Positions 1 to 64,000 of a stretch of DNA of 64,000 nt are shown here, in pieces. A program made the translations under genes and the position numbers. The stretch lies in the IMG/VR virus record IMGVR_UViG_3300012984_000011. One strand, 5' to 3'. Source of the stretch: an uncultured virus (IMG/VR IMGVR_UViG_3300012984_000011) (lineage: Duplodnaviria > Heunggongvirae > Uroviricota > Caudoviricetes). The first letter of the stretch is position 1. Each line of letters begins with the position of its first letter. A model generated the notes under the pieces. It saw only the letters and a program-made list of their open reading frames with translations. It did no database searches and had not been told where the DNA came from.

Positions 1-83
1 CGGCCTTTGTTACACCCAGCAGATATACGCTCACGTGGTGTCTGTGGTGGAAGAAAAGGCCGAGATCTTAGAGGCCTGCGAAC

Positions 84-392
84 TTAAGCCGACGGATTGA
101 GCCGTTCCGCCTCATCTTCAGCGCCGGACTGGAAAGCTTTCAGCAAGGCAATCACCACCACATCTTCGGGGCGATAGATGGTATCACAATCCAAACAAGT
201 GTTGCGTCCGTTCTGGTAATGAGGAATTGACGCTTTTGACCCGCATTCTGGACACTGTCTAACCAACAATCCACGGGCGAATTGACGCAACTCCTCAGTA
301 CCGTACTCGGTTACCTTCTTCACACCTGGTTCCGGTTTGAGGAAAGACAGCTCGGCCAAGATGTTAGTCTGGTTCTGATAACTCCGGCTCAT
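84..392 (-). CDS. hypothetical protein with Zn-ribbon (CPEC...CLDC)
   Basis: ORF at the end of a minus-strand run; two CxxC pairs; start uncertain. Confidence 0.5.
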   Translation of the reverse strand: MSRSYQNQTNILAELSFLKPEPGVKKVTEYGTEELRQFARGLLVRQCPECGSKASIPHYQNGRNTCLDCDTIYRPEDVVVIALLKAFQSGAEDEAERLNPSA

Positions 393-1035
393 CTGGTATC
401 TTTTCTCCCGATCCCCATGCTTGGCTGACCGCCTGTTGTTGTTCTTCCGTGACAGCTTCGAGGAAGGGTACCATCTGGAACGGTGCCACACGGTCGCATA
501 GCCCTACACTGCACCACTTATGGGCCTCACAGCGGGCCTCCGACCGCAAGTTGCCACCTAAGCCCATCAGACGGTAGATGGCTGGTTCCTGACAGTTCTC
601 TCGCCAGTTACATCCGCCCTCAAGCAATCGTTTGATGTCGCCCCCAGCCTTTTCCCAAAGACGGTGGTGGTAGAGATCCAAGTCACTCTCGTACGTCTCG
701 ATTCCCCCGCCTATGTGGCAAAAAACCTCGGGAGGGATCTTGAAGGCCGTGAAGAAGTTTCTCAGGCATTTCTCGCATAGGGAGAAACGGTAGCGGGTGC
801 AGTCCATGAGGTGGAAGGAGCTATAGCCGCCTGAGACGGTGGCGTCGGTCAATCCGCTAGGCCACTGACCCTCACTGTCCTCACACAACCCTCCACCACA
901 TTGGTTGCACACATATGAGGCTGGATTTCGGACGATTCCAGTCCCTTCGCAGGACTTGCAATTTAGCGCCATAGTCCAGATGGCTCTGGATCTGTAGTCG
1001 GCACATCTTTGACAGGGTATGTGTTGATCGGTCAT
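364..1035 (-). CDS. Cys-rich hypothetical protein
   Basis: 223-aa ORF, several CxxC pairs, ATGA overlap with upstream gene. Confidence 0.65.
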   Translation of the reverse strand: MTDQHIPCQRCADYRSRAIWTMALNCKSCEGTGIVRNPASYVCNQCGGGLCEDSEGQWPSGLTDATVSGGYSSFHLMDCTRYRFSLCEKCLRNFFTAFKIPPEVFCHIGGGIETYESDLDLYHHRLWEKAGGDIKRLLEGGCNWRENCQEPAIYRLMGLGGNLRSEARCEAHKWCSVGLCDRVAPFQMVPFLEAVTEEQQQAVSQAWGSGEKIPDEPELSEPD

Positions 1036-1274
1036 GTGGGATTACGGATTCGTCGGGCAGGTACCATCAGCACTTTGACTTTACAGGCTCGGGGGTGATT
1101 GGGGTCACAATCGCCACCCAACATTCGATCAATACACCGTTCCGCCCCATCAGGCAGATCAACCAAATGGCTACCAGGCCAATCCTCGTGTGGTCTTAGA
1201 TAGGTAGCCGGTTCCCACTTGGCGGCTGGCTGACGCTGCACTTGGACCAATTGTCCTGGCGTGAAGGATTTCAT
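1032..1274 (-). CDS. hypothetical protein
   Basis: 80-aa ORF coupled by 4-nt overlaps on both sides. Confidence 0.6.
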   Translation of the reverse strand: MKSFTPGQLVQVQRQPAAKWEPATYLRPHEDWPGSHLVDLPDGAERCIDRMLGGDCDPNHPRACKVKVLMVPARRIRNPT

Positions 1275-1561
1275 CGTTTTTGACGTTTGCAGCGATGGTA
1301 TTCATACATCTGCTGCATTGGCGCAAATCTAGATTCGTCTGAATCATTCAGGGATTGGAGAAGGTTGGCCAACACCATTTTGGCGATCGTTAGTGAGATC
1401 TCATCTGCCTTCGGATCCATCAAAACTTCAAGTGAACGAGCGTAGGCAAACGAAGCATCACCTCGAATGAAGGTCCCACACCAGTCTCCAAGAAACTTCA
1501 TTGGCCCTGTCTCGGGACGGGCTTTGGAATTCAATTCTTCCGTATCGTCCTCATCACTCAC
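1271..1561 (-). CDS. hypothetical protein
   Basis: 96-aa ORF, coupled overlaps. Confidence 0.6.
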   Translation of the reverse strand: MSDEDDTEELNSKARPETGPMKFLGDWCGTFIRGDASFAYARSLEVLMDPKADEISLTIAKMVLANLLQSLNDSDESRFAPMQQMYEYHRCKRQKR

Positions 1562-2073
1562 GGACGTCGAACCTCGATGTATTGATGCTTGTTGCCTGTG
1601 TGGAGGTTGTAATTAAGATCTCGTTCATCGGTCTCTGGGTTGTAGCTGACCCATAAATTGTCCGACAGATCGGTGACTCGGATGCAGGCTGCCAAGATAT
1701 CAGGTTCGAACATCAGCATCCTCTCAAGCGCTTCCGCCATCTCAGGGCCGTGCGAGATACGGTCTTGTTTCTGACGTTCAGCAAAAATCCGAAACGAATC
1801 GGCCATCGCTTGAAAGTCTTCCCGTCTCAGCATCGCGTAATCGTAAGTCCACCAGAGGGTATTGTGTTCCCACCACTCTAGCTTTAGGGAGCCGTCCTCT
1901 ACCACTTGAAATAGGGTTTCCCATGGGTCCCATTTTCCTGGTAGAGGACGTAACCCGTAACGTTCGACCAATGTGGTCCACACAACGGGGCCAGTACCAT
2001 TACTGTTCTGAAGATACAGGTAAGGCGCAACAAACCCGTCCTGCCGGACGCAATACATGGTCGATCGACTCAT
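1558..2073 (-). CDS. hypothetical protein
   Basis: 171-aa ORF coupled to the HU stop codon. Confidence 0.65.
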   Translation of the reverse strand: MSRSTMYCVRQDGFVAPYLYLQNSNGTGPVVWTTLVERYGLRPLPGKWDPWETLFQVVEDGSLKLEWWEHNTLWWTYDYAMLRREDFQAMADSFRIFAERQKQDRISHGPEMAEALERMLMFEPDILAACIRVTDLSDNLWVSYNPETDERDLNYNLHTGNKHQYIEVRRP

Positions 2074-2363
2074 CAGAGGATCGCCTTCTTCAAAGCAGCG
2101 ATCGGCTTGGCGGCCAGCTTCTTTGAAGCCGGCTTGGCTGGGATGACGATCGGCTGCTTGGTAAACGGGTTCAGTCCCTGACGTTCTGCTGTAGCTGGTT
2201 TCTCCTTGCTGGTGATCTTGACCAATCCAGGAATGGTGAACTCTCCTTCAGTTTTGAGGGTTTGGGTGGCGAGGGAAGCCAAAGCCTCCAAGATGTCAGA
2301 AACCTGCCCTTTTGCGAGGTTAGTCTTTTGGGCCAGGTCACTGATCAGTTGGGTTTTACTCAT
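2073..2363 (-). CDS. hup: HU/IHF-family histone-like DNA-binding protein
   Basis: MSKTQLI...LAQKT...FTIPGLVK...RQGLNPFTKQPIVIPAK...LKKAI, typical HU pattern. Confidence 0.92.
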   Translation of the reverse strand: MSKTQLISDLAQKTNLAKGQVSDILEALASLATQTLKTEGEFTIPGLVKITSKEKPATAERQGLNPFTKQPIVIPAKPASKKLAAKPIAALKKAIL

Positions 2364-2376
2364 GATGTTGTACCAT

Positions 2377-2382
2377 TACACC
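2377..2382 (-). promoter_or_regulatory. GGTGTA class-A element upstream of HU
   Basis: GGTGTA 13 nt before the ATG; recurrent motif (see findings). Confidence 0.6.
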
Positions 2383-2444
2383 GACCATGGTCATTTTTTC
2401 CGACAGCCTCTAAAGCTTTCGCCATTTGGGCCGCTAGGTAGTAC

Positions 2445-2879
2445 ATGACCAACAATCATCAGACCGTTTGGACCCTCACTCATACGTGCAAAGATACCGT
2501 GACCGGCTACGCTGTTGAGATCAGCACTGCCCCCGCCCGCGGAAATGAGCTTCAATACTCATTCCGAATCGGCCGTCTGGTCAAGCAGCAAGGCACCGGC
2601 CAGGCTCCCGGCCCAGAGAAGTTCATTCCCCACATCCGTGCCCACAAGGACCGCAGCTCGATGGTGCATGTAGGGTTGGAGACCCCGTTCGTCACCATCC
2701 TGACTACCTTGTTGGAGGAAGCCGAAGAATGGATCACCTCCGATATGGCGGCTCGTCACGATGAAGATATCGAAGCACGAATCGTCAAGGAGACCAAGCA
2801 GGCAGGGTTCGGCCAGAAAGAGACCAAGCGAACCGGCAAGACCGAACGGAACCGCAACAAGCGCAAAGGCGCGGCTTAA
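2445..2879 (+). CDS. hypothetical protein, basic C-terminus
   Basis: 144-aa ORF divergent from HU. Confidence 0.7.
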   Translation: MTNNHQTVWTLTHTCKDTVTGYAVEISTAPARGNELQYSFRIGRLVKQQGTGQAPGPEKFIPHIRAHKDRSSMVHVGLETPFVTILTTLLEEAEEWITSDMAARHDEDIEARIVKETKQAGFGQKETKRTGKTERNRNKRKGAA

Positions 2880-2903
2880 TTCCTGGATGGTCGACCCGTT
2901 CTA
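2875..2903 (+). promoter_or_regulatory. class-B (ECF-like) promoter CTTAAT-N16-CGTTCTA
   Basis: exact 16-nt spacer; ATG 5 nt downstream; 8 copies in the window. Confidence 0.7.
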
Positions 2904-2908
2904 GCAGC

Positions 2909-3298
2909 ATGGCCCGCATCACCGAATTGGAGAAACTCCAACTGGAGAATGCCGCACTACACAAGATGTTGCGTCGTCTAGAGGGTTATGCTGCTGGAGG
3001 AGGAGCTCCCACCACCAGAGCCGTCAGGCTGATTTGTGAGGAAGCTCACACCTTTTTGGAGGAGGCTAGAAGGCAAAAGAAGGGTCTCAAGACCCCAGAT
3101 TTGCTGGAAGAACATTGCAAGTTCATCGAACGGGTAGATGCCAGGCAGTATGAGGCCTACGTCGAAGACCAAGATGAAGTGTTCGGCGTGGGGGTCGGTT
3201 CCAACGCTGAACAAGCCGTCAAAAAGTTGCGGGAATTAGTCGAATCCTTCATGGCTTATCACAAGTCTTCTCCTTCAGCCGCTCCCTCAGCCTCGTGA
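2909..3298 (+). CDS. hypothetical protein, C-terminal HicB-like segment
   Basis: YEAYVED...GVGSNAEQAVKKLRELVE resembles the HicB partial RNase-H fold. Confidence 0.55.
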   Translation: MARITELEKLQLENAALHKMLRRLEGYAAGGGAPTTRAVRLICEEAHTFLEEARRQKKGLKTPDLLEEHCKFIERVDARQYEAYVEDQDEVFGVGVGSNAEQAVKKLRELVESFMAYHKSSPSAAPSAS

Positions 3299-3569
3299 AC
3301 ACCTCCTCTGCTGTGTACCAATAGTCCCTACGGCCGTCCACAATCCCACAAGCGACGCTCCAGCAATTGGGTAGAGACTCCCGAGTGACGTACAGATCTG
3401 GACGGGCCAAGGCCTGCTTGGTTCGTGTTCCGAACCAAAGCCTCAGAGCCGTGTAGGGGATGGTGAGCAGCCACCTGTCTCGCCATCGTCGGACCCACCA
3501 AGATTTAGCTTGATATCGGTCGGCCAGCCGATCCGAGTTGTCCTTTTTCTGATATCCTGTGGATGTCAT
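3249..3569 (-). CDS. hypothetical protein
   Basis: 106-aa Trp/Arg-rich ORF. Confidence 0.5.
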   Translation of the reverse strand: MTSTGYQKKDNSDRLADRYQAKSWWVRRWRDRWLLTIPYTALRLWFGTRTKQALARPDLYVTRESLPNCWSVACGIVDGRRDYWYTAEEVFTRLRERLKEKTCDKP

Positions 3570-4146
3570 GCGGAAGTTGCTCCTACTGCTGGTTTGGATC
3601 CTGGCCCTAGACAGTACTCCTACACCCTTGCGGGCAATGTCGAGGGAAGCGGGTGAGAAACCCGTGGTGGTCGATACTGGTATTCGGATCGTCTATCAGT
3701 CTTGCAGCAATTGGTGTTGGGCTGCCGATATCGAGATGCTGAGCGGCAAGTACGGACAACCTACCACTCAATGTGGGGTAGTGGCAGCTCGTTTCCAAGA
3801 CCCTAGCTGTTGTGCAGCGGCCGCCTGCTATGGAGGATGTAACCAGGGAGCCAACAGTCCTGAGACGGTGACCACTACCTTGCAGGCACATGGGATTCAA
3901 AGCATCTACGAACCTTCTTACCTCTCATCTGCTCAGCTGAGAGCCTGGTTAGATGCGGGTTCTCCGGTGTTGGCCGCTACTGTACCGCACGCCTTTATCG
4001 TCTCCGGATATCGAAAAATAGACGGACAGTATAGCTATCTGGTGTTAGATCCGTTCCCATTGGTGGGGGCACATTGGGTCTCGTATACAGAATTGCGAAA
4101 TTATGGTGGGTATGAGTGGGCCTTCAGTTGGTATGCCTTTGAATGA
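3568..4146 (+). CDS. secreted papain-like cysteine protease (C39/C70-like)
   Basis: hydrophobic N-terminal signal; QSCSNWCWAA (Cys), HAFIVSGY (His), VLDP (Asp). Confidence 0.75.
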   Translation: MRKLLLLLVWILALDSTPTPLRAMSREAGEKPVVVDTGIRIVYQSCSNWCWAADIEMLSGKYGQPTTQCGVVAARFQDPSCCAAAACYGGCNQGANSPETVTTTLQAHGIQSIYEPSYLSSAQLRAWLDAGSPVLAATVPHAFIVSGYRKIDGQYSYLVLDPFPLVGAHWVSYTELRNYGGYEWAFSWYAFE

Positions 4147-4260
4147 TTCGTTAACTAGACGTTAACCAATTGTTTCCAAATGTGTGGTTTATGGCGCCTT
4201 TTGGCCCTTTTTGACCCGTAACTTGTTCTTGTTTGATTCCTCTTAGCGGAGGAATCAAAT

Positions 4261-5253
4261 ATGCTCAAGACAGCTCATCATGCGAATGGTTCGCCACGCC
4301 AGGTTCACCTAGGTGGTTGGAAGAAACAGCCTACCGACACCCGAGATGAAGACTATCGCCTCAAACTACCCTCAGGAGTGTTTGGTGCCGCTCCCGCCTC
4401 GGTAGACTTGCGTTCCATCTGTAGTCCAGTTGAAGATCAGGGCGACCTAGGCAGCTGTACGGCCAACATGTTGGCTGGTATGGTGGAAGCCAATGAGAAC
4501 CGTGGGTTGGCCAAAACTTCGTTGGCTCAGTTGGGTGCCGCCACAGCCAATGTCAGTGTTTCGAACGTCTCAGTAGCGGCTGATGGCACCATTACCTTCA
4601 CCACTACCATCAAGACCACCTCAGCTCCCACTCCAGCTCCAACCCCATCACCCTCCCCAACTCCGACGCCAGCCAAGTTGGTGCAAGTAAGCCGGTTGTT
4701 TGAGTACTACGCCACGCGGAAGATCGAGGGGACCGTCTCTGAGGATTCCGGAGCTACCATCCGCGATACCGTCAAAGCTGCGGCTCAATACGGTGTGGTG
4801 GATGAAGCCTCATGGCCGTACAATATCTCGAAGTTCGCCACCAACCCGCCAGCTGCCTTGTGGACCACAGCTCTGACGCACAAGGTCACATCGTATCATT
4901 CGATCGCAGATGGTGACTTGGCGACCATGAAAGCCACACTAGCTGCCGGCTATTTGGTTGGCTACGGCTTCCAGGTCTACAGCTACTTCATGTCGGCTGA
5001 TATGGCCAAGAACGGCTTCCTGAACATCCCAGGCAAGTCAGAAACTCTGCAGGGCGGTCACGCTCAATGCTTGGTCGGGTATGACGACCAAATGGTTAAC
5101 CCGTTCAATTCAGCTTCCAAGGGCGCATTCTTGGTTCGTAACAGCTGGGGATCAGCTTGGGGCTTGGCTGGCTACTACTGGGTGAGTTACGATTATCTCA
5201 AAAACACCAAACTGGCTAGCGATTTCTGGGTAATCCAGAGCTCAGCATTCTGA
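4261..5253 (+). CDS. C1-family (papain) cysteine peptidase with internal insertion
   Basis: DQGDLGSCTA, GGHAQCLVGYDD, RNSWG..WG..GY motifs; GGAGG RBS. Confidence 0.9.
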   Translation: MLKTAHHANGSPRQVHLGGWKKQPTDTRDEDYRLKLPSGVFGAAPASVDLRSICSPVEDQGDLGSCTANMLAGMVEANENRGLAKTSLAQLGAATANVSVSNVSVAADGTITFTTTIKTTSAPTPAPTPSPSPTPTPAKLVQVSRLFEYYATRKIEGTVSEDSGATIRDTVKAAAQYGVVDEASWPYNISKFATNPPAALWTTALTHKVTSYHSIADGDLATMKATLAAGYLVGYGFQVYSYFMSADMAKNGFLNIPGKSETLQGGHAQCLVGYDDQMVNPFNSASKGAFLVRNSWGSAWGLAGYYWVSYDYLKNTKLASDFWVIQSSAF

Positions 5254-5275
5254 ACCAAATATCTCTAGCAAGTCG

Positions 5276-5306
5276 AGAAAAGGATCCCAATTGGGATCCT
5301 TTTTCT
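5276..5306. terminator. bidirectional intrinsic terminator
   Basis: AGAAAAGGATCCCAATTGGGATCCTTTTTCT near-perfect palindrome between convergent genes. Confidence 0.8.
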
Positions 5307-5308
5307 AT

Positions 5309-5578
5309 TTAGAGGCCACCGTCATCACGGCGCTGCTTAGGGAGATCCGTGGCTCTTATCACTCCAGGGAAGTCGTCGATATCGGTCAAAACACCACAAT
5401 CAGGACATTTGAATGTGATGAAGTAATCAGGGTATTGATCCCCATAGCTGTGTCGGCTTGTCTGGAACAGATCCGACCTCTCAACCTCCAATTTGGCCGA
5501 ACAACCGCCCCCTCCGTTACCTCGTCCCGTACAGACAAGGTTTCGACTTGGGGGTTTGCCTTTTTCCAATACTTTCAT
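5309..5578 (-). CDS. Zn-ribbon hypothetical protein
   Basis: MKVLEKG...CTG..GGGC...CPDCG; start chosen by ATGA coupling. Confidence 0.65.
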   Translation of the reverse strand: MKVLEKGKPPSRNLVCTGRGNGGGGCSAKLEVERSDLFQTSRHSYGDQYPDYFITFKCPDCGVLTDIDDFPGVIRATDLPKQRRDDGGL

Positions 5579-5754
5579 AGTCTGACGTTGGTGTGAACCA
5601 ACCCCAATCCTTGAAGGATCCACAATATCAGGAAGATGGAGACCACTACTTGCAGTAACCTCTTGGTTCCAGCGCCCATTGGGACGAAGGCTTCGATAAC
5701 CCAAAGGATTAGGCCGAAGCAGATGATTTGTTCCAAAACTGTTGAAAGGCTCAT
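5575..5754 (-). CDS. small two-TM membrane protein (Thivi_2564-like)
   Basis: 59-aa ORF below the track cutoff: MSLSTVLEQIICFGLILWVIEAFVPMGAGTKRLLQVVVSIFLILWILQGLG; coupled on both ends. Confidence 0.7.
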   Translation of the reverse strand: MSLSTVLEQIICFGLILWVIEAFVPMGAGTKRLLQVVVSIFLILWILQGLGLVHTNVRL

Positions 5755-6050
5755 GGTTCGTTATCCGTGGGGAACGATGGTGGAGGGGTGGGGATCTGAT
5801 GGTGGGGCATCGTATCCCGCACCACCTCAATCTCTGGGACGGCTGGCAGCTGGATCTTTAGCCAAGCCTCGGTGATCGCTCCTTTGTTGTAGTCGGCGAT
5901 CAGGTGGCAAATGGTGTTCGTATCTGGGTGAGGTATGGCGTCTCCGTCCACCTCATGGGCCAAAACCTCGTGAGCTACATTGCTTAGAGCATCCAAGGGT
6001 ACCAACCCATCCAAATAAAGCTGAAGTTCAGTCGCAAGGCGAAGGTTCAT
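5751..6050 (-). CDS. hypothetical protein
   Basis: 99-aa ORF with GGTGTA 11 nt upstream. Confidence 0.65.
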   Translation of the reverse strand: MNLRLATELQLYLDGLVPLDALSNVAHEVLAHEVDGDAIPHPDTNTICHLIADYNKGAITEAWLKIQLPAVPEIEVVRDTMPHHQIPTPPPSFPTDNEP

Positions 6051-6061
6051 ACTTGGGGGTT

Positions 6062-6077
6062 TACACCATCTGGTGTA
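6062..6077. promoter_or_regulatory. divergent class-A pair TACACC-ATCT-GGTGTA
   Basis: serves ATGs at 6050 (-) and 6090 (+). Confidence 0.75.
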
Positions 6078-6089
6078 CTGAGGCTAGCC

Positions 6090-6329
6090 ATGTCGCAATA
6101 CCAAATCCTAGATTCCTACAGCCCGCCTGCCCCACCCTACAACACCAATCGAACGGCCTTGGAGCCCTGTCCTTGCTGCAAAGTGCCAGCCTTTCAGCCG
6201 TGCGTAGGCAACTTCATCTGCAGATTCGATGTGCTGGTTGAGGCGTCTCTTACCGAGGCAGAGAATCGCTACATCGAACGCTTTTACCGGTACAATCACA
6301 AGCCGGTTTTGCAGGTTGGAGTCAGTTGA
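6090..6329 (+). CDS. small Cys-containing hypothetical protein
   Basis: 79-aa ORF after GGTGTA. Confidence 0.55.
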   Translation: MSQYQILDSYSPPAPPYNTNRTALEPCPCCKVPAFQPCVGNFICRFDVLVEASLTEAENRYIERFYRYNHKPVLQVGVS

Positions 6330-6604
6330 TGGATCGCACGTGTGGTGGGTGTGGGAATGTGCTTTGCCTCAAGCAAGGGCTGGAGCGCCTTAGAAGCTAT
6401 CGTGGGGAGCCGAACTATCAAATCCCCGAAGATCTGGTGATCCCCACTTGCCTCAAGTGTGGTGCAGAGTGGTTGACGGACCTCCAGATTGATCTGCTGA
6501 GTCAAGACTTGGAACGTCAGTGGCGGGAGCGACACCCTACCTTAGGGCAACTTTCGGACGACCCACAGCTTCCGGACATCACAGAAGGTGACATCAAGCT
6601 TTGA
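6326..6604 (+). CDS. YgiT/MqsA-type zinc-finger protein (no HTH)
   Basis: CGGCG...IPTCLKCGAEWLT pattern. Confidence 0.6.
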   Translation: MMDRTCGGCGNVLCLKQGLERLRSYRGEPNYQIPEDLVIPTCLKCGAEWLTDLQIDLLSQDLERQWRERHPTLGQLSDDPQLPDITEGDIKL

Positions 6605-7036
6605 TCTGCCACAACGGACGAACCAAGTGTCTCGCCTCTTCTCCAGGGAGGTCCAGTAGAACCCTCCTCGCTTGGCTCGGACAAGAACCGTCCCCTTGAC
6701 GGCTAGGGTCCAGGTGCCGTCGATGGTGTTGTCGGCTTCGTTGAATGTAGAAGTCGGAATCCTTAGAGCAATACTGCCATGTTCCTGGAACTCCCGCTCT
6801 CCCAATGACGTTCCGATTCTAGGCTGAATTTCGTCAATGGTTCCTACGTGGATGTGTTGTTGAATTGGCAACGTCCCTATGTATTCGGGTTCGGAGATGT
6901 AGACTACCCATCCTGGAGGTACCAATGCCTTGACAGGAGAATCCATTAGATTGACTGGCGATGGTGGATCCTTGTCTAGTTGATCCTGCCGAAGCAGACG
7001 GTCATAAGCCCGCTTGAGGAATTTGGGGGTCAACAT
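6542..7036 (-). CDS. hypothetical protein
   Basis: 164-aa ORF. Confidence 0.6.
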   Translation of the reverse strand: MLTPKFLKRAYDRLLRQDQLDKDPPSPVNLMDSPVKALVPPGWVVYISEPEYIGTLPIQQHIHVGTIDEIQPRIGTSLGEREFQEHGSIALRIPTSTFNEADNTIDGTWTLAVKGTVLVRAKRGGFYWTSLEKRRDTWFVRCGRSKLDVTFCDVRKLWVVRKLP

Positions 7037-7281
7037 GGTGGGGTAGCGGGCGCGTTGGGGTCAACCCACAGGATCCACGGAGACGTGATCTTGGGCCGAT
7101 GATCGCACGCGGTCTCACAGGGGCCGTTGTGTCGGCCCGTTGCCTTCTTCTGAGCCGTCATACAGACCTCGTAGTCGTAACAGACTTCGCAGATCCAGGT
7201 TCCGGCTTCGGTTTGGGCGTGGGTCAGCATTTCATGCCCATTCTGACAGGCAGGGCATTCACAGAAATCGCAAAAAGCCAT
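7030..7281 (-). CDS. Cys-rich hypothetical protein
   Basis: CDFCECPAC...CEVC...C...CETAC. Confidence 0.6.
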   Translation of the reverse strand: MAFCDFCECPACQNGHEMLTHAQTEAGTWICEVCYDYEVCMTAQKKATGRHNGPCETACDHRPKITSPWILWVDPNAPATPPC

Positions 7282-7308
7282 TGGATACCCTATATAGCAT
7301 CATGCCTG

Positions 7309-7599
7309 CTAGGAGTCGATCTCAATACCTGGCCCGCTCTTAAAGTCGTACAAGATCACCTGGGAGCTAGTCCTCTTGCATTGCTTGGCTGGAACGACCC
7401 AAACGTGGTGTTCCTCATCTCCCAGCTGCATTCCTCGACGAAGAACATATGATTTCCCTACGGTCAAGTAGGTCGCCATATGTTCACCTGCTTTTTCGAC
7501 CAAGATCCTAACCCTAGGTGTATGGTTCTTCTGATTCAGTAGTTCCGTCACAACCCATTCTTCTGACCCATCGACGATCCGCTGACCTACTTGCAACAT
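7309..7599 (-). CDS. hypothetical protein
   Basis: ORF with GGTGTA (7609-7614) 9 nt upstream. Confidence 0.65.
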   Translation of the reverse strand: MLQVGQRIVDGSEEWVVTELLNQKNHTPRVRILVEKAGEHMATYLTVGKSYVLRRGMQLGDEEHHVWVVPAKQCKRTSSQVILYDFKSGPGIEIDS

Positions 7600-7646
7600 C
7601 ATAGGAGATACACCACAAAACTCCTCTTGATTGGTGTATTGTCAGC

Positions 7647-7823
7647 ATGACCCCTGGCCACCAACTCTGGATTGAACTAAACTACGGCAAATACGTCCAA
7701 CCGGACGGCCCCAATCCTTTCGATTGGTGGCCAGAACTGCCCGAAAAGCGGCGTCAACAGTATGAAGAGGCCGCTTTGGTGATGATGGCCGAGGGGGCCA
7801 AGAAAGCCAAATGTCCTACCTGA
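7647..7823 (+). CDS. small hypothetical protein (58 aa)
   Basis: not in the track; GGTGTA at 7633-7638, 8 nt before the ATG; MTPGHQLWIELNYGKY... Confidence 0.6.
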   Translation: MTPGHQLWIELNYGKYVQPDGPNPFDWWPELPEKRRQQYEEAALVMMAEGAKKAKCPT

Positions 7824-8329
7824 TCCCACTCTCCAAAGCTCCGCCAGAATATGGAGCTCCTCGAACCGTTATTGAGCGTGATTCGGAGACGCTGGTTTTG
7901 GAGATCCCTCGACACTTGATCGATAGCTTCGAAAAAGGCTTTTTGGTGATAGAACCCTATAGGCCTAACTTCCGGAAGAGGTTTAGACCCGAGCCTAGCT
8001 ATCAATTCAGCATCGCATTAGACGCTTCCTCTAGTTATTGGTACAAGCGTCGATTGGTGGATAGCCCACACCCTCGACAAGGGCAAACATTGCATCATAC
8101 GAGTCTCAAGAAGCTGAGTCAAATGCAGACCGATAGCTTTGTATTGGTGCAGATCGAATCAGCTTGGAAACTCTGGCGAGTGGACCCTCACGTCAACCCC
8201 TCAGCAGTCAAGCAACAGATAGAGAAGACCGAGAAGCGGGTTCGCCTAAGGGAAGCCAAAGAACAGAAGCGCCTAGCTTCCAAACCGTCTATTTTCAAGC
8301 AACTGCTGGACCGTTTCTTGGACGACTGA
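7811..8329 (+). CDS. hypothetical protein with C-terminal tag-like motif (PSIFKQLLD)
   Basis: 172-aa ORF. Confidence 0.65.
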   Translation: MSYLIPLSKAPPEYGAPRTVIERDSETLVLEIPRHLIDSFEKGFLVIEPYRPNFRKRFRPEPSYQFSIALDASSSYWYKRRLVDSPHPRQGQTLHHTSLKKLSQMQTDSFVLVQIESAWKLWRVDPHVNPSAVKQQIEKTEKRVRLREAKEQKRLASKPSIFKQLLDRFLDD

Positions 8330-8718
8330 TGCCCCACGAAGAAGAACGGATCAGGGTATTGGAAGCCCAGGTGTCGGAGTTGACCGACAGTGTCACTAGG
8401 CTGACGGCCGCCTTTCTGAGCCTGACGGACCATTTGGCTCAGATCCATCAAGAGGGGTCCTACCCCTCTTTCACCAATATGCAGGTTAGTGCTACCGCAA
8501 TAGCTGTTAGCTTTGGCCGAGTCGTACCTATCTACAGTCCAACCTCCCCTCTCAGACCGTTGAGCTGCGATAACTCTAGAGGGATGTGGATGCCATTCGT
8601 GCCTCCCCCACAACTACAGGTCTCAAGATTGGTTCCAATCGCCGGACCAACAACTGAGCCTAGGTCTGCTTGGGATCATCTGACGGAAGACCCTATCGGT
8701 CAGCCAACCACCAGATAA
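8329..8718 (+). CDS. hypothetical coiled-coil protein with C-terminal tag (RSAWDHLTED)
   Basis: TGATG coupling at 8327-8331. Confidence 0.65.
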   Translation: MPHEEERIRVLEAQVSELTDSVTRLTAAFLSLTDHLAQIHQEGSYPSFTNMQVSATAIAVSFGRVVPIYSPTSPLRPLSCDNSRGMWMPFVPPPQLQVSRLVPIAGPTTEPRSAWDHLTEDPIGQPTTR

Positions 8719-9203
8719 CTGGTGTCTTCCCAAAGCAGTTGACGCCCGTCACTACACACATAGACGGCTCGATCATAGTCGATCGATACGATTTGGTTCT
8801 GATTTCGAATTAGGTCGTAGCGATCCACAACCCTGACATCTCCCTTGTAGATCACGCATGTCCCTACCGATAGGGTAGGCTTTGGAGCGTGGTAGTGGAC
8901 CCACCAGCTCAACATGCACGACAGTACTCTCTTCCTAGTGTGGTAAATGTCGGCATTGACCAAGCCCACGATCAGGTTTTCGTCAACATAGAAATTGTGT
9001 CTAGCCAACAGGACCCCAATCTCGAAAGCGTCTTCCAGCTTAGAGCTGAGAATGTGGGCCAAACTATCGAGGAATTGCTCTTTTTCACTAACATCAACGC
9101 AATCCTTCAGGGAACGCCACACCTCTGCCGCCACCTCAGTCGATACCTCTAGGCTAAAGTAAGTGGGCCGCTCAACCTTCTCTTGTGTCACTTGATCTTC
9201 CAA
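8700..9203 (-). CDS. hypothetical protein
   Basis: 167-aa ORF. Confidence 0.6.
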   Translation of the reverse strand: MEDQVTQEKVERPTYFSLEVSTEVAAEVWRSLKDCVDVSEKEQFLDSLAHILSSKLEDAFEIGVLLARHNFYVDENLIVGLVNADIYHTRKRVLSCMLSWWVHYHAPKPTLSVGTCVIYKGDVRVVDRYDLIRNQNQIVSIDYDRAVYVCSDGRQLLWEDTSYLVVG

Positions 9204-9673
9204 TCATTGTCCAACAAGTGGTCGGCCGAACGCTTGGATTTGGGAGGTTCGGGAGGTTCTTTTACCTTCACTTCTGGATTCGAAGGGTTGGTCTGCAGAC
9301 TATGTTGATCCGTACCCAACTCAGCCGCCAACATAGTCTGGATGGCGTCATGAATTTCTTGTCCAGTCCGCACTGCAAATTGTGTCGGAACGGTAGAGTA
9401 CTGTAGTCGCCATTGTTCTTGAGCTTCCGAAGGAGCTCTGACATCTGCTCGGGCCCGTCTGAGACGCATCTGGGTGAATGTATTGGCGTCTAACACCGCT
9501 CTTGGAAAGACGATACGTAGGTCGCTGTAGTGCTTCCGACCCACATTCTTAGGGACCTTCACCTTGGGTCCAAAGAAGCCGTGGAAGAACAGTCTGTCTG
9601 CAGCATAGAAGCAAGATACCGCCCCCAACGCCAGAACAACATAGATGATCAGCAGAGGATGGATGTGGGACAT
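9188..9673 (-). CDS. N-terminal TM protein with C-terminal tag (RSADHLLD)
   Basis: hydrophobic N-terminus; Pro-rich linker before the motif. Confidence 0.65.
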   Translation of the reverse strand: MSHIHPLLIIYVVLALGAVSCFYAADRLFFHGFFGPKVKVPKNVGRKHYSDLRIVFPRAVLDANTFTQMRLRRARADVRAPSEAQEQWRLQYSTVPTQFAVRTGQEIHDAIQTMLAAELGTDQHSLQTNPSNPEVKVKEPPEPPKSKRSADHLLDNDWKIK

Positions 9674-9783
9674 TTTTACACCTATACTTTAATCAAACCA
9701 GCGAGTGGATCCAAGCCTTAAAGTACACCAAGATTGGGGATGTCGTTTTGCTCTTGTGAAAGGCCAGCTATTGGAGGTTCCCC

Positions 9784-10305
9784 ATGACATGCATCGCTGC
9801 GATTGTTGAGCCTGGCCGAGTTTGGATGGGTGGGGATTCGGCAGTGACGATTGAGGATGCGGTTCTTACTCAAGCGGAGCCCAAGGTGTTTAGATGTGGA
9901 CCCCTCATTGTGGGTTGTTGCGGCACCACCCCATGGGAGTCGATGTGGCAACGTCTAGAGCTAGACCCTCCTGGGACGGATCTAAATAGATGGGTCAAGT
10001 CCTATTTGACCGATGTCCTCAAGGCTGCCATTGAAAAATCTGTACCTAAGGAAGATGTGGGTGAGGTGGCTTGCTTGATCGGCATAGGCGGAACCCTCTA
10101 CTTGGCTGAGGGGGACGGGATCCCTTGGCGGATCAGGAACAACTATTACGCTATTGGGACGGCCGACGCAGCCAATGGCTCGTTATTCGAATCAGAGAAG
10201 CGGAAAGGGTATTCGTCCCCCAGGAAACGCATCCTCAGCGCCTTGAAAGCGGCAGAGCACCATACCAATTGTGTCAGAGCCCCTTTCCACGTCATCCACA
10301 CCTGA
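9784..10305 (+). CDS. HslV/proteasome-like Ntn-hydrolase
   Basis: N-terminal Thr (MTCIAA), GGDSA, PKVF, YYAIGT; GGAGG RBS. Confidence 0.75.
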   Translation: MTCIAAIVEPGRVWMGGDSAVTIEDAVLTQAEPKVFRCGPLIVGCCGTTPWESMWQRLELDPPGTDLNRWVKSYLTDVLKAAIEKSVPKEDVGEVACLIGIGGTLYLAEGDGIPWRIRNNYYAIGTADAANGSLFESEKRKGYSSPRKRILSALKAAEHHTNCVRAPFHVIHT

Positions 10306-10322
10306 ACGGTGTATTGACCTAA

Positions 10323-10913
10323 GTGTTTCACTATGACCTACGTGGCCTGTTCCTGACGGACCACTTCCATCATGCGGGGTTGTACGATACAGAAGAACAA
10401 GGGTTGGTCCTGAGGGCAGGGGGTATAGAGCCCACTCGCAAATGCCCGGGGCCTTCATACCGCATCATGATCACATACGACATCAGAGATGAGTCGGAAG
10501 TTCAAGAGGGGTTGGCCAAACTTTTGGTTCGAGCGGCAGGAAAGCCTACCACCCATCGTCTAGGGTTGATCGGGAGGAAGCTAAAAAGCTCCGTGGCCGT
10601 TGTTCTCAACCCTCTCCTGTTAGAAGCGGTTCAAGATGCAGTTGAACACCATTTTATGGCCAAGTGCTGGGCATACACGCTTCCCAGTAATCTGAGATAC
10701 TGGGCCAAATTCATTGATCGTCCGGTTTACCTATCTAGGTACGTTCCTTTCGATCAAGTGATTGGCGTATTCGATGATCACCATAGCCTACTGATCTCTA
10801 CCCCAGGAGGCCTCTCCCCGTATCCGATGGGAGCGGCAGTTAGAGGCAACAATACGGCTGTGGCGTACAGGATAGCGGGAGCTGAGGAGCTGCTACCTGA
10901 GAGGTCTGCATGA
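10323..10913 (+). CDS. hypothetical protein
   Basis: GTG start 9 nt after GGTGTA (10308-10313). Confidence 0.65.
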   Translation: MFHYDLRGLFLTDHFHHAGLYDTEEQGLVLRAGGIEPTRKCPGPSYRIMITYDIRDESEVQEGLAKLLVRAAGKPTTHRLGLIGRKLKSSVAVVLNPLLLEAVQDAVEHHFMAKCWAYTLPSNLRYWAKFIDRPVYLSRYVPFDQVIGVFDDHHSLLISTPGGLSPYPMGAAVRGNNTAVAYRIAGAEELLPERSA

Positions 10914-11212
10914 GCAGTTGGTATCCTTACATGACACGGGTCAAGCACTTGATCTATGAGGCCGGAACACCTTGTGAAGTTCGGATAAGCCAGACCAGAT
11001 CTGACTTGGCAGAAGTCCGGTTCTCCGATGGTAAAACAATCGGCCTCCTCCTGACCCATTGGTACTTCCCTGGAGTGCCAGGTATGGAACGCCGTCAATC
11101 TAGTGTCATAGATCAAATCTGCGCTATTGAGGACGCTAGATGCTCGGCTGCCCTTGAACAGGCCGCTTCAATGCTTGAAGGGTCTGATCCACTTCAGTCG
11201 GATCCCCTTTGA
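10910..11212 (+). CDS. hypothetical protein
   Basis: ATGA-coupled ORF. Confidence 0.55.
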   Translation: MSSWYPYMTRVKHLIYEAGTPCEVRISQTRSDLAEVRFSDGKTIGLLLTHWYFPGVPGMERRQSSVIDQICAIEDARCSAALEQAASMLEGSDPLQSDPL

Positions 11213-11405
11213 TCCGTATCTGAGACTTCGGATACATGCATTCCCTGCCAGCACTTCCGTCGAATTCGATCACCACGTATAGGCCGGCTTCGATATTTAG
11301 GCGATCCTTTTCGATCGGGTCCACCCCTTCGAGATGTCTGAAATCCTCGACCGTCGCTACTCTGAGGATCTTGAGCTTGCCGCCGTACTGACCGTAAAGA
11401 GGCAT
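11136..11405 (-). CDS. hypothetical protein
   Basis: coupled ORF. Confidence 0.6.
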   Translation of the reverse strand: MPLYGQYGGKLKILRVATVEDFRHLEGVDPIEKDRLNIEAGLYVVIEFDGSAGRECMYPKSQIRIKGDPTEVDQTLQALKRPVQGQPSI

Positions 11406-11656
11406 CAGTCTTCCTCCTCAAATTCGAATTCCCCTTCCAAGGAATCTTCCTGTTCTTGTTCGACGCCGGCCAGATGGGCCAGATCTTCCTCGAACACTTC
11501 TTCGATGAACTCAGCAGGGCTAACCCCGTTCTTGAACATCGGTTCCGCCACTTCAAAGAGCTCGTAGGGGTCATCGTCATCCCACAAGTCATCGAAGCTG
11601 AGGCCGTGATCCCTGACTTCCTGGATACAGGCGGTCTTCCACTCGGCGAAGGTCAT
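11405..11656 (-). CDS. small, very acidic protein
   Basis: 83 aa, very D/E-rich. Confidence 0.7.
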   Translation of the reverse strand: MTFAEWKTACIQEVRDHGLSFDDLWDDDDPYELFEVAEPMFKNGVSPAEFIEEVFEEDLAHLAGVEQEQEDSLEGEFEFEEED

Positions 11657-12009
11657 GATTCGAAAACTCGGCCGTGAACCGCTACTTCGAAGAAGCCGGC
11701 CACTTCCAGCACCAACCCCACCACATGATGTGCGATGCGAGCCTCACTGATGATCACGGTCTCACAGGTGCCGTAGAATACGACCTTGAGGGTCACACCC
11801 TTCTCAACATCGATCGGCTGAATGGCATCCTGCTTGATGACTTCCAGGCCAGCTAGGATCCGTTCCCCCATCCGAAAGGTCGCATGAAGAACCGTATCGT
11901 CTAGAGCGTCTTCTGGATTGGGGGTATCGATAGTGCATCGAACCGGAAAGGCGAAACGAAGACCCTTGAGATCTTGGGTCATTTCTTCGATCATGGTATT
12001 TAGGTGCAT
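11653..12009 (-). CDS. hypothetical protein
   Basis: 118-aa ORF. Confidence 0.6.
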   Translation of the reverse strand: MHLNTMIEEMTQDLKGLRFAFPVRCTIDTPNPEDALDDTVLHATFRMGERILAGLEVIKQDAIQPIDVEKGVTLKVVFYGTCETVIISEARIAHHVVGLVLEVAGFFEVAVHGRVFES

Positions 12010-12018
12010 GCCTGTTCC

Positions 12019-12228
12019 TTACGGCCGATTGGTCGTGGGGTTAATGGCTGGCCACCATTCGTAGCCCAGTTCTGGATACCAATCGTTTACCAACAATTGT
12101 TGGTGTCCCAGTTGCCGGTGGGTCTGGTCCAAAATAGCTCGACACTCTTGAAGAGTTGTTTCAAGAGCTTCCAAGGCTCGTTTGGTGGCCGCGTCTCTAT
12201 CGGCCAACATTTGCTTGTAATGCTTCAT
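12019..12228 (-). CDS. hypothetical protein
   Basis: MKHYKQML start by ATGA coupling. Confidence 0.55.
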   Translation of the reverse strand: MKHYKQMLADRDAATKRALEALETTLQECRAILDQTHRQLGHQQLLVNDWYPELGYEWWPAINPTTNRP

Positions 12229-12485
12229 GAGAGTCGGGGGAGTCGGATGGTGGCAGGGTCGTATCCGTGACCGATTGAGCCGTCGGAGAACTTGAGCCGC
12301 AATGTCGGCCCGAACCAATCTCGACGCCAGCCCAGTATCCAAACCTCTTCACCGGTTGCTTTGAGGATCACCTTGACCGGAAATCGACGGAACCAGAGGT
12401 TGGACACTAGCTTGAGCCAACGGAGGTCAAAGACTGGATCATAGACCCAGTCTTTTGGATGTTGGAGAGTTCTAGCCCGTGCCAT
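12225..12485 (-). CDS. hypothetical protein
   Basis: coupled ORF. Confidence 0.6.
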   Translation of the reverse strand: MARARTLQHPKDWVYDPVFDLRWLKLVSNLWFRRFPVKVILKATGEEVWILGWRRDWFGPTLRLKFSDGSIGHGYDPATIRLPRLS

Positions 12486-12751
12486 CAGGCCCGAATGGTG
12501 ACCCGCTTGAGCGGATTGCCGTTATTGAGGTTGAAGGTGGGGTCGGACAGACGATTGATGTGCCGAGCGTACAGGCTGGTTTGACGCCCGCCCAGATTGA
12601 GGGTCACTTTGACCTGATGACTGTACTCAGCACCCAACATGGTGATGCCCATCACGATGGCCTTTTGGTTCTTGCGGAGCTGCAAACCATCGCAGCCCTT
12701 GGTGATGGTGACGGCACGATTGAGGAGGGGGTGCAGGGTGAGGTTGGTCAT
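12485..12751 (-). CDS. hypothetical protein
   Basis: directly after a class-B promoter. Confidence 0.7.
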   Translation of the reverse strand: MTNLTLHPLLNRAVTITKGCDGLQLRKNQKAIVMGITMLGAEYSHQVKVTLNLGGRQTSLYARHINRLSDPTFNLNNGNPLKRVTIRA

Positions 12752-12757
12752 GCAGGA

Positions 12758-12786
12758 TAGAACGGATGGGGGTGGGAAGAGTTAAG
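12758..12786 (-). promoter_or_regulatory. class-B promoter CTTAAC-N16-CGTTCTA
   Basis: ATG 6 nt downstream. Confidence 0.75.
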
Positions 12787-13051
12787 TGGAAGATGGCTTT
12801 TCTGTGTGCGAAAGGTACTGAGCCAAACACTCTTTGCAGGTGAATGGGTCAAAGACTTGGGTGACCTCTGTTTTCAGATCCCAGCCCTTTTGGATTCGTT
12901 CACAGAGACTGGGGGTGGTGATCCCTCCCCCTAGCTTTCGATTTTCACCGTTGGGGATCTGACGGATATGCCACCTACTGGTGCCGGTGGCATTGACGCT
13001 TTCCATGTAGCTGAATTTGTTCAAGCTTTCCACCCCTTCGGAGCCTTCCAT
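12782..13051 (-). CDS. hypothetical protein
   Basis: WH...LC...CKEC putative Zn site; start uncertain. Confidence 0.5.
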   Translation of the reverse strand: MEGSEGVESLNKFSYMESVNATGTSRWHIRQIPNGENRKLGGGITTPSLCERIQKGWDLKTEVTQVFDPFTCKECLAQYLSHTEKPSST

Positions 13052-13380
13052 CCCTCAGCAAGAGCCGTCTTGGCCCACTCCGGCAGCGGTCGATCTTGAG
13101 TCCAGGCGAACTTGACGGCCTGTAGAGCCTTCTTGGCTTGAGCCTGAGTCTCGAAAGCGGCACCACGATCGTCGATCACCACGCCTTCCAGCTCTCGAAC
13201 GGTCTTACAGGCGATCCAGTGTTCCCAATTGCCACGATCGGCCGGCGGTTCGCCCAGACCATCATCGGCGGATTCACAAAGGATTGCGCCCAGATCGATC
13301 TCTCCATCCTCCAATGTGACTTCCCATTGGAGGTAGAAGAAGTAGTTGTTTGCAGCGTGAATTATTAGCTTGTCGGCCAT
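13021..13380 (-). CDS. hypothetical protein
   Basis: MADKLII start 6 nt after a class-B promoter. Confidence 0.7.
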   Translation of the reverse strand: MADKLIIHAANNYFFYLQWEVTLEDGEIDLGAILCESADDGLGEPPADRGNWEHWIACKTVRELEGVVIDDRGAAFETQAQAKKALQAVKFAWTQDRPLPEWAKTALAEGWKAPKGWKA

Positions 13381-13386
13381 GGCTGC

Positions 13387-13415
13387 TAGAACGGATCCAT
13401 GGACCAAAGATTAAG
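13387..13415 (-). promoter_or_regulatory. class-B promoter CTTAAT-N16-CGTTCTA
   Basis: exact spacing. Confidence 0.75.
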
Positions 13416-13533
13416 CCCGTTTGACTCTAGTCTTTTTTCTAGGCCCAACGATCCGGCCAGCCGGTAGCTTGGCGGCTATCTTCCTGAACACGGCCGCCAC
13501 CAGCGGCTTGATGTTGAATTCTTGCTTTTTCAT
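13411..13533 (-). CDS. 40-aa basic peptide
   Basis: MKKQEFNIKPLVAAVFRKIAAKLPAGRIVGPRKKTRVKRA fills the gap; below the track cutoff. Confidence 0.45.
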   Translation of the reverse strand: MKKQEFNIKPLVAAVFRKIAAKLPAGRIVGPRKKTRVKRA

Positions 13534-13541
13534 GGGCTATT

Positions 13542-13793
13542 TCAGATAAACGGTTCGTCCAACCGCTGGGCAAAGGTTGGAATGTGGATGGTATTTTGCT
13601 TCACCTGAGGACCTTCGATCAAGAAGGTACAATCCGACACACCCAGGTAGGTGGAGATGTCCTGCATCTCCCGCAGCGCTTGCTCCCACGTATAGGGGCC
13701 ATCTCTTCTACTCATGCCGAAAACGTTGTAGCAAACGTAGACGTTTTCCATTGGGTCCCGCTCTCCTATGAGTTGCTCCAAAACGGCATTCAT
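13542..13793 (-). CDS. hypothetical protein with tag-like end (PTFAQRLDE)
   Basis: 83-aa coupled ORF. Confidence 0.6.
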   Translation of the reverse strand: MNAVLEQLIGERDPMENVYVCYNVFGMSRRDGPYTWEQALREMQDISTYLGVSDCTFLIEGPQVKQNTIHIPTFAQRLDEPFI

Positions 13794-14263
13794 GGCAAAT
13801 TAGCCCGATCAGGGCACTTTCCATCACACATCTGACAGTTGGCTTCAAGGTCGTGGTTGGCCAGCGAACAGTTGTTGATGCGGCCGTCAGGAGTCCGAGG
13901 TAGCATCGGACAGTCAGGCATGTGGCGCCTATCTTGGCGGAAATATTCCCCACAGTTGCATATCGGACCTGTCACCTCAGGATCTTTGTGTCTAGCCAAG
14001 GCGTCCTGCCCCTCGTAGTAGGCCTCAACGTCTTGGTAGGGATCTCGCCGCTTCAGTCCTAAGAAGGTACCTATATCTAGCGTCAATGTTTCCTGGCTCG
14101 AAGCTATGACTTTAGATTCCAGGATGGTGGCGGCCTCGTAGTGCTGAGCAATCGACTGCAGCATCGACTCTCGTAGCTCTCTAGTGTCTGCCCAACCCTC
14201 GCCAGGCAACGCCCTGTAGAGCGCCATAGCCTCACGGCGGAGGGTTTCGATTGCGTGCTTCAT
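13790..14263 (-). CDS. hypothetical protein, Cys-rich C-terminus
   Basis: MKHAIETL start 10 nt after GGTGTA. Confidence 0.65.
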   Translation of the reverse strand: MKHAIETLRREAMALYRALPGEGWADTRELRESMLQSIAQHYEAATILESKVIASSQETLTLDIGTFLGLKRRDPYQDVEAYYEGQDALARHKDPEVTGPICNCGEYFRQDRRHMPDCPMLPRTPDGRINNCSLANHDLEANCQMCDGKCPDRANLP

Positions 14264-14273
14264 ACCACTCCAG

Positions 14274-14289
14274 TACACCGATTGGTGTA
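14274..14289. promoter_or_regulatory. divergent class-A pair TACACC-GATT-GGTGTA
   Basis: serves ATGs at 14263 (-) and 14298 (+). Confidence 0.75.
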
Positions 14290-14297
14290 AGCTCCGC

Positions 14298-14456
14298 ATG
14301 GCGACCGAAGTTCTGGCTGTTCCTGAAGAACACCTAGATGAAGTGATTGAGGTCTTGCGGGCCGGCCTGGATGTGTTGGGAAAGAAAGTGTCCCGAGAAA
14401 CCAGGCAACGCCTAGAAGAGTGGTGTAGTGAAGAGGAGGATTACCTCAAAGGTTAA
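14298..14456 (+). CDS. small hypothetical protein (52 aa)
   Basis: MATEVLAVPEEHLDEVIEVLRAGL...; below the track cutoff. Confidence 0.65.
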   Translation: MATEVLAVPEEHLDEVIEVLRAGLDVLGKKVSRETRQRLEEWCSEEEDYLKG

Positions 14457-14458
14457 CC

Positions 14459-14487
14459 CTTAACCTTTTGACGGACGGACCGTTATA
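14459..14487 (+). promoter_or_regulatory. class-B promoter CTTAAC-N16-CGTTATA
   Basis: exact spacing, upstream of 14532. Confidence 0.65.
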
Positions 14488-14531
14488 TAGCTCAACACCT
14501 ACACAGGGGTTCAAATACTGTGGCATAGTCA

Positions 14532-15371
14532 ATGGATTACACAATCGAGCCCAAAGAGGGCAAAAAAGGACGCTCTTTCTCTGGTTATTGCATCGCTGCT
14601 GTGGTGGCGAACGGCTTGTGGGAAAGTGGGGGCGGTGGTAACGAAATACGTCCCGTGTGGGCGATGTTTTGCGGCACTGAGAGTGAGCTCAGGCCATTTG
14701 TCACCAATCTGAGGTTGGGTCGCAAGGCTGAACCGGCCAAAGGCGGCTACCGTCGATCCAATGCTGGAGAACGGTTGGAATTCCTCAAATCCGACAACTT
14801 CTATACGGCTTGGCAGCGTGAGCCAGAAGGCAGCATCGCCACCTTGTACCATCCAGAGTTGTTCCGGCTTGACCCTGGGATGGTAGACCCGACCGCCATT
14901 CGATTCATGATGCTGGTCCCTCGCGATTGGGCCCAGGCTCAACAGATCGATGACCGGCCGATGCTCCAACACGCCAAGCGGTTCAAACATCCACTTGATG
15001 AGGCGGCACTCAAACTCTATGCTCCGTCCGCCTACCTGTTTGCCGCCTATCTGGATCGTCGCACCCGTTGCCCCCTGCTGGCCGACAATCGATTCTACAT
15101 GCAGCTCTTGTTGGCCGCGCTCGAATCTGGTCTGGCTAGCCGGATCATCGAGGGGAATTTGAGATATCACCCCAGCTATCGTGAAGATTGGGGCCATAAC
15201 CCCAAACACGCTTGTAGGGCTGACGGCTTGGAAGATGCGGGGATTGCATTGGGGATCTCATTCTCATCGGCCCATGAGCCGTTTGAGAAATTCCTAGCCG
15301 AGCAGGTGGAGTTGTTCTTCGAAATGACCGAACCCAAGAAGGGGCGGCGAAATATATCGGTCCAGCCTTAA
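14532..15371 (+). CDS. hypothetical protein
   Basis: 279-aa ORF upstream of the methylase-helicase. Confidence 0.75.
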   Translation: MDYTIEPKEGKKGRSFSGYCIAAVVANGLWESGGGGNEIRPVWAMFCGTESELRPFVTNLRLGRKAEPAKGGYRRSNAGERLEFLKSDNFYTAWQREPEGSIATLYHPELFRLDPGMVDPTAIRFMMLVPRDWAQAQQIDDRPMLQHAKRFKHPLDEAALKLYAPSAYLFAAYLDRRTRCPLLADNRFYMQLLLAALESGLASRIIEGNLRYHPSYREDWGHNPKHACRADGLEDAGIALGISFSSAHEPFEKFLAEQVELFFEMTEPKKGRRNISVQP

Positions 15372-15395
15372 CTGTTGGGAACGGCTTCCGTTCTA
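15367..15395 (+). promoter_or_regulatory. class-B promoter CTTAAC-N16-CGTTCTA
   Basis: ATG 5 nt downstream. Confidence 0.75.
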
Positions 15396-15400
15396 TCAGC

Positions 15401-15736
15401 ATGCTCACTTTCACCGATCATCTGTTTACGCTCCAGAATTTGCGTACGCTGCTTGAGCACACCCTTTCGATGTACGTGGACGAATGTCGGCGTACCCGCC
15501 CCAAGAAGTCCGAACTAAACCGTCATGAGATTGTCTTCAAAGACGTTTTCATGTCGATGGCCAAAGACCTGGTCGAGTTCCGTCAATCTCCGCTATACCG
15601 AATGACCTACTCTCCTCGTTTGGACGGTCTTTTGGAGCAGATGGAAAAGAACCAAGAGACTCCCGAGTTCACGATTCACCGTTTCGTCCTCGCTCACCGT
15701 TACCCCAATACTTGCCGCAGCGACAATCGCGAGTGA
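15401..15736 (+). CDS. hypothetical protein
   Basis: 111-aa ORF. Confidence 0.7.
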   Translation: MLTFTDHLFTLQNLRTLLEHTLSMYVDECRRTRPKKSELNRHEIVFKDVFMSMAKDLVEFRQSPLYRMTYSPRLDGLLEQMEKNQETPEFTIHRFVLAHRYPNTCRSDNRE

Positions 15737-15801
15737 ACCTACGGTTTCGAGTAATACCCACTCACAGATTCACCTCCCAATAGTCCCAAGAAGAAAACAG
15801 C

Positions 15802-18800
15802 ATGAGACTCGAAGCGATTGCCAGTGGAGGGTACTTCCCCACTCCTCCACACATTATCTCACACATCGCCCGTCTGTTGGATACGGCTGATCATGCGGGG
15901 TATGTCCTCATGGATCCGTGTGCGGGTGAGGGTAGGGCGATTGCTGATTTGGCCCGTCAGGCGTTCGCTGGATCGTTGTCGACGCTCTCCGTCTACACGT
16001 GCGAACTAGAGAAGACCCGCTTCCAAACGCTAGAGCAAACGATCAAAGATCTGCGATGTCACTGGCGTAGCCCGATGGCCACCCTACAGGGGGATGCGTT
16101 CCAGATTGCGTTTGAGAAGCCTGTTGGAGACCTGCTGTATCTGAATCCGCCCTATGATCTGGACCCAGTCCATGGCCGACTCGAACAACGGTTCCTAGAC
16201 CGTTTCCAAAGCGCCTTGGTGGTGGGTGGGGTGTTGGTATTCGTTGTGCCGTTCTATGCCCTCAAGGCATCGGCCAAGACGCTTGCCACCCAATTCACCG
16301 ACCTGGTCTGCTTCCGCTTCCCTGATGAGGACTTCGATGCCTACAAGCAAGTGGTACTGTTTGGGGTCAAGGGCGAGACACAGCTGCGCTCAGATCCCAA
16401 GCTTTTGCGCAAAGTAGAGACGTGGGCGGAATCGGTTGAGTTGATGCCAGTGTTGGGGGAGCCAACCAAAGTTCTCTTCACCCCTCCACAGACGGGCGGC
16501 TATCATGTGATCGACTGGCGGATGCGAGATTTTGATCGCCTGGGATTGATGCGGAAGATCCGTCCGTGGCAGCAAAGCGCTAGGGTGGGAGGCCTTAGTG
16601 CGGTCCCCCATATCATGCCCACACTGCCCCTATCGGAGCTGATGTTCCGCACCTATCAGCTCGCTACTCCTCCACGGCCCGCCCACATTGCAGCCGGCAT
16701 TGCTAGCGGACTGTTCAATGGCAGGCGAGTTGCCCCCATCACACAGGGGCTGCCGGACCTATTGGTCAAGGGGGTGTTCGACCGAGACTTTGTGACGGTT
16801 GAGGAAAAAACCAACAAATCAGGGGAAGTTACCTCTGTGACACAGGTTCAGCAACCCAAGTTGGTGACCACAATCTTGGATCTGAAGACTAAGAAGTACA
16901 CAACTCTAACCAAGCTAGGTAAGACCAGCTCGCTTGATGTCGAGCAGATGTCGATCGAGGATTTGTTGGAGCACTACGGGCCAAGCTTAATGCAGGTGAT
17001 GCTTCAGCAGTGCCCTGTCTTGTATGACCCCAAGCGGGACGCTGATCGGGTGCAACTCAAGCCCACAGCTCGCCCCCTATTTAGTGCTCAGCAACATACC
17101 GCCAAAGCGTTGATCATGCTGTTGGGGGGTAATCAGTGCAAGAATCGCCGTTTCAAGAATGGTAAGCTGTTGGGGGAAATCGGGTCTGGTAAGACCAGTG
17201 TGGCGTTGGCCGTTAGTCAAACGATCGCCCATAGGACCCTTGTGATCTGCCCGCCCCATCTATTGGCCTCATGGCGGAAAGAAACTGCACTAAATCTGCC
17301 TGACGCTGAGGTGAGGGTATTGGCTGATCTCCAAGATTTGGACGATCTGTCGACCGTCCCAGCCGACAAACAGCTGATCGCCATCATGTCTCGTGAGGCG
17401 GCCAAGTTGGGTCATGGCTGGGCTAGTGTGGAGGGTAGTTGTCCCAAATGCGGAGCTCCGCTTCCCAAGGAAGATATCGTCAAGAAGCGGTTGACTTGCC
17501 AACATCAAGGCATCGTGATCAAAGGGCGGCTGGGCTTCGAAGCCGAGAAGCTGGCTGTTCGGTTGATGTCCTACAGTCCTGACAATCATCAAGTCAGGAC
17601 CATGTTGCCCAGTCGACATTCCCAGCGGATCCTGGATCAGCTGCAAAAGGTGGAACCGAAACCTGAGTGGCGGTTCGAATCCGAATGGGTCGAAGCCTTG
17701 TTGCCCAAGGTCTACAGCCGGCTTCTGAAAGACCCCGAAGATGCCAATTTGCTCAAATTGTTTGGCCGGCTGATGCTGGCCGACTACAATCCAGAGCGGA
17801 TTGCCCGCATGGTTCGCCAATTGGCGGCCGATTCGGGGGAGTCTTATGCCCTCTCAGACGCGGCCCGAAGTTTGGTGATGTTGTTGGAGCAAGGTTCAGA
17901 CCTGCAGCTATCGTTTGAGCAAGACGATACGTTCCGAAACGCCAGTTGGGCGTCCCTCTACTCCAGCACCAAACAATCTTGGGGATATACGTGCCGATTG
18001 GGCAAGATCACTTGGGTTGATGGCAAGCTTCAGCTTGATGGGTTGGAACCCAACAGTTTGACATTGGCGGAGGCGATTCTCCGAAAGCTGATTGTAGCCG
18101 GTAAGGTATCGTCTTTGCCTGCTTGCGAGGGACGGCTCTATCAGGCGGTTCCTGAGCCTCGTCGAGTGGCGTTGGCCAACCATTTGGCCAAGTATCGGCC
18201 CAATTTCTTTGACCTGTTGTTACTTGACGAAAGTCACGAATACAGCTCTGATTCGTCCGCACAAGGTATGGCGGCGCACCGTCTAACCGGTCTAGGGATC
18301 CCTTCGATTCTCATGACCGGCAGTGCGATGAACGGTTACGCCACATCGCTCTACCAAAACATGTGGGCCGTTTCGCCTAGCTTCCGTCAGGAGTTTGGCC
18401 GAGCAGATAAGCAACGGTTCGTTGACCGATATGGCTACCGTAAGCGAGTCCTCTCTGACAAGGATCGTGAGACAGGTGAGGTGGTGGCGTTTGGGGCAGT
18501 ATCGGACCGTGTTCAACGGAATGAACGGACGGCGGGCGATGCTCCTGGCATCCTTCCCTTGTTCCTATTCCGTCACCTGCTGCCTATTGCGGTCACACTC
18601 CACAAGGCCGACCTGGCGATCGATATCCCGCCCTGCAGGGTTGAGAAGCACGCGGTGGAAGCTTCGGCTGAGCTGTTGGGCAGCTACAAGGATCTGCTGT
18701 CAGCACTCAAACAGCAGATCAAGAAGGATCAGTTTCAGCCTGATCTGTCAGGCAAGCTGTTCGGGCAATTGTCTGAACTGCCCAGCTACCTGGATCGCAG

Positions 18801-19476
18801 CTCGGCTGATGTGGGCAACAATGCTGAGGGAATGTACGAGATCCGCTACCCTGAATCAGTTGGGGGAGAGCTGGTGGCGACCGGCAAGCAATTCCCAGCC
18901 GAGATGTTGTCGGCCAAGGAAGAGAAGATGTTGGAGCTCCTCAAAGCCGAGCTGGCTGAGGGTCGAAACGCTATGGTGTTTGGCTGGCACACCAATTTGC
19001 TGCAACGAATCAGCCGCCTGATTGAGCAACATTTGGGCGTCAAGGCTCCCGTCCTGTACGCTGATGCGGTCCCTCCTGGCAAACGACAAGCATGGATCGA
19101 GAAACAGATTGTCAGCAAACAGGCTAGGGTGTTGGTCGCCAACCCCCAGGGGATCAGCACCGGTCTCAACGTTCTGACCTACTTCTCCACTGAGATTTGG
19201 ATGGAGAACCCCCAATGCAGTCCCCACATTTTCCGTCAGGCGGTTGGTCGGGTGGATCGTGTCGGTCAAAAGCTCGACACCAGGATCCATTTCCTTGTCT
19301 ACATGGATTCACTCCAACAACAGCTGTATGATCTGCTGATGCGCAAGGTAGAGGTGGCGGTCTCGACAGATGGTCTCGACAATGAGAGCATGCTGGCGGC
19401 TGCTGGTGTGGGGACTCAGCACTACAGCGGTATGTCGATCGGTCGCCAGCTCTGGGCGTTGATCAATGAGGAATGA
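15802..19476 (+). CDS. DUF6094-type adenine methyltransferase fused to an SF2/SNF2-like helicase (DarB-like architecture)
   Basis: GYFPTP, DPCAGEG, LNPPY; GEIGSGKT, DESH, TGS, QAVGRVDRVGQ. Confidence 0.85.
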   Translation: MRLEAIASGGYFPTPPHIISHIARLLDTADHAGYVLMDPCAGEGRAIADLARQAFAGSLSTLSVYTCELEKTRFQTLEQTIKDLRCHWRSPMATLQGDAFQIAFEKPVGDLLYLNPPYDLDPVHGRLEQRFLDRFQSALVVGGVLVFVVPFYALKASAKTLATQFTDLVCFRFPDEDFDAYKQVVLFGVKGETQLRSDPKLLRKVETWAESVELMPVLGEPTKVLFTPPQTGGYHVIDWRMRDFDRLGLMRKIRPWQQSARVGGLSAVPHIMPTLPLSELMFRTYQLATPPRPAHIAAGIASGLFNGRRVAPITQGLPDLLVKGVFDRDFVTVEEKTNKSGEVTSVTQVQQPKLVTTILDLKTKKYTTLTKLGKTSSLDVEQMSIEDLLEHYGPSLMQVMLQQCPVLYDPKRDADRVQLKPTARPLFSAQQHTAKALIMLLGGNQCKNRRFKNGKLLGEIGSGKTSVALAVSQTIAHRTLVICPPHLLASWRKETALNLPDAEVRVLADLQDLDDLSTVPADKQLIAIMSREAAKLGHGWASVEGSCPKCGAPLPKEDIVKKRLTCQHQGIVIKGRLGFEAEKLAVRLMSYSPDNHQVRTMLPSRHSQRILDQLQKVEPKPEWRFESEWVEALLPKVYSRLLKDPEDANLLKLFGRLMLADYNPERIARMVRQLAADSGESYALSDAARSLVMLLEQGSDLQLSFEQDDTFRNASWASLYSSTKQSWGYTCRLGKITWVDGKLQLDGLEPNSLTLAEAILRKLIVAGKVSSLPACEGRLYQAVPEPRRVALANHLAKYRPNFFDLLLLDESHEYSSDSSAQGMAAHRLTGLGIPSILMTGSAMNGYATSLYQNMWAVSPSFRQEFGRADKQRFVDRYGYRKRVLSDKDRETGEVVAFGAVSDRVQRNERTAGDAPGILPLFLFRHLLPIAVTLHKADLAIDIPPCRVEKHAVEASAELLGSYKDLLSALKQQIKKDQFQPDLSGKLFGQLSELPSYLDRSSADVGNNAEGMYEIRYPESVGGELVATGKQFPAEMLSAKEEKMLELLKAELAEGRNAMVFGWHTNLLQRISRLIEQHLGVKAPVLYADAVPPGKRQAWIEKQIVSKQARVLVANPQGISTGLNVLTYFSTEIWMENPQCSPHIFRQAVGRVDRVGQKLDTRIHFLVYMDSLQQQLYDLLMRKVEVAVSTDGLDNESMLAAAGVGTQHYSGMSIGRQLWALINEE

Positions 19477-19496
19477 CGGCGGTGTAGGGGTCAAGC

Positions 19497-19808
19497 ATGA
19501 TTCTCAGATTCTTCGAATCCCTAAAAGCCTGGGTAGTGGACCCGGAGGTGCCCACCAGGCTGTTGATCCAATCGAGCCATGTCACTGGTGGTGAGGGGTT
19601 GACTTTCGAGATGGTGGCTGAAGAATCCTCAGAAGTTCGTCTTTGGAATGTCTCAGTGACAGACCTTTCGCTGGACGAGTACTACATCTTGGTCGGACGT
19701 TCACTCGTAGCGGTCAAACTTTGGCCCCCATACGAAATCCGTCGACATTGGAGCTTAGGGATCAATCATGAGGTTTCGGTTGTGATGTCGGATTTCAAGC
19801 CACAATGA
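19497..19808 (+). CDS. hypothetical protein
   Basis: GGTGTA 19481-19486, 10 nt before the ATG. Confidence 0.65.
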   Translation: MILRFFESLKAWVVDPEVPTRLLIQSSHVTGGEGLTFEMVAEESSEVRLWNVSVTDLSLDEYYILVGRSLVAVKLWPPYEIRRHWSLGINHEVSVVMSDFKPQ

Positions 19809-20107
19809 GCTGGGCCACACCCTATATCCAGAAGCTTCAAGCAGGCGAGACCGTCAAGTTTCGCCCTCGGGGCAATTCGATGCAGCCCTTGATCCAATCA
19901 GGTCAGTTGGTAACGTTGTGTCCGGTCAACCGTGAGCTGGTGGTGGGAGACGTGGTGCTGTGCAAGGTTGCTGGCAAACAATGGCTCCACCTAGTGTCGG
20001 CCGTCGGAAGTGACGGCCGATATCAGATCAGCAACAACAAGGGTCACGTCAACGGTTGGTGCCGTGCCGACAACGTGTTCGGCCTTTTGGTGCAGGTGGA
20101 GGACTGA
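19805..20107 (+). CDS. S24/S26-like peptidase domain protein
   Basis: RGNSMQPLI..G...GDVVLCKV...HLV. Confidence 0.7.
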   Translation: MSWATPYIQKLQAGETVKFRPRGNSMQPLIQSGQLVTLCPVNRELVVGDVVLCKVAGKQWLHLVSAVGSDGRYQISNNKGHVNGWCRADNVFGLLVQVED

Positions 20108-20277
20108 TGGACAAATATGAGAGACTTAGAGCATTTCAGACCTTAGAAGAGATGTTCGATAGCCTACCTCCTCTAGCTCAAACGCTGTCCAAAATGGTGG
20201 ACCCTATGGGTTTGATCCATCCTGATGAGGAACCAACCACGCACTCTCCGTCCCCAACAGATGATCCGCAAAAGTAG
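20107..20277 (+). CDS. small hypothetical protein
   Basis: TGATG-coupled 56-aa ORF. Confidence 0.45.
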   Translation: MDKYERLRAFQTLEEMFDSLPPLAQTLSKMVDPMGLIHPDEEPTTHSPSPTDDPQK

Positions 20278-20929
20278 GTCTGACCAGTTCTGAGGCTGGT
20301 TCTGTAGGGGTAGCGGGCGTCGGCACAGACGTCAATGGTGGCGACACCTGAATAGGGATTGCATACGAATAATAGGTGACAGTCCGCTGGGATGTCGTCG
20401 CATCTCGATCTTGGCTATATAGCTGATCCAAGTTCCCTAATCGGTCCGCGTATGCCGCACGGATGTTTCCCCATTGGTTGACCCCATCCAGTTGGTTTGG
20501 CACGGTTCTAAAAAACTGCACGAAATCCATGATACGTACCCAATAGACCCCTGGCAGATCGTAGCTAGACTGCTGGAGCAAAGTTGAGGTGGCGTTGCTG
20601 CTAACCAGATCTAGCCAAATGGTCTCGGGATCGTATCTATCGGTTCGAAACATCCAGCCATTTCTGACATCGGTCACGAACTGGTGCGGACGGATGAAAC
20701 CATATCCTAGGAAGATACATTCATCTGTGAAGAGCTGATGCAGCGGGATCTTTAAAGGTTCAGTCTCTATATTGCTGGCCATCACCATGATGACTCGCTT
20801 CTTAGTTAGATGTACCACCTTCCTCAAGGTGCCTGACACCACCCACCAAGACCCCACCAGCCTCTTTGGGCTAGCTCGCAACTGTAGCTCTACCTGTTCG
20901 TCAATCGACAGGTTGGAACGGACCTTCAT
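20204..20929 (-). CDS. paralog-family protein with tag (RPTFADHLL)
   Basis: N-terminus PKRLVGSWWVV weakly similar to the next two genes. Confidence 0.7.
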   Translation of the reverse strand: MKVRSNLSIDEQVELQLRASPKRLVGSWWVVSGTLRKVVHLTKKRVIMVMASNIETEPLKIPLHQLFTDECIFLGYGFIRPHQFVTDVRNGWMFRTDRYDPETIWLDLVSSNATSTLLQQSSYDLPGVYWVRIMDFVQFFRTVPNQLDGVNQWGNIRAAYADRLGNLDQLYSQDRDATTSQRTVTYYSYAIPIQVSPPLTSVPTPATPTEPASELVRPTFADHLLGTESAWLVPHQDGSNP

Positions 20930-20939
20930 CCAGCTTCCC

Positions 20940-20955
20940 TACACCGAGCGGTGTA
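20940..20955. promoter_or_regulatory. divergent class-A pair TACACC-GAGC-GGTGTA
   Basis: serves ATGs at 20929 (-) and 20967 (+). Confidence 0.75.
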
Positions 20956-20966
20956 GATGTTGGTTC

Positions 20967-21572
20967 ATGCCCCTGAGTGAAGAGCAACGTCACCAATTCT
21001 TGAACACTCCTCAGACATTGGTCGATACCTATTGGGTGGTCAATGTGGGCGACGGCCTGAATACCGAATATGTCAAGATAGTGGACGTTAGAGAGCGTCG
21101 AGCTCATGTGGTGTTGACGGCTGTCCATTGGAATTTTCGTACTGAGCCTACTCATTGGTGGGTTGTAGTCGAATCGATCGTATGGGGTGGTGTCTATATA
21201 GGAACCCATCAGGAAGCAGGATGGGTTGTTTCAGGCGCTATGGTCACTACTATAGTAGCTACTGAGGATGAACTTCGACGAACCTGGCAGATCGAAGGTG
21301 TCCACGGAAATTCAGTATGGTTTAGAGACAAACCATCTGGTAGAGACTATTTGTTGGGCGCAAATTGTCGAACGCATCTATTTCTGACGACATATAGGCC
21401 GGCTACTAGAGAGGAACACCTCGCTTACCGAGAGCACCTAAACCAATTTTTGGCACGGCCCTTGCCCTCTCCAGATTCAGGACCAATCCCTCCAGAAAGC
21501 CTTGAACCATCATCACCCATCTCACGAATATCTGCATGGGATTTGCTGAAGGAACCCCATGCCACTGAATGA
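20967..21572 (+). CDS. paralog-family protein with tag (RISAWDLLKE)
   Basis: MPLSEEQ...PQTLVDTYW; start reassigned using the motif. Confidence 0.75.
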   Translation: MPLSEEQRHQFLNTPQTLVDTYWVVNVGDGLNTEYVKIVDVRERRAHVVLTAVHWNFRTEPTHWWVVVESIVWGGVYIGTHQEAGWVVSGAMVTTIVATEDELRRTWQIEGVHGNSVWFRDKPSGRDYLLGANCRTHLFLTTYRPATREEHLAYREHLNQFLARPLPSPDSGPIPPESLEPSSPISRISAWDLLKEPHATE

Positions 21573-22149
21573 ACGTCTTCAAGGCTTCTCGGATGACCCA
21601 CAAACGTTGGTGGATACGATTTGGGCCATGTTGAGGCAAAATCAGGCTGCATTTCTGTGGGATAATGTCCAGATATTGGATGTCCGAGAACGTGAGGTGC
21701 ATGTCATTCGTTACGAGGCACTGGAACCGCAGTCCCGTCATCCCCCCAATCATTGGTGGGAGCCAATTGAAGCTTTGTTGTATGGTGCCAAGTATTTGGG
21801 TACTTTTGAAGAAATGGCTTGGTTGAGACCTAGAATGCCTGTCGTGCGGAGGGTGCCGTCAGAAGACCCCTCCCTCAATGGCGTGTGGAGAATCAACTTT
21901 GTCGCAATCGGCAGTATCAGTCTAGAGTCCAGACAACGACAAGGCGTTGAGCAAATGTCGGTAGATCGACCGCCAATCTCTGAATTCTTGCAAACTTACC
22001 GCCGTGCCACTCCTGAAGAACTGTTGGAAGAACAACAGTTTGAAGTAGCGGTGGCAGATCAACCTGAAGTCGCACCTGAGGCACAAACAGAAACGCCCTC
22101 ACGGACATCCCTCTGGCAATTAATCGCTCCTGAGACTCCAATCCCATGA
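21559..22149 (+). CDS. paralog-family protein with tag (RTSLWQLI)
   Basis: MPLNE...PQTLVDTIW, clearly paralogous to 20967. Confidence 0.75.
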   Translation: MPLNERLQGFSDDPQTLVDTIWAMLRQNQAAFLWDNVQILDVREREVHVIRYEALEPQSRHPPNHWWEPIEALLYGAKYLGTFEEMAWLRPRMPVVRRVPSEDPSLNGVWRINFVAIGSISLESRQRQGVEQMSVDRPPISEFLQTYRRATPEELLEEQQFEVAVADQPEVAPEAQTETPSRTSLWQLIAPETPIP

Positions 22150-22370
22150 AGAACGATATGGAGGACCGACGTCGCCTACGTGGCCAGTACGCCCCCAAAC
22201 CAGGCGTGTGCCGCCTCTGTAGCGGAAAAGTGGTGGCCACGATAGGGATCCGGCATGGCCCGCTAGGTCCCAAATATGGAGGGCCCCCACAACAGCACCA
22301 CATCCTTGGCTGGCATTGTGAATCCTGCCAGTTGGTGTATCGACAACGCCCAGCGGACCTGGAGATCTGA
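22146..22370 (+). CDS. Zn-ribbon protein
   Basis: CRLC...CESC. Confidence 0.65.
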   Translation: MKNDMEDRRRLRGQYAPKPGVCRLCSGKVVATIGIRHGPLGPKYGGPPQQHHILGWHCESCQLVYRQRPADLEI

Positions 22371-22996
22371 TGAGTATTTTTACCGATCTGGATGAATTGG
22401 CCAAATTCCGTATGGAACGCTCAACCGAGCTTGAAGCTAGGTGCCGACCACAGGTGGAAGCGTTGCTGCAAGAAGTAGTGGTCAGGATGGGGGTCCCTCT
22501 TGAGAATGTGGAGGGAAACGGATTCCACATAGTCAATAATGGGTGTCAGATTAGGTTTCGGATAACGGTCCAAAATTCCTCTGATGAAAGGGAGGTGGGG
22601 GTGTTTCTGGGTGATGATGGTATGTGGCGTTATCAGTTCAGAGATGGGGGTAGGCTGTTCCAAAGGCCCGTCGATGACCCCTCATTATTGGTCCAGTACT
22701 TTGAAATGGCGTTGAGACGAAGGATCCGTAACCGTAACCCGATCCTCACACATGGCTGGACCGATCCGTCGCTCGCTGTTGAGGAGCGTCTTCGAGACGA
22801 CCTTATGCAGGCGTTTATCCAACATGTGGGCGGTAGCCCTATCCCTATGGATGACCACAGGAATGACTCTATGGCGACGGATGCTGACGACGAAGCATAC
22901 CCTGTTGCCCCCACTAGGGCGGTCGTACCGGCCGCTCCCTCGGCACCAATCGACCGTCCAACCCTCTGGCAACACCTAGGATCTGATCCGGTGTAA
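22370..22996 (+). CDS. hypothetical protein with tag (RPTLWQHLG)
   Basis: 208-aa ORF. Confidence 0.7.
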   Translation: MSIFTDLDELAKFRMERSTELEARCRPQVEALLQEVVVRMGVPLENVEGNGFHIVNNGCQIRFRITVQNSSDEREVGVFLGDDGMWRYQFRDGGRLFQRPVDDPSLLVQYFEMALRRRIRNRNPILTHGWTDPSLAVEERLRDDLMQAFIQHVGGSPIPMDDHRNDSMATDADDEAYPVAPTRAVVPAAPSAPIDRPTLWQHLGSDPV

Positions 22997-23004
22997 GGAT
23001 CCAG

Positions 23005-23730
23005 ATGGCATACGAAAAACTCAAACATGTGATCCGAACCCTCAACCCTGCCTCCTATGTGAGGGTTTTCGACGAAGTGGCGTTGGTCAAGCATCTGGAT
23101 GAGACCCTCAAGATGAGTAACAACCCCTTCAGGGTATTTTGCGAACACCCGTTGATGGCTTCAGTCTATCTTGGGGAGTTGACGACAGCCGAATATTTGA
23201 GGGAATCGGCAGAACTGGGCAAGAGAGGGGTCTACAAAGAATCTCTCTCTGAAGATCGTCAACATAACGTCCTTCGCACGGTTGAATTGTCTCAGGTGTT
23301 GGAGCGCTTTTTGACCAGAGATCTTGGTCAAGACGTGTGCTTTCTGGTCATCCCCAATGGCGATATGTTGCTTGCCGATCCGAAGATCCAACTGCTGACC
23401 AGCAAACTTCTGGACCTCAGGGACTGGAACGACAAACAGTGTTTCCAGATGATCTTCATCGGCTTGTCAGAGCTACCGCAGCTTCCCCCACGCCTGCGAG
23501 ATCGTATGGATGTGTTGGATGAACGCGACTCTCAGAAGGAAGATGCGGCCGCCTATCTAAAGCACATCACTGACCGATTCGAAGGAGATTCCTTCCTGCC
23601 AACCCATCTCCTGCAAGCCATCATCCCATACTTCAATGGGATGTCAAAGAGTCAAATTGACCGTTCATTGGCAGACTTTCTCATCACCAAAAGGTATCTG
23701 GAGAAAGAAGACAAGCCGGTCGATTTCTAG
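23005..23730 (+). CDS. hypothetical protein, possibly an inactive AAA-like domain
   Basis: MIFIG..LPQLPPRL...VLD reminiscent of the Ycf46 N-domain; no Walker A. Confidence 0.55.
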   Translation: MAYEKLKHVIRTLNPASYVRVFDEVALVKHLDETLKMSNNPFRVFCEHPLMASVYLGELTTAEYLRESAELGKRGVYKESLSEDRQHNVLRTVELSQVLERFLTRDLGQDVCFLVIPNGDMLLADPKIQLLTSKLLDLRDWNDKQCFQMIFIGLSELPQLPPRLRDRMDVLDERDSQKEDAAAYLKHITDRFEGDSFLPTHLLQAIIPYFNGMSKSQIDRSLADFLITKRYLEKEDKPVDF

Positions 23731-23854
23731 GTCCTGAGGTCCCGTCGGGTCCAATATGGGCTGTCATACCTGCCGTGAACGCTCTAAACCCCTTTTAGAC
23801 CCGTCAAGGACGTGAAGAGCGACCGAAAGGTCGAGCTGACTGGCTGATCAAGGA

Positions 23855-24217
23855 TTAGTCCCCATCCTTGATCAGCTGCCAGGCCGATCGACGCTCCACT
23901 GGTTCTAGCGGAGCGCTAGGAGTCAAGCCGTCGTAGGCCAGCATGACATAAGGACCCAGGCTTTCCAACAGCTCCCTGTAGCGGCCAAGGCGAGCCTTTA
24001 GATCTTCACTGACGCCTTCCAACGAATCCTCATGAGTGGTGGAAACCATCACAGTCGGGACGTTTGACAAAGGCCCCACACTGAGCTGAAGGCTTTTGAT
24101 ACAGGCCAACAGCTCATCGTTCACGTAAGCTCGGAAGAGGGGCGATTGAACCACCACATCAGCGTTATGTGCAGAAAGATTCGGCGGGTAGTCGATCTCA
24201 ATCGTCAGTTTGGGCAT
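23855..24217 (-). CDS. hypothetical protein with tag (RRSAWQLIKD)
   Basis: 120-aa ORF. Confidence 0.7.
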   Translation of the reverse strand: MPKLTIEIDYPPNLSAHNADVVVQSPLFRAYVNDELLACIKSLQLSVGPLSNVPTVMVSTTHEDSLEGVSEDLKARLGRYRELLESLGPYVMLAYDGLTPSAPLEPVERRSAWQLIKDGD

Positions 24218-24845
24218 CGGGCGGCCTCGCTTCCAAATCGTTCAATAGCCAGCCTCGGCTGACCAATTCTCTGTCGCAAGCTTGCTTGCAGGCCTCCAAC
24301 GTCTCGAATTTGGGATATTCGAGGCCCGTCAGATGGTCACGGCTAGGCCCCCTGAAGAGGCCGTCCTCTTCCACGATACAGGCCGCCTGAGCACATCCGT
24401 ATTCCTCGACGTCCCACCTGACCCACATCCCCTGTCGGTCCACCGTCCAGGCGTAACAGATTAGGCGGGGGATGGTTCGGATGGCTCCTGCTAGTTCGAT
24501 AGGGCTCAGACTATCCCAATCAAGCGATGGCGGCGGAGACGGGGTGGAAGATCCGTCCTCTGAGTCGATCAGCTGCCATCCAATTTCTATCCATTCAGCA
24601 TCCCAATGGGCCTGCGCTTCATTGAGAGACTCGAACCTTAGGCCATCCTTGTCCCAATAGGACCTAAATAATCCACCGTCCTTGATGATGAGTGGCGGGC
24701 GCTGACCTTCTTCAGCATACTCCCAAACCGAGGCTCTGGTCCATCCCTCTTCTCGCACGATCCAGCTGTATAGCATCATGCGAGGCAACGTTCTCAGGGC
24801 GTGAGTCAGCTCGGTGACCGAAAGTTCAGACCATTTGATCGTCAT
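24198..24845 (-). CDS. hypothetical protein with two tandem ~100-aa domains
   Basis: WSELSVTELTHALRTLPR... / WDSLSPIELAGAIRTIPR... Confidence 0.7.
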   Translation of the reverse strand: MTIKWSELSVTELTHALRTLPRMMLYSWIVREEGWTRASVWEYAEEGQRPPLIIKDGGLFRSYWDKDGLRFESLNEAQAHWDAEWIEIGWQLIDSEDGSSTPSPPPSLDWDSLSPIELAGAIRTIPRLICYAWTVDRQGMWVRWDVEEYGCAQAACIVEEDGLFRGPSRDHLTGLEYPKFETLEACKQACDRELVSRGWLLNDLEARPPDAQTDD

Positions 24846-26200
24846 GGGAGACGGATCATAACAGCCGATTGGACCTTTTTCAACTCCGCCACATGCATCG
24901 AATGGACGAACTCTGGTACCAACCAAAGGACGTATTCTGGGTTCATTCCGAGAGCGATCTTCCCCGGTACTGGTTTGGGGTCATCCCTTCGGGTGACGAC
25001 AAACCACTTGTGTGAACCCTCCATGTCTCGGAATCCTTCAGTATTGATCCAGCATTTGCCAGTAATGCCAGGCTGAAGCTTGATTCGGTTAACGTAACAG
25101 TGAGGCTTTGGATTTGTGACAGCCTGAATGTGTAGGATGTTGTCCAAGCTGCGTTGAGAGATCGGCTTCCCACCCTCAATCTGGATCTGGCCGCCCAGAT
25201 GGACCATCCGTCCTTTTTCGTCATGGTGGTTGACCGAGCAGAAAATCAGGTGATTGCCACGGATCCCCACCATAGGCCATTTGGTGAAGATAGGGGCGTA
25301 ATCCCGCCAATCGTAAAATTCCCCATTCTCGTCCTGCTGACGATCTAACTCGATCGGACCGTTGACCAAGAGGTCCAAAAGCTTGGTTTGACCTAGAAAG
25401 ACGTCGTATTCGTCGGGAGCTAACACCTGCCCCTTCTTTTTGACGATACTGACAGATGATATGTTGTCGCAGGCTTTGGCTAGAGATGCTTGATAATCCG
25501 GCTGCTGATCAATGGCCAGCAGCGTATACTCAACAGGAGCTGAATCGATGATGGGCATTTCCTCAACCGGTAATGGGCCATCATCGATCGGTTCGATGAC
25601 CAGATGAGAATCTTTAGGGTCAGGCAACGCCAGGCTCAACTGCTCTGTCGGTTGGACCGCCTTCCGCTGATAGTTGATCCGAACTCGGCTCCCATAGTGC
25701 CGATTGATCGGTTCGAACGCCTCTTTGAACCTCGACATGTAGACACTATGATCGGGCTTCTTACCTACATAGATCGTGTACTGTTCCGCCCAACTAGCTA
25801 GCAGCTTGTGGACACGTGTCAGATTGAGCTCATCAGGGGGCTGTCCGTACCACTCAAAGAAGCTCGCCAGAGTATCTAGGAACCACTCACTCCCACAAGA
25901 AGGGGCTTTGGATTTGGGCGTCGGAGGGTCATCGCCTGCCACCAAACCCAGCAAGATCCCTGTGCTGGCTTCCTTTTGGAGCTCGTTGAATAGCAACCAA
26001 TCGGGCCTTTCCAGCATCGTATCCCGAACCAATTTCTTGATCCGTAGCTTGGCCACGCCTTTGAGGGACGCCTTCTGAAAAGCACGCTCCAAACTGCTCA
26101 CCATCCAAGGATGGATCGAATAGGTTGGGTTTGCTAGCTGGTAGGCTTCCAGCAGGGAAACGAAGGTCAATTGAGCGTATTGGGAGACGTTATGAGTCAT
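24842..26200 (-). CDS. hypothetical protein
   Basis: 452-aa ORF, GGTGTA 10 nt upstream. Confidence 0.75.
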   Translation of the reverse strand: MTHNVSQYAQLTFVSLLEAYQLANPTYSIHPWMVSSLERAFQKASLKGVAKLRIKKLVRDTMLERPDWLLFNELQKEASTGILLGLVAGDDPPTPKSKAPSCGSEWFLDTLASFFEWYGQPPDELNLTRVHKLLASWAEQYTIYVGKKPDHSVYMSRFKEAFEPINRHYGSRVRINYQRKAVQPTEQLSLALPDPKDSHLVIEPIDDGPLPVEEMPIIDSAPVEYTLLAIDQQPDYQASLAKACDNISSVSIVKKKGQVLAPDEYDVFLGQTKLLDLLVNGPIELDRQQDENGEFYDWRDYAPIFTKWPMVGIRGNHLIFCSVNHHDEKGRMVHLGGQIQIEGGKPISQRSLDNILHIQAVTNPKPHCYVNRIKLQPGITGKCWINTEGFRDMEGSHKWFVVTRRDDPKPVPGKIALGMNPEYVLWLVPEFVHSMHVAELKKVQSAVMIRLP

Positions 26201-26218
26201 CTCCCCTAATTACACCAA

Positions 26219-27250
26219 TCACCTGGGGGGAGGCTCTGGAACAACCGTCCCGCAATTGACAAACGACAGGTTCGAATCGATGCGGAAAGTCGACTGATTG
26301 GTGTGTCGTTCGGCGTGGAACAGATCTAGGTTGTACACCTTACCTGTCTCGATCCTCAGCTGAGGGGCCGCAGCATCCAGCTGGATGGTGGCCGCTTGAG
26401 CATGATGCAGACCGCCCAGGTCGACCGCAAGCTTCTGGTTGATGAAGATCCACACATCGTCATCCCCTTTGAACTGGAACACCTCGCCCCCTTGGTAGAG
26501 GAACTGGGTGTGGATCTCAGTCGTGAAGCCGAAGTTGTGCTGCTTCTGATCATCCGCCAAAGCCGAGTCTTTGAACCCAGCCCCATCAAGGGGATAGTAG
26601 AACAAGCTCTCGAAGGTGAACAGTCCGGACGGTTGAGGGGCCAGCCAAATCTGTACCAAGTAGGAATGGTTGGCCCCCTCCGCACCTCGGTACCATTGGT
26701 CAAAGTTGGCCTTGCTGGTCGTCTGAGGACCATTTTGGCAAGCAGGCATCGCCCCTACCTCACAGATGCCCGTATAGACCGGCTTCTGGTCATCGCCCAG
26801 GTTGGGTTGCACCAAACCATTGGAGACCGTCCTGCCGGCAAAGACCTCGAAGTCGGGATGATTGGCGGGACGATCGGAACGGAAGTCTCTCGATACCCCT
26901 GTGATCACATTGGCACAGTCGTCATCTGGAACTGAAGCGGCACCTGCTTGTCCTGTCTCAAGCGACCCTCCTAGCCGATACCCACCCACATTGGCCTGCA
27001 CGAACCCATCAGGCAACTCTGTGATGATCTCGATCGGCTTGGTGCCTCCATCTTGCCCAGCCTGTCCACCCTCTGGGGGGAGGTTGAGCATCAATCCCGC
27101 CTGAGGCAGCGTCCACAATCCTGCTGTGCCGGCGGTCATGCCCAGTGTGCCGCCCTGACCGCCCACACCATTGGGGGGTGTGACCAGGCTAGGGTCAGCT
27201 GTGCTGCATGACAGCACAGCTAGAATCAGTCCGCAGAGTATTCGCTTCAT
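26219..27250 (-). CDS. fibro-slime (PA14-related) domain lipoprotein
   Basis: lipobox LAVLSC; RDF..HPDFE; HNFGFTTEIHTQFLYQGGEVFQFKGDDDVWIFIN..LAVDLGGLH; FHAERHT. Confidence 0.9.
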   Translation of the reverse strand: MKRILCGLILAVLSCSTADPSLVTPPNGVGGQGGTLGMTAGTAGLWTLPQAGLMLNLPPEGGQAGQDGGTKPIEIITELPDGFVQANVGGYRLGGSLETGQAGAASVPDDDCANVITGVSRDFRSDRPANHPDFEVFAGRTVSNGLVQPNLGDDQKPVYTGICEVGAMPACQNGPQTTSKANFDQWYRGAEGANHSYLVQIWLAPQPSGLFTFESLFYYPLDGAGFKDSALADDQKQHNFGFTTEIHTQFLYQGGEVFQFKGDDDVWIFINQKLAVDLGGLHHAQAATIQLDAAAPQLRIETGKVYNLDLFHAERHTNQSTFRIDSNLSFVNCGTVVPEPPPR

Positions 27251-27273
27251 GACTCTGCAGAAGCACAAATAGG

Positions 27274-27789
27274 TTAGAACCTCATCTCATCAAGGCGTGC
27301 CCAAGCCGACACCCTTTCGATGATGTGGCGTTCCTTGTAGGTGAGGGTAGCTTGTTCCCCATTTGTTTCACTGTGCCTGTTTTTCCTGATAGTGATCAGA
27401 ACCTTTTCAGCATCACCCTCTGCTCTCAACACCAGGTTGGCGTAATAGGTGAGAGCAAGAACTCTTTGCTCTACTGCGATCAGAACAGAACCTTGACCAC
27501 ACCTGGCCACCAGTACTGGAAGAAGACTTGTCCACTCAGCGCTGGGCCCAACCAACCCGTTACAGAACAAGATACCCTCGAAACCACGCTGAAGCGTTCT
27601 TCTCAGGTCTCGTGAAGCCGCATTGAAATCTAGACCCGTGTAGTCCTTCCAGATCTTCTCAACTCCAAGGTCGTTGTCGTATAGATACTGTGCAAACCTA
27701 CTGCATCCAACACCTGACACGGTTGTGATACCCTGAGGGATGCCGTCGGGCAATATGACCTCTAGTTCGGCTATTCCGGTCTTAGGCAT
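27274..27789 (-). CDS. degenerate RecA/RadA-like protein with tag (RVSAWARLDE)
   Basis: KTGIAELEVIL..GIPQG.T.VSG and YYANLVLR...IRKNR, but no Walker A. Confidence 0.55.
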   Translation of the reverse strand: MPKTGIAELEVILPDGIPQGITTVSGVGCSRFAQYLYDNDLGVEKIWKDYTGLDFNAASRDLRRTLQRGFEGILFCNGLVGPSAEWTSLLPVLVARCGQGSVLIAVEQRVLALTYYANLVLRAEGDAEKVLITIRKNRHSETNGEQATLTYKERHIIERVSAWARLDEMRF

Positions 27790-28418
27790 CAGACGTTTCT
27801 TTCCTTGTCATCCAGGCCGTCCCCATCACGCAAGATCTGTAGACGGCTCTGTCGGACCGGCGCAGACATGATTTTGGTGAAATCCTGAGGAGAATGGAGG
27901 AACGCCACACTATCATCGAAGCCGTCTCTAGCCCTGGATGGTATCACCCACTCCAATTGTAAACGGGTGAATCCAGTGATCGGGACAGAGGTGAAGGGCG
28001 GGTCGATCCTTTGGGCGATACTCAGCTGAACAAAGTCACTGCTCAGCAGTAACGATACATTGGACGTCTCATTGTTGACGTAGAGACGGATCCCCATGTA
28101 GCTGACTGAAGTAGTGTGGGTGCCTTCGATTGAGGGCATCGGAGTGATGGTGTTCTGACACCCGCCATTCATCACACACTCGTTGTAGGCGGTTCGATTC
28201 ATGATCGCAAAGGCAGGCCTGACCCCACCAACACATCTGGCGATCATTCTATCGAACACCTGCTGGGTGAACTCCCCCGAATAGACCAAACTACCGACGC
28301 CCGACAGGTTCCACAACTCTCCAGGCGGGAGACCGGTCAACCCCCCGTTGAAGGGTGTGATCAGGCCATTCAGGTCTACTTGTAGGCTTGAAGCAGGAGG
28401 GTCGGGCGGCGGAGGCAT
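27789..28418 (-). CDS. hypothetical protein resembling the C-terminal half of an HK97-fold capsid protein
   Basis: DLNGL...LWN...FD.M..C.GG.RP...IMN..AYN...SYMGI pattern. Confidence 0.4.
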   Translation of the reverse strand: MPPPPDPPASSLQVDLNGLITPFNGGLTGLPPGELWNLSGVGSLVYSGEFTQQVFDRMIARCVGGVRPAFAIMNRTAYNECVMNGGCQNTITPMPSIEGTHTTSVSYMGIRLYVNNETSNVSLLLSSDFVQLSIAQRIDPPFTSVPITGFTRLQLEWVIPSRARDGFDDSVAFLHSPQDFTKIMSAPVRQSRLQILRDGDGLDDKERNV

Positions 28419-28435
28419 GAGTATCGATACACCGC

Positions 28436-28747
28436 TTACGTGATCTCTAGGGACCCTATATCTAGGATGGTTTTTGCGAGCAGTCCCTTGGTGAGACTCT
28501 CTTCATCCAACGCCTTCTCCAGAGAATCTATTGGAATGACTCGTGTGAAGGCAGAGTCCAACGCCGCTACTTCTGTGGCGGGCTCCGCGTACACTTTACG
28601 CACAAATCTCCCGGCCAACCCCTCTTCCACTTGCTGCCGCTTCAAATTGGCAAGCGTCTCTTGCTCCGATAGCTGTGCCATCCGGTAAATCCGGACCAAC
28701 CCCAATAAGAGGGTCTGCTTGAGCTTCTCTCGATCCATTTCAGGCAT
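28436..28747 (-). CDS. hypothetical protein
   Basis: 103-aa ORF. Confidence 0.6.
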   Translation of the reverse strand: MPEMDREKLKQTLLLGLVRIYRMAQLSEQETLANLKRQQVEEGLAGRFVRKVYAEPATEVAALDSAFTRVIPIDSLEKALDEESLTKGLLAKTILDIGSLEIT

Positions 28748-29333
28748 GTGAAGTATTCCCCCGGGGCTTCTTCGGGCTCAAAAGACCTTCGAAATACTTC
28801 TCCGTCAATCCATCCGGTTCCGAGGGAAACTCTTCAGCTCTGATCCCAGCGATGTCCATCACCTGATGTGGGCACGTGATCAGAGTTCGAAGGATAAAAC
28901 GTTGGCGAGCTGTGAGACCGATAACAACAGCTGCCTGATCCATCATCTTGGCTTGTACCCTTCGATCCCGTTCCTTGTACTCAGAGTCCTTTGGATGCAG
29001 CCTGTGGAATTCGAATTCACTGCTTAGCTGATACTTGGTTGCCTGTTCTACAGCCTCCATCATCATCCGTTTTTCTTGTGGGATGCTGTAGTAGAAGGAC
29101 GCTCTCCGCAACTTCTCGTAATCTGCGTACAGATCCACCCCTTCGAAAGTCCAACCTTCTTCTGGGAAATCCATCCAATAACCACCTTCCACAGTCTCTC
29201 CAGAGGGTGTGGTGATGTACATTTGACCGCGACGGCCCATGACCCCTGGATTCTTCACCACCGTCTGATCGGGGGCTTTTATGGTGATGGTGTAGCCGTG
29301 CGGGTCCATTTGAGATACTTCGAGCATTGACAT
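28740..29333 (-). CDS. hypothetical protein
   Basis: GGTGTA 10 nt upstream. Confidence 0.7.
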   Translation of the reverse strand: MSMLEVSQMDPHGYTITIKAPDQTVVKNPGVMGRRGQMYITTPSGETVEGGYWMDFPEEGWTFEGVDLYADYEKLRRASFYYSIPQEKRMMMEAVEQATKYQLSSEFEFHRLHPKDSEYKERDRRVQAKMMDQAAVVIGLTARQRFILRTLITCPHQVMDIAGIRAEEFPSEPDGLTEKYFEGLLSPKKPRGNTSHA

Positions 29334-29352
29334 GAGGGATCAGTACACCAAC

Positions 29353-29392
29353 GAGAAAAGGCCGAACCCCTTGTGAGGTTCGGCCTTTTCTC
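29353..29392 (-). terminator. intrinsic terminator hairpin
   Basis: GAGAAAAGGCCGAACC...GGTTCGGCCTTTTCTC, 16-bp stem after the 29409 gene. Confidence 0.8.
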
Positions 29393-29408
29393 CCTTACCC
29401 GTATCAGA

Positions 29409-29798
29409 TCAGGCGCCGCTGTATTTCCAGAGCGTCGAACCATCCTTGCCCAATTCAGGTTGTCGTTGGATGATTCGCTTCTTCCTCAGCTCCGCCAAGC
29501 TGCCAGCCATTTTTTGCGGGCCTACCTTGAAATGCCGTTGAGCATCCCGTGAGGTGAAGATTCGCTTGGTCTTGCCGAAGTCTGCTACCGCTTTGGGGTT
29601 GCAGTGATCTTGGTTTGGAACCGGGGGTTTGACCGTAACCCTGATTTGGCTGCCCTTGGGTCGCTGAGGGTGAGCGGTACGCAGTACGATCGATAGGATC
29701 TCCGTATCCTCCAAGTCTCGGAACAGGGGCCGGAGGTTGGTCAGCGCCGTCTTGATCTTGATCGTCTCAGTTTCGATGATGGTTGGTTGAATTGGCAT
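29409..29798 (-). CDS. putative winged-HTH DNA-binding protein
   Basis: FTSRDAQRHFKVGPQKMAGSLAELRKKRII. Confidence 0.6.
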   Translation of the reverse strand: MPIQPTIIETETIKIKTALTNLRPLFRDLEDTEILSIVLRTAHPQRPKGSQIRVTVKPPVPNQDHCNPKAVADFGKTKRIFTSRDAQRHFKVGPQKMAGSLAELRKKRIIQRQPELGKDGSTLWKYSGA

Positions 29799-29851
29799 GG
29801 GGTTTCCTTACACCAGATTGTGTTTCTATCTACGGTCTGCTCGAACTAACC

Positions 29852-30307
29852 TTAAGGCCTATCTGCCAGAGCGATCAATCCAAGCATTACTTCTTCGGCC
29901 AACTTCTTTCGTGCGTTCTTGGAATTGGTCCGCTTCCAACCTCGAATGAAGCGTGTGGCTATCCGCATAGCTTCTTGATCCTCTGAGGATCCGGATTTGG
30001 GCTTGGCGACTCTGTGCACCTTTGCAAGATGCTTTCGAAAATCAGCGTCAGCGGCTATCTGGTGTACAACTGCCCGTCCACCAGCTCTCGTTGTCCTATG
30101 TTGCTGAGTGCGTTCCAAACACCCGCTTTTGACCAACTCTGAGAAACGCACGCTGCCTGAACCATGGGACAAATTCAATACTTCGGCGCATTCGTCATAG
30201 GTCTTTGGACCATTGAATGCGATGTATTCTAGGATCTGATAGGCCATCCCTACAGAGCCTCCAGACAGTTTGAGTAGCGAGGCTTGGGTGTTGTCAATTC
30301 CGAACAT
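29852..30307 (-). CDS. winged-HTH (MarR-like) protein
   Basis: GPKTYDECAEVLNLSHGSGSVRFSELVKSGCLERT...RTTRAG. Confidence 0.7.
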   Translation of the reverse strand: MFGIDNTQASLLKLSGGSVGMAYQILEYIAFNGPKTYDECAEVLNLSHGSGSVRFSELVKSGCLERTQQHRTTRAGGRAVVHQIAADADFRKHLAKVHRVAKPKSGSSEDQEAMRIATRFIRGWKRTNSKNARKKLAEEVMLGLIALADRP

Positions 30308-30971
30308 TTGGACCTTCCCGATAGAAGATGTTGGTCCCCATCGTGATTCTCGATCTGCTTGTCCCCCCATACAAGACACCTTGCTCGGATTCGACCCAGC
30401 CACCTTCCAGTAACCGGTTCTTGCAAAACGTGTTCTCATTGATGAGTCGAGTCAAATCCTCGAACGTGTAGCTGCGTCCCCGTCGTTTCTGTTCCAACAC
30501 TACATTCAGGACTAGCATTGTTTGGTTGGAGGTTTGGTTCAGAACGTTAAGCACGGCTCCCAGGACGGATACTCCACGTTCCGGTTCGTAACAGGTGTCT
30601 AGATTGACGATTGCTGGGCTGAGGTTGCCCGTAGCCAGCATTTCACTCAATACCTCGTGAAACTCTCCATGGTAGAGATGAGGGGGATTGGCGCCGTTTT
30701 CCAACGCCATGGCCGCCACATTGTTTTCGTGAATGTCTAGCACATGCTCAATCCCGTGGAACTGGTTGGCCGTGATGAGTCCAGACGACATCATGTGGTT
30801 CAACTCACAATAAGGCAGTAGACGCCCATCATGTGTCATCGGCCCACAGAGGGTGATGTATTGGTCGTCAGACGGGACAACCGAGAGCCCAGTAAGAGTC
30901 CGGTAAGCTCCGATGATGGTGGCCTCTCGGGCTTCAACCTTCCGGATGTCATTGTAATGTCGGGGTTTCAT
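30294..30971 (-). CDS. putative divergent class I SAM-methyltransferase-fold protein
   Basis: YITLCG / FHGIE / YHGEF / IVNLDTC spaced like Rossmann motifs I-IV. Confidence 0.45.
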   Translation of the reverse strand: MKPRHYNDIRKVEAREATIIGAYRTLTGLSVVPSDDQYITLCGPMTHDGRLLPYCELNHMMSSGLITANQFHGIEHVLDIHENNVAAMALENGANPPHLYHGEFHEVLSEMLATGNLSPAIVNLDTCYEPERGVSVLGAVLNVLNQTSNQTMLVLNVVLEQKRRGRSYTFEDLTRLINENTFCKNRLLEGGWVESEQGVLYGGTSRSRITMGTNIFYREGPNVRN

Positions 30972-32014
30972 GAGAGTTTGAGTTGATCGCAGACCATATG
31001 AAGGGATGTGCCCTGTCCGCGAAGCCATTGGTCATGTCTACGCCAATGCGGTGATGTTCGTTGAGTGGGTCTAACTCCGGTACTCTTGAAAAATGCTTTT
31101 GCTTCGCTCTTAATTCCTGACAAAGAGCGGTTGTATTCGCGACCCCCGGGGAATCCCTTAGCATCAAGGAATTCAGTGAGAGAGGACCCCTTGGCATAGA
31201 GCCATGCGTTGTGATTGGTCCATCGTGAGGACGTGGTAACTTTTGGTCTGACACCTGTCCTATTCATGTAGGCCCTGGCTTCAGCTTCAATGCCTTCTTC
31301 GCTACGATCTTTCTGATAGCTCCCAGCAATCCCCAATTTGTTGCAGAGTTTGAATAGAGATAGAGAGGGTTTCTGTCGGAATAACCAAGCTTCGTGATTG
31401 GCCCAGTGTTTGGACACCTTGGCTGTGGGCCGCTTGCCTGTCTTCTTGAAGTAAGCCATGACCTCCACCTCAATTGCCTTGACAGAACGACCTAACACTA
31501 CAGTGCCGGGTAATTTCAAGTCATCGCACAATTCAGTGAGGGAACAATCCTTATTGCGAAGCCACGCCGCATGACTAGCCCAGATCTTTGAAGTAGCTGA
31601 AGTGGGTCGAATCCTTTCCCTTTTGAAGAAGATCAGGACTTCTACTTTCAGGGAAGCCACAGTTCGTGGGGCCACGCCCTCTACCTCATCACAGACGGTC
31701 TTCAACGAAGATTTTCGTCGACGCAGGTAAGCATCATTGTTTAGCCAAGCACTGGAGGTTTTAGTGGTCGGCCGCTTACCTTTCTTTTTGATGTAATCCT
31801 TGACAGCCTCCGTGATCGATTCCACAGACCGACCCAACACATAAGCGTCTGTGATGCCCAATTCGCTAAGAACAGTACTGTGCTGTGCGCCGATCTTGTA
31901 ACATAACGAACTGAGATTTCGATTATCCGTTCCAGAAGGGGATTTGACACTCCCTTGGGCGGCACCTTCACTAGGGTCGATGCCTTCGGGCCATTTGATG
32001 AGTGCACGGATCAT
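30968..32014 (-). CDS. basic tandem-repeat protein (5 x ~58 aa)
   Basis: repeat RS.E.I..E...YF..TG.RPT...S..W..H..WL...G.SL...C..L. Confidence 0.85.
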   Translation of the reverse strand: MIRALIKWPEGIDPSEGAAQGSVKSPSGTDNRNLSSLCYKIGAQHSTVLSELGITDAYVLGRSVESITEAVKDYIKKKGKRPTTKTSSAWLNNDAYLRRRKSSLKTVCDEVEGVAPRTVASLKVEVLIFFKRERIRPTSATSKIWASHAAWLRNKDCSLTELCDDLKLPGTVVLGRSVKAIEVEVMAYFKKTGKRPTAKVSKHWANHEAWLFRQKPSLSLFKLCNKLGIAGSYQKDRSEEGIEAEARAYMNRTGVRPKVTTSSRWTNHNAWLYAKGSSLTEFLDAKGFPGGREYNRSLSGIKSEAKAFFKSTGVRPTQRTSPHWRRHDQWLRGQGTSLHMVCDQLKLS

Positions 32015-33072
32015 GGGAGTTTGAGTTGATCACAGAGTTTGGAGAGGGTAGTGTCATGATGGTTCCGTAACCAACAATCGTGAAGCATCCAACTATGAAT
32101 ACCTTTAGTTGGTCGTTTCCCGTTCCGCTTGAAGTAGTCTTTGGCCTCCGCTTTGATCGAAGCTACAGATCGCTCCCAATTACTACCTCCGGTCAAATGT
32201 AGGTCATCGCAAATTTTCCTGAGAGATGATCCACGTGCCCTGAGCCAGGCATCCAATCTATGCCAATGAGCAGAGATTAATTGAGAGGGACGTTTTCTAT
32301 GCGTGTTGAAATACTGCTTTATCTCTGCTTTGACCGATTTCAGAGTTCGAACCGCCGGGGCAGCTTTCAACTGCATATCGATACCCAGGGCACTCAAAGA
32401 GGAACCTTGAGTCCTAAGCCAGCTGTTGTGTCCCTTCCAAGCACCCGAATCCCGTTGAGTAGGACATCTTCGGAACTTTTTGAAAAACTTCCGGATTTCA
32501 GCTTGGATTGTTTGGAGGGACCTGCCCGTATTGCGCCCACCAAGCATCCCTAGTTCATTGCAGATTTGGTTAAGAGAATACCCCTTTCGTTGCAACCATT
32601 GGTGGCGACCCCTCCAGAGATTGGAAGTATACTGAGTCGGACGTTCACCTGTTTCTGCATAGAACTTCTTTGCTTCGATTGTAATCGATTCTACAGAGCG
32701 CTTTTCTAACGTATGTCCACCAGATAACCCCAATTCTGCACACAGTTGACGAAGGCTGGATCCCTTTGAAACAAGCCACCGATTGTGATTCTTCCACTTT
32801 GGGGAAGTCTTGCAAGAAGGACGTTTATTGTAGTCCTTGAAATGATTGACTATTTCAGTCTTAACTGAGTCAACAGTTCTATAAATGACATGAGCTTGTC
32901 CGATGCCCAATTGCTCAAGCACAAGACTATGCCTGATACCGTGTTTATGGGACAAATTCCCTAGACTGCGAGCATCCTCTCCAGAAGGGGAAACACTTTT
33001 AGCTCCTGGAGCGCCCTCGCTGGGGTCGATTCCTTTGGGCCACTTGATCATCGGCTGGGACAGCATCTTCAT
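32011..33072 (-). CDS. basic tandem-repeat protein (5 x ~58 aa), paralog of 30968
   Basis: shared N-terminus IKWP.GIDPSEGA...SPSG and the same repeat. Confidence 0.85.
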   Translation of the reverse strand: MKMLSQPMIKWPKGIDPSEGAPGAKSVSPSGEDARSLGNLSHKHGIRHSLVLEQLGIGQAHVIYRTVDSVKTEIVNHFKDYNKRPSCKTSPKWKNHNRWLVSKGSSLRQLCAELGLSGGHTLEKRSVESITIEAKKFYAETGERPTQYTSNLWRGRHQWLQRKGYSLNQICNELGMLGGRNTGRSLQTIQAEIRKFFKKFRRCPTQRDSGAWKGHNSWLRTQGSSLSALGIDMQLKAAPAVRTLKSVKAEIKQYFNTHRKRPSQLISAHWHRLDAWLRARGSSLRKICDDLHLTGGSNWERSVASIKAEAKDYFKRNGKRPTKGIHSWMLHDCWLRNHHDTTLSKLCDQLKLP

Positions 33073-33078
33073 ACCCTG

Positions 33079-33107
33079 TAGAACGGAAGCCGATCCAGAG
33101 AGTTAAG
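33079..33107 (-). promoter_or_regulatory. class-B promoter CTTAAC-N16-CGTTCTA
   Basis: ATG 6 nt downstream. Confidence 0.75.
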
Positions 33108-33108
33108 G

Positions 33109-35085
33109 TCAGATACCCCATTTCTCGCAGGCTTGGTCCAATTTGGCCTTAGAGCCAAACAATTCGACCGCTCCATCAAGCTTGCGTGGATTTAATTTCT
33201 TTCCCTGCTTCAAAAGATTCAGGCAAGTGTCCAGAAACATTCGTTGGCGGACGTATTCGAGAGAGGTGGGGAGGTCGGAGTACTGCTCTTGGATGGCACC
33301 GAAATCGGCAATTGTCTGGCGGAACATTGCTCGGCCACCCTTGATGGGGTCTTGCTCGATCTTCTTGAGGGTGGCCTCGTAGTCCTTCTTGGACATCTGG
33401 CCTTTAACGGCCCGCATGGCGGCTCGGAAGGTTTGCCCCAGGCAACTAAGGAGGGAGACGGCCGCCTTCTTGGTCTCGCCTTTGGTCAGCGTGCCATCCA
33501 GACCGGCCGCCTCTTGAGCTTTGGCGTAGTTGTTCTCGATCACCTCAGAAGCGATGTCGATTGCATCGCGTTCGTCGTCCGACAACATGACCTTGGGTAG
33601 GTCTTCAATGATGCCTTGCAACACTTCAGCTTGGCGGAGCTTGTTGAGCGCGTTCTGTTGAACCTGGTCTGACAAGGAGACGGTGAACTGCCAACCAAGC
33701 GCCATCACAGTGAAGACGGTCCGGCTGTAGAGCATGTATTGCTCCAAATCGGTGATCATGGTGCTGGGCAACAACATGCAGAACTCCACATAATCCTTGC
33801 CAGGGTGCTTTCGCAGCAACCGTCCCAACATTTGAATCAACATGGGCAAGCAGCCCCGAGACCCCATCACAATCGAACGTTGGGCCGCCTGCCAGTCAGC
33901 ACCTTCACGAAACAGGCTCTGTACGAAAATGTAGTCCGGCTCAAAGATGGTGCCTTTGCTATTGTTGAAATCCTTCTGACGATCGGCGCGACCCTTGTTG
34001 TTCACCAGATCTAGGCTGCGGTATTGTTCGCCATTGGCGTGAATGTGGGTGTCCACGAATCCTTCCGACTTAGCCTTACCCAAAACTCGCTTGAATTCTT
34101 TGAGGTAAACGGACTTCTGACGAACACCTGCTTGATCTTTGACTGGGGGCAGATAGACAAGCGTCTTCTTGTTCGGGTCCTCTTTCACCAGCTGGGCGAA
34201 CCCTTGCTCATAGGTGTCAGCCGCGACGAAGCGGAACAGGATGTTCTGGATGGAGATGAGACTCAAGAACTCGTCGATCGACAGAGTGTAGTTTTCGAAG
34301 TTCTTGCGATATTGGGCGGGAATGATGGACGCGGCATCTCCCCTGAGCCAGGTGGCGGTTGAAACCAACACTTTCCCTGGGCGGTTTTCGACGTAGTGGC
34401 GAATCAAGCAGCCCAAGCGATTGATCAGAACCTCGTCCATCTCTTCCTCTTCACCCGCCTCATTGAACTTGATGTGGTGGGCTTCATCGACGTAGATATC
34501 GGTGCCCTTCCACCAGGATTTTTGACCCATCTGCTGGAACGCCAAGACGGCCGCTTGATGGGTGCAAACCATAATCCGCTCCGAGACAGAGTTCTTGGAT
34601 GGCTTGTTCTTTAGGAAGCGAATCAGAGCGTCAATTTTGCTCTGTTCTGGAAAATTCGGTCCGATCAGAAAGTTCTGCTGAGCAACCTCCCACTTCATTA
34701 CGATCTTCCCCGGAAGGGCCCAGGACGGAGCAGGCTTGTAACCGTTCTCTGTTTGAGAGCCCTTATCGGTATCGAACCCATGGCCAATCGAGGACTCAGG
34801 AACCATGATCAGGGCCTTGCGGCCCGACAAAGCTGAGAGATAGGCCAGACCTTTCTGAACAGCCGATTTTCCGGAACCCGTGGGAGAGATAAGGATCCCT
34901 TGTTCAGCGTTACGTAGTTTCAGGAACGCCTTTTTCTGCCACGGACGTAGTTCGTTGTGCCCGTCCTTCTGGACGTCTTTTTCGGGGCGTTGGCCAGTCT
35001 TGATGCAAAGACCTGCTCCTGGATCTAGGGGGCGGCAAGCTTTGGAGGTAGAGACCGACTTCCGAACGATACGTAGCGACTTCAT
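33109..35085 (-). CDS. SF2 DEAH helicase, YeeB-like
   Basis: SPTGSGKS, VPESSIG, VCTH, DEAHH, NRLG, TATWLRGD, KKTLVYLP, REGADW, IQMLGR. Confidence 0.8.
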   Translation of the reverse strand: MKSLRIVRKSVSTSKACRPLDPGAGLCIKTGQRPEKDVQKDGHNELRPWQKKAFLKLRNAEQGILISPTGSGKSAVQKGLAYLSALSGRKALIMVPESSIGHGFDTDKGSQTENGYKPAPSWALPGKIVMKWEVAQQNFLIGPNFPEQSKIDALIRFLKNKPSKNSVSERIMVCTHQAAVLAFQQMGQKSWWKGTDIYVDEAHHIKFNEAGEEEEMDEVLINRLGCLIRHYVENRPGKVLVSTATWLRGDAASIIPAQYRKNFENYTLSIDEFLSLISIQNILFRFVAADTYEQGFAQLVKEDPNKKTLVYLPPVKDQAGVRQKSVYLKEFKRVLGKAKSEGFVDTHIHANGEQYRSLDLVNNKGRADRQKDFNNSKGTIFEPDYIFVQSLFREGADWQAAQRSIVMGSRGCLPMLIQMLGRLLRKHPGKDYVEFCMLLPSTMITDLEQYMLYSRTVFTVMALGWQFTVSLSDQVQQNALNKLRQAEVLQGIIEDLPKVMLSDDERDAIDIASEVIENNYAKAQEAAGLDGTLTKGETKKAAVSLLSCLGQTFRAAMRAVKGQMSKKDYEATLKKIEQDPIKGGRAMFRQTIADFGAIQEQYSDLPTSLEYVRQRMFLDTCLNLLKQGKKLNPRKLDGAVELFGSKAKLDQACEKWGI

Positions 35086-35091
35086 GGTTGG

Positions 35092-35120
35092 TAGAACGGA
35101 AGCCTGGTGGGGAAGTTAAG
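35092..35120 (-). promoter_or_regulatory. class-B promoter CTTAAC-N16-CGTTCTA
   Basis: ATG 6 nt downstream. Confidence 0.75.
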
Positions 35121-35158
35121 GGGACCTAGAAATTAGGCCCCCTGGCCAAAAACTTGAC

Positions 35159-35533
35159 TTAGATCCTTGCGTCCGCACTGAGAGGGGCGGCCCACCCAGA
35201 TGTCATTCCCAGGTCTTCTGTGAGATCCAAGACGTCGGTAATGTGTCCCCCCAGGTCTACGACTTGCTCGTCCCATCGGGGCTCTTTGATCGGCGGAAGA
35301 TTCTGGGCTTGGAAAGCAAGCGCCATGGCCTGGAATCGTGGATAGGCTGCTTCGTAGGCAGTCACAAGAACTACGATCTCATCTGCGTTGGGAGTACCTT
35401 CGACCAAGTATTCCAATTGGGCCATCGGAAAAGAAGCCTCATATTGAGGGTTCTCGTGCAGAGAGGTCAAGAAGACGGCCTTGGATGCCAGTTTGATACC
35501 CTCGGTGATGTAGTTGATTTCAGAGCTGTTCAT
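35159..35533 (-). CDS. hypothetical acidic protein
   Basis: AAAGGA RBS, class-B promoter upstream. Confidence 0.7.
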   Translation of the reverse strand: MNSSEINYITEGIKLASKAVFLTSLHENPQYEASFPMAQLEYLVEGTPNADEIVVLVTAYEAAYPRFQAMALAFQAQNLPPIKEPRWDEQVVDLGGHITDVLDLTEDLGMTSGWAAPLSADARI

Positions 35534-35559
35534 GATTTTCCTTTGTGGAGGTCCACCTG

Positions 35560-35588
35560 TAAAACGGATGTGGGTTCAGGAAGTTAAG
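35560..35588 (-). promoter_or_regulatory. class-B promoter CTTAAC-N16-CGTTTTA
   Basis: exact spacing. Confidence 0.7.
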
Positions 35589-35631
35589 CAGATTGTGAAA
35601 TTCGTACCTAGGACCGGTGTATCATCCACCA

Positions 35632-36624
35632 GTGAGAAATCAGATCCTCCTAGGCGCCGCACTAGATCAACTACGTCAGCTCCCTGAACAACATGTCCAC
35701 TGCTGCATCACCAGCCCGCCCTATTATGCCCTAAGAGACTACGGTCCCACATCAGCTGAATGGCCGGACGGTTGGCAGGGTCAGCTGGGCCATGAGAAGA
35801 CCTCAGAGCAGTATCTGGATCACATGGTCGAAATATGCCAGGAGGTGTACCGAGTCCTGAGGGACGATGGTTCGTTCTGGCTCAACATCGACGACACCTA
35901 TGTCAACAAAGAGCTGCTGGGAATACCGTGGAGGCTAGTCCTCCGGTTGCGCCAAATAGGGTTCTTCCTTCGGTCGGAAATCATCTGGAACAAGGGGAAC
36001 GGGATGCCGGAGAACGTGCATGACCGTCCCTCCAGAGCATTCGAACCCTTGTTCCTGCTGACCAAGCAAAAGCACTACTATTACGACTCTGAGGCGGTCA
36101 GGGAAGACAGTAACGCCAATCTACGAAACGTTTGGAACATCCCGACCGAACGCTATGGAGGCGCCCACGTTGCCGTTTTCCCGACCGCTCTACCTAACCG
36201 GTGCATCCGCCTCTCTACCAGCGAGAAAGGCTGCTGTGGCCTCTGTGGAGCCCCGCTGGAGCGTCAGTTGGAACGCTTGTCCGAAGTAGCGGAGCGGGAA
36301 GGTCATCCGACCCGCTACGGCAGTGTGGGGACCGGCGCCTTCAAGGGGTACAGCATGCCGTCCATCCAACCCCCCGAATATCTGACCAAGGGTTGGCAAA
36401 TGACTTGTAGGTGCGAGACGGATCAGATCGACCCTTGTCTGGTTCTAGATCCCTTTGCCGGCAGTGGGACGACTCTTCAAGAGGCACAGCGGCTGGGACG
36501 GGACTATTTGGGGATTGAGATCAACCCCCAATCGGCAGCCGAGATCCAAAAACGCCTTGAGTCGACTGAGCAACAAGGCGTTTTGGAACAGGCCCGATTG
36601 GCGGGCCTGGATATGCGGTTCTGA
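35632..36624 (+). CDS. site-specific DNA methyltransferase, beta class (N4-C/N6-A)
   Basis: ITSPPYY ... VLDPFAGSGTT..GIEIN; GTG start 10 nt after GGTGTA. Confidence 0.9.
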   Translation: MRNQILLGAALDQLRQLPEQHVHCCITSPPYYALRDYGPTSAEWPDGWQGQLGHEKTSEQYLDHMVEICQEVYRVLRDDGSFWLNIDDTYVNKELLGIPWRLVLRLRQIGFFLRSEIIWNKGNGMPENVHDRPSRAFEPLFLLTKQKHYYYDSEAVREDSNANLRNVWNIPTERYGGAHVAVFPTALPNRCIRLSTSEKGCCGLCGAPLERQLERLSEVAEREGHPTRYGSVGTGAFKGYSMPSIQPPEYLTKGWQMTCRCETDQIDPCLVLDPFAGSGTTLQEAQRLGRDYLGIEINPQSAAEIQKRLESTEQQGVLEQARLAGLDMRF

Positions 36625-36628
36625 CCGG

Positions 36629-37156
36629 TTAGACCTTCTTCTCTTCCGGCTTGGCCGGCAACTGAGGTAGGTTGACCAAACTGGCGCCGATCCGGTTCAA
36701 GGCGTGCTTGGCGTTCAGCACTTCGTCACGAATCGCCCCATGCAGATTCTTGATGTCGATCGCATTGGCGGTCTTCTGCACCCGCTGATGATGTGTCACC
36801 AAACGGGCCGATTGGGCACGGAGCTTGGTCTTGGCGCGATCTGAATCGTTCGTCGTGGCACGGTAGCCCTCCACACGATCGCTGTAGACGGTGCAATTGT
36901 GATCACGTTCGAGGATGGTCTCGGCCGACTTGAGCACGTAGCCGAAGCGCTTCTTGACGTATTCGTGGGTCGGCTGCGGGGTCTTGCTCATGTTGAAGGC
37001 GATACGAGCCAAGACGGTCTTTTGGAAGAACTCCTGAGGCATGTCCTTGGCGGCCTTGAGGAGGAATTGGGCCAGCTGGACTCCAGGCTGTAGGTCCGGA
37101 TTCGGCTTGTAGGCTTGAGCGTAACGTTCTGGGATCAGTTCAATTTTACGTGTCAT
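36629..37156 (-). CDS. hypothetical basic protein
   Basis: 175-aa ORF with AGGA RBS. Confidence 0.7.
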   Translation of the reverse strand: MTRKIELIPERYAQAYKPNPDLQPGVQLAQFLLKAAKDMPQEFFQKTVLARIAFNMSKTPQPTHEYVKKRFGYVLKSAETILERDHNCTVYSDRVEGYRATTNDSDRAKTKLRAQSARLVTHHQRVQKTANAIDIKNLHGAIRDEVLNAKHALNRIGASLVNLPQLPAKPEEKKV

Positions 37157-37176
37157 TTGGTTTCCTAATGTTGGAT

Positions 37177-38235
37177 TTAGAGACTCTTCAGCAGGTTCCA
37201 GGCTTTTTGGATCGAATCGAAGCGTTGGGCGCTTCGATCATCATCGGGGTTCTTGTCAGGGTGAAAGCGTGAGGCAAGTTTCAGATAGGCCTTTTTGGCC
37301 AATTCCAAATCCGGCCGCCAAGTTCGGTAATGTTTGGCACTTCGAGAGGGAGCTTTGAATCCTAGGATCTCCGCCGCTTCAACGATCTCGCTTTGCTTGA
37401 TGTTCAGGATCTCTTTCGAGGTCCCACGGGCACGGATATTGCGAATCTTGCCCAGCAGATTCTGATAGCAAGCGTTGACCTCTAGCTTGAATTCGTCAGA
37501 GATGTCTTCGATCTGACTAGGTTCAGTCAAACCATTGAGACGGCTGGCGACGAAAGCTGGGATCTCCTTGTCCAGCGTCATGGTGATGGTCACCCACAAT
37601 GCCTTGGATTCGGTCGTCATCTCGTCCAAGGGTTTGGCCCATCTGGATCGAGGCGGTTCTGCTACGATCGCAGTTTCGGTTTGTTCAGGTGCTGGGCGCT
37701 GCCTAGGTGGTCTACTCAACTTACCTCTCCCCCCTCGACGTGAAATCGACTTTGGACTGACCGGTCTCCTGTCTCGAATGGGTTTGACGATACTCTCAGT
37801 GAGACTCTGTTCGAATCGTTGATGGGCTTCCCCATCCGCCGCATTTTTGGCAGCTGTACTGGCAGAGGTGAAAGCTTCGTACACATGTTCTGGGTTGATG
37901 CCTTCATCCAGGGCCTCCCAGGCAGGCACTACGTTGAAACCCTTGCGAAGCTCCTTTAGAGCACGAGCACGAGCTTTGAAAGGACTGCAAGGCCCCCCAT
38001 CGGCCAACACATAGGCCAACCACTTGGCCTCGTACCCCTTCATATCCATGATGATGTTGCGATATTTGGGGTCAACCTTGAGCCAAATGGCGTTTTCGCT
38101 CAACGCCTTGTCCCTAGAGTTCTTGGGAGGATTTTTCTTGTATTCCTCGATCAGATCGATCGCATCCACCTGCGCGGCAAAGATAGCCGCCTGGTAGGCT
38201 TCCTCAGTATGAGGAGGTGTCTTGTCTCTTTTCAC
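37177..38235 (-). CDS. protein with C-terminal J-domain
   Basis: AKKAYLKLASRFHPDKNPDD...FDSIQKAWNLL. Confidence 0.8.
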   Translation of the reverse strand: MKRDKTPPHTEEAYQAAIFAAQVDAIDLIEEYKKNPPKNSRDKALSENAIWLKVDPKYRNIIMDMKGYEAKWLAYVLADGGPCSPFKARARALKELRKGFNVVPAWEALDEGINPEHVYEAFTSASTAAKNAADGEAHQRFEQSLTESIVKPIRDRRPVSPKSISRRGGRGKLSRPPRQRPAPEQTETAIVAEPPRSRWAKPLDEMTTESKALWVTITMTLDKEIPAFVASRLNGLTEPSQIEDISDEFKLEVNACYQNLLGKIRNIRARGTSKEILNIKQSEIVEAAEILGFKAPSRSAKHYRTWRPDLELAKKAYLKLASRFHPDKNPDDDRSAQRFDSIQKAWNLLKSL

Positions 38236-39080
38236 GACTTGCTCGTTTTGGCCGTCAAGGTCTTGATTTCTTCCAACGTCTTGTCGAGACGACGCCCTTC
38301 CGATTCCAGCTGATTGGACAAGGAGGTGCGACGGCTACCGATCTCAATCATCTTGTCCGCCAAGACGCTGAGCTGAACGCGCTCATCTTTCTCGATTGCC
38401 TCAATTATCCGATTGAATGAGGTCTCGATCCTCTTCTCCAGACCGGAGAGATGCCCCAATCGGGTCTCCATATCGGTGAGTTTTTCATCCAACCGCTTGT
38501 CCAGGGTCGTCAATCCTTGATAGACCTGCCCCAAATGGTCGGCCACCAACTTGAGCTGACTCGCCACCTCTTTGACGGCATCCAACCCCTCATCAACAGG
38601 AGGCGGATCGTCCCCCTTGGTCTCAGCCTCATGCTCTTCCTGCAAGGCTTCGGTCAGGTCCAGATGGTCGGAAGGCCACAACAGCTTCTTGAGCTGCTGG
38701 CCATCCTCAAACAACGCATCCTCCACCATGTCGAACAGGTCTTTTTGAGCCTTTTGATCGACCGCTTGGAAGCTGATGTTCCTCGACTGGTTGACTTGCT
38801 GGACGAATCCTTGCTGAATCAAATGGTCGACGAATTGCCGGTGCCATTCCTTGGCCATCGCCTCTTTTTTGACCGCCTTCCCCTCCTTGCCGGTCTTTGT
38901 GTAGGGAGCCGTCAAGTCTTTCCTCGAACGTTGGCTTCCGTTGGAAAGACGGATTATGGTCAAAAGCCCTAGGATGAAGCGGGCCTGATCTCGTTCGTGG
39001 GCGGTCCCGTAGAGATGATTCAGCCGTTGGATGGCCGGATCTGTCATGGGTCGGTGGAGGTCTTCGATAGTTTCGGTCAT
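38232..39080 (-). CDS. coiled-coil hypothetical protein
   Basis: 282 aa; GGTGTA 9 nt upstream. Confidence 0.75.
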   Translation of the reverse strand: MTETIEDLHRPMTDPAIQRLNHLYGTAHERDQARFILGLLTIIRLSNGSQRSRKDLTAPYTKTGKEGKAVKKEAMAKEWHRQFVDHLIQQGFVQQVNQSRNISFQAVDQKAQKDLFDMVEDALFEDGQQLKKLLWPSDHLDLTEALQEEHEAETKGDDPPPVDEGLDAVKEVASQLKLVADHLGQVYQGLTTLDKRLDEKLTDMETRLGHLSGLEKRIETSFNRIIEAIEKDERVQLSVLADKMIEIGSRRTSLSNQLESEGRRLDKTLEEIKTLTAKTSKS

Positions 39081-39146
39081 TGGATTCTGTACACCGTGTT
39101 GTGTTGCTTACTTAGACGGCACAGAAAATCGACAACTTAACCCCCA

Positions 39147-39575
39147 CTACCGACAATTTCGCAACCGCCCTCGCAAATCCAGGTCCAGCAACCAATCGCA
39201 AATCTGCTCCGTCTCCTCCAGATCTCCTGAGCTGACACGAGTCAACATCTCTTCAGAAGAGAAGCCCAGCTGACCCTCATAGGCGACGATCTGGTCATCC
39301 AACTGGGCCAGCTTGAGTTCTGTCGGGATGGGGGTCAGGGCCTTGAGACGGGCCATGTAGTCTTCTTTGGACAGACTCTCCAGCTCAGCGAAATTGATCG
39401 TATGACGGGTATTGTAGAGCAGATCATCCAGCTGATAGGCTGAAGGACACCTGGGACAAGGGTTCCCGTCTGACATCCGTCCGTAACCTCCACTGCAGGT
39501 GTTGTTGCCACAGTCCCCACAGAGAACCATCCAACGACGGCAATGTGAGCAGTAGCTCCATTGATGGTCGGCCAT
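39147..39575 (-). CDS. Zn-finger protein with antitoxin-like C-terminus
   Basis: CSHC...CGDCGNNTC..CPRC; YE...GFSSEEM...GDL..W. Confidence 0.55.
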   Translation of the reverse strand: MADHQWSYCSHCRRWMVLCGDCGNNTCSGGYGRMSDGNPCPRCPSAYQLDDLLYNTRHTINFAELESLSKEDYMARLKALTPIPTELKLAQLDDQIVAYEGQLGFSSEEMLTRVSSGDLEETEQICDWLLDLDLRGRLRNCR

Positions 39576-39901
39576 CAACCCATCCCCCAACAGATCATCC
39601 CCTGGGCAAATTCAGGAGTATGCTCCAGCCGTTCGAGCTCATACGTGTGCTCTGTAGGGTCAAAGTTCTTGATTCGGATCCATTCCGGTTCAGAGGGAGC
39701 GTCGATGCCACTCATGATACCTGGCCCCAATTCTTCAATGACAGCGTAATCGAACGTCGCACTTTCGAAGAAAAGATCGGTATTTTGAGTCAGGTCGGTC
39801 CAGGCGTCCTCTTTGGTGTGATACCAACCCCAGCATCGATGATTGATGATGTGTCTGGAACATACGACAGTGACAGTGAAAATGGTCTTTGGCTCTTGCA
39901 T
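39575..39901 (-). CDS. hypothetical protein
   Basis: RCWGWY...E....YAVIEE phage-type pattern. Confidence 0.65.
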   Translation of the reverse strand: MQEPKTIFTVTVVCSRHIINHRCWGWYHTKEDAWTDLTQNTDLFFESATFDYAVIEELGPGIMSGIDAPSEPEWIRIKNFDPTEHTYELERLEHTPEFAQGMICWGMG

Positions 39902-39909
39902 GAACGTAA

Positions 39910-40395
39910 CTATAGGTTGCTAGAATCGCTCAGCAATTCCCAGATGGTAGGTCGGTATTCGAGGTGGCGAAGCACTAGTTGACAGTCCTCCAACGACATA
40001 CACGAGAGACGGCCGAACGTTCGGCCTGCTTCCGTAAATTTTTCACTCAGTTCAGCCTCAAGGGTCTGCCAATCAAACAAATCAGGATGACGTTCCAGCA
40101 AACGATGGATCCGTTGTCTGGCTTGTCGGGTAGCCCGATTGCCCGGGATCCCCAATGGGGTTCCGTCACTGTTGGCGCTGAATTTGCCCGAGCAAGTCTC
40201 AACCGTTAAGTCAAAATTAGCTTTCCGCCACTGGATCCAACCGTCCAAACAGCGATAGAACAGCCCGAACTTGCCTGCCAGGAGGGAGACTTTTCCTCCG
40301 CAATCAGGACATCTGTAGTCTGAGCTTCTATCTACGGTTCGGATCGTCTGCCTTAACTCTTTGATCTGCTCAGACGATAGCTCAGGTGACGACAC
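39910..40395 (-). CDS. DUF3268-like zinc-finger protein with tag (RPTIWELLSD)
   Basis: CPDCG...FYRC...C...GTPLG.P....R.AR..IH. Confidence 0.7.
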   Translation of the reverse strand: MSSPELSSEQIKELRQTIRTVDRSSDYRCPDCGGKVSLLAGKFGLFYRCLDGWIQWRKANFDLTVETCSGKFSANSDGTPLGIPGNRATRQARQRIHRLLERHPDLFDWQTLEAELSEKFTEAGRTFGRLSCMSLEDCQLVLRHLEYRPTIWELLSDSSNL

Positions 40396-40403
40396 CTATC
40401 GAT

Positions 40404-40997
40404 CTACACCAGATACACTTCTCTGGAGGCTTCTGGCCTGGCACCCGCCTGCCAAGCAGTGATGGCTTGCTCGATCAAACCTGTCGCCACCTCAGCAGTG
40501 GCGCAGATGCCCTGGATGCCCATCCTTGGTCTGTCTTCATCTTCATCCGTCGTGATGAGGCTGATCGAATCTTTCGCTGGGTTGGACAGCGTCAGCATCA
40601 CTCGGCCGGCAGTGCAGAGCGTGAGGATCTGTAGATCCCCTGACTTGAGCTCCATCCCAGAACTGTCGCAATCTTGAATGATCTTTTGCAACCCATGGAA
40701 CCAAACCTCGGCCTCGAACTTTCGGGTCAATTGCTGCAACCCTTCCATCGCCAGCAAGAGGGGATCCTCCATCTGCTTCTTACGAGAGACGCTGAGATGA
40801 TCTAGGTGGCGATCCATCCACAAACTGGTCGTAATGACGCCTGTTCGGTCATATTCTTCGTCTTTACGATTTCTAGCACACATGCGGCAGAGGGTGTACA
40901 GATATTCACCATTTGCCGTAAATGTCTGAATTCGGTAATCTCGATCGGTGGTGGTTCGTTGGCAGTCTTTGCAGGGTTGGTCTTCGGTGGGGATCAT
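40404..40997 (-). CDS. hypothetical protein, N-terminal Zn finger
   Basis: CKDC...CRMC. Confidence 0.6.
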   Translation of the reverse strand: MIPTEDQPCKDCQRTTTDRDYRIQTFTANGEYLYTLCRMCARNRKDEEYDRTGVITTSLWMDRHLDHLSVSRKKQMEDPLLLAMEGLQQLTRKFEAEVWFHGLQKIIQDCDSSGMELKSGDLQILTLCTAGRVMLTLSNPAKDSISLITTDEDEDRPRMGIQGICATAEVATGLIEQAITAWQAGARPEASREVYLV

Positions 40998-41127
40998 GTG
41001 GTTCCTTACGGTCAGCAGGGGGGATCCTTACACCTCTGGTCCAGAATCGGGCCAATCGCGGCCAATTGGGCCGTCTCAAAATCACTTATCGGGTCGGCTA
41101 GGGTAGACAGCCAAGATAGGACCCCAA

Positions 41128-42369
41128 ATGCCCGATTTTAGAAGCAATGTACGATGTTTCTCTGGATTTCAAGGTGGAGGCCGTGTCTCGCCCAAAGCCT
41201 ATGGGGCCAAGGGGGATGGGGTGGCGGACGACACAACTGCCATCCGAGCTGCCCACGACTATTGTGTGTCGCTGCCCAACGGCGGGGATGTGATTCTTGA
41301 TGGGTCGTTTCGTATCACCGATACTTTGACTTGGAACGGAAAAGTATCGCTGGTGGGGGTTGGCAATTGTTCGATAGGGATGGATCATCCGACCAAAGAC
41401 TGGTTCTCTATCACTGGCAGCATCACTACCCCAACTCGTTTCGAGAATTTCTATCTAGCGTCCGCTCAGGCCAACTCAGGCACGGTGTTCAATTGTTCGA
41501 CTACCGTCGGATCAACCCCTCAAAGGATCTTGATCCGAAACGTGATGTCAAATCTGAATCCTGATGCTGGTTTGGTCCAAGGAACCATCGTCTATGCGGG
41601 CGTGGCCAACCAGACGGTGACGATTCAGAACTGCACCCTTAATGTGGCGGCTGCTGTCCCCTCCTGCACCGTCACTGGGGGGTCTCGTTTGGTGGTGTCA
41701 GATTCAGCCTTCTCACCTCCTGGCACTTCCAATACGATGATGATTGAGATCCGGGCCGCCTCTGGTGCTAGCGCTCAGATCGACAATTGTGCGTTCATTG
41801 GGCGTCCTGGAGGCGGTGTGGGCGGTACGTTCATCTATACCGCTAGCGGTGCTCGTTGTGTGGTCACTAACTGCCACTTTGCGGGCGATCCTGGGACCGG
41901 TACATTGTGGTACGCACACGGTTGGGCCGCTGGTGCGACCGTGATGAGCAAGAATCACACGTACAATCAGAATGCTTATCCGATCAACTTCGGATCTCCT
42001 CCTCCCACTCTGACTGATCGCTATTCGAATATCGAGCTGTTGCCTAGCTATAGGGTGACCAGCATCGGAACCAGTCACAGTGTTTTTTCTGGCTACCAGA
42101 CAGCCGAATTGGGGGTCAATGGAGCCAGCTTCACCGCCACCATGCCGGCCAAGCTATTCATTGGACAACGCCTCCGACTAGCTATCCAGAACAACAATGG
42201 GGCGGCTTGGAAGCCCCTCTTCTCAGGGTCGGGAGCTCCAAGCAATTTGAGCGTTGCATCGCTAGGCAACCTGTCAGGCGTAGGTTCGTTCGGTATCTAC
42301 GAATTCGTAGTTAGCGACATCTTCTCAGGTACCCCAGATTGGTTCCTGATTGTTCCAGGACAACTCTAA
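41128..42369 (+). CDS. right-handed beta-helix (pectate_lyase_3 / tailspike-like) protein
   Basis: SPKAYGAKGDGVADDTTAIRAA; repeated I.NC.F strands. Confidence 0.8.
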   Translation: MPDFRSNVRCFSGFQGGGRVSPKAYGAKGDGVADDTTAIRAAHDYCVSLPNGGDVILDGSFRITDTLTWNGKVSLVGVGNCSIGMDHPTKDWFSITGSITTPTRFENFYLASAQANSGTVFNCSTTVGSTPQRILIRNVMSNLNPDAGLVQGTIVYAGVANQTVTIQNCTLNVAAAVPSCTVTGGSRLVVSDSAFSPPGTSNTMMIEIRAASGASAQIDNCAFIGRPGGGVGGTFIYTASGARCVVTNCHFAGDPGTGTLWYAHGWAAGATVMSKNHTYNQNAYPINFGSPPPTLTDRYSNIELLPSYRVTSIGTSHSVFSGYQTAELGVNGASFTATMPAKLFIGQRLRLAIQNNNGAAWKPLFSGSGAPSNLSVASLGNLSGVGSFGIYEFVVSDIFSGTPDWFLIVPGQL

Positions 42370-42947
42370 CGGTTAGCCGCCTGGTACAACGCTTCAGTGA
42401 CGATCGGAAGCGTCATGTGCCAGGTAGAACCTTTCCCTACTCGGACGACGTTCGGGTGTTTGAAATGCTGATTCCAAGGCTGGTCCAGCATCAACACTGT
42501 GCCTCGCGGCCGATATTTGAGCCACTGTTCGATATAGCTGGGATAGTCGTCAAACAGCACACGGCCGTATGTGTGTTGCTTGCTCGTCACCACCTGCACC
42601 CCAGCGTCGGGGATGTGTTGCTGACACCAGATCGCCTTCTCGGTCCAGGCATTAATGGCTTTCCTAGGCCCTTTGCTCAAGACATTGAGCGAGAACCCGA
42701 ACTGACGCATCAAATCAAGGATCAGAAATCCCTCTGGAATACGCTCCAAGTTCTGCCAAAATCCTGGATGTTGCTTGATGTAGTCCATCCTGGCTTCCAT
42801 CCACTCAGGAGGGTTCTCCAAGTCTTCCGGAAATACCACCATTTCATTCGGACTTCTCATCCGGTTCAAATTGGTGATCAATGCGGTCGCCATATCGGCA
42901 ACCGATCCGTCTAGATCGATGAGAGCGATGGGGGGATCTTGGGACAT
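42366..42947 (-). CDS. 5'(3')-deoxyribonucleotidase (NT5C, HAD family)
   Basis: LIDLDGSVAD, EKAIW, LFDDYP, QPWN. Confidence 0.85.
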   Translation of the reverse strand: MSQDPPIALIDLDGSVADMATALITNLNRMRSPNEMVVFPEDLENPPEWMEARMDYIKQHPGFWQNLERIPEGFLILDLMRQFGFSLNVLSKGPRKAINAWTEKAIWCQQHIPDAGVQVVTSKQHTYGRVLFDDYPSYIEQWLKYRPRGTVLMLDQPWNQHFKHPNVVRVGKGSTWHMTLPIVTEALYQAANR

Positions 42948-42954
42948 GTCATCC

Positions 42955-43218
42955 CTACACCGAAGGTTCATCCCGCATAAACGGCTCGGAGATTTGCCAA
43001 GCCGTTTCGATCAGCATGGTGGTCATTTCCAAGCTATGAGAGGCCATCCCACAAGCTTTCGCCAGTTTGGGCCGCCCCCGTTCCCCATCAGCTAGCGATT
43101 GAGCCGCCAACTCACCTGCGAGTGCTTGTAAGAAGCCCTTCAAGGCGTCATAACGTAAATTGGCCACTTGCTGGGCCAACTCGACAGGGGTAAGGCCCGC
43201 AATATGTAAGGGGTGCAT
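42955..43218 (-). CDS. 87-aa hypothetical protein (tandem paralog 1)
   Basis: GLTPVELAQQVANLRYDALKGFL. Confidence 0.75.
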   Translation of the reverse strand: MHPLHIAGLTPVELAQQVANLRYDALKGFLQALAGELAAQSLADGERGRPKLAKACGMASHSLEMTTMLIETAWQISEPFMRDEPSV

Positions 43219-43226
43219 TCCCTCCA

Positions 43227-43490
43227 TTACACCGATGAGGATTCTGAATTCGGTCTGACCATGATCCAAGCTATTTCGAAGAGATTTGAAGCTAGACTCA
43301 AGTTACCTATGGCCAATGTTTTAACCCGGGTCAATTCGTCCTCCCCCAGAATAGCGCCCTCAGCCACTTCATCATTTAACGCGATTGCCAGTTCATCGAG
43401 GAACTCTTTCAGAGTGTCATACCTGAAATGACCAATGGCCTGAGCCAATTGCTTGGGAGTCAGGCCATCAAGAGTGGTGGGGTGTGGCAT
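43227..43490 (-). CDS. 87-aa hypothetical protein (tandem paralog 2)
   Basis: GLTPKQLAQAIGHFRYDTLKEFL. Confidence 0.75.
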   Translation of the reverse strand: MPHPTTLDGLTPKQLAQAIGHFRYDTLKEFLDELAIALNDEVAEGAILGEDELTRVKTLAIGNLSLASNLFEIAWIMVRPNSESSSV

Positions 43491-43508
43491 CCCACGCAAT
43501 ACACCAGA

Positions 43509-43835
43509 TCAGGTATCGTCTGGCAGGTCAAAGACAAGGAATGTCTTACGTCCTACCGCCTGGTAGTCAATTCCTCGCCGCAGAGGAGGAGCCTTGGCCT
43601 CGCCTCGATACACCTCCTCTGTATGGCGTCTGCAGAGTACCGAATCACCCTTTTCAGGGTCCTGCCATCTAGGTTGTCCACAAGCCTCACGCATGCAGAT
43701 ACCCTCTTGGTATACGCATCGTTCACCTGCGTACGGATTAGGGATCGGCTCGCGTCTAATGATCGGGAATGCCGCTTTTAGATATTCCGTCAAAGGTTCT
43801 TGCTTGTTGAGAGGAAGCAGCTTGAAGGAGGCCAT
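43509..43835 (-). CDS. hypothetical protein, Cys/His motif plus C-terminal RRGIDYQAVGRKTFLV segment
   Basis: TGATG-coupled ORF. Confidence 0.6.
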   Translation of the reverse strand: MASFKLLPLNKQEPLTEYLKAAFPIIRREPIPNPYAGERCVYQEGICMREACGQPRWQDPEKGDSVLCRRHTEEVYRGEAKAPPLRRGIDYQAVGRKTFLVFDLPDDT

Positions 43836-44434
43836 CAGAGCAAATTGTGTTGGTTCATGATCGAATGGTGGAACGTCTGATCCCAATTGCCGGTCGCATG
43901 ACCGATAATCAGATGGCCCAACTCATGCGTCAAAGCAGTGGCGTAGATGGACTCATTTGGCTGGTTGTAGTCGACTTCAATCGTGTAGCTGTACGCTAGT
44001 GTCACACCTTTGACCTTCTGATGGGCGGGGTTCTTGTCGTTCTCGTCCAAGTCTTTCTTGAAGAAACCCCAGATGACTTCCCCATCAGTGATGATTTGAG
44101 CTGCATTGGGATAGATGGGGGTCCAACTATCGATCACTTGCTTGACCAGTTCATTCACCTTTGGGGCGGGTGGCAACACGTATTGCTCTGGCTTGAGCAT
44201 CAGGCCGTAGGTCGGATACCAGACGAAGCTATCGATGTCCGCCTTCTTGAGCAGCGTCCAGCGAAGCCAGATGGCCATGAACGCTACGGTGACGGTCCAC
44301 ATGAGTGGGATCGCTTGACGGGGTCCATCAAACCCACTAACCATCATGTAGATCGTCAAACCGGCCATCACCAGACCAGGAGTACCGATCGTCACTGCAT
44401 CCCAAACGCTGAACCAAACTGGTTTCTTTTTCAT
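43835..44434 (-). CDS. membrane-anchored zinc metallopeptidase-like protein
   Basis: two N-terminal TM segments; HELGH (HExxH). Confidence 0.7.
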   Translation of the reverse strand: MKKKPVWFSVWDAVTIGTPGLVMAGLTIYMMVSGFDGPRQAIPLMWTVTVAFMAIWLRWTLLKKADIDSFVWYPTYGLMLKPEQYVLPPAPKVNELVKQVIDSWTPIYPNAAQIITDGEVIWGFFKKDLDENDKNPAHQKVKGVTLAYSYTIEVDYNQPNESIYATALTHELGHLIIGHATGNWDQTFHHSIMNQHNLL

Positions 44435-44446
44435 GATTAGATGACC

Positions 44447-44809
44447 TCACAAATACTCTAGCTCGCCATAGTAGATACCACCCAGGTGGGCGAGGATCTT
44501 ACCCAAGACAGTGCGGTGACAACGTGTCGGGTCGGTGCAGTAGCAGCAAAGCACTACCCTCTCACGAGCCAACAGCAAATCCCACTCGCCCCTATTTATC
44601 CGATATGATTGGGACATTTCTAGCAGGTAGGCTCTGCAGTAGGTTTGCCAAGCCGTGTTGGAGATGGGCTGTTTGGCTCGATTCAGGTCTAGGATGGGAC
44701 GGAGGATGGTCCAACTAGGGGCGAACACCCCATTGCCGCTCTTTCGCGTCACATTGAACGCATCTCGATCGCCCGTCGAGATTCTGGCGGACCATACCTC
44801 CAAGGTCAT
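44447..44809 (-). CDS. DUF488-family protein
   Basis: FAPSW.IL...Y...Y..EM...VVLCCYC.DP.RCHR. Confidence 0.75.
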   Translation of the reverse strand: MTLEVWSARISTGDRDAFNVTRKSGNGVFAPSWTILRPILDLNRAKQPISNTAWQTYCRAYLLEMSQSYRINRGEWDLLLARERVVLCCYCTDPTRCHRTVLGKILAHLGGIYYGELEYL

Positions 44810-44970
44810 TTGGGGATCTTTCGAAGGAGAACCCAATGCGTAGCCCAGAATTCTTTTGCAGTCGACACTTCTTCGGCTCCCAGCGCTCTAGCGACCAAAT
44901 CAGGGTTAACCCGTTTGGTCTTAGAACGCACCAGACTAAGCTTCTTCGAGGCTTTCAGCTTCAGAGCCAT
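44806..44970 (-). CDS. small basic protein (54 aa)
   Basis: MALKLKASKKLSLVRSKTKRVNPDLVARALGAE...; GGTGTA 44980-44985 9 nt upstream; ATGA-coupled to DUF488. Confidence 0.6.
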   Translation of the reverse strand: MALKLKASKKLSLVRSKTKRVNPDLVARALGAEEVSTAKEFWATHWVLLRKIPK

Positions 44971-44986
44971 CCTGACTTCTACACCA

Positions 44987-46240
44987 TCACCATCCGTATA
45001 GACTCATCGTCAGACCGTTCTCCGATGCCCATTGAGACACCACCCCCAGCTCGGGAGCGTTGCCTCGACTATTGCAGATCCCTCTAACTTGCACGATCGC
45101 CTTGGCACGATTATTGACCTCGATGGTCAGATATCTGAGATCTTGACCCTTAGATTCACCACATAGGGACCAGATCGACACATCTCCTCGTTCGATCCTA
45201 GATGCGTAGCTGTAGACACAATGCCGCATCGACCGCCCTTCATCGGCCAACTCGGTGGCGGTCAGGATCTCAAAAATGTACCAGTTGACCTGGTAATGAC
45301 CACTCTTACCTAGATTTGGGTACTGTTTGGTATATTGGGCTTGTTTGAAGCCAGATGGTTCGTAGTTACGCTTCTTGAACACCTTGACGGCGGCCAATTC
45401 TTGATGCCATTCATCTCGGTCACGCATCAAAGCAAGGATCGAGCGACCCTTCATCGAATAGGTCTTGTCGGCCGTGTAGCGATTCTGAATGTAGTCAATG
45501 AGTGGTCCGATCTGAGCAGGGTCCAACATGGTGGTCCTGGCAAAGAACTGCAACACTGTGGCCCAGAAGGCCTCTACCTCAGCAGTCTGAAGCCTCAGGG
45601 CGTGTCTGCTCTGACTCCAGATCCGGAAAAGATTTCTGTCCCCTCCTTCTGCCTCAACCTGAGTCTTACGGACAGCCGACATGAACGTGTAGTCGGAAGT
45701 AGTCGACAGAAACTGATGGCACAGCTTTCTCGTGAAAGGGACGGGAAAAGACCCGTCTTTCACCTTATCGTACAGGCTGCCTCCTCTTGCCACATGAATC
45801 ACCAGCGGAACTGTCTTTTCCGCATGCTCAAAGTCAAAGAAGGCTGACCACAGGAACTGTGGGGTCTTGTACCTAGATAGTAGGTGTTCGGCCAAGCTGA
45901 AAAATTGGGTGTCGCGAGACTTACCCCTTGGCACCCAATCGGCGATTGGACGGATCCAATCCTTTTCAAGCGTATGATCTTTCAGAAGCTCAAGAGGTTT
46001 TTGGTAAATCATCTCCTTGAGCTTGGGCGCTCTAGCTAGCACTTGGCTCCGTAGATCAGGAGCTATTTCGGTCCTGACATAACGCTTCTTGAGCGATTCC
46101 TGATAGGCCTGCTCTCTGGACTGCAGGCAATTGAGCTCGCTCTCACGTTGGGCCTGCTTCTTCTGATCAGCTCTCTGCTTGCGGCGAGCACGTTCAAGCT
46201 CGGCCATCGCCTTCTTTTGAAGTCGGTCATTCTGCTTCAC
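44987..46240 (-). CDS. PcfJ-domain protein
   Basis: ELADEGRSMRHCVYSY...LTIEV...IVQVRG.CN. Confidence 0.85.
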   Translation of the reverse strand: MKQNDRLQKKAMAELERARRKQRADQKKQAQRESELNCLQSREQAYQESLKKRYVRTEIAPDLRSQVLARAPKLKEMIYQKPLELLKDHTLEKDWIRPIADWVPRGKSRDTQFFSLAEHLLSRYKTPQFLWSAFFDFEHAEKTVPLVIHVARGGSLYDKVKDGSFPVPFTRKLCHQFLSTTSDYTFMSAVRKTQVEAEGGDRNLFRIWSQSRHALRLQTAEVEAFWATVLQFFARTTMLDPAQIGPLIDYIQNRYTADKTYSMKGRSILALMRDRDEWHQELAAVKVFKKRNYEPSGFKQAQYTKQYPNLGKSGHYQVNWYIFEILTATELADEGRSMRHCVYSYASRIERGDVSIWSLCGESKGQDLRYLTIEVNNRAKAIVQVRGICNSRGNAPELGVVSQWASENGLTMSLYGW

Positions 46241-46257
46241 AGGACAGTCCTACACCA

Positions 46258-46461
46258 TCACATTGGGGGATTGTGGGCCAGATCCAAACCTAGGTTGCAA
46301 TCTGGGCATTCCCAATGTAGACAGTTTCTAGGGTAACAACAGGGTCGGAAGTTCCGATGCGGGCATTGTTTGAGTGGCCCAAAACGGTGCTTTCTAGGCG
46401 GGCGACGGTCATTGCCGCCCAGATCTCTCACACCCTGTCGGGTCAACCTCATCCGACCCAT
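46258..46461 (-). CDS. small Cys-rich protein
   Basis: CPH...CC...C..W.CPDC. Confidence 0.5.
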   Translation of the reverse strand: MGRMRLTRQGVRDLGGNDRRPPRKHRFGPLKQCPHRNFRPCCYPRNCLHWECPDCNLGLDLAHNPPM

Positions 46462-46483
46462 TATCTAAATTCCCGTCCTGATG

Positions 46484-46888
46484 TCAACCTTTCCAAACAG
46501 TATTTTTGACGACCAGCTGGTGCCAATAAGAACTATGATCTTTCTTGGGGTCAAGCCCGCCCGACAGAATGGTCCTGACCCCCAACTCACAGAGGCGATC
46601 CGCCTCAACGTTTTCCACCACTTGAAGTAGCTCTACCACCTCGTAGGATGAGACAGGATATTGCTCCTGATCTGGTTGAGGCTCCGAAGATTGCTCAGTA
46701 TCGATCGTTATGATCATGAACCTTTGCTCCGTTTCTGTGGTGCGGGTGACGGCTATGAGCCACCACCCATAGGATACGCTGCCTGACCGGTTGACCAGCC
46801 AACTAGTCAGGTATTTGGAAGAAACCTCCGCAACTGGTTTTATCCGCCAGGCTCGACCCAGGGGTCCTTGGAGGTCCGGTTTCCTCAT
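46484..46888 (-). CDS. hypothetical protein
   Basis: 134-aa ORF. Confidence 0.65.
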   Translation of the reverse strand: MRKPDLQGPLGRAWRIKPVAEVSSKYLTSWLVNRSGSVSYGWWLIAVTRTTETEQRFMIITIDTEQSSEPQPDQEQYPVSSYEVVELLQVVENVEADRLCELGVRTILSGGLDPKKDHSSYWHQLVVKNTVWKG

Positions 46889-46950
46889 ACTAGACGGAAA
46901 ACGATAAGGAATTTCCTTTCCCGGCCGTCTAGCCTGGTGTACACTGGAGT

Positions 46951-47286
46951 ATGGAGCTCCTTCCAGGTCAGGTGGCCATCCACGATGATGGTAAAGAGCA
47001 TTTAGCTCTGATCCTTCAAATAGAAGGGGACAAGTGTGAGGCTCTTTTCTTCACTTCCAACCCCAATTGGGCGGAAGTGTGCCGCCGAGCCACCAAAGAA
47101 GAGCTGGCGATGGCTTGCTACGTCTCGACCCGTAAGACCTACCTGGCCTACGTTGTGCGCTCTATCTGGAACTTCACCCCCACCGACCAACCCCTATTCC
47201 CTGAACATTGGGTACAGAGTTTGCGTCTAGAGTGTTTGACCCAACAGGTCAAGGCAATGTTGCAGACGGCTGTGGTGGGGCGATGA
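46951..47286 (+). CDS. hypothetical protein
   Basis: GGTGTA 46936-46941, 9 nt before the ATG. Confidence 0.7.
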   Translation: MELLPGQVAIHDDGKEHLALILQIEGDKCEALFFTSNPNWAEVCRRATKEELAMACYVSTRKTYLAYVVRSIWNFTPTDQPLFPEHWVQSLRLECLTQQVKAMLQTAVVGR

Positions 47287-47552
47287 ACCACAACAAGGAA
47301 GAATGTTGCTGTGTTGATTGCTGCTACGACAGAAATCAACAAGAAGCATTGAGGACCACTTCTTTGGTTGATGTCGAGAATGATCGTGGTTGCCCTTGTC
47401 TGCTGACCAATCCCTGCAGCTCCTCCTGCACTTGCGCCTATCCTGGACTGAGTGGTGGTTGTCGGCGCTGTTGTCGCTATGGCTCAATCGAGCAACGTCA
47501 AGCGATGGCCGAACATTTGGCTAGGTTGTCAGATACTTTCGAACGAACTTGA
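47283..47552 (+). CDS. Cys-rich (metallothionein-like) small protein
   Basis: CCCVDCC ... CPC...PC...CTC...GGCRRCC. Confidence 0.6.
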   Translation: MNHNKEECCCVDCCYDRNQQEALRTTSLVDVENDRGCPCLLTNPCSSSCTCAYPGLSGGCRRCCRYGSIEQRQAMAEHLARLSDTFERT

Positions 47553-48327
47553 CATCTTCAGGCTTTACGACTTCCAATCCATCACTAGAGCGTTGCACCA
47601 CATCAAGGATAGCCTGATGGTTCTGTTCCCCGTAGATGCCTGAGGCGTAGGCTTGATTGGCCTCCACGACTGCCCAGCCCCGCTCCTCTATGTGGCCCAC
47701 ATCCAACACCACCCCTGAGGGCAGATCATAGGACGGATCGGCCAACACTTGTTGACCAAATGCAGTGGCTTGTCTGGTCACGTCTTCTGGTTCGTGATCT
47801 CCAATGATGCGGTAATGTTCAGCCGCCACAATCTGGCGATCTAAGATCCAGAGCCTAACCTCCAGATCCCAAGCCACCACTTCCGAGACAATGATGGGGC
47901 ATGAATCTTGGATGTGGCGGACCGGCACATCTGAGCCTCGTTCATAGGTTCCGTATTGGAACACCTTGTCGTTGGCGGGCTTGACGAACGATCGTTCTTT
48001 AACTCGGTGGAGATCCGCTACAGTGCCGACCCACAAATCTCGAAGAAGGAAATGCTGAGGAAGTCGGCCCAACCAATCATCTGGAGGGTCCAGCAATCCC
48101 AGCATCATCCGACTGGCGACCGAGTCACAGAAGGGAAGTGGTCCATGCACTGCTATTGGACCCGCCGTAAAGGGGGTCTGGCATCTGAGGACCCGATGGA
48201 TGTTCCAATCCCTCGCCTGAGCGGCTTTACGCAGCGCCTCTGCTTCTGTGCTGTAAGTTGGAGGTAACAGCAACGTTGGATACGCTGCTTTCCCCCACCT
48301 AGCTATCTCTTCTTCTGTCGGGCCCAT
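47521..48327 (-). CDS. ATP-grasp protein (R2K/DUF4343 family)
   Basis: FVKPANDKVF, SEVV..LEVR, VVLDVG...GWAVVEAN.AYASGIY. Confidence 0.8.
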   Translation of the reverse strand: MGPTEEEIARWGKAAYPTLLLPPTYSTEAEALRKAAQARDWNIHRVLRCQTPFTAGPIAVHGPLPFCDSVASRMMLGLLDPPDDWLGRLPQHFLLRDLWVGTVADLHRVKERSFVKPANDKVFQYGTYERGSDVPVRHIQDSCPIIVSEVVAWDLEVRLWILDRQIVAAEHYRIIGDHEPEDVTRQATAFGQQVLADPSYDLPSGVVLDVGHIEERGWAVVEANQAYASGIYGEQNHQAILDVVQRSSDGLEVVKPEDVKFVRKYLTT

Positions 48328-48461
48328 AGGATATAGTTGTGCAGGTGTCCGCCACTCATAGCGACGAAGAACCAGCCATCCCCTTCTGGTGGCTTGACTG
48401 GTCCAATTGTGTTGACCTCAGTGGTGCTGTATTCGTAGTATTTGGTATCCAGATTGAGCAT
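48303..48461 (-). CDS. small hypothetical protein (52 aa)
   Basis: MLNLDTKYYEY...GDGWFFVAM...ILWARQKKR fills the gap. Confidence 0.4.
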   Translation of the reverse strand: MLNLDTKYYEYSTTEVNTIGPVKPPEGDGWFFVAMSGGHLHNYILWARQKKR

Positions 48462-48480
48462 AAGCCCCAGGCAGAAGGGA

Positions 48481-49146
48481 TTATTTGTCCTTCTTACCTG
48501 TGAGCTCCAACAAGCGGATAAAAATGTTCAAGATATCCAAGTAAATGGCAACTGCGAACCCCAGGCTGCTAAGCAAGGTCCGCTCACTTCGGACCGCCTG
48601 GTTGACGTCATAGATCAGCAACCCGCTGAAAAGCGCCACCCCAAACCAGTCCATCCACGTCCAAGCAGCTTGTACAGGAAAACCCATGGCAGCAAGGATG
48701 ATTGTCCCAAACTGAGACAAGATCAGCATCCAGAGGGCGCCGAACAGGTAAGTATGCAGCCCACCAAGACTCTTGGGGTAGATGAAGCCGATTCCGCCCA
48801 TCCCAAGACTCAGGATGGCGGTTGTGCCCAACACATTGATCAGGCTGGCTTTGGTGTAGGTCGCCACCACTGGCCCCAACATGGCCCCAAAGGGGAAAGT
48901 GATCAGCAGATATCCAAAAATGGCGATCGGCAGAGCCTCAATGGCGGCGAGGAAACACCCCAAGAAGGTAATCAAAGCCAAACCTAGGGTCGCCCATTTC
49001 GAAAACGGCGTGCCCCAAGTCAGACTGGCTCCAAAACCGGTGCTGGCAAAGCCCAACATGACCCACATCATCAAACAGAGGATGTAGGAACGCTCGCCCA
49101 ATTGATGGTCAGTGCCGCTGTGAGCATCTATGATTCTTGACTTCAT
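48481..49146 (-). CDS. Bax inhibitor-1/YccA-family membrane protein
   Basis: about 7 TM segments; LFSGLLIYD...AVAIYLDILNIFIRLL. Confidence 0.9.
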   Translation of the reverse strand: MKSRIIDAHSGTDHQLGERSYILCLMMWVMLGFASTGFGASLTWGTPFSKWATLGLALITFLGCFLAAIEALPIAIFGYLLITFPFGAMLGPVVATYTKASLINVLGTTAILSLGMGGIGFIYPKSLGGLHTYLFGALWMLILSQFGTIILAAMGFPVQAAWTWMDWFGVALFSGLLIYDVNQAVRSERTLLSSLGFAVAIYLDILNIFIRLLELTGKKDK

Positions 49147-49164
49147 GACGCCCACTATACACCA

Positions 49165-49383
49165 TTAGCGGCCAGTCGTCTCAGGGGTGATGAGCATTTT
49201 GGTGTCGGCGGGGAAGATCTTGTAATAGTCCCCATCTGCGTATTGGGTCTTGCAAGTACCGTTCTTAGTCCTCTCGTTCCAAATCGTCTTTGCTTCAGCT
49301 TCAGACAACGGCTTTGAGATGTCGATCCAGCCATCGAACATGTCGAACAAGCGCACCACATAGAGCTTTTCGGTGGGTTCCAT
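49165..49383 (-). CDS. hypothetical protein
   Basis: MEPTEKLYVVRLFDMFDGW; start set by the motif. Confidence 0.7.
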   Translation of the reverse strand: MEPTEKLYVVRLFDMFDGWIDISKPLSEAEAKTIWNERTKNGTCKTQYADGDYYKIFPADTKMLITPETTGR

Positions 49384-49392
49384 GGATTGTTG

Positions 49393-49408
49393 TACACCAG
49401 GCGGTGTA
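49393..49408. promoter_or_regulatory. divergent class-A pair TACACC-AGGC-GGTGTA
   Basis: 9 nt from ATGs at 49383 (-) and 49418 (+). Confidence 0.75.
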
Positions 49409-49417
49409 TTGTCCCAA

Positions 49418-49837
49418 ATGATCGTCAAGGCTCTCAGCCTCAGACAACCCTGGGCTTGGCTTGTTGTTGACGGCCCGAAGCGCATCGAGAACCGCAAGTG
49501 GAAGACGAAGCTCGAACTCCCGCTTCCCTTCCTGATCCATTCAGCCGGCACCTTCACAAAGGCTGACCTAGCCTTCGCCGAAAGTTGGTGTGGGATTACG
49601 ATGCCTAAGCTGAGCTCACATGTGTACCGTATGGGCGGAATCCTAGGGGCAGCGGTCATCACCCACATCTATCCAAGAGGGGCAGAGGACGGTGGGGTAT
49701 GGCACATGAAAGAGCAGTACGGCTACAAGCTGGAATCGATCACTGCGTTGCCCTTCCGGCCCCTCAAAGGTCAGTTGGGATTCTTTGATGTCGAGCTGAC
49801 GGCTGAGGAAGAGACCGTCTTCAAAGGACTTCTATGA
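49418..49837 (+). CDS. ASCH-domain protein
   Basis: KALSLRQPWAWLVV.GPKRIENR.W...LIHS...GQLGFF. Confidence 0.9.
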   Translation: MIVKALSLRQPWAWLVVDGPKRIENRKWKTKLELPLPFLIHSAGTFTKADLAFAESWCGITMPKLSSHVYRMGGILGAAVITHIYPRGAEDGGVWHMKEQYGYKLESITALPFRPLKGQLGFFDVELTAEEETVFKGLL

Positions 49838-50457
49838 TTAGAGATGTGTTTGGACTGACAGGCGGAATCGCCTCGGGTAAGAGCACAGTCGCCCGATTCT
49901 TTGCTGAGGCGGGCGTACATGTGATTGATGCCGACCAGCTCTCCAGAGAAGTGATGAGGCCTGGGGAGGACTGTTACGATGAGATCGTTCGCACATTTGG
50001 TGAGGACTTCTTGACTGAAGATCGCCAGATCGATCGGAAGAAACTCGGGAGGCTCGTCTTCAGATTCAGGGATACGCTGCTCAAAAGGTTGGAACGTATC
50101 CAATGGGAGCACATTCACAGCCGTTTCATCGAGAAATCGTTGAAGCTGGATGGGCTGATCTGCTACGAAGCAAGCCAATTGGTGGAGTCCAATTATTGGG
50201 TGTCGCTTCGACCGTTGGTGGTGGTTGATATTGACTTTGACCTTCAACTCCAACGCCTGATGGCTCGAAGTAGTCTGACCGAAGAAGAGGCTAAGATTCG
50301 GATCGCCTCTCAGAACCCCGGCCGAGCAATCGCTCATGCAGATTACCTGATTCACAACAACGGGGATCTGGCTAACCTTCGAGCACGTTCGCTGGCTTTC
50401 CTCCAAGCTCGTCCGATTCTCGATCGGTGGAGAACTGGTGATGCCGAGACGTACTAG
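49834..50457 (+). CDS. coaE: dephospho-CoA kinase
   Basis: GLTGGIASGKSTV, VIDAD, IDRKKLG..VF, QLQRLMAR, RIASQ, ADYLIHNNG. Confidence 0.92.
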   Translation: MIRDVFGLTGGIASGKSTVARFFAEAGVHVIDADQLSREVMRPGEDCYDEIVRTFGEDFLTEDRQIDRKKLGRLVFRFRDTLLKRLERIQWEHIHSRFIEKSLKLDGLICYEASQLVESNYWVSLRPLVVVDIDFDLQLQRLMARSSLTEEEAKIRIASQNPGRAIAHADYLIHNNGDLANLRARSLAFLQARPILDRWRTGDAETY

Positions 50458-51205
50458 ATTGGCAACCTATTCTCAACCTCAGCCTATTTCCCCCATAGAA
50501 GGCGATTCATTGGAGCAGTTTATGAGCTTGACTAATTTCGACGACTCTGAAGTTCATCCCTCTGATTTGCTAGGGGATTACAAGGACTATTCGAAGATCT
50601 ATCTGTCGTTGGAGCCCGAACCAAGTGATTTCATTAGGGCGTTCTTCAGCATGCCTCCCATTTCATTTCTGAAAATTCCAGAAATCCAGCACTTAGAAGA
50701 TCAAGGTGTGTACGCGATACAGTATTCGGGGTCGCTCCCCTTGTATGAAGGTGTGTCTACCAACCAATATCCTCTGTACATTGGGAGTGCTTCTGGGAAG
50801 AAGGGGGATTCTTTAACCGCGAGGCTCAGTCAGCACTATAGCAGTATTGATGAAGTAGCTAAGTCTCAGGGTATATGGTCTCTGTCTGAGTTTAGCTTCA
50901 AGGTTATTCCTTTGAAATGGATGGCAAAAGCAGTAGAAGATGTGTTGAGAGAGAGATTTGATCCCGTATGGAACGGTAGTGGCTTCGGTCACCGTCCTGG
51001 CGAAAATCACACTAGGGTAGGCTCGGAGAAAAAACCACAGATGTCTAAATGGGATACTCTGTACGAAGGGAGATTGTCCGTTGAAGCCCGTGCAGGTATG
51101 GCTGCGCGAGATAAGCGAAAAGAGGAGGCAAAATTTCGAATTCGAGTGAGAGAAAGTCAGAAGGCGTTCAATAGCGCCAAACGACGAATTGGTGTAACAC
51201 CCTAA
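50438..51205 (+). CDS. Eco29kI-family GIY-YIG restriction endonuclease-like protein
   Basis: GVYAIQY, PLYIGSA, RL..H..SI, PVWN.SGFG..PG, S.WD.L..GR. Confidence 0.75.
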   Translation: MMPRRTRLATYSQPQPISPIEGDSLEQFMSLTNFDDSEVHPSDLLGDYKDYSKIYLSLEPEPSDFIRAFFSMPPISFLKIPEIQHLEDQGVYAIQYSGSLPLYEGVSTNQYPLYIGSASGKKGDSLTARLSQHYSSIDEVAKSQGIWSLSEFSFKVIPLKWMAKAVEDVLRERFDPVWNGSGFGHRPGENHTRVGSEKKPQMSKWDTLYEGRLSVEARAGMAARDKRKEEAKFRIRVRESQKAFNSAKRRIGVTP

Positions 51206-51206
51206 C

Positions 51207-51494
51207 ATGTTAACCCCCTTAGAAGCCCGTCTGATCAAGTACATGCTTGGCGTCTGCTCAGAAGAGTTGAGTCGCCATGGTTGCAATGACTTGGAGCTAG
51301 TTAAAGAACTGGGATTGACGCCCGAGGAGTCGTATGAGCTTCGGAAGGCGATGCAGATCCAAAACGGCGATGTCGAGGAAAATCCTCCGGACCCAGACAG
51401 GCACTACACGATGGATTGGTGGGTGGCCGCCTACTTGAGTACGCGAGTGGGAGAAGAGTTCGGGATCCCGAAAGACCAATTCAAAGGTCGATGA
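51207..51494 (+). CDS. hypothetical protein
   Basis: GGTGTA 10 nt upstream. Confidence 0.7.
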   Translation: MLTPLEARLIKYMLGVCSEELSRHGCNDLELVKELGLTPEESYELRKAMQIQNGDVEENPPDPDRHYTMDWWVAAYLSTRVGEEFGIPKDQFKGR

Positions 51495-51667
51495 AGGAGG
51501 GCTGCTTGATAGCGATGACGGTCCTGCTCTTCACCGTCATAGGCGCCTACTTGCTCCAGTTGATCCTAGACTTCTTCCGCCTCAGTCCCAATCTGTTGCT
51601 GGGTATCACGGCCCTGATCATCATGTTGCTGTCAGCCGATTTGGTGATGGGTGACGATTTTCGTTGA
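51491..51667 (+). CDS. small two-TM membrane protein
   Basis: ATGA-coupled, hydrophobic. Confidence 0.55.
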   Translation: MKEGCLIAMTVLLFTVIGAYLLQLILDFFRLSPNLLLGITALIIMLLSADLVMGDDFR

Positions 51668-51700
51668 CCCTCTGTAGATGGTGTTGTATACCATGCTACA
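51664..51700 (+). promoter_or_regulatory. sigma70-like promoter with overlapping inverted repeat (putative operator)
   Basis: TTGACC-N17-TATACC; TGTAGATGGT...ACCATGCTACA inverted repeat. Confidence 0.5.
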
Positions 51701-52051
51701 GTGGATTTCGGGCAATACATCAAAGCTTTTCGAGAAGCCAAAAGAGCGACAGATCCTAGCTTTTCGCTACGGCAAGTGGCTCAACGGGTGGGGGTGGACC
51801 CAGGCTATCTGTCCAAATTGGAGCTGGGACGGTTCAATGACCCTTCCGAGAAGGTGGTGTTGGCTATCGCCCAAGACTTGGGGGCAAGTCCGGACCTCCT
51901 ATTGGCGATGACCGGCAGAGTATCGGCTACCTTCAAGAAGGCGTTGATGAAGCGGCCTGAGCTTTTCATTCGACTTTTGGCCGAGATCAAAGATTTGCCG
52001 GACCAAGAATTGGTCGAGATACAGCAACGAGTTAGAGACGGAAACTGGTAA
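51701..52051 (+). CDS. XRE-family HTH transcriptional regulator
   Basis: FGQYIK..R...SLRQVAQRVGVDPGYLSKLELG...PSEKVV..IA..L. Confidence 0.9.
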   Translation: MDFGQYIKAFREAKRATDPSFSLRQVAQRVGVDPGYLSKLELGRFNDPSEKVVLAIAQDLGASPDLLLAMTGRVSATFKKALMKRPELFIRLLAEIKDLPDQELVEIQQRVRDGNW

Positions 52052-52066
52052 CAAGGAGAAAACGAT

Positions 52067-53254
52067 ATGTTAGACCTATACAACAACGTACTTTCATTCA
52101 GCCTTCCAGACGTGCATCCGGAGGCGAAGATGAAGATCAGCCTTCAGCGTACGCTTCGGATCCCAGACGACGGAAAGGCCTATCCACTACCTCCTGATTT
52201 GGGTCATTTCCCACTCAGGCGGGTAGACGACTTCAAGGATCGGGTGCCGGCCAAGTGGTTGGAACATGGCGGCATCATGACGGCCCTATACCAATCAGAA
52301 GCACTGTGGATGCGCTTCAGCGGCCATCAGGTCCAATATCAAGGCGTCTACCCCTTCGCGGTCAAGATCGCAGCCGGTAAGGTGAGTGCGGTGACGGGTG
52401 AGAGGTGGTCAGCTGGTTTGACGCCAAAGGACTATGTGACGGTCCCCAAACAGCCGTGGATCGACGGCTACGTGGTGGAGAAAGGGTTGGTTCGACAGTT
52501 CGTGGCCGCCCCACTTGGCTTGGGTGTCACGGCTGAGGAGCAAATCACTGGAGAGGCCGAGTTTGGCGGTATCCAGATTGAGGTGATACCTATGAAGTCG
52601 GAGGTATTCAACCGCCGCTTCCCTCGTGTGGTGCCTCAACCTAGAATCATGCGAAGCACCAGTTTGGGGGGTGATATGTGGGAAGGCAAGTCATCTGGCG
52701 GCATTCGTCCAATGTCTGCCACCAATGCGGACACTAGACGCCGTGGTATGCGGAGTCGATCAGAAACGAAGGGTGCGGATGCGATCCGTTCAGTTTGGGA
52801 TTCTGACGAAGAGGTGTTTGGTGCGGCAGCTGCCGATATGGGGATGGCAGCTGGCGGTCAGATGAAGCAGGAGATCTACGCCGATCCTTTCGATATCTCC
52901 GACTGGGACACTCAAAATACCCAACGGGTCTTCATCCACCTGGCCAACAGCCTGGTGTGGAAAGCGGTCACCCAACAGGACCCGCCCAGCCCGCCCCAAA
53001 CTGCGGCCGATTACGCTCGCTATGGGTTGCCCTGGTTTGACACCTACAAGGACGACCTGCATGCCCTGCAAGGCACCGACAAGCTCAAAGGAGTGATGTC
53101 GATGCTCAAGTATGGGATGCAGAAGGGGCTTAACCTCTTGCCCGAGAACGAGTCGATCGATCTCAACAAGTTGGACCAGGTTACTCACATGGTGGGCACT
53201 CCTCATCAAGTCAAGCTAGTTGGTCCAAACACCATTCGCGAAGGCAAGTGGTGA
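52067..53254 (+). CDS. conserved hypothetical protein
   Basis: RTLRIPDDG..YPLPP.LG.FPL...YQSEALW...QPWIDG...RQFVA.PLG pattern; AAGGAG RBS. Confidence 0.75.
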   Translation: MLDLYNNVLSFSLPDVHPEAKMKISLQRTLRIPDDGKAYPLPPDLGHFPLRRVDDFKDRVPAKWLEHGGIMTALYQSEALWMRFSGHQVQYQGVYPFAVKIAAGKVSAVTGERWSAGLTPKDYVTVPKQPWIDGYVVEKGLVRQFVAAPLGLGVTAEEQITGEAEFGGIQIEVIPMKSEVFNRRFPRVVPQPRIMRSTSLGGDMWEGKSSGGIRPMSATNADTRRRGMRSRSETKGADAIRSVWDSDEEVFGAAAADMGMAAGGQMKQEIYADPFDISDWDTQNTQRVFIHLANSLVWKAVTQQDPPSPPQTAADYARYGLPWFDTYKDDLHALQGTDKLKGVMSMLKYGMQKGLNLLPENESIDLNKLDQVTHMVGTPHQVKLVGPNTIREGKW

Positions 53255-53524
53255 TGATTGAACGCTTGACCCAAGGAGAGCAAGTCATCTACGCGGCCGT
53301 CTTTGCCGCTGAGGTGGCTCCTCTATTCAAGCCAGGCGGCGTGCCGCTTCACATCATCGAGGCTGGCACCGAGGACGAATGGCGCAAGCGACAAGCCGTT
53401 AAGTGCGGCCGAGGTGGCGTGGGCCACCATCGAAGCCTTCAGGGAAGCGGGCTCAGGTATTGTCGAAGGCTTTGGCGGAGCCAGCGATGTGATGCGTTTG
53501 TGGCAGATGATGCGAGGTTACTGA
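53254..53524 (+). pseudogene. small gene interrupted by an apparent 1-nt insertion near 53401
   Basis: MIERLTQG...EWRKRQAV continues plausibly as SAAEVAWATIEAFREAG...MMRGY in the +1 frame. Confidence 0.5.
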
Positions 53525-53775
53525 TCGTCCTCCAGGAGGAGTTCCCATTTGGTTGGGAGTTTCTCCTGGAGTTCTCGTCGATCTCTAGACCGCTGGGCTG
53601 TGACGATAGGCTGCATGGCGGCTTGGAGTTGTCTCCGAAACTCAGCCTCTGGATCGTCACCAGCAAAGAAGCCGGGCCATCCAGTTTGCTCCCAGACGAG
53701 GGACTCCAGAGTGGCGTCGTCCAACTTAACCTCTAGCTTGGCCGCTTCTTCTCTGGCGATCGTTAGGGCATTCAT
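53518..53775 (-). CDS. hypothetical protein
   Basis: coupled 85-aa ORF. Confidence 0.65.
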   Translation of the reverse strand: MNALTIAREEAAKLEVKLDDATLESLVWEQTGWPGFFAGDDPEAEFRRQLQAAMQPIVTAQRSRDRRELQEKLPTKWELLLEDDQ

Positions 53776-54494
53776 CGGGTCAGTTCCTCCCAGCGAGCTT
53801 CGATAAACTTCGCGTAGATGATGGAAGGGAGTCCATAGGACCCCAATGCATACCCGTCATTGACTTCCACCAACACAGTTTGGCCTGTGCTGGTCACCCC
53901 GAAATCTAGTGAGAATGCTCTGGGACAGTCCTTGTAGGCTGAGACCGCTGCTTCTACGGTTCGACGATCGATCGCCTTGCCCCAATCTCCCTTGTAGTGG
54001 CGGACTCCCACAATATCCCCATCTTGGATAAAACAGCGGTACTCAGACTCCAGGGAGATCGGTTCCGAGACCCAAATCTCGGTATCGTCCTCACAAGTCG
54101 CCATACGTATCTGGTCACCCATATTGGAACGCCAGATGAAGCCAGTGAAGAGCTTTTCCGACACTGGCTTGATGAACACTTGCTCGACCGAACGCCGTAT
54201 CTCCCCCAGGGTGCTTCGCCAGATCTTACGGCCCAACCAAGGAGTCAATTGCTCTGGGTAATCGATGGGGATGGGCATCGGCTTACCCAAGACCTTTAGA
54301 GCGGCCCACGTATCTCCTACGAAGCCCGTCACCCCAACCTCTGGGCCCAGATCGGTCAAGGCTTGGATATCGTCAAAACCGTAATAGGGCTGTACCTCAA
54401 CACCTAGTTGGGTAAATCCGTCCAAAGCCGCAAAAGTATTGGGGCTGTCTGGATATTGTTCTCTGTGTCGGATGTAGATCTTGCGCAGGTACAT
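53772..54494 (-). CDS. ATP-grasp protein (R2K/DUF4343 family)
   Basis: DYPEQL..WLGRKIW, FIKP...KLFTG, SEYRCFI, FSLDFG...LVEVNDGYALGSYG. Confidence 0.85.
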   Translation of the reverse strand: MYLRKIYIRHREQYPDSPNTFAALDGFTQLGVEVQPYYGFDDIQALTDLGPEVGVTGFVGDTWAALKVLGKPMPIPIDYPEQLTPWLGRKIWRSTLGEIRRSVEQVFIKPVSEKLFTGFIWRSNMGDQIRMATCEDDTEIWVSEPISLESEYRCFIQDGDIVGVRHYKGDWGKAIDRRTVEAAVSAYKDCPRAFSLDFGVTSTGQTVLVEVNDGYALGSYGLPSIIYAKFIEARWEELTR

Positions 54495-55015
54495 CAGGCC
54501 AAGGTGCTTCTGGGCTGAGATCTGTTGATCAACTGTACCGCCACACTGGGGATCACATAGTCGGCCAGCTGAACTTCCTGTGTGGTGTACTTGGCCAGTT
54601 CTTTGGCGGTACTGGAGGAGACGTAAAGATGTCCCGCCTCGGCAGGAATGAAGATCGTCTGGATGGTATGGTCCAGCTTATGGTTGATGTCGGCAATCTT
54701 CATCTCTTGCTCGAAATCGGAGATGGCCCGCAAACCACGAATGATGGTGGGGTAGACTTCCTCGGTCCTTTGAGACTGACAGTAGTCAATCAGCAGACCT
54801 TCGAAGCAATCGACCGTCACCCCATGAAGGCGGTACAGATCGATGTATTGCTCAATCATTTGCTTCCGTTCCTCGAACGTGAACATCCCCTTCTTGTCCG
54901 AATTGATGCCGATCGCCACCTTGACTCGATCGAACACCTTCAGCGCCCCCTTGAGGATGCTCAGATGACCAAGGGTGAATGGATCGAAGCTACCACCGTA
55001 GATACCTAGCGACAT
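54494..55015 (-). CDS. coaD: phosphopantetheine adenylyltransferase
   Basis: IYGGSFDPFTLGH, IIRGLRAISDFEQE, VSSS.AKE. Confidence 0.93.
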   Translation of the reverse strand: MSLGIYGGSFDPFTLGHLSILKGALKVFDRVKVAIGINSDKKGMFTFEERKQMIEQYIDLYRLHGVTVDCFEGLLIDYCQSQRTEEVYPTIIRGLRAISDFEQEMKIADINHKLDHTIQTIFIPAEAGHLYVSSSTAKELAKYTTQEVQLADYVIPSVAVQLINRSQPRSTLA

Positions 55016-55033
55016 GGGGATCTTTACACCATT

Positions 55034-55273
55034 TCATTTGACGAAATGAGGTTGACCCTCTCTGGCTTTCCAACTGAGATGAACCCATCCTTGTGGGATG
55101 TAGTGTGATATTCCGTTGGAATCGAACACACGGTGACCCCCACTCTTCGAGACGTTGAGTCTTAGTGGGTTGTGAATGTGTACCGTCTTACCGTTCGAGA
55201 ATTCATAGACACGGTATTCCTCACTGCTGATGTCAGAGAAATCGAGTCCAGAGTCATTCTTGAATTCTAGCAT
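55034..55273 (-). CDS. conserved small hypothetical protein
   Basis: AGGAG RBS; DISSEEYRVYEF...SGGHRVFD..G.SHYIP.GW. Confidence 0.75.
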   Translation of the reverse strand: MLEFKNDSGLDFSDISSEEYRVYEFSNGKTVHIHNPLRLNVSKSGGHRVFDSNGISHYIPQGWVHLSWKAREGQPHFVK

Positions 55274-55375
55274 GTTACCTAACTCCTAAATTCCGATCAC
55301 ATGGAAATCCATGCGCGGTAGCATCACACATACCATTTAACGTAGAGAAGATCAAGTATTGGTGTACACCCAAGG

Positions 55376-55630
55376 ATGCAACACTTGACGGTCGAATCCT
55401 GGTTGGAACAATACTGCCGATGGCAACGGCTAGACTGGCAAAAGCTAAGCTCACCAGAGAAGAGCCAGGTGCTGAGGCAAGTTCCTTGCACGTTGCGTTG
55501 CTGGCGTATTGGGGATGCGGTAGACGGTCAGCTGGGCAAGCCTTGCGTCGAATGCGGCTTCCCCATCAAAGATCTGTTGCTCAAAGATCCTGAGACCGTC
55601 TGGGCTTTGCTGGATAGTCCGATCGTTTGA
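55376..55630 (+). CDS. Zn-finger protein with tag (PETVWALLDS)
   Basis: GGTGTA 9 nt upstream. Confidence 0.65.
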   Translation: MQHLTVESWLEQYCRWQRLDWQKLSSPEKSQVLRQVPCTLRCWRIGDAVDGQLGKPCVECGFPIKDLLLKDPETVWALLDSPIV

Positions 55631-55817
55631 GACTGACGGTGTGCTCTTCCGAGGTAGGTTTGAACCGGCGTTCCAGCAGGTAGAACCACAAGCCTATCAG
55701 CAAAGCTAGGCCCAGCATCCGTTCATCTAATGGCCCGCGGTGATGCGTTAGACTGAAGATACTGCCTAGAAGGAACCCTAGGCAGTACAGGGTGGTGACT
55801 TTCCAGCGGGCCATCAT
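55581..55817 (-). CDS. small two-TM membrane protein
   Basis: hydrophobic segments. Confidence 0.5.
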   Translation of the reverse strand: MMARWKVTTLYCLGFLLGSIFSLTHHRGPLDERMLGLALLIGLWFYLLERRFKPTSEEHTVSLKRSDYPAKPRRSQDL

Positions 55818-55845
55818 ATGGGTCTCAGATTTACAAGTGGATTGG

Positions 55846-56016
55846 TCAGAAGACCGCCGCTTCGCCAAAAGATCCTTGGTTGTCGTCCGACTGAGGGCTA
55901 TTGTGGGGGCTGCTATTCAGCCCCACTACGAAAAATATGTAGTATCCACAGCCAAGCCAGGTTAGGAACATCAGGCAGAAGAGCAGCACCAGCTTAAATT
56001 CGGAAGATCTTTTCAT
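55846..56016 (-). CDS. small membrane protein (56 aa)
   Basis: MKRSSEFKLVLLFCLMFLTWLGCGYYIFFVVG...; below the track cutoff. Confidence 0.45.
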   Translation of the reverse strand: MKRSSEFKLVLLFCLMFLTWLGCGYYIFFVVGLNSSPHNSPQSDDNQGSFGEAAVF

Positions 56017-57310
56017 GGGTCAACAGCCTCTTCTGACTGTCTCGCATGACCCCTCTGGTGTCGACAATCAAATACGCCTCATCCATCACTCTCTTTAGGT
56101 CAAATTCCTTGTGAGGAGTGGTGATGACCACCAAATCCCAATCGTGGTAGCTGACAGGATTGCAGCCAGTCATCTGAAGGCCGTGCTCCGAGAACTCAGG
56201 AATGAGGGGGTCCTGATAGGACACACAAGCGCCCATCTGTTCCAGTTTCTGGATGATCGGCAACACAGGCGATTCACGGATATCTGCCACATCCGGCTTG
56301 TACGCCACTCCTAGAATCAACACAAGAGAACCATTGACCGACAATCCTTGGTTGTTTAGAGCTTCGATGCAGCAACCAACTACATGGTCTGGCATCCCTC
56401 CGTTGATCGTATCGGCCAGTTCGATGAACCGTGCCTGGGAATTGAGACCTCGGAGCTTCCAAGAGAGGTAGAGGGGGTCGATTGGGATGCAATGCCCGCC
56501 CAAGCCTGGCCCAGGGAAGAAGGGCATGAATCCAAACGGCTTGGTGGCGGCCGCTTCAATGACCTCGAACGGATCCACCCCCAACTTCTTGCAGATCAGC
56601 GCCACCTCATTGGCGAGGCCGATATTAACGGCTCGGAAGGTGTTCTCCAACACTTTGGCCATCTCCGCCACCTCTGGAGAGCTAACCTGCGTCAACTGAT
56701 CGTTGATTTTCAGGTAGAGCCGATTGGTCAGACGGGCACAATCTTCTGTGATGCCTGACACCAATTTGGGCGTATTGGTGAGATGGTGGGTGGGATTGCC
56801 AGGGTCAATCCGCTCAGGAGAATAACCGATAAAGACGTCCAACCCCAATCGGTAGCCTTGCGTCAATCTATTGACCAACAGCTCTCGGGTGGTGCCTGGA
56901 TAGGACGTTGATTCCAACACAACCAACATCCCCTTATGCTGATATTGGGCGATCTGCTCCACCGCCTCCCTGACGATCGACAGGTCAGGGTCACGAGTTT
57001 TGCTTAGAGGGGTAGGGACGCAAATGAACACGATATCGGCATAGGCCAGCACACTCGGGTCAATGGTGGCCTTGAAGCGTCCAGATTCCTGCATGGCTTG
57101 CAACGTCTCAGAAGTGGGGCGATCAACGTACGACACCCCCATCTGGAGACTTGCTATTTTGGCTGCATCTGGGTCCAGACCGGTGACCTGGAACCCGCAG
57201 CGAACGTACTCTATTGCGAGGGGGAGACCAACGTAGCCCAACCCCATCACTACAATGTGTGCGCTGTCATCGAGTATTTTGGCGTATATTTCGTCAGTTG
57301 CTTGCGACAT
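55994..57310 (-). CDS. UDP-N-acetylhexosamine 6-dehydrogenase (WbpA/WecC family)
   Basis: GLGYVGLP, ICVPTP, LESTSYPGTT, SPERIDPGN, KVLENTFRAVNI, GGHCIPIDP, AYKPDVADIRESP. Confidence 0.92.
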   Translation of the reverse strand: MSQATDEIYAKILDDSAHIVVMGLGYVGLPLAIEYVRCGFQVTGLDPDAAKIASLQMGVSYVDRPTSETLQAMQESGRFKATIDPSVLAYADIVFICVPTPLSKTRDPDLSIVREAVEQIAQYQHKGMLVVLESTSYPGTTRELLVNRLTQGYRLGLDVFIGYSPERIDPGNPTHHLTNTPKLVSGITEDCARLTNRLYLKINDQLTQVSSPEVAEMAKVLENTFRAVNIGLANEVALICKKLGVDPFEVIEAAATKPFGFMPFFPGPGLGGHCIPIDPLYLSWKLRGLNSQARFIELADTINGGMPDHVVGCCIEALNNQGLSVNGSLVLILGVAYKPDVADIRESPVLPIIQKLEQMGACVSYQDPLIPEFSEHGLQMTGCNPVSYHDWDLVVITTPHKEFDLKRVMDEAYLIVDTRGVMRDSQKRLLTHEKIFRI

Positions 57311-57328
57311 GTGGCAGCCCTTACACCG

Positions 57329-57574
57329 TCAAGAATCGTCCATTTCTTCAATTTCAAATGGAATCTCAGTAGGGCGGTTGCCAGGCCATCGATACGCCCT
57401 TTCAACGGGTCTGAGCTGCTCGGAAGGACAAGGCTTCTTGTTAGGATCCTTATGTCCCGTGAAGTTGATCCCGTCAGCTTCTCTCTTGTCCTGCCAATCT
57501 GGGTATTGATCGCAGTATTGGCATTCTTTTTTGCCGTGAAGGATATTCGAGTCACAATGGGGGAAAGGTGCCAT
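57329..57574 (-). CDS. Cys/His-rich hypothetical protein
   Basis: FPHCDSNILH...CQYCD.YPDW; start uncertain. Confidence 0.65.
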   Translation of the reverse strand: MAPFPHCDSNILHGKKECQYCDQYPDWQDKREADGINFTGHKDPNKKPCPSEQLRPVERAYRWPGNRPTEIPFEIEEMDDS

Positions 57575-57833
57575 GTCGTTTGAGTTACCTGAGTTGGGTT
57601 CCATTTGGCTTCATCCTAATGCCCCCAACGTAAAACTTCAAGTATTGGCCATTGAACAGGTGGGGGCGCAGCAACTTGTGTACGTCGATCTAGACTACCA
57701 GGATCTACATCAACGGATCCATCTATCGATTTCCCTCGAAACTCTGCACCAAACCTACATCTGTCCTGCTACCGTGCGGCGGCCAACCCAATGGGAACAC
57801 TTGCTGGCGGATACGAAATTGCAGACATATTGA
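57573..57833 (+). CDS. hypothetical protein with tag (RPTQWEHLLAD)
   Basis: 86-aa ORF. Confidence 0.65.
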   Translation: MSFELPELGSIWLHPNAPNVKLQVLAIEQVGAQQLVYVDLDYQDLHQRIHLSISLETLHQTYICPATVRRPTQWEHLLADTKLQTY

Positions 57834-57917
57834 CGATCTATTGCGATCGAGTCGGTGTACTAGCGTACTTATACCCCGGTGGTTCTAGTACCGCCAAGCA
57901 GTCGGAAGGTTTGATTG

Positions 57918-59177
57918 ATGGAATGGACCGATAAGCGTATCAAGACTGCACTGAGGATTCTTCAGAGCGGCAAACATGCGACCGTTCAAGAAGCCCTCTA
58001 TGAAATAGGTCAGAAGCTAGAGGAGGACATCTCTCGCTCATCCTTGCTCAAGAGCTTCGAAAGGGCAGGACTTCGACCGCCTTCAGAGTACCTGAAGGCC
58101 TTGGAAGAGGATGATGACGTTCAAGATGCTGGCGAAATAGAGGACGCCGAGGAACCCTACACGGATCCGGTCGAACGCTTCGAGACCAAAGATCGTGAAC
58201 GACGCCTCAAGGCGGAACACGCTGATTTGGTAGATCGGTTGAGGGAAGCCGAGGCACGAAACCGCTTCATCACTGAAATAGATCGCCCCATCCACATTCC
58301 CAAAATACGCCGTCGGGAAACCAAGTCGGGCATCAGGGAGGGGACGGCCGTCATCCTGGCGAGTGATTGGCACGTAGAAGAGAACGTCTACCCAGAAGCC
58401 GTGGCGGGCCGAAACAGCTACAATCTCAAAATAGCCGAGGCCAGGGCTGAGCGATTCTTTCACGGGATCGAATGGTTGCTCGACTTTGGCCGTACCGAAT
58501 TCTCGCTTCGAGACGTGATCCTGTGGTTGGGTGGAGATCTGATCACTGGTTACATTCATGAGGAACTGCAAGAAGACAACGATCTGTCTCCTGTGGAAGC
58601 GGTCCTGTTCCTCAAGAAATTGTTGACCAAGGGTATCAAGACGCTGTTGCTTGACCCTGCTATCGAACAGCTGACTATCCCTTGCAGTTACGGTAATCAT
58701 GGTCGCATCACGGCCAAACGACGCATCAAGACTGGCGCCAAGAACTCATACGAATGGTTGCTCTATAACATCCTCAAAGAGGACTTCGCAGATGAGAAGC
58801 GAGTCCGATTCGTGGTTGATCAGTCAGCCCACCAGTATGTGGAAGCCTACGATTTCAACCTCCACTTTCACCATGGGGATGAGGTCAAGTTTGGTGGGGG
58901 GATCGGCGGCTTGTCGGTACCCCTAAATAAGCGGGTATTCAAGTGGGATGGGGTCAAACGAGCAGACTACCACCATATCGGGCATTTCCACCAATTGACC
59001 GACTTGGGCCGCACGGTGGTGAATGGTAGCTTGATTGGATACTCGGAATACGCCATGTCGATTGGCGCCGATTATGAGGCTCCTCAGCAGGCTATGTACA
59101 TCCTCGATTCCAAGCGTGGCAAGTGTATGAACACTCCACTCTGGGTAGACGAGGCGACTCCCTTGAAGAAGAGGTAA
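57918..59177 (+). CDS. calcineurin-like metallophosphoesterase with N-terminal helical region
   Basis: SDWH, GGDLITG, GNHG, HHGD, GHFH motifs. Confidence 0.85.
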   Translation: MEWTDKRIKTALRILQSGKHATVQEALYEIGQKLEEDISRSSLLKSFERAGLRPPSEYLKALEEDDDVQDAGEIEDAEEPYTDPVERFETKDRERRLKAEHADLVDRLREAEARNRFITEIDRPIHIPKIRRRETKSGIREGTAVILASDWHVEENVYPEAVAGRNSYNLKIAEARAERFFHGIEWLLDFGRTEFSLRDVILWLGGDLITGYIHEELQEDNDLSPVEAVLFLKKLLTKGIKTLLLDPAIEQLTIPCSYGNHGRITAKRRIKTGAKNSYEWLLYNILKEDFADEKRVRFVVDQSAHQYVEAYDFNLHFHHGDEVKFGGGIGGLSVPLNKRVFKWDGVKRADYHHIGHFHQLTDLGRTVVNGSLIGYSEYAMSIGADYEAPQQAMYILDSKRGKCMNTPLWVDEATPLKKR

Positions 59178-59178
59178 G

Positions 59179-59721
59179 ATGACCCTCTGCATCGGTATTG
59201 AACAAGGTCGACACGTCTACATTGGAGCCGACTCTGCCTCGATTGCCGAGGACAGCTATGATGTGGTGCGTGACCCCAAGGTGTTCCTGAAGAACGGGTG
59301 GGCGGTTGCTCATGCGGGCTATTGGCGACTTGGCGACTTGCTTCAATACCGCTTGCGTCTTCCAAAAGTTCCTGACAATCCGGCTGATATTGTGAAGACG
59401 GTCAAGCTCGATGTGGTGGATGAGCTGAAGAAGATGATTGTTGAGAACGACATCCCAATGATCGAAAAGGATGAGCCGATCGATTGGTTCATCCTTATTG
59501 GAGCCAAGGGTCAGCTCTACCTGATAGATCGCTCACTTCATGTCGAGCGGTCTAAGTGTAAGCATAACGCGATCGGGACAGGGGCTCAGTACGCCCTCGG
59601 GGCCTTGGATGCGTTGGACGATTCAGGACTGACGGCTCACCAACGAATGACCACAGCTTTTGAGATCACAGCCCGTCGCTGTACCGCCATCCGAGGCCCA
59701 TACCCTATCGTCAAAGCATGA
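59179..59721 (+). CDS. HslV/proteasome-like Ntn-hydrolase
   Basis: MTLCIG, GADS, PKVF, AIGTGAQYALGAL. Confidence 0.8.
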   Translation: MTLCIGIEQGRHVYIGADSASIAEDSYDVVRDPKVFLKNGWAVAHAGYWRLGDLLQYRLRLPKVPDNPADIVKTVKLDVVDELKKMIVENDIPMIEKDEPIDWFILIGAKGQLYLIDRSLHVERSKCKHNAIGTGAQYALGALDALDDSGLTAHQRMTTAFEITARRCTAIRGPYPIVKA

Positions 59722-59900
59722 ACAGGCCTGATTACGAGAACGGACGGTGTTTCGGTATCTTTGACCTGCGAGGGCAATCTTGGGTCTTGGATTGCTTTGA
59801 TGAAGTCCGGCTATTCCCAGATCTCAAATCGGCCGAAGACTACTGCACTCTGTGCAAAACCTACAGTTTCGAAGACTACGAGGCCAGGCTCTACAGATGA
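59718..59900 (+). CDS. small hypothetical protein
   Basis: coupled 60-aa ORF. Confidence 0.55.
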   Translation: MNRPDYENGRCFGIFDLRGQSWVLDCFDEVRLFPDLKSAEDYCTLCKTYSFEDYEARLYR

Positions 59901-60148
59901 ACCCCTACTTCTTTATTGCGGCCTTCCTAAGCGGTTTCGTCATCGAAACCGCTTGTGTGTTCTGGGTCCACTTCTCGGAACGTGGTAAAGCTTTGCCGAC
60001 CGCCCTATGCTCAATGGCAGTAGGTTGTGCTCAAGTCCTTGGTATTGGACAGTCGATACAGGATTGGAAAGTCGCCCCAGGCTTCGTACTAGGTTACGGG
60101 GTGGGGACCTACATGGCCGTCTGGTACAAGTCCAGGCCTAAAGCTTGA
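59897..60148 (+). CDS. small multi-TM membrane protein
   Basis: FVLGYGVGTY pattern, three hydrophobic segments. Confidence 0.65.
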   Translation: MNPYFFIAAFLSGFVIETACVFWVHFSERGKALPTALCSMAVGCAQVLGIGQSIQDWKVAPGFVLGYGVGTYMAVWYKSRPKA

Positions 60149-60485
60149 GCCACGCCTCATCGTCCAATTGCTTGATTCGGTGAGGACGATCGATCAGCGT
60201 AATTGGTTCTATAGACACCACATCAAGCTTGAATGCCGTCTGGTCTCCCGTTATGCCAACCACCACATAGGCGTCGTCCGACAGCTCAATGCGAGGTTGT
60301 ATTTGATACTCTTCCAAGGGGAAGGTGGCACGCCTATCAGACCCCGGCGGTAAACCGATGCCCGTCTGCTGCCAGAACAGACGGGCGATATGGAGGGAAA
60401 CCATGATTCGGCTGATCATGCCTGGGTCTGGGTTGACCTCCCTGGCCATCTTGAGGACGGGCTCTAAGATGGTGCCTTCAATCAT
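60138..60485 (-). CDS. hypothetical protein with tag-like end (RPHRIKQLDDE)
   Basis: 115-aa ORF. Confidence 0.6.
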   Translation of the reverse strand: MIEGTILEPVLKMAREVNPDPGMISRIMVSLHIARLFWQQTGIGLPPGSDRRATFPLEEYQIQPRIELSDDAYVVVGITGDQTAFKLDVVSIEPITLIDRPHRIKQLDDEAWLKL

Positions 60486-60488
60486 GGT

Positions 60489-60707
60489 TTAAATCGGACC
60501 GAAAGCCCAATACCAATCTGGGTTCCAATCATCTCCTACTCCTATGAGGCTGTAATCATCAAAGGAAGTAGAGATGCACCACACCTCTTTGGTATCCACC
60601 TGTCCAGTACCTGCAGTCCTTTGACCATGTCCATTCAGGCTAGGCCGTAGGATGACGATATCGGCTCGTTTGTCGATACAGAGCCTAGGGTCGATATTCT
60701 TCCACAT
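60489..60707 (-). CDS. hypothetical protein
   Basis: coupled ORF. Confidence 0.55.
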   Translation of the reverse strand: MWKNIDPRLCIDKRADIVILRPSLNGHGQRTAGTGQVDTKEVWCISTSFDDYSLIGVGDDWNPDWYWAFGPI

Positions 60708-61255
60708 CAGTCGTTCTCCAACCCGTCAGCGTCCTTGGCCAGGTAGTCCTGCCAGGGAATCACCTTGCCGTCCTCCAGGTCCAGGAAGCCCCAATTCTGG
60801 GCTCGCTCGAAGGCGCAAAAGAGGGTCCAGCAGCCGTTCTCAGTGTCGTTCAGGTCCACTCGGTGGAAGTCGTTGGCCTTGATGAAGTTCAACCGGAAGG
60901 GTTTCCGCATGATGCGGCGGAATGCCTTCAAACCGAAGTCCCAGCGGTTCTCCAGATAACCGTTCGTGAGGATGAGACTCACAGAAGATTGCCAGGGGTG
61001 GTTATGTGGTTCTCGGTCATGATCGGACCGGAAGAACCGGTGAAGGAAGATGCCAGGCCACCAACTAGCACGATCTCGTTTGGGGGTCAGGTAGACTCTC
61101 AATAGGTAAGGGCTACCATCGGGACCAGTAATCAGAGTTCTTCCGAAGGTTAGGGTGTGGTTGGCGATCCAGAACATCAGATCGTCAATCGCTCTGGGCT
61201 CTCCCTTGAGGATGGCCTTTAGGTCTATTTTACCCCTGTCTTGGTATGGTTCCAT
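60707..61255 (-). CDS. phage cupin-like protein
   Basis: IFLHRF.RSD.DR.PHNHPW...SLIL..GY.E...FHRVDL...WTLF. Confidence 0.75.
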   Translation of the reverse strand: MEPYQDRGKIDLKAILKGEPRAIDDLMFWIANHTLTFGRTLITGPDGSPYLLRVYLTPKRDRASWWPGIFLHRFFRSDHDREPHNHPWQSSVSLILTNGYLENRWDFGLKAFRRIMRKPFRLNFIKANDFHRVDLNDTENGCWTLFCAFERAQNWGFLDLEDGKVIPWQDYLAKDADGLEND

Positions 61256-61595
61256 CCCCACCCTGTACACCGAGTCGGATCGACAAATCCTCGTAAATCT
61301 CACTAGCTGTGACGGGACCTACCACTGCCGTTAGCTGGTAGTGGCACCTAGATACGAAATCTTCATACTGAGGTAGTTGGTCTCGTGAGGGGAACATAGA
61401 GGTGATCAACCCTACAATCATATCCTCCCCAAAACAGGTAGGGTCAATCATCGCCAGCATCGAATCCACCATATCGAAATCGCCAGCTTCGAACCGATCA
61501 TTCACCCAAAGGAACACGTGGTCAAGCGCCTCATCAATCTTATGATCCCCATTCAGACTATAGAGGGTTGAGAGGAAATCCAGTTCAGACATCAC
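61230..61595 (-). CDS. hypothetical protein
   Basis: 121-aa ORF. Confidence 0.6.
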   Translation of the reverse strand: MMSELDFLSTLYSLNGDHKIDEALDHVFLWVNDRFEAGDFDMVDSMLAMIDPTCFGEDMIVGLITSMFPSRDQLPQYEDFVSRCHYQLTAVVGPVTASEIYEDLSIRLGVQGGDGTIPRQG

Positions 61596-62134
61596 ACCTT
61601 GGGTCTCTTTCGCTTGACCGGCTTGTGCTCGCGCATCACTTGAGGGTACGGGACATCCAATTCAGGGAATTGCAACAAAGAACCGCCTCGGACAGCCTGA
61701 ATCAGATATCCTCTCTCCTTGTGCTGGACAAGTAGATTGTAGAACTTTAGAGCTTTGCGGATCAGACTTGCCTTGGAGGATTCCTTCTGAACCTCCACCA
61801 TGTACTCGACCTGGGACAGCTCTTCTGGGTTCAGATCGAGCGACACTCGGGTGGTGTGATGGTTGGGGGTCAGTGGAGGGATGGCTTTGATGTGCTCAAG
61901 CAACGCCTCTGAGGGTTTGTACCAGCAGCCATGCATGCGGTCGGGCCGGAACTCTTTTTCCAGTATTTCCAACTGTTCGGCCGTTCCTTCCTGTAGGGCA
62001 AGTATCTTGAGCTCGAACGGCATTGAGAACTTCCAACTAGCGATCAATGAATCGGGGTTTCGTGCTACCCCTATCGTGATGGCGATCAGTTTCTCGTTAC
62101 GGCCCACGCCACCAATGAAGTACAGGTAACTCAT
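61592..62134 (-). CDS. degenerate T5orf172/GIY-YIG-like domain plus ribbon-helix-helix
   Basis: YLYFIG..ITIG...E..F...R.HG.WY; TRVSLDL...SKASLIRKAL. Confidence 0.6.
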   Translation of the reverse strand: MSYLYFIGGVGRNEKLIAITIGVARNPDSLIASWKFSMPFELKILALQEGTAEQLEILEKEFRPDRMHGCWYKPSEALLEHIKAIPPLTPNHHTTRVSLDLNPEELSQVEYMVEVQKESSKASLIRKALKFYNLLVQHKERGYLIQAVRGGSLLQFPELDVPYPQVMREHKPVKRKRPKV

Positions 62135-62418
62135 AGTAATCCTCTGTGGTACTCATCCCACATACTGTTCCAATATTCAACGTGTTCTTCAGCGCAATCA
62201 GGGCAGAGAAAGACGTCTCGATTGGGGTCCTCTGGCCGGTCGAACTCTAGGTTGAGCCAATCGTAGCGAGTCTTTGGCTCAAGATGGCTGGTAGCGTAGG
62301 CCGTCATACCTGGTACAGCCTTGACCCCCTCAGTGGTCTCGCACTGTTCACAATGACCAGGATTTGGCACCTCACGGAACGTAGCTGACGCGAAGACAGG
62401 ATCCTGTGAGTTGGCCAT
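62131..62418 (-). CDS. Zn-finger hypothetical protein
   Basis: CEQC...LCPDCA. Confidence 0.65.
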   Translation of the reverse strand: MANSQDPVFASATFREVPNPGHCEQCETTEGVKAVPGMTAYATSHLEPKTRYDWLNLEFDRPEDPNRDVFLCPDCAEEHVEYWNSMWDEYHRGLL

Positions 62419-62423
62419 AAAAC

Positions 62424-62455
62424 AAGGGAGGCTGGTTTTTACACCAACCTCCCTT
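62424..62455 (-). terminator. hairpin (terminator-like) containing GGTGTA
   Basis: AAGGGAGGTTGGTGTAAAAACCAGCCTCCCTT followed by GTTTT on the minus strand. Confidence 0.55.
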
Positions 62456-62590
62456 CAGCATCTACTCCACTTTGGGCAACACCCGCCACGGCACTGCTTG
62501 CAATGACCACTGGGAGATAGTCAGCGCCTCATTTTCAGCACGACCCTAATGAGGACAGGGCCCCTTCTCCATTTGGGCTGCCCTCACCTT

Positions 62591-62818
62591 TCAGGGGAGG
62601 ACTGGAAAAGTCTTGTTTGGGTTTTGGGCCCTATACTGTTTGGCTTGAAAACTGATCTTGGTACCATCACAACCTCCACAAGGCCTCCTTTTTCCGGTTG
62701 GGACCCAAGCTGGAGGCTTGTTGTGATACATGTGGTAGAGGAACATCTCTACAGTACCAACACCGGAGCAGATTTTACACCAGGCTTCGGGGTCGAATGG
62801 TTGTATCAATGCGTCCAT
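62591..62818 (-). CDS. DnaJ-type CxxCxGxG zinc-finger small protein
   Basis: CKICSGVG...CGGCDGT. Confidence 0.55.
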   Translation of the reverse strand: MDALIQPFDPEAWCKICSGVGTVEMFLYHMYHNKPPAWVPTGKRRPCGGCDGTKISFQAKQYRAQNPNKTFPVLP

Positions 62819-62822
62819 ATTG

Positions 62823-63728
62823 TCACAAGGTTCGGAATTGATCTTTGACTTCAGATACGAAATCGGTGAATTCTCTGGTGGCGGCGATATTGGGCCGCCA
62901 AGCCAACCCTCTTTCGATGAGGTTGTATTGCTTCTTGATGTAGGCGCCAGGGATAGGGGCACCATGCTCGTCAAAGTCTCGTCCAAAGAGCCACAAGCAG
63001 TCGGAAATGGCCACCAGAGAGGCAATGTCGTGAGCCACCACAAATAGGGTGTTCTTTTCGTTCAGGGTAGAGACCTTTTGAATCAGGTCGCACACCTTAT
63101 CCTTCATGATCGGATCCAAGCCGGTGAAGGGCTCATCCATGATGATGAAGTGTTCAGAACTAAGCAGCTCTTGGATGATGCTTACCCGTTGCCGCTGCCC
63201 GCCTGACAGCTGACTGGGGTAGAGATTGGCCTTGTCGGCTAGCCCAAAGGTATTGAGGTATTCCCTCACCTTCTCCAATCTGGCCTTCTTGGCAGGACCA
63301 CACCCAAACCAATCTTTGAGGGCATCCAACCCTTTGGCCTTGGGGGCTTTCATGTGCTCCAAAGCCACCAGTAGATTGCCAAGGATGGTCCGGTGTTCGA
63401 ACAGCGGGTAGTTTTGGGCCACCATTCCCACCAGGCCGGCCGTGACGGGCTTTTGGACCACTGATCCGTCAGGTAGCTCTACCTCGACCGTCACCCCGCC
63501 TGTGGTTGGTTTCTGGAGCCCTGCCAAGCATCGGCTGAACTGGGTCTTCCCGATCCCGCTTGGGCCCAAGATTCCAATCACCTGTCCTTGGGTGATGCCA
63601 GAGGTTGGACGGACGATGTCCTTGACCTCGGCATTGATGGGCTTGAGGATCTGCTTCCCATCATAGACCATCGACAGGTTTTGGATGGTGACGAGGGTGC
63701 TTTTCAGCTCGTAATCGTAGGGGCTCAT
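62823..63728 (-). CDS. ABC transporter ATP-binding protein (TauB/SsuB-like)
   Basis: GPSGIGKT, LSGGQRQR, DEPFTGLD, AHD. Confidence 0.9.
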   Translation of the reverse strand: MSPYDYELKSTLVTIQNLSMVYDGKQILKPINAEVKDIVRPTSGITQGQVIGILGPSGIGKTQFSRCLAGLQKPTTGGVTVEVELPDGSVVQKPVTAGLVGMVAQNYPLFEHRTILGNLLVALEHMKAPKAKGLDALKDWFGCGPAKKARLEKVREYLNTFGLADKANLYPSQLSGGQRQRVSIIQELLSSEHFIIMDEPFTGLDPIMKDKVCDLIQKVSTLNEKNTLFVVAHDIASLVAISDCLWLFGRDFDEHGAPIPGAYIKKQYNLIERGLAWRPNIAATREFTDFVSEVKDQFRTL

Positions 63729-63967
63729 GTCTTATCGTCGTCCCTGTGGGTGACCTTGACGTGCACTCGATGAGTGAAACGAGCCTTCTTGAGCCATTTC
63801 CCCAACTCTTTCCCCTCAACCTCGATATTGGCGCCCCTCATTGCAGCAAACAGAGCGAACAGATCGTACATCGCATGATTGGCGTTGTCGAAATTGGTCT
63901 CTGCATCTTCTCTAAACATTGGGGAATCCAGGGACCGTACATCGTTGGCAAGGCCAGGGCCCATCAA
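63725..63967 (-). CDS. hypothetical protein (may begin outside the window)
   Basis: ATGA-coupled to the ABC ATPase. Confidence 0.5.
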   Translation of the reverse strand: MMGPGLANDVRSLDSPMFREDAETNFDNANHAMYDLFALFAAMRGANIEVEGKELGKWLKKARFTHRVHVKVTHRDDDKT

Positions 63968-64000
63968 TCTATACAGGTAGATCTCGGCAGTGTCCCCACC

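Follow-up and report, generated by a model that had tools for sequence, protein, structure and literature searches.

Unrelated proteins of huge phages share a short C-terminal tag in genome-specific versions, a candidate addressing peptide

Terminal address peptides shared by different proteins are known from encapsulins, from the internal proteins of phage T4, from clamp partners, and from protease adaptors. In the Escherichia coli adaptor SspB, a binding domain is followed by a long flexible Pro-rich/acidic linker and a C-terminal peptide of ~10 residues that docks on the zinc-binding domain of ClpX. Encapsulin cargo proteins are unrelated to each other and carry a short terminal loading peptide on a flexible linker, the target of which is the inside of an HK97-fold shell, while the capsid-targeting sequence of T4 is N-terminal and is removed by the prohead protease. 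Beta-clamp-binding motifs, with the consensus QL[SD]LF or QLxLxL and a leading Gln, are found at flexible termini of unrelated proteins. In the pyrenoid of Chlamydomonas, the Rubisco-binding motif W[RK]xx[LIVA] is often C-terminal. According to a 2026 review (PMC13282480), the sole well-studied protein-sorting route of jumbo phages works without terminal signals. Our search of the literature found no signal that marks 3-6% of the proteins of a phage and is tuned anew in each genome.

In this study, we analyzed a stretch of 64,000 nt (the window), for which our own gene call gave 120 proteins, together with a near-identical 309-kb record, G001, that is 65% complete. When all gapped three-residue patterns were listed without bias, [RK]x[ST]xW ranked first, occurring within the 25 C-terminal residues in 9 of the 120 proteins versus 2 of 17,006 internal positions; its log10 p was -9.7 versus -5.2 for the best of 60 controls (random internal windows, and shuffles for short proteins), none of which reached it. 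The pattern [RK].{0,1}[ST].W..[LI] had 9 matches among 3,600 C-terminal positions of these proteins and 1 among 16,406 internal positions. The top nine matches of a leave-one-out matrix scan were all C-terminal, with the Trp 8 to 15 residues from the end, and the tenth core copy scored 9.6, below the best internal match (11.3). Codon use differs between copies, with the same codon at only 49 of 132 pairs of identical residues other than Trp and Met and several codons each for the Arg, Ser, Thr, and Leu of the tag, which indicates selection for the peptide rather than for the DNA sequence. The carriers are mostly unrelated: BLAST linked only 20967 with 21559 (genes are named by their first coordinate), profiles extended this family by 20204 and 27789, and none of the 12 clear window copies could be assigned to a Pfam family. 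The window thus has at least eight independent tagged families. The C-terminal enrichment, the selection on the peptide, and the unrelatedness of the carriers had all been proposed in a preliminary description of this DNA; the phenomenon is confirmed and is larger than first reported. A Pro-rich linker before the tag, also part of that description, is borne out for half of the copies, as 5 of 10 have at least 10% Pro in residues -45 to -15 (median of 89 other proteins, 3%; Mann-Whitney p 0.014), and not for the remaining five.

The ten copies previously listed as clear are all present in the genes concerned. On the plus strand, the tag PRSAWDHLTED lies near the end of an ORFan of 129 aa (8329..8718; tag at 8647-8694; leave-one-out score 19.7), and SRISAWDLLKE (21513-21560) near that of a 201-aa protein (20967..21572) with a Tudor/SH3-like N-domain and a Pro-rich linker. 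The 196-aa paralog of the latter (21559..22149) carries SRTSLWQLIAPE at 22090-22137, and ORFans of 208 aa (22370..22996) and 86 aa (57573..57833) carry DRPTLWQHLGSD at 22943-22990 (score 21.2) and RRPTQWEHLLAD at 57768-57815. An 84-aa ORFan at 55376..55630, which the codon-based gene call did not select, has PETVWALLDS at 55577-55624. On the minus strand, ERRSAWQLIKDGD (23858-23905) belongs to an ORFan of 120 aa (23855..24217), YRPTIWELLSD (39919-39966) to a 161-aa protein with a weak zinc-ribbon match (39910..40395), and ERVSAWARLDE (27280-27327) to an ORFan of 171 aa (27274..27789), the G001 ortholog of which is 65% identical and keeps the tag as ERVSAWSRFDE. An 85-aa ORFan (53518..53775, minus strand) with LPTKWELLLEDDQ at 53524-53571 is an additional clear copy, one of ten counted here, that was absent from the earlier list. 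A Phe variant, VRPTFADHLLG, lies 23 residues from the end of a 241-aa distant paralog of 20967 and 21559 (20204..20929, minus strand).

The weaker copies proposed earlier fared unevenly. The minus-strand ORFan 13542..13793 (83 aa) carries the Phe variant IPTFAQRLDE and shares with 20204 a recurrent form, RP[STE]Fx[DE][HR]L[LF], which has three further copies in G001. A 209-aa member of the 20967 family (27789..28418, minus strand) stands as a degenerate copy, with RQSRLQILRDGD, and RQSSYQILQQGD in its G001 ortholog. The tag-like C-terminal GRQLWALINEE of a 1,224-aa DUF6094 methyltransferase-helicase (15802..19476, plus strand) aligns with GKHLYDLLSER in the related genome LR745208.1 and is an older feature of the helicase family that resembles the tag. 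The copy in 9188 scored 9.1 in the matrix scan, at the level of noise, and those in 7811 and 60138, outside the top 40, were unsupported. At 24198-24845, both internal repeats have tag-like ends.

Absence of the tag from orthologs in related phages would have spoken against the proposal, and this was not what the 20967 family showed. In a search of 1.84 billion representatives, 12 distant homologues were found (E 1.8e-12 to 9.4e-4), of which 10 have [x]xW[DEQKG]x[LI] near the end, while Trp is replaced by Tyr in one and by Phe in another. The linkers of these proteins vary by insertions and deletions, and the tag behind them is conserved. An AlphaFold2 model of the 20967 protein, made from a 15-row alignment, predicts a fold for residues 1-162, no secondary structure for 163-189, and a helix at 190-194 formed by AWDLL, in line with the short helix suggested earlier; pLDDT in the linker and tag is moderate (68-82). 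The tag is followed by a variable 3-13 residues, or ~60 in one distant homologue, and is not at the extreme C-terminus.

Each of three other huge phages carries its own version of the tag on 13-40 proteins: PTxW[DE]R[LI]L in G063, [ST]xW[DE]H[LIM] in G002, and P[ST]RF[DE]R in G061. All are concentrated at C-termini, with [ST]xW[DE] in 39 of 633 C-termini versus 49 of 114,570 internal positions in G063, [ST]xWxH in 13 of 549 versus 3 of 106,648 in G002, and [RK]Fx[RK] in 33 of 495 versus 66 of 110,436 in G061; the corresponding counts in G001 are 15 of 468 and 13 of 83,357. A matrix built from the window copies found four more strong C-terminal copies elsewhere in G001. A profile of one version barely finds another: the window profile had 14 matches in G001 and 1 in G002, and the G063 profile had 21 in G063, 1 in G002, and none in G001 or G061. 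For 27 tagged G063 proteins, BLAST found no homologue in three other genomes, and all 27 carry the G063 version. Nine of 9 further G001 copies and 49 of 54 tagged proteins from G063, G002, and G061 likewise lacked a Pfam assignment. The capsid proteins of the tag-bearing phages are near-identical, and the clade is large, with 504 capsid-protein relatives in IMG/VR. No tag was seen in LR745208.1 or in 80 other related loci. The earlier proposal of one receptor fits these version lists and profile cross-tests, since the use of a single version throughout a genome points to a single receptor there.

These comparisons show that the tag is placed near C-termini, conserved as a peptide and in distant homologues, spread over unrelated proteins, and present in genome-specific versions. 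We propose, with a probability of about 0.75, that the tag is a short linear addressing peptide read by one receptor per genome. A Pro or Arg and then a Ser or Thr would start a two-turn amphipathic helix, in which the aromatic residue and the Leu or Ile three places on would form one face, with an acidic tail after it. A flexible linker of variable length would leash this peptide to many unrelated, fast-evolving accessory proteins. Because each genome has one version on all its tagged proteins, the receptor would change along with the tag, and we infer that it is phage encoded. The leading candidate, possible rather than probable, is the substrate- or adaptor-docking site of the phage's own AAA+ unfoldase, either a full-length ClpX homologue with an N-terminal zinc-binding domain or a Cdc48-like ATPase encoded by a neighbor of the clpX gene. 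The tag could then be a degron that sets when accessory proteins are removed, or an SspB-like tether by which the tagged protein hands a bound target to the unfoldase. It is a doubtful extension that the tagged ORFans form a library of degradation adaptors, in which every fast-evolving domain would bind a host protein of its own, such as one of defense, and the common tail would connect it to the phage's ClpX-like or Cdc48-like unfoldase.

Both unfoldase genes exist in G001. The clpX gene (116077-117318) encodes a full-length protein that matches solved ClpX with E 1.8e-99 over residues 3-404, and Pfam AAA_2 (2.7e-29), ClpB_D2-small (5.6e-10), and zf-C4_ClpX (2.5e-5; 24.5 bits, under the Pfam cut-off of 27 bits); a ClpX with a zinc-binding N-terminus that could read the tag is thus available, and orthologs of the gene occur in G002, G061, and G063. 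The Cdc48/p97-like ATPase is encoded at 105445-107010 (E 1.5e-37). In favor of docking on an AAA+ protein, both genes are present in all four tag-bearing genomes and absent from tag-free LR745208.1, a co-occurrence that rests on this single tag-free genome, which is also the outgroup (capsid protein 83% versus 92% identical). However, 53 G063 genes, structural genes among them, have the same presence pattern. Across the clade, ClpX and the Cdc48-like gene occur in 13 of 22 records; versions escape other profiles, so that tag status is set for a minority of them only. The same-strand run 20967-23730 consists of three tagged genes and, last, an untagged gene (23005..23730, plus strand) whose product is a free-standing paralog of the Cdc48-like ATPase's N-terminal domain (26% identity over 161 columns; pairwise E 1e-5), which also favors AAA+ docking, but this paralog is restricted to the window's lineage. 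Further points against are that no ClpP gene was found in the 65% complete G001 and that a tagged glucosaminidase and the tag-like end of the methyltransferase-helicase would suit injected virion proteins equally well. The two HslV-like genes noted earlier do exist (phrog_1040, E 1.9e-6 and 1.2e-12); a start at 9784 gives the first (9784..10305, plus strand) an MT beginning, so that an N-terminal Thr is possible, and the second (59179..59721, plus strand) begins MTLCIG. The suggestion that these peptidase-like proteins as such read a degron is weakened by an HslV-like gene in tag-free LR745208.1.

The tag could instead load cargo into the procapsid by docking on a scaffold or core protein, or less likely on the capsid protein, so that tagged accessory proteins travel inside the very large head and are injected together with the DNA, as premade effectors, perhaps with the help of an AAA+ translocase. 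This alternative is nearly as likely as AAA+ docking. The architecture, in which many different small and unrelated proteins have a flexible linker and then a short terminal peptide, matches that of encapsulin cargo. The tag-like-ended methyltransferase-helicase has the domain make-up of packaged P1 DarB, and the tagged glucosaminidase, a G061 protein (Pfam 5.8e-8), also suits this role. Moreover, a fast-evolving gene between those for the head protease and the capsid protein (G001 4344-5570) shows the presence pattern expected of a receptor, its product being 35-50% identical between tagged genomes with no BLAST match in LR745208.1. Iyer et al. 2021 (PMC7824862) proposed that the phage proteins BCS1, ClpA, or ClpX transport proteins into heads. 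Against loading stand gene positions: all tagged G001 genes lie at 133-285 kb, outside the same-strand structural and replication block, and all 27 strict G063 copies lie at 69-305 kb, whereas the homologues of G001's structural genes are in a block from about 345 kb on (three loose G063 matches in or near that block, at 339871, 355109, and 386596, are doubtful). A cleavage site by which the cargo could be released is not apparent. The shell protein does not co-vary with the peptide, since G001 and G002, despite their different versions, have capsid proteins that are 92% identical, and that of tag-free LR745208.1 is 83% identical; direct docking on the capsid protein is thereby weakened, and a scaffold receptor would be compatible with these data.

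Somewhat less probable still is docking on a host protein, such as host ClpX, chaperones, RNA polymerase, or another abundant hub, with versions that follow the hosts. Eukaryotic viruses commonly mimic short motifs of their hosts, a J-domain protein is encoded in the window, and no phage receptor has been pinpointed. Yet capsid proteins that are 92-100% identical would lead one to expect similar hosts with conserved hubs, while the tag changes at the aromatic residue and its neighbors (Trp or Phe, Ala/Val or Arg, His or Arg). It is improbable that the tag is a variant clamp-binding motif, one that would hold its carriers on DNA through the host's sliding beta clamp. This reading is suggested by plasmid homologues of the 1,224-aa helicase, which end at the same place in peptides that resemble clamp motifs, namely GQINLF and GQLMFDF* (Thermoanaerobacterium), GQPVLF (Thermus), and ATIFDFLAL* (Peribacillus, where dnaN adjoins the helicase gene pair); TIFDFL even matches the tag pattern [ST]x-aromatic-[DE]xL. 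However, the leading Gln is missing from all 10 core tags, the helical spacing aromatic-x-x-[LI] differs from the extended clamp pattern, and a conserved clamp pocket would leave genome-specific versions unexplained. The phage polymerase is family A-like, and 20-40 clamp partners without any DNA-related domain are implausible. Searches of G001 (65% complete) and LR745208.1 gave no match to the clamp families PF00712 and PF02768. It is very improbable that the tag has no addressing function and is either a leftover of shared ancestry within one expanded gene family or an intramolecular cap that stabilizes the protein carrying it. In favor of this, four window copies do belong to one family, the moderate pLDDT might mean that linker and tag pack on the domain, and both repeats at 24198-24845 have tag-like ends. 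But at least eight window copies lack detectable similarity beyond the tag, and a concerted change of version over unrelated proteins within a genome, as in the 27 G063 proteins, excludes descent or self-capping of different folds.

An addressing peptide read by a single receptor would provide a handle on dozens of ORFans at once by grouping them into one pathway, and it predicts one such receptor per phage. The Trp and Phe versions are natural specificity swaps for experiments, and the tag could become a portable label for loading or degrading proteins in phage engineering. If the adaptor library were real, a bacteriophage would be carrying out targeted protein degradation, and its tail and receptor would be changing in step within each phage lineage.

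Among the known systems, the Rubisco-binding motif is similar in being Trp centered, often C-terminal, and common to many unrelated proteins with one abundant partner; it is eukaryotic, places its aliphatic residue at W+4 and not at W+3, and has other flanks, so the likeness is one of logic only. The beta-clamp motif, the PIP box, and the clamp tails of T4 and RB69 are likewise short hydrophobic peptides at flexible termini that serve one hub, and relatives of the helicase carry such motifs, but our tag lacks the leading Gln, has a different spacing and genome-specific versions, and is carried by proteins without DNA-related domains. Encapsulin cargo and T4 capsid targeting share the layout, and the phage, like its relatives uncultured, has an HK97-type capsid protein. 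The tag consensus differs from the GSL-type encapsulin peptide, however, all 10 core copies are C-terminal unlike the T4 sequence, the tag varies between phages with almost the same capsid protein, and the tagged genes lie outside the structural block. Compared with the SspB tail and ClpX degrons, the tag, [ST]x[WF][DE]x[LI] with an acidic tail and then 3-13 residues, bears no likeness to the LRVVK tail or to an LAA/ssrA-type end, being acidic and not basic, centered on Trp or Phe, set back from the very end, and found on 13-40 proteins in each genome. The parallel with SspB and ClpX lies in the order of domain, linker, and C-terminal peptide, as seen in the family alignment and predicted by AlphaFold2, in a signal that is placed on unrelated proteins, and in the full-length ClpX with an N-terminal zinc-binding domain that the phage itself encodes.

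A short Trp-centred peptide near the C-terminus ([RK]x[ST]xW in the window) is real and statistically strong, and it recurs across the clade in genome-specific versions. A preliminary description had placed this tag on about 15 mostly unrelated window proteins, with ten clear and six weak copies. All ten clear copies are present where they were reported, and a further one, missed then, lies at 53518-53775. Of 3,600 C-terminal positions, 9 carry the pattern [RK].{0,1}[ST].W..[LI], compared with one of 16,406 internal positions. In a blind listing that covered every gapped three-residue pattern, [RK]x[ST]xW came first (C-termini 9/120, internal 2/17,006), a level reached by none of 60 controls, and in a leave-one-out matrix scan of the window the nine best matches are all C-terminal, with Trp 8-15 residues before the stop. 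The shared Arg, Ser, Thr and Leu residues use varying codons (the same codon in 49 of 132 identical residue pairs), so the conserved object is the peptide, as had been proposed, and a DNA-level element such as a repeat or promoter inside gene ends is ruled out. The acidic flank rules out, by reasoning, a membrane-targeting helix. BLAST between carriers links two only and profiles add 20204 and 27789 to their family, leaving at least eight unrelated carriers. The weak copies fared less evenly: 13542 stands as a recurrent variant with Phe for Trp (as does 20204, listed as clear) and 27789 as a decayed family member, while in the matrix scan 9188 is at noise level and 7811 and 60138 are unsupported. 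The sixth, GRQLWALINEE of 15802, does resemble the tag, but it is an older feature of its helicase family, because it aligns with GKHLYDLLSER in the related tag-free genome LR745208.1. Tag-like sequences were also seen inside two window proteins. The minus-strand gene 37177-38235 (352 aa, C-terminal J-domain) has PRSRWAKPLDE after an Arg/Pro-rich stretch, with a noise-level matrix score of 7.7; in 24198-24845, also on the minus strand, a domain of ~100 aa is duplicated internally, and both copies end in GW[QL]L[IN]D, with a Pro-rich linker after the first.

The tag is retained over long distances in the family formed by 20204, 20967, 21559 and 27789. A profile of the first three found 12 distant homologues among 1.84 billion representative proteins (E 1.8e-12 to 9.4e-4). 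Ten of these end in a tag copy with its W, for example RRPAWDRIDRDED, PRTTAWERLNTDE and LRPFWQRLTEEDE, and the other two have Y or F, respectively, in its place; orthologs lacking the tag, which the preliminary description had said would speak against it, are thus not what we found. The linkers preceding the tag vary by insertions and deletions among these homologues. An AlphaFold2 model of 20967 built from the family alignment (mean pLDDT 84.5) folds over residues 1-162, lacks secondary structure from 163 to 189 and places a helix precisely on AWDLL, a prediction that agrees with the short helix suggested earlier. Fold searches with this model gave middling matches to Tudor/SH3-like barrels (Foldseek best E 1.8e-3; VIA best Z 7.0, rmsd 1.8 Å over 56 residues); the ClpX adaptor SspB is absent among the matches listed, which excludes nothing. 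Word-index homology searches with 20967, 23005 and the family alignment A4 returned the window's own proteins or known members only, viral contigs gave no matches to the 1224-aa helicase, to P0007 or to the P0009/P0015 alignment, and the Protein Atlas offered only unnamed or sub-threshold leads for 23005 and 24842.

The window consists mostly of small genes, densely packed on both strands (120 genes, 93% covered in a codon-based gene call). In reverse complement it corresponds to about 177,017-239,376 of G001, a near-identical 309-kb IMG/VR record (65% complete) that represents a huge phage; 86% of sampled words are shared with G001 and 75 of the 120 proteins are identical there. A metagenome scan matched only the window's own contig (308,895 bases), and a near-identity search of phage records found no match. 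Annotated window genes encode HU, a J-domain protein, a Bax-inhibitor-like membrane protein, a tailspike-like protein, an exonuclease, two papain-like peptidases, two HslV-family peptidase-like proteins, two R2K ATP-grasp proteins, an N6/N4 methylase, a nucleotidase, CoaE, UDP-glucose dehydrogenase and a fused DUF6094 methyltransferase-helicase (15802-19476, 1224 aa). G001 encodes a head protease, an HK97-type capsid protein, a family A polymerase, several helicases, a full-length ClpX homologue, a Cdc48/p97-like ATPase and three further AAA ATPases. The segment 24842-35533 is strain variable: identity to G001 falls to 88% in 24842, 86% in 26219 and 65% in 27274, where most other window proteins are identical, and G001 lacks any match to genes 28436 to 35533, one of which encodes a 658-aa helicase. 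The segment contains the minus-strand tandem paralogs 30968-32014 and 32011-33072 (348 and 353 aa, 39% identical), which have neither a Pfam family nor a counterpart in G001 and each carry five to six repeats of ~57 aa with the pattern G[KR]RP[TS]..[TS]S..W..H..WL...SL..LCD.L.L. A matrix built from window copies only and run on all 468 G001 proteins gave four further strong matches beyond the window region, RTSSWQLLLES, RLTAWQQLDSKE, RTSAWDQLTDS and RKSIWQRLDEL, all with Trp 7-10 residues before the end, and also detected Y and F variants. All tagged G001 genes fall within 133-285 kb, away from the block in which structural and replication genes share one strand. Two genes in the conserved block beside ClpX, 123009-123512 and 124388-125026, end in the Y and F look-alikes QSVYDQLMDD and DSIFDQIRAK and are kept in three other huge phages, G002, G061 and G063.

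IMG/VR contains 504 relatives of the G001 capsid protein, the best 80 of which are 92-100% identical, and the three phages just named are large members of this clade that we took whole for the same blind listing. Each yields its own version of the tag: [ST]xW[DE] in G063 (437 kb; C-termini 39/633, internal 49/114,570), extending to PPT[AV]W[ED]R[LI]L[EA][DE]D; [ST]xWxH in G002 (407 kb; 13/549 and 3/106,648), extending to [KR]x[ST][VIL]W[DE]H[LIM]; and [RK]Fx[RK] in G061 (407 kb; 33/495 and 66/110,436), extending to P[ST]RF[DE]R. The register of the motif is constant and the residues at key positions vary by genome. The window profile has 14 matches in G001, one in G002 and none in LR745208.1. 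A combined G001 and G002 profile has 8 and 18 matches in its source genomes, two each in G063, G067 and G056, one in G052 and none in the remaining 16 (G061 and G005 included) of the 22 records searched; the G063 profile has 21 in G063, one each in G002 and G067 and none in 13 others. Because versions hardly cross-detect, profiles could not sort further clade genomes into tag-positive and tag-negative. No enrichment was found in LR745208.1 (485 kb, 665 genes; 4/16,625 C-terminal and 19/130,252 internal positions), whose blind listing gave compositional patterns only, or in 80 loci around exonuclease homologues (8/44,000 and 59/342,099). Two G002 genes, 348469-349239 and 349795-350346, carry strong copies of that genome's version away from the C-terminus, one close to the N-terminus (MREPKKSVWEHILEEE) and the other 87 residues from the end. 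By BLAST, 106 of the 468 G001 proteins are shared with G002, and in IMG/VR loci L151-L230 the head is highly conserved and gene content very fluid.

The carriers are almost all ORFans. In G002, G063 and G061 together, 54 tagged proteins are 90 aa or longer, and 49 of them have no Pfam family, the exceptions being DUF1643, DUF6794, a KaiC-like ATPase, a glucosaminidase and one weak match, and BLAST of 27 tagged G063 proteins found no homologue in G001, G002 or G061. Unrelated, genome-specific proteins all carry their own genome's version, and versions differ between phages with capsid proteins more than 90% identical. Neither descent nor self-capping can explain this pattern. A single reader per genome, changing together with its ligands, could give it, and from sequence comparison we consider it likely (probability about 0.75) that the tag is an addressing peptide with one receptor per genome. 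The receptor is probably a phage protein that evolves faster than the capsid protein, since the latter is 92% identical between G001 and G002 and still 83% in tag-free LR745208.1. The repeat proteins 30968-33072 are unlikely receptors, having no counterpart in G001, which keeps its tags.

Our tentative first choice is that the tag would dock on the phage's own AAA+ unfoldase, ClpX-like or Cdc48-like, because of the proteostasis set, its presence pattern, an N-domain paralog in the window and the layout of the carriers. The clade encodes an unusual combination of a ClpX with a zinc-binding N-domain, a Cdc48-like ATPase and two HslV-like peptidases. The ClpX and Cdc48-like genes, located in the conserved block, occur in all four genomes in which tags were seen and are absent from LR745208.1, the outgroup and the single tag-free genome in this comparison; 53 genes show the same pattern, and an HslV-like gene is also present in LR745208.1. 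The pattern is also that of a fast-evolving gene located between those for the head protease and the capsid protein, which suits a nearly as likely reading, that the tag loads carriers into the procapsid through a scaffold, and the tagged glucosaminidase and a DarB-like enzyme would suit injected proteins. AAA+ translocases of phages have themselves been proposed for head proteins (Iyer et al. 2021, PMC7824862). A conserved host hub seems a less likely receptor than either. That the tag is a clamp-binding peptide is improbable: it fits the tags poorly, and its one real lead comes from plasmid relatives of the helicase, whose C-termini read QINLF, QLMFDF, QPVLF or TIFDFLAL. The methyltransferase and helicase fused in the window are separate adjoining genes on plasmids (loci L108-L113), and on a Peribacillus plasmid dnaN and a DUF1643 gene adjoin the pair; G002 has a tagged DUF1643 protein.

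As to unfoldase docking, the gene that follows the tagged run 20967-22996 in the window encodes a stand-alone paralog of the Cdc48-like N-domain. Such paralogs beside tag clusters were found in the window's lineage only, which rules them out as a general link to the tags. Complex prediction for the ClpX-like N-domain (residues 1-60, two copies, zinc) with the A4 tail (165-201), run without controls, gave a score of 0.02 (mark 0.32), which counts neither for nor against binding. In G061 (280076-282376) and G068 (215753-218032), the ClpX homologue is a single open frame of ~780 aa with an insertion of ~330 aa, such as an intein would produce, close to the Walker A region. The listings and abstracts returned by full-text literature searches describe no such tag; subscription journals and supplements lie outside them, and a prior description is possible. 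In layout there is a likeness to a known system: the ClpX adaptor SspB consists of a domain, a leash and a tail, and the tagged proteins are built in the same way.
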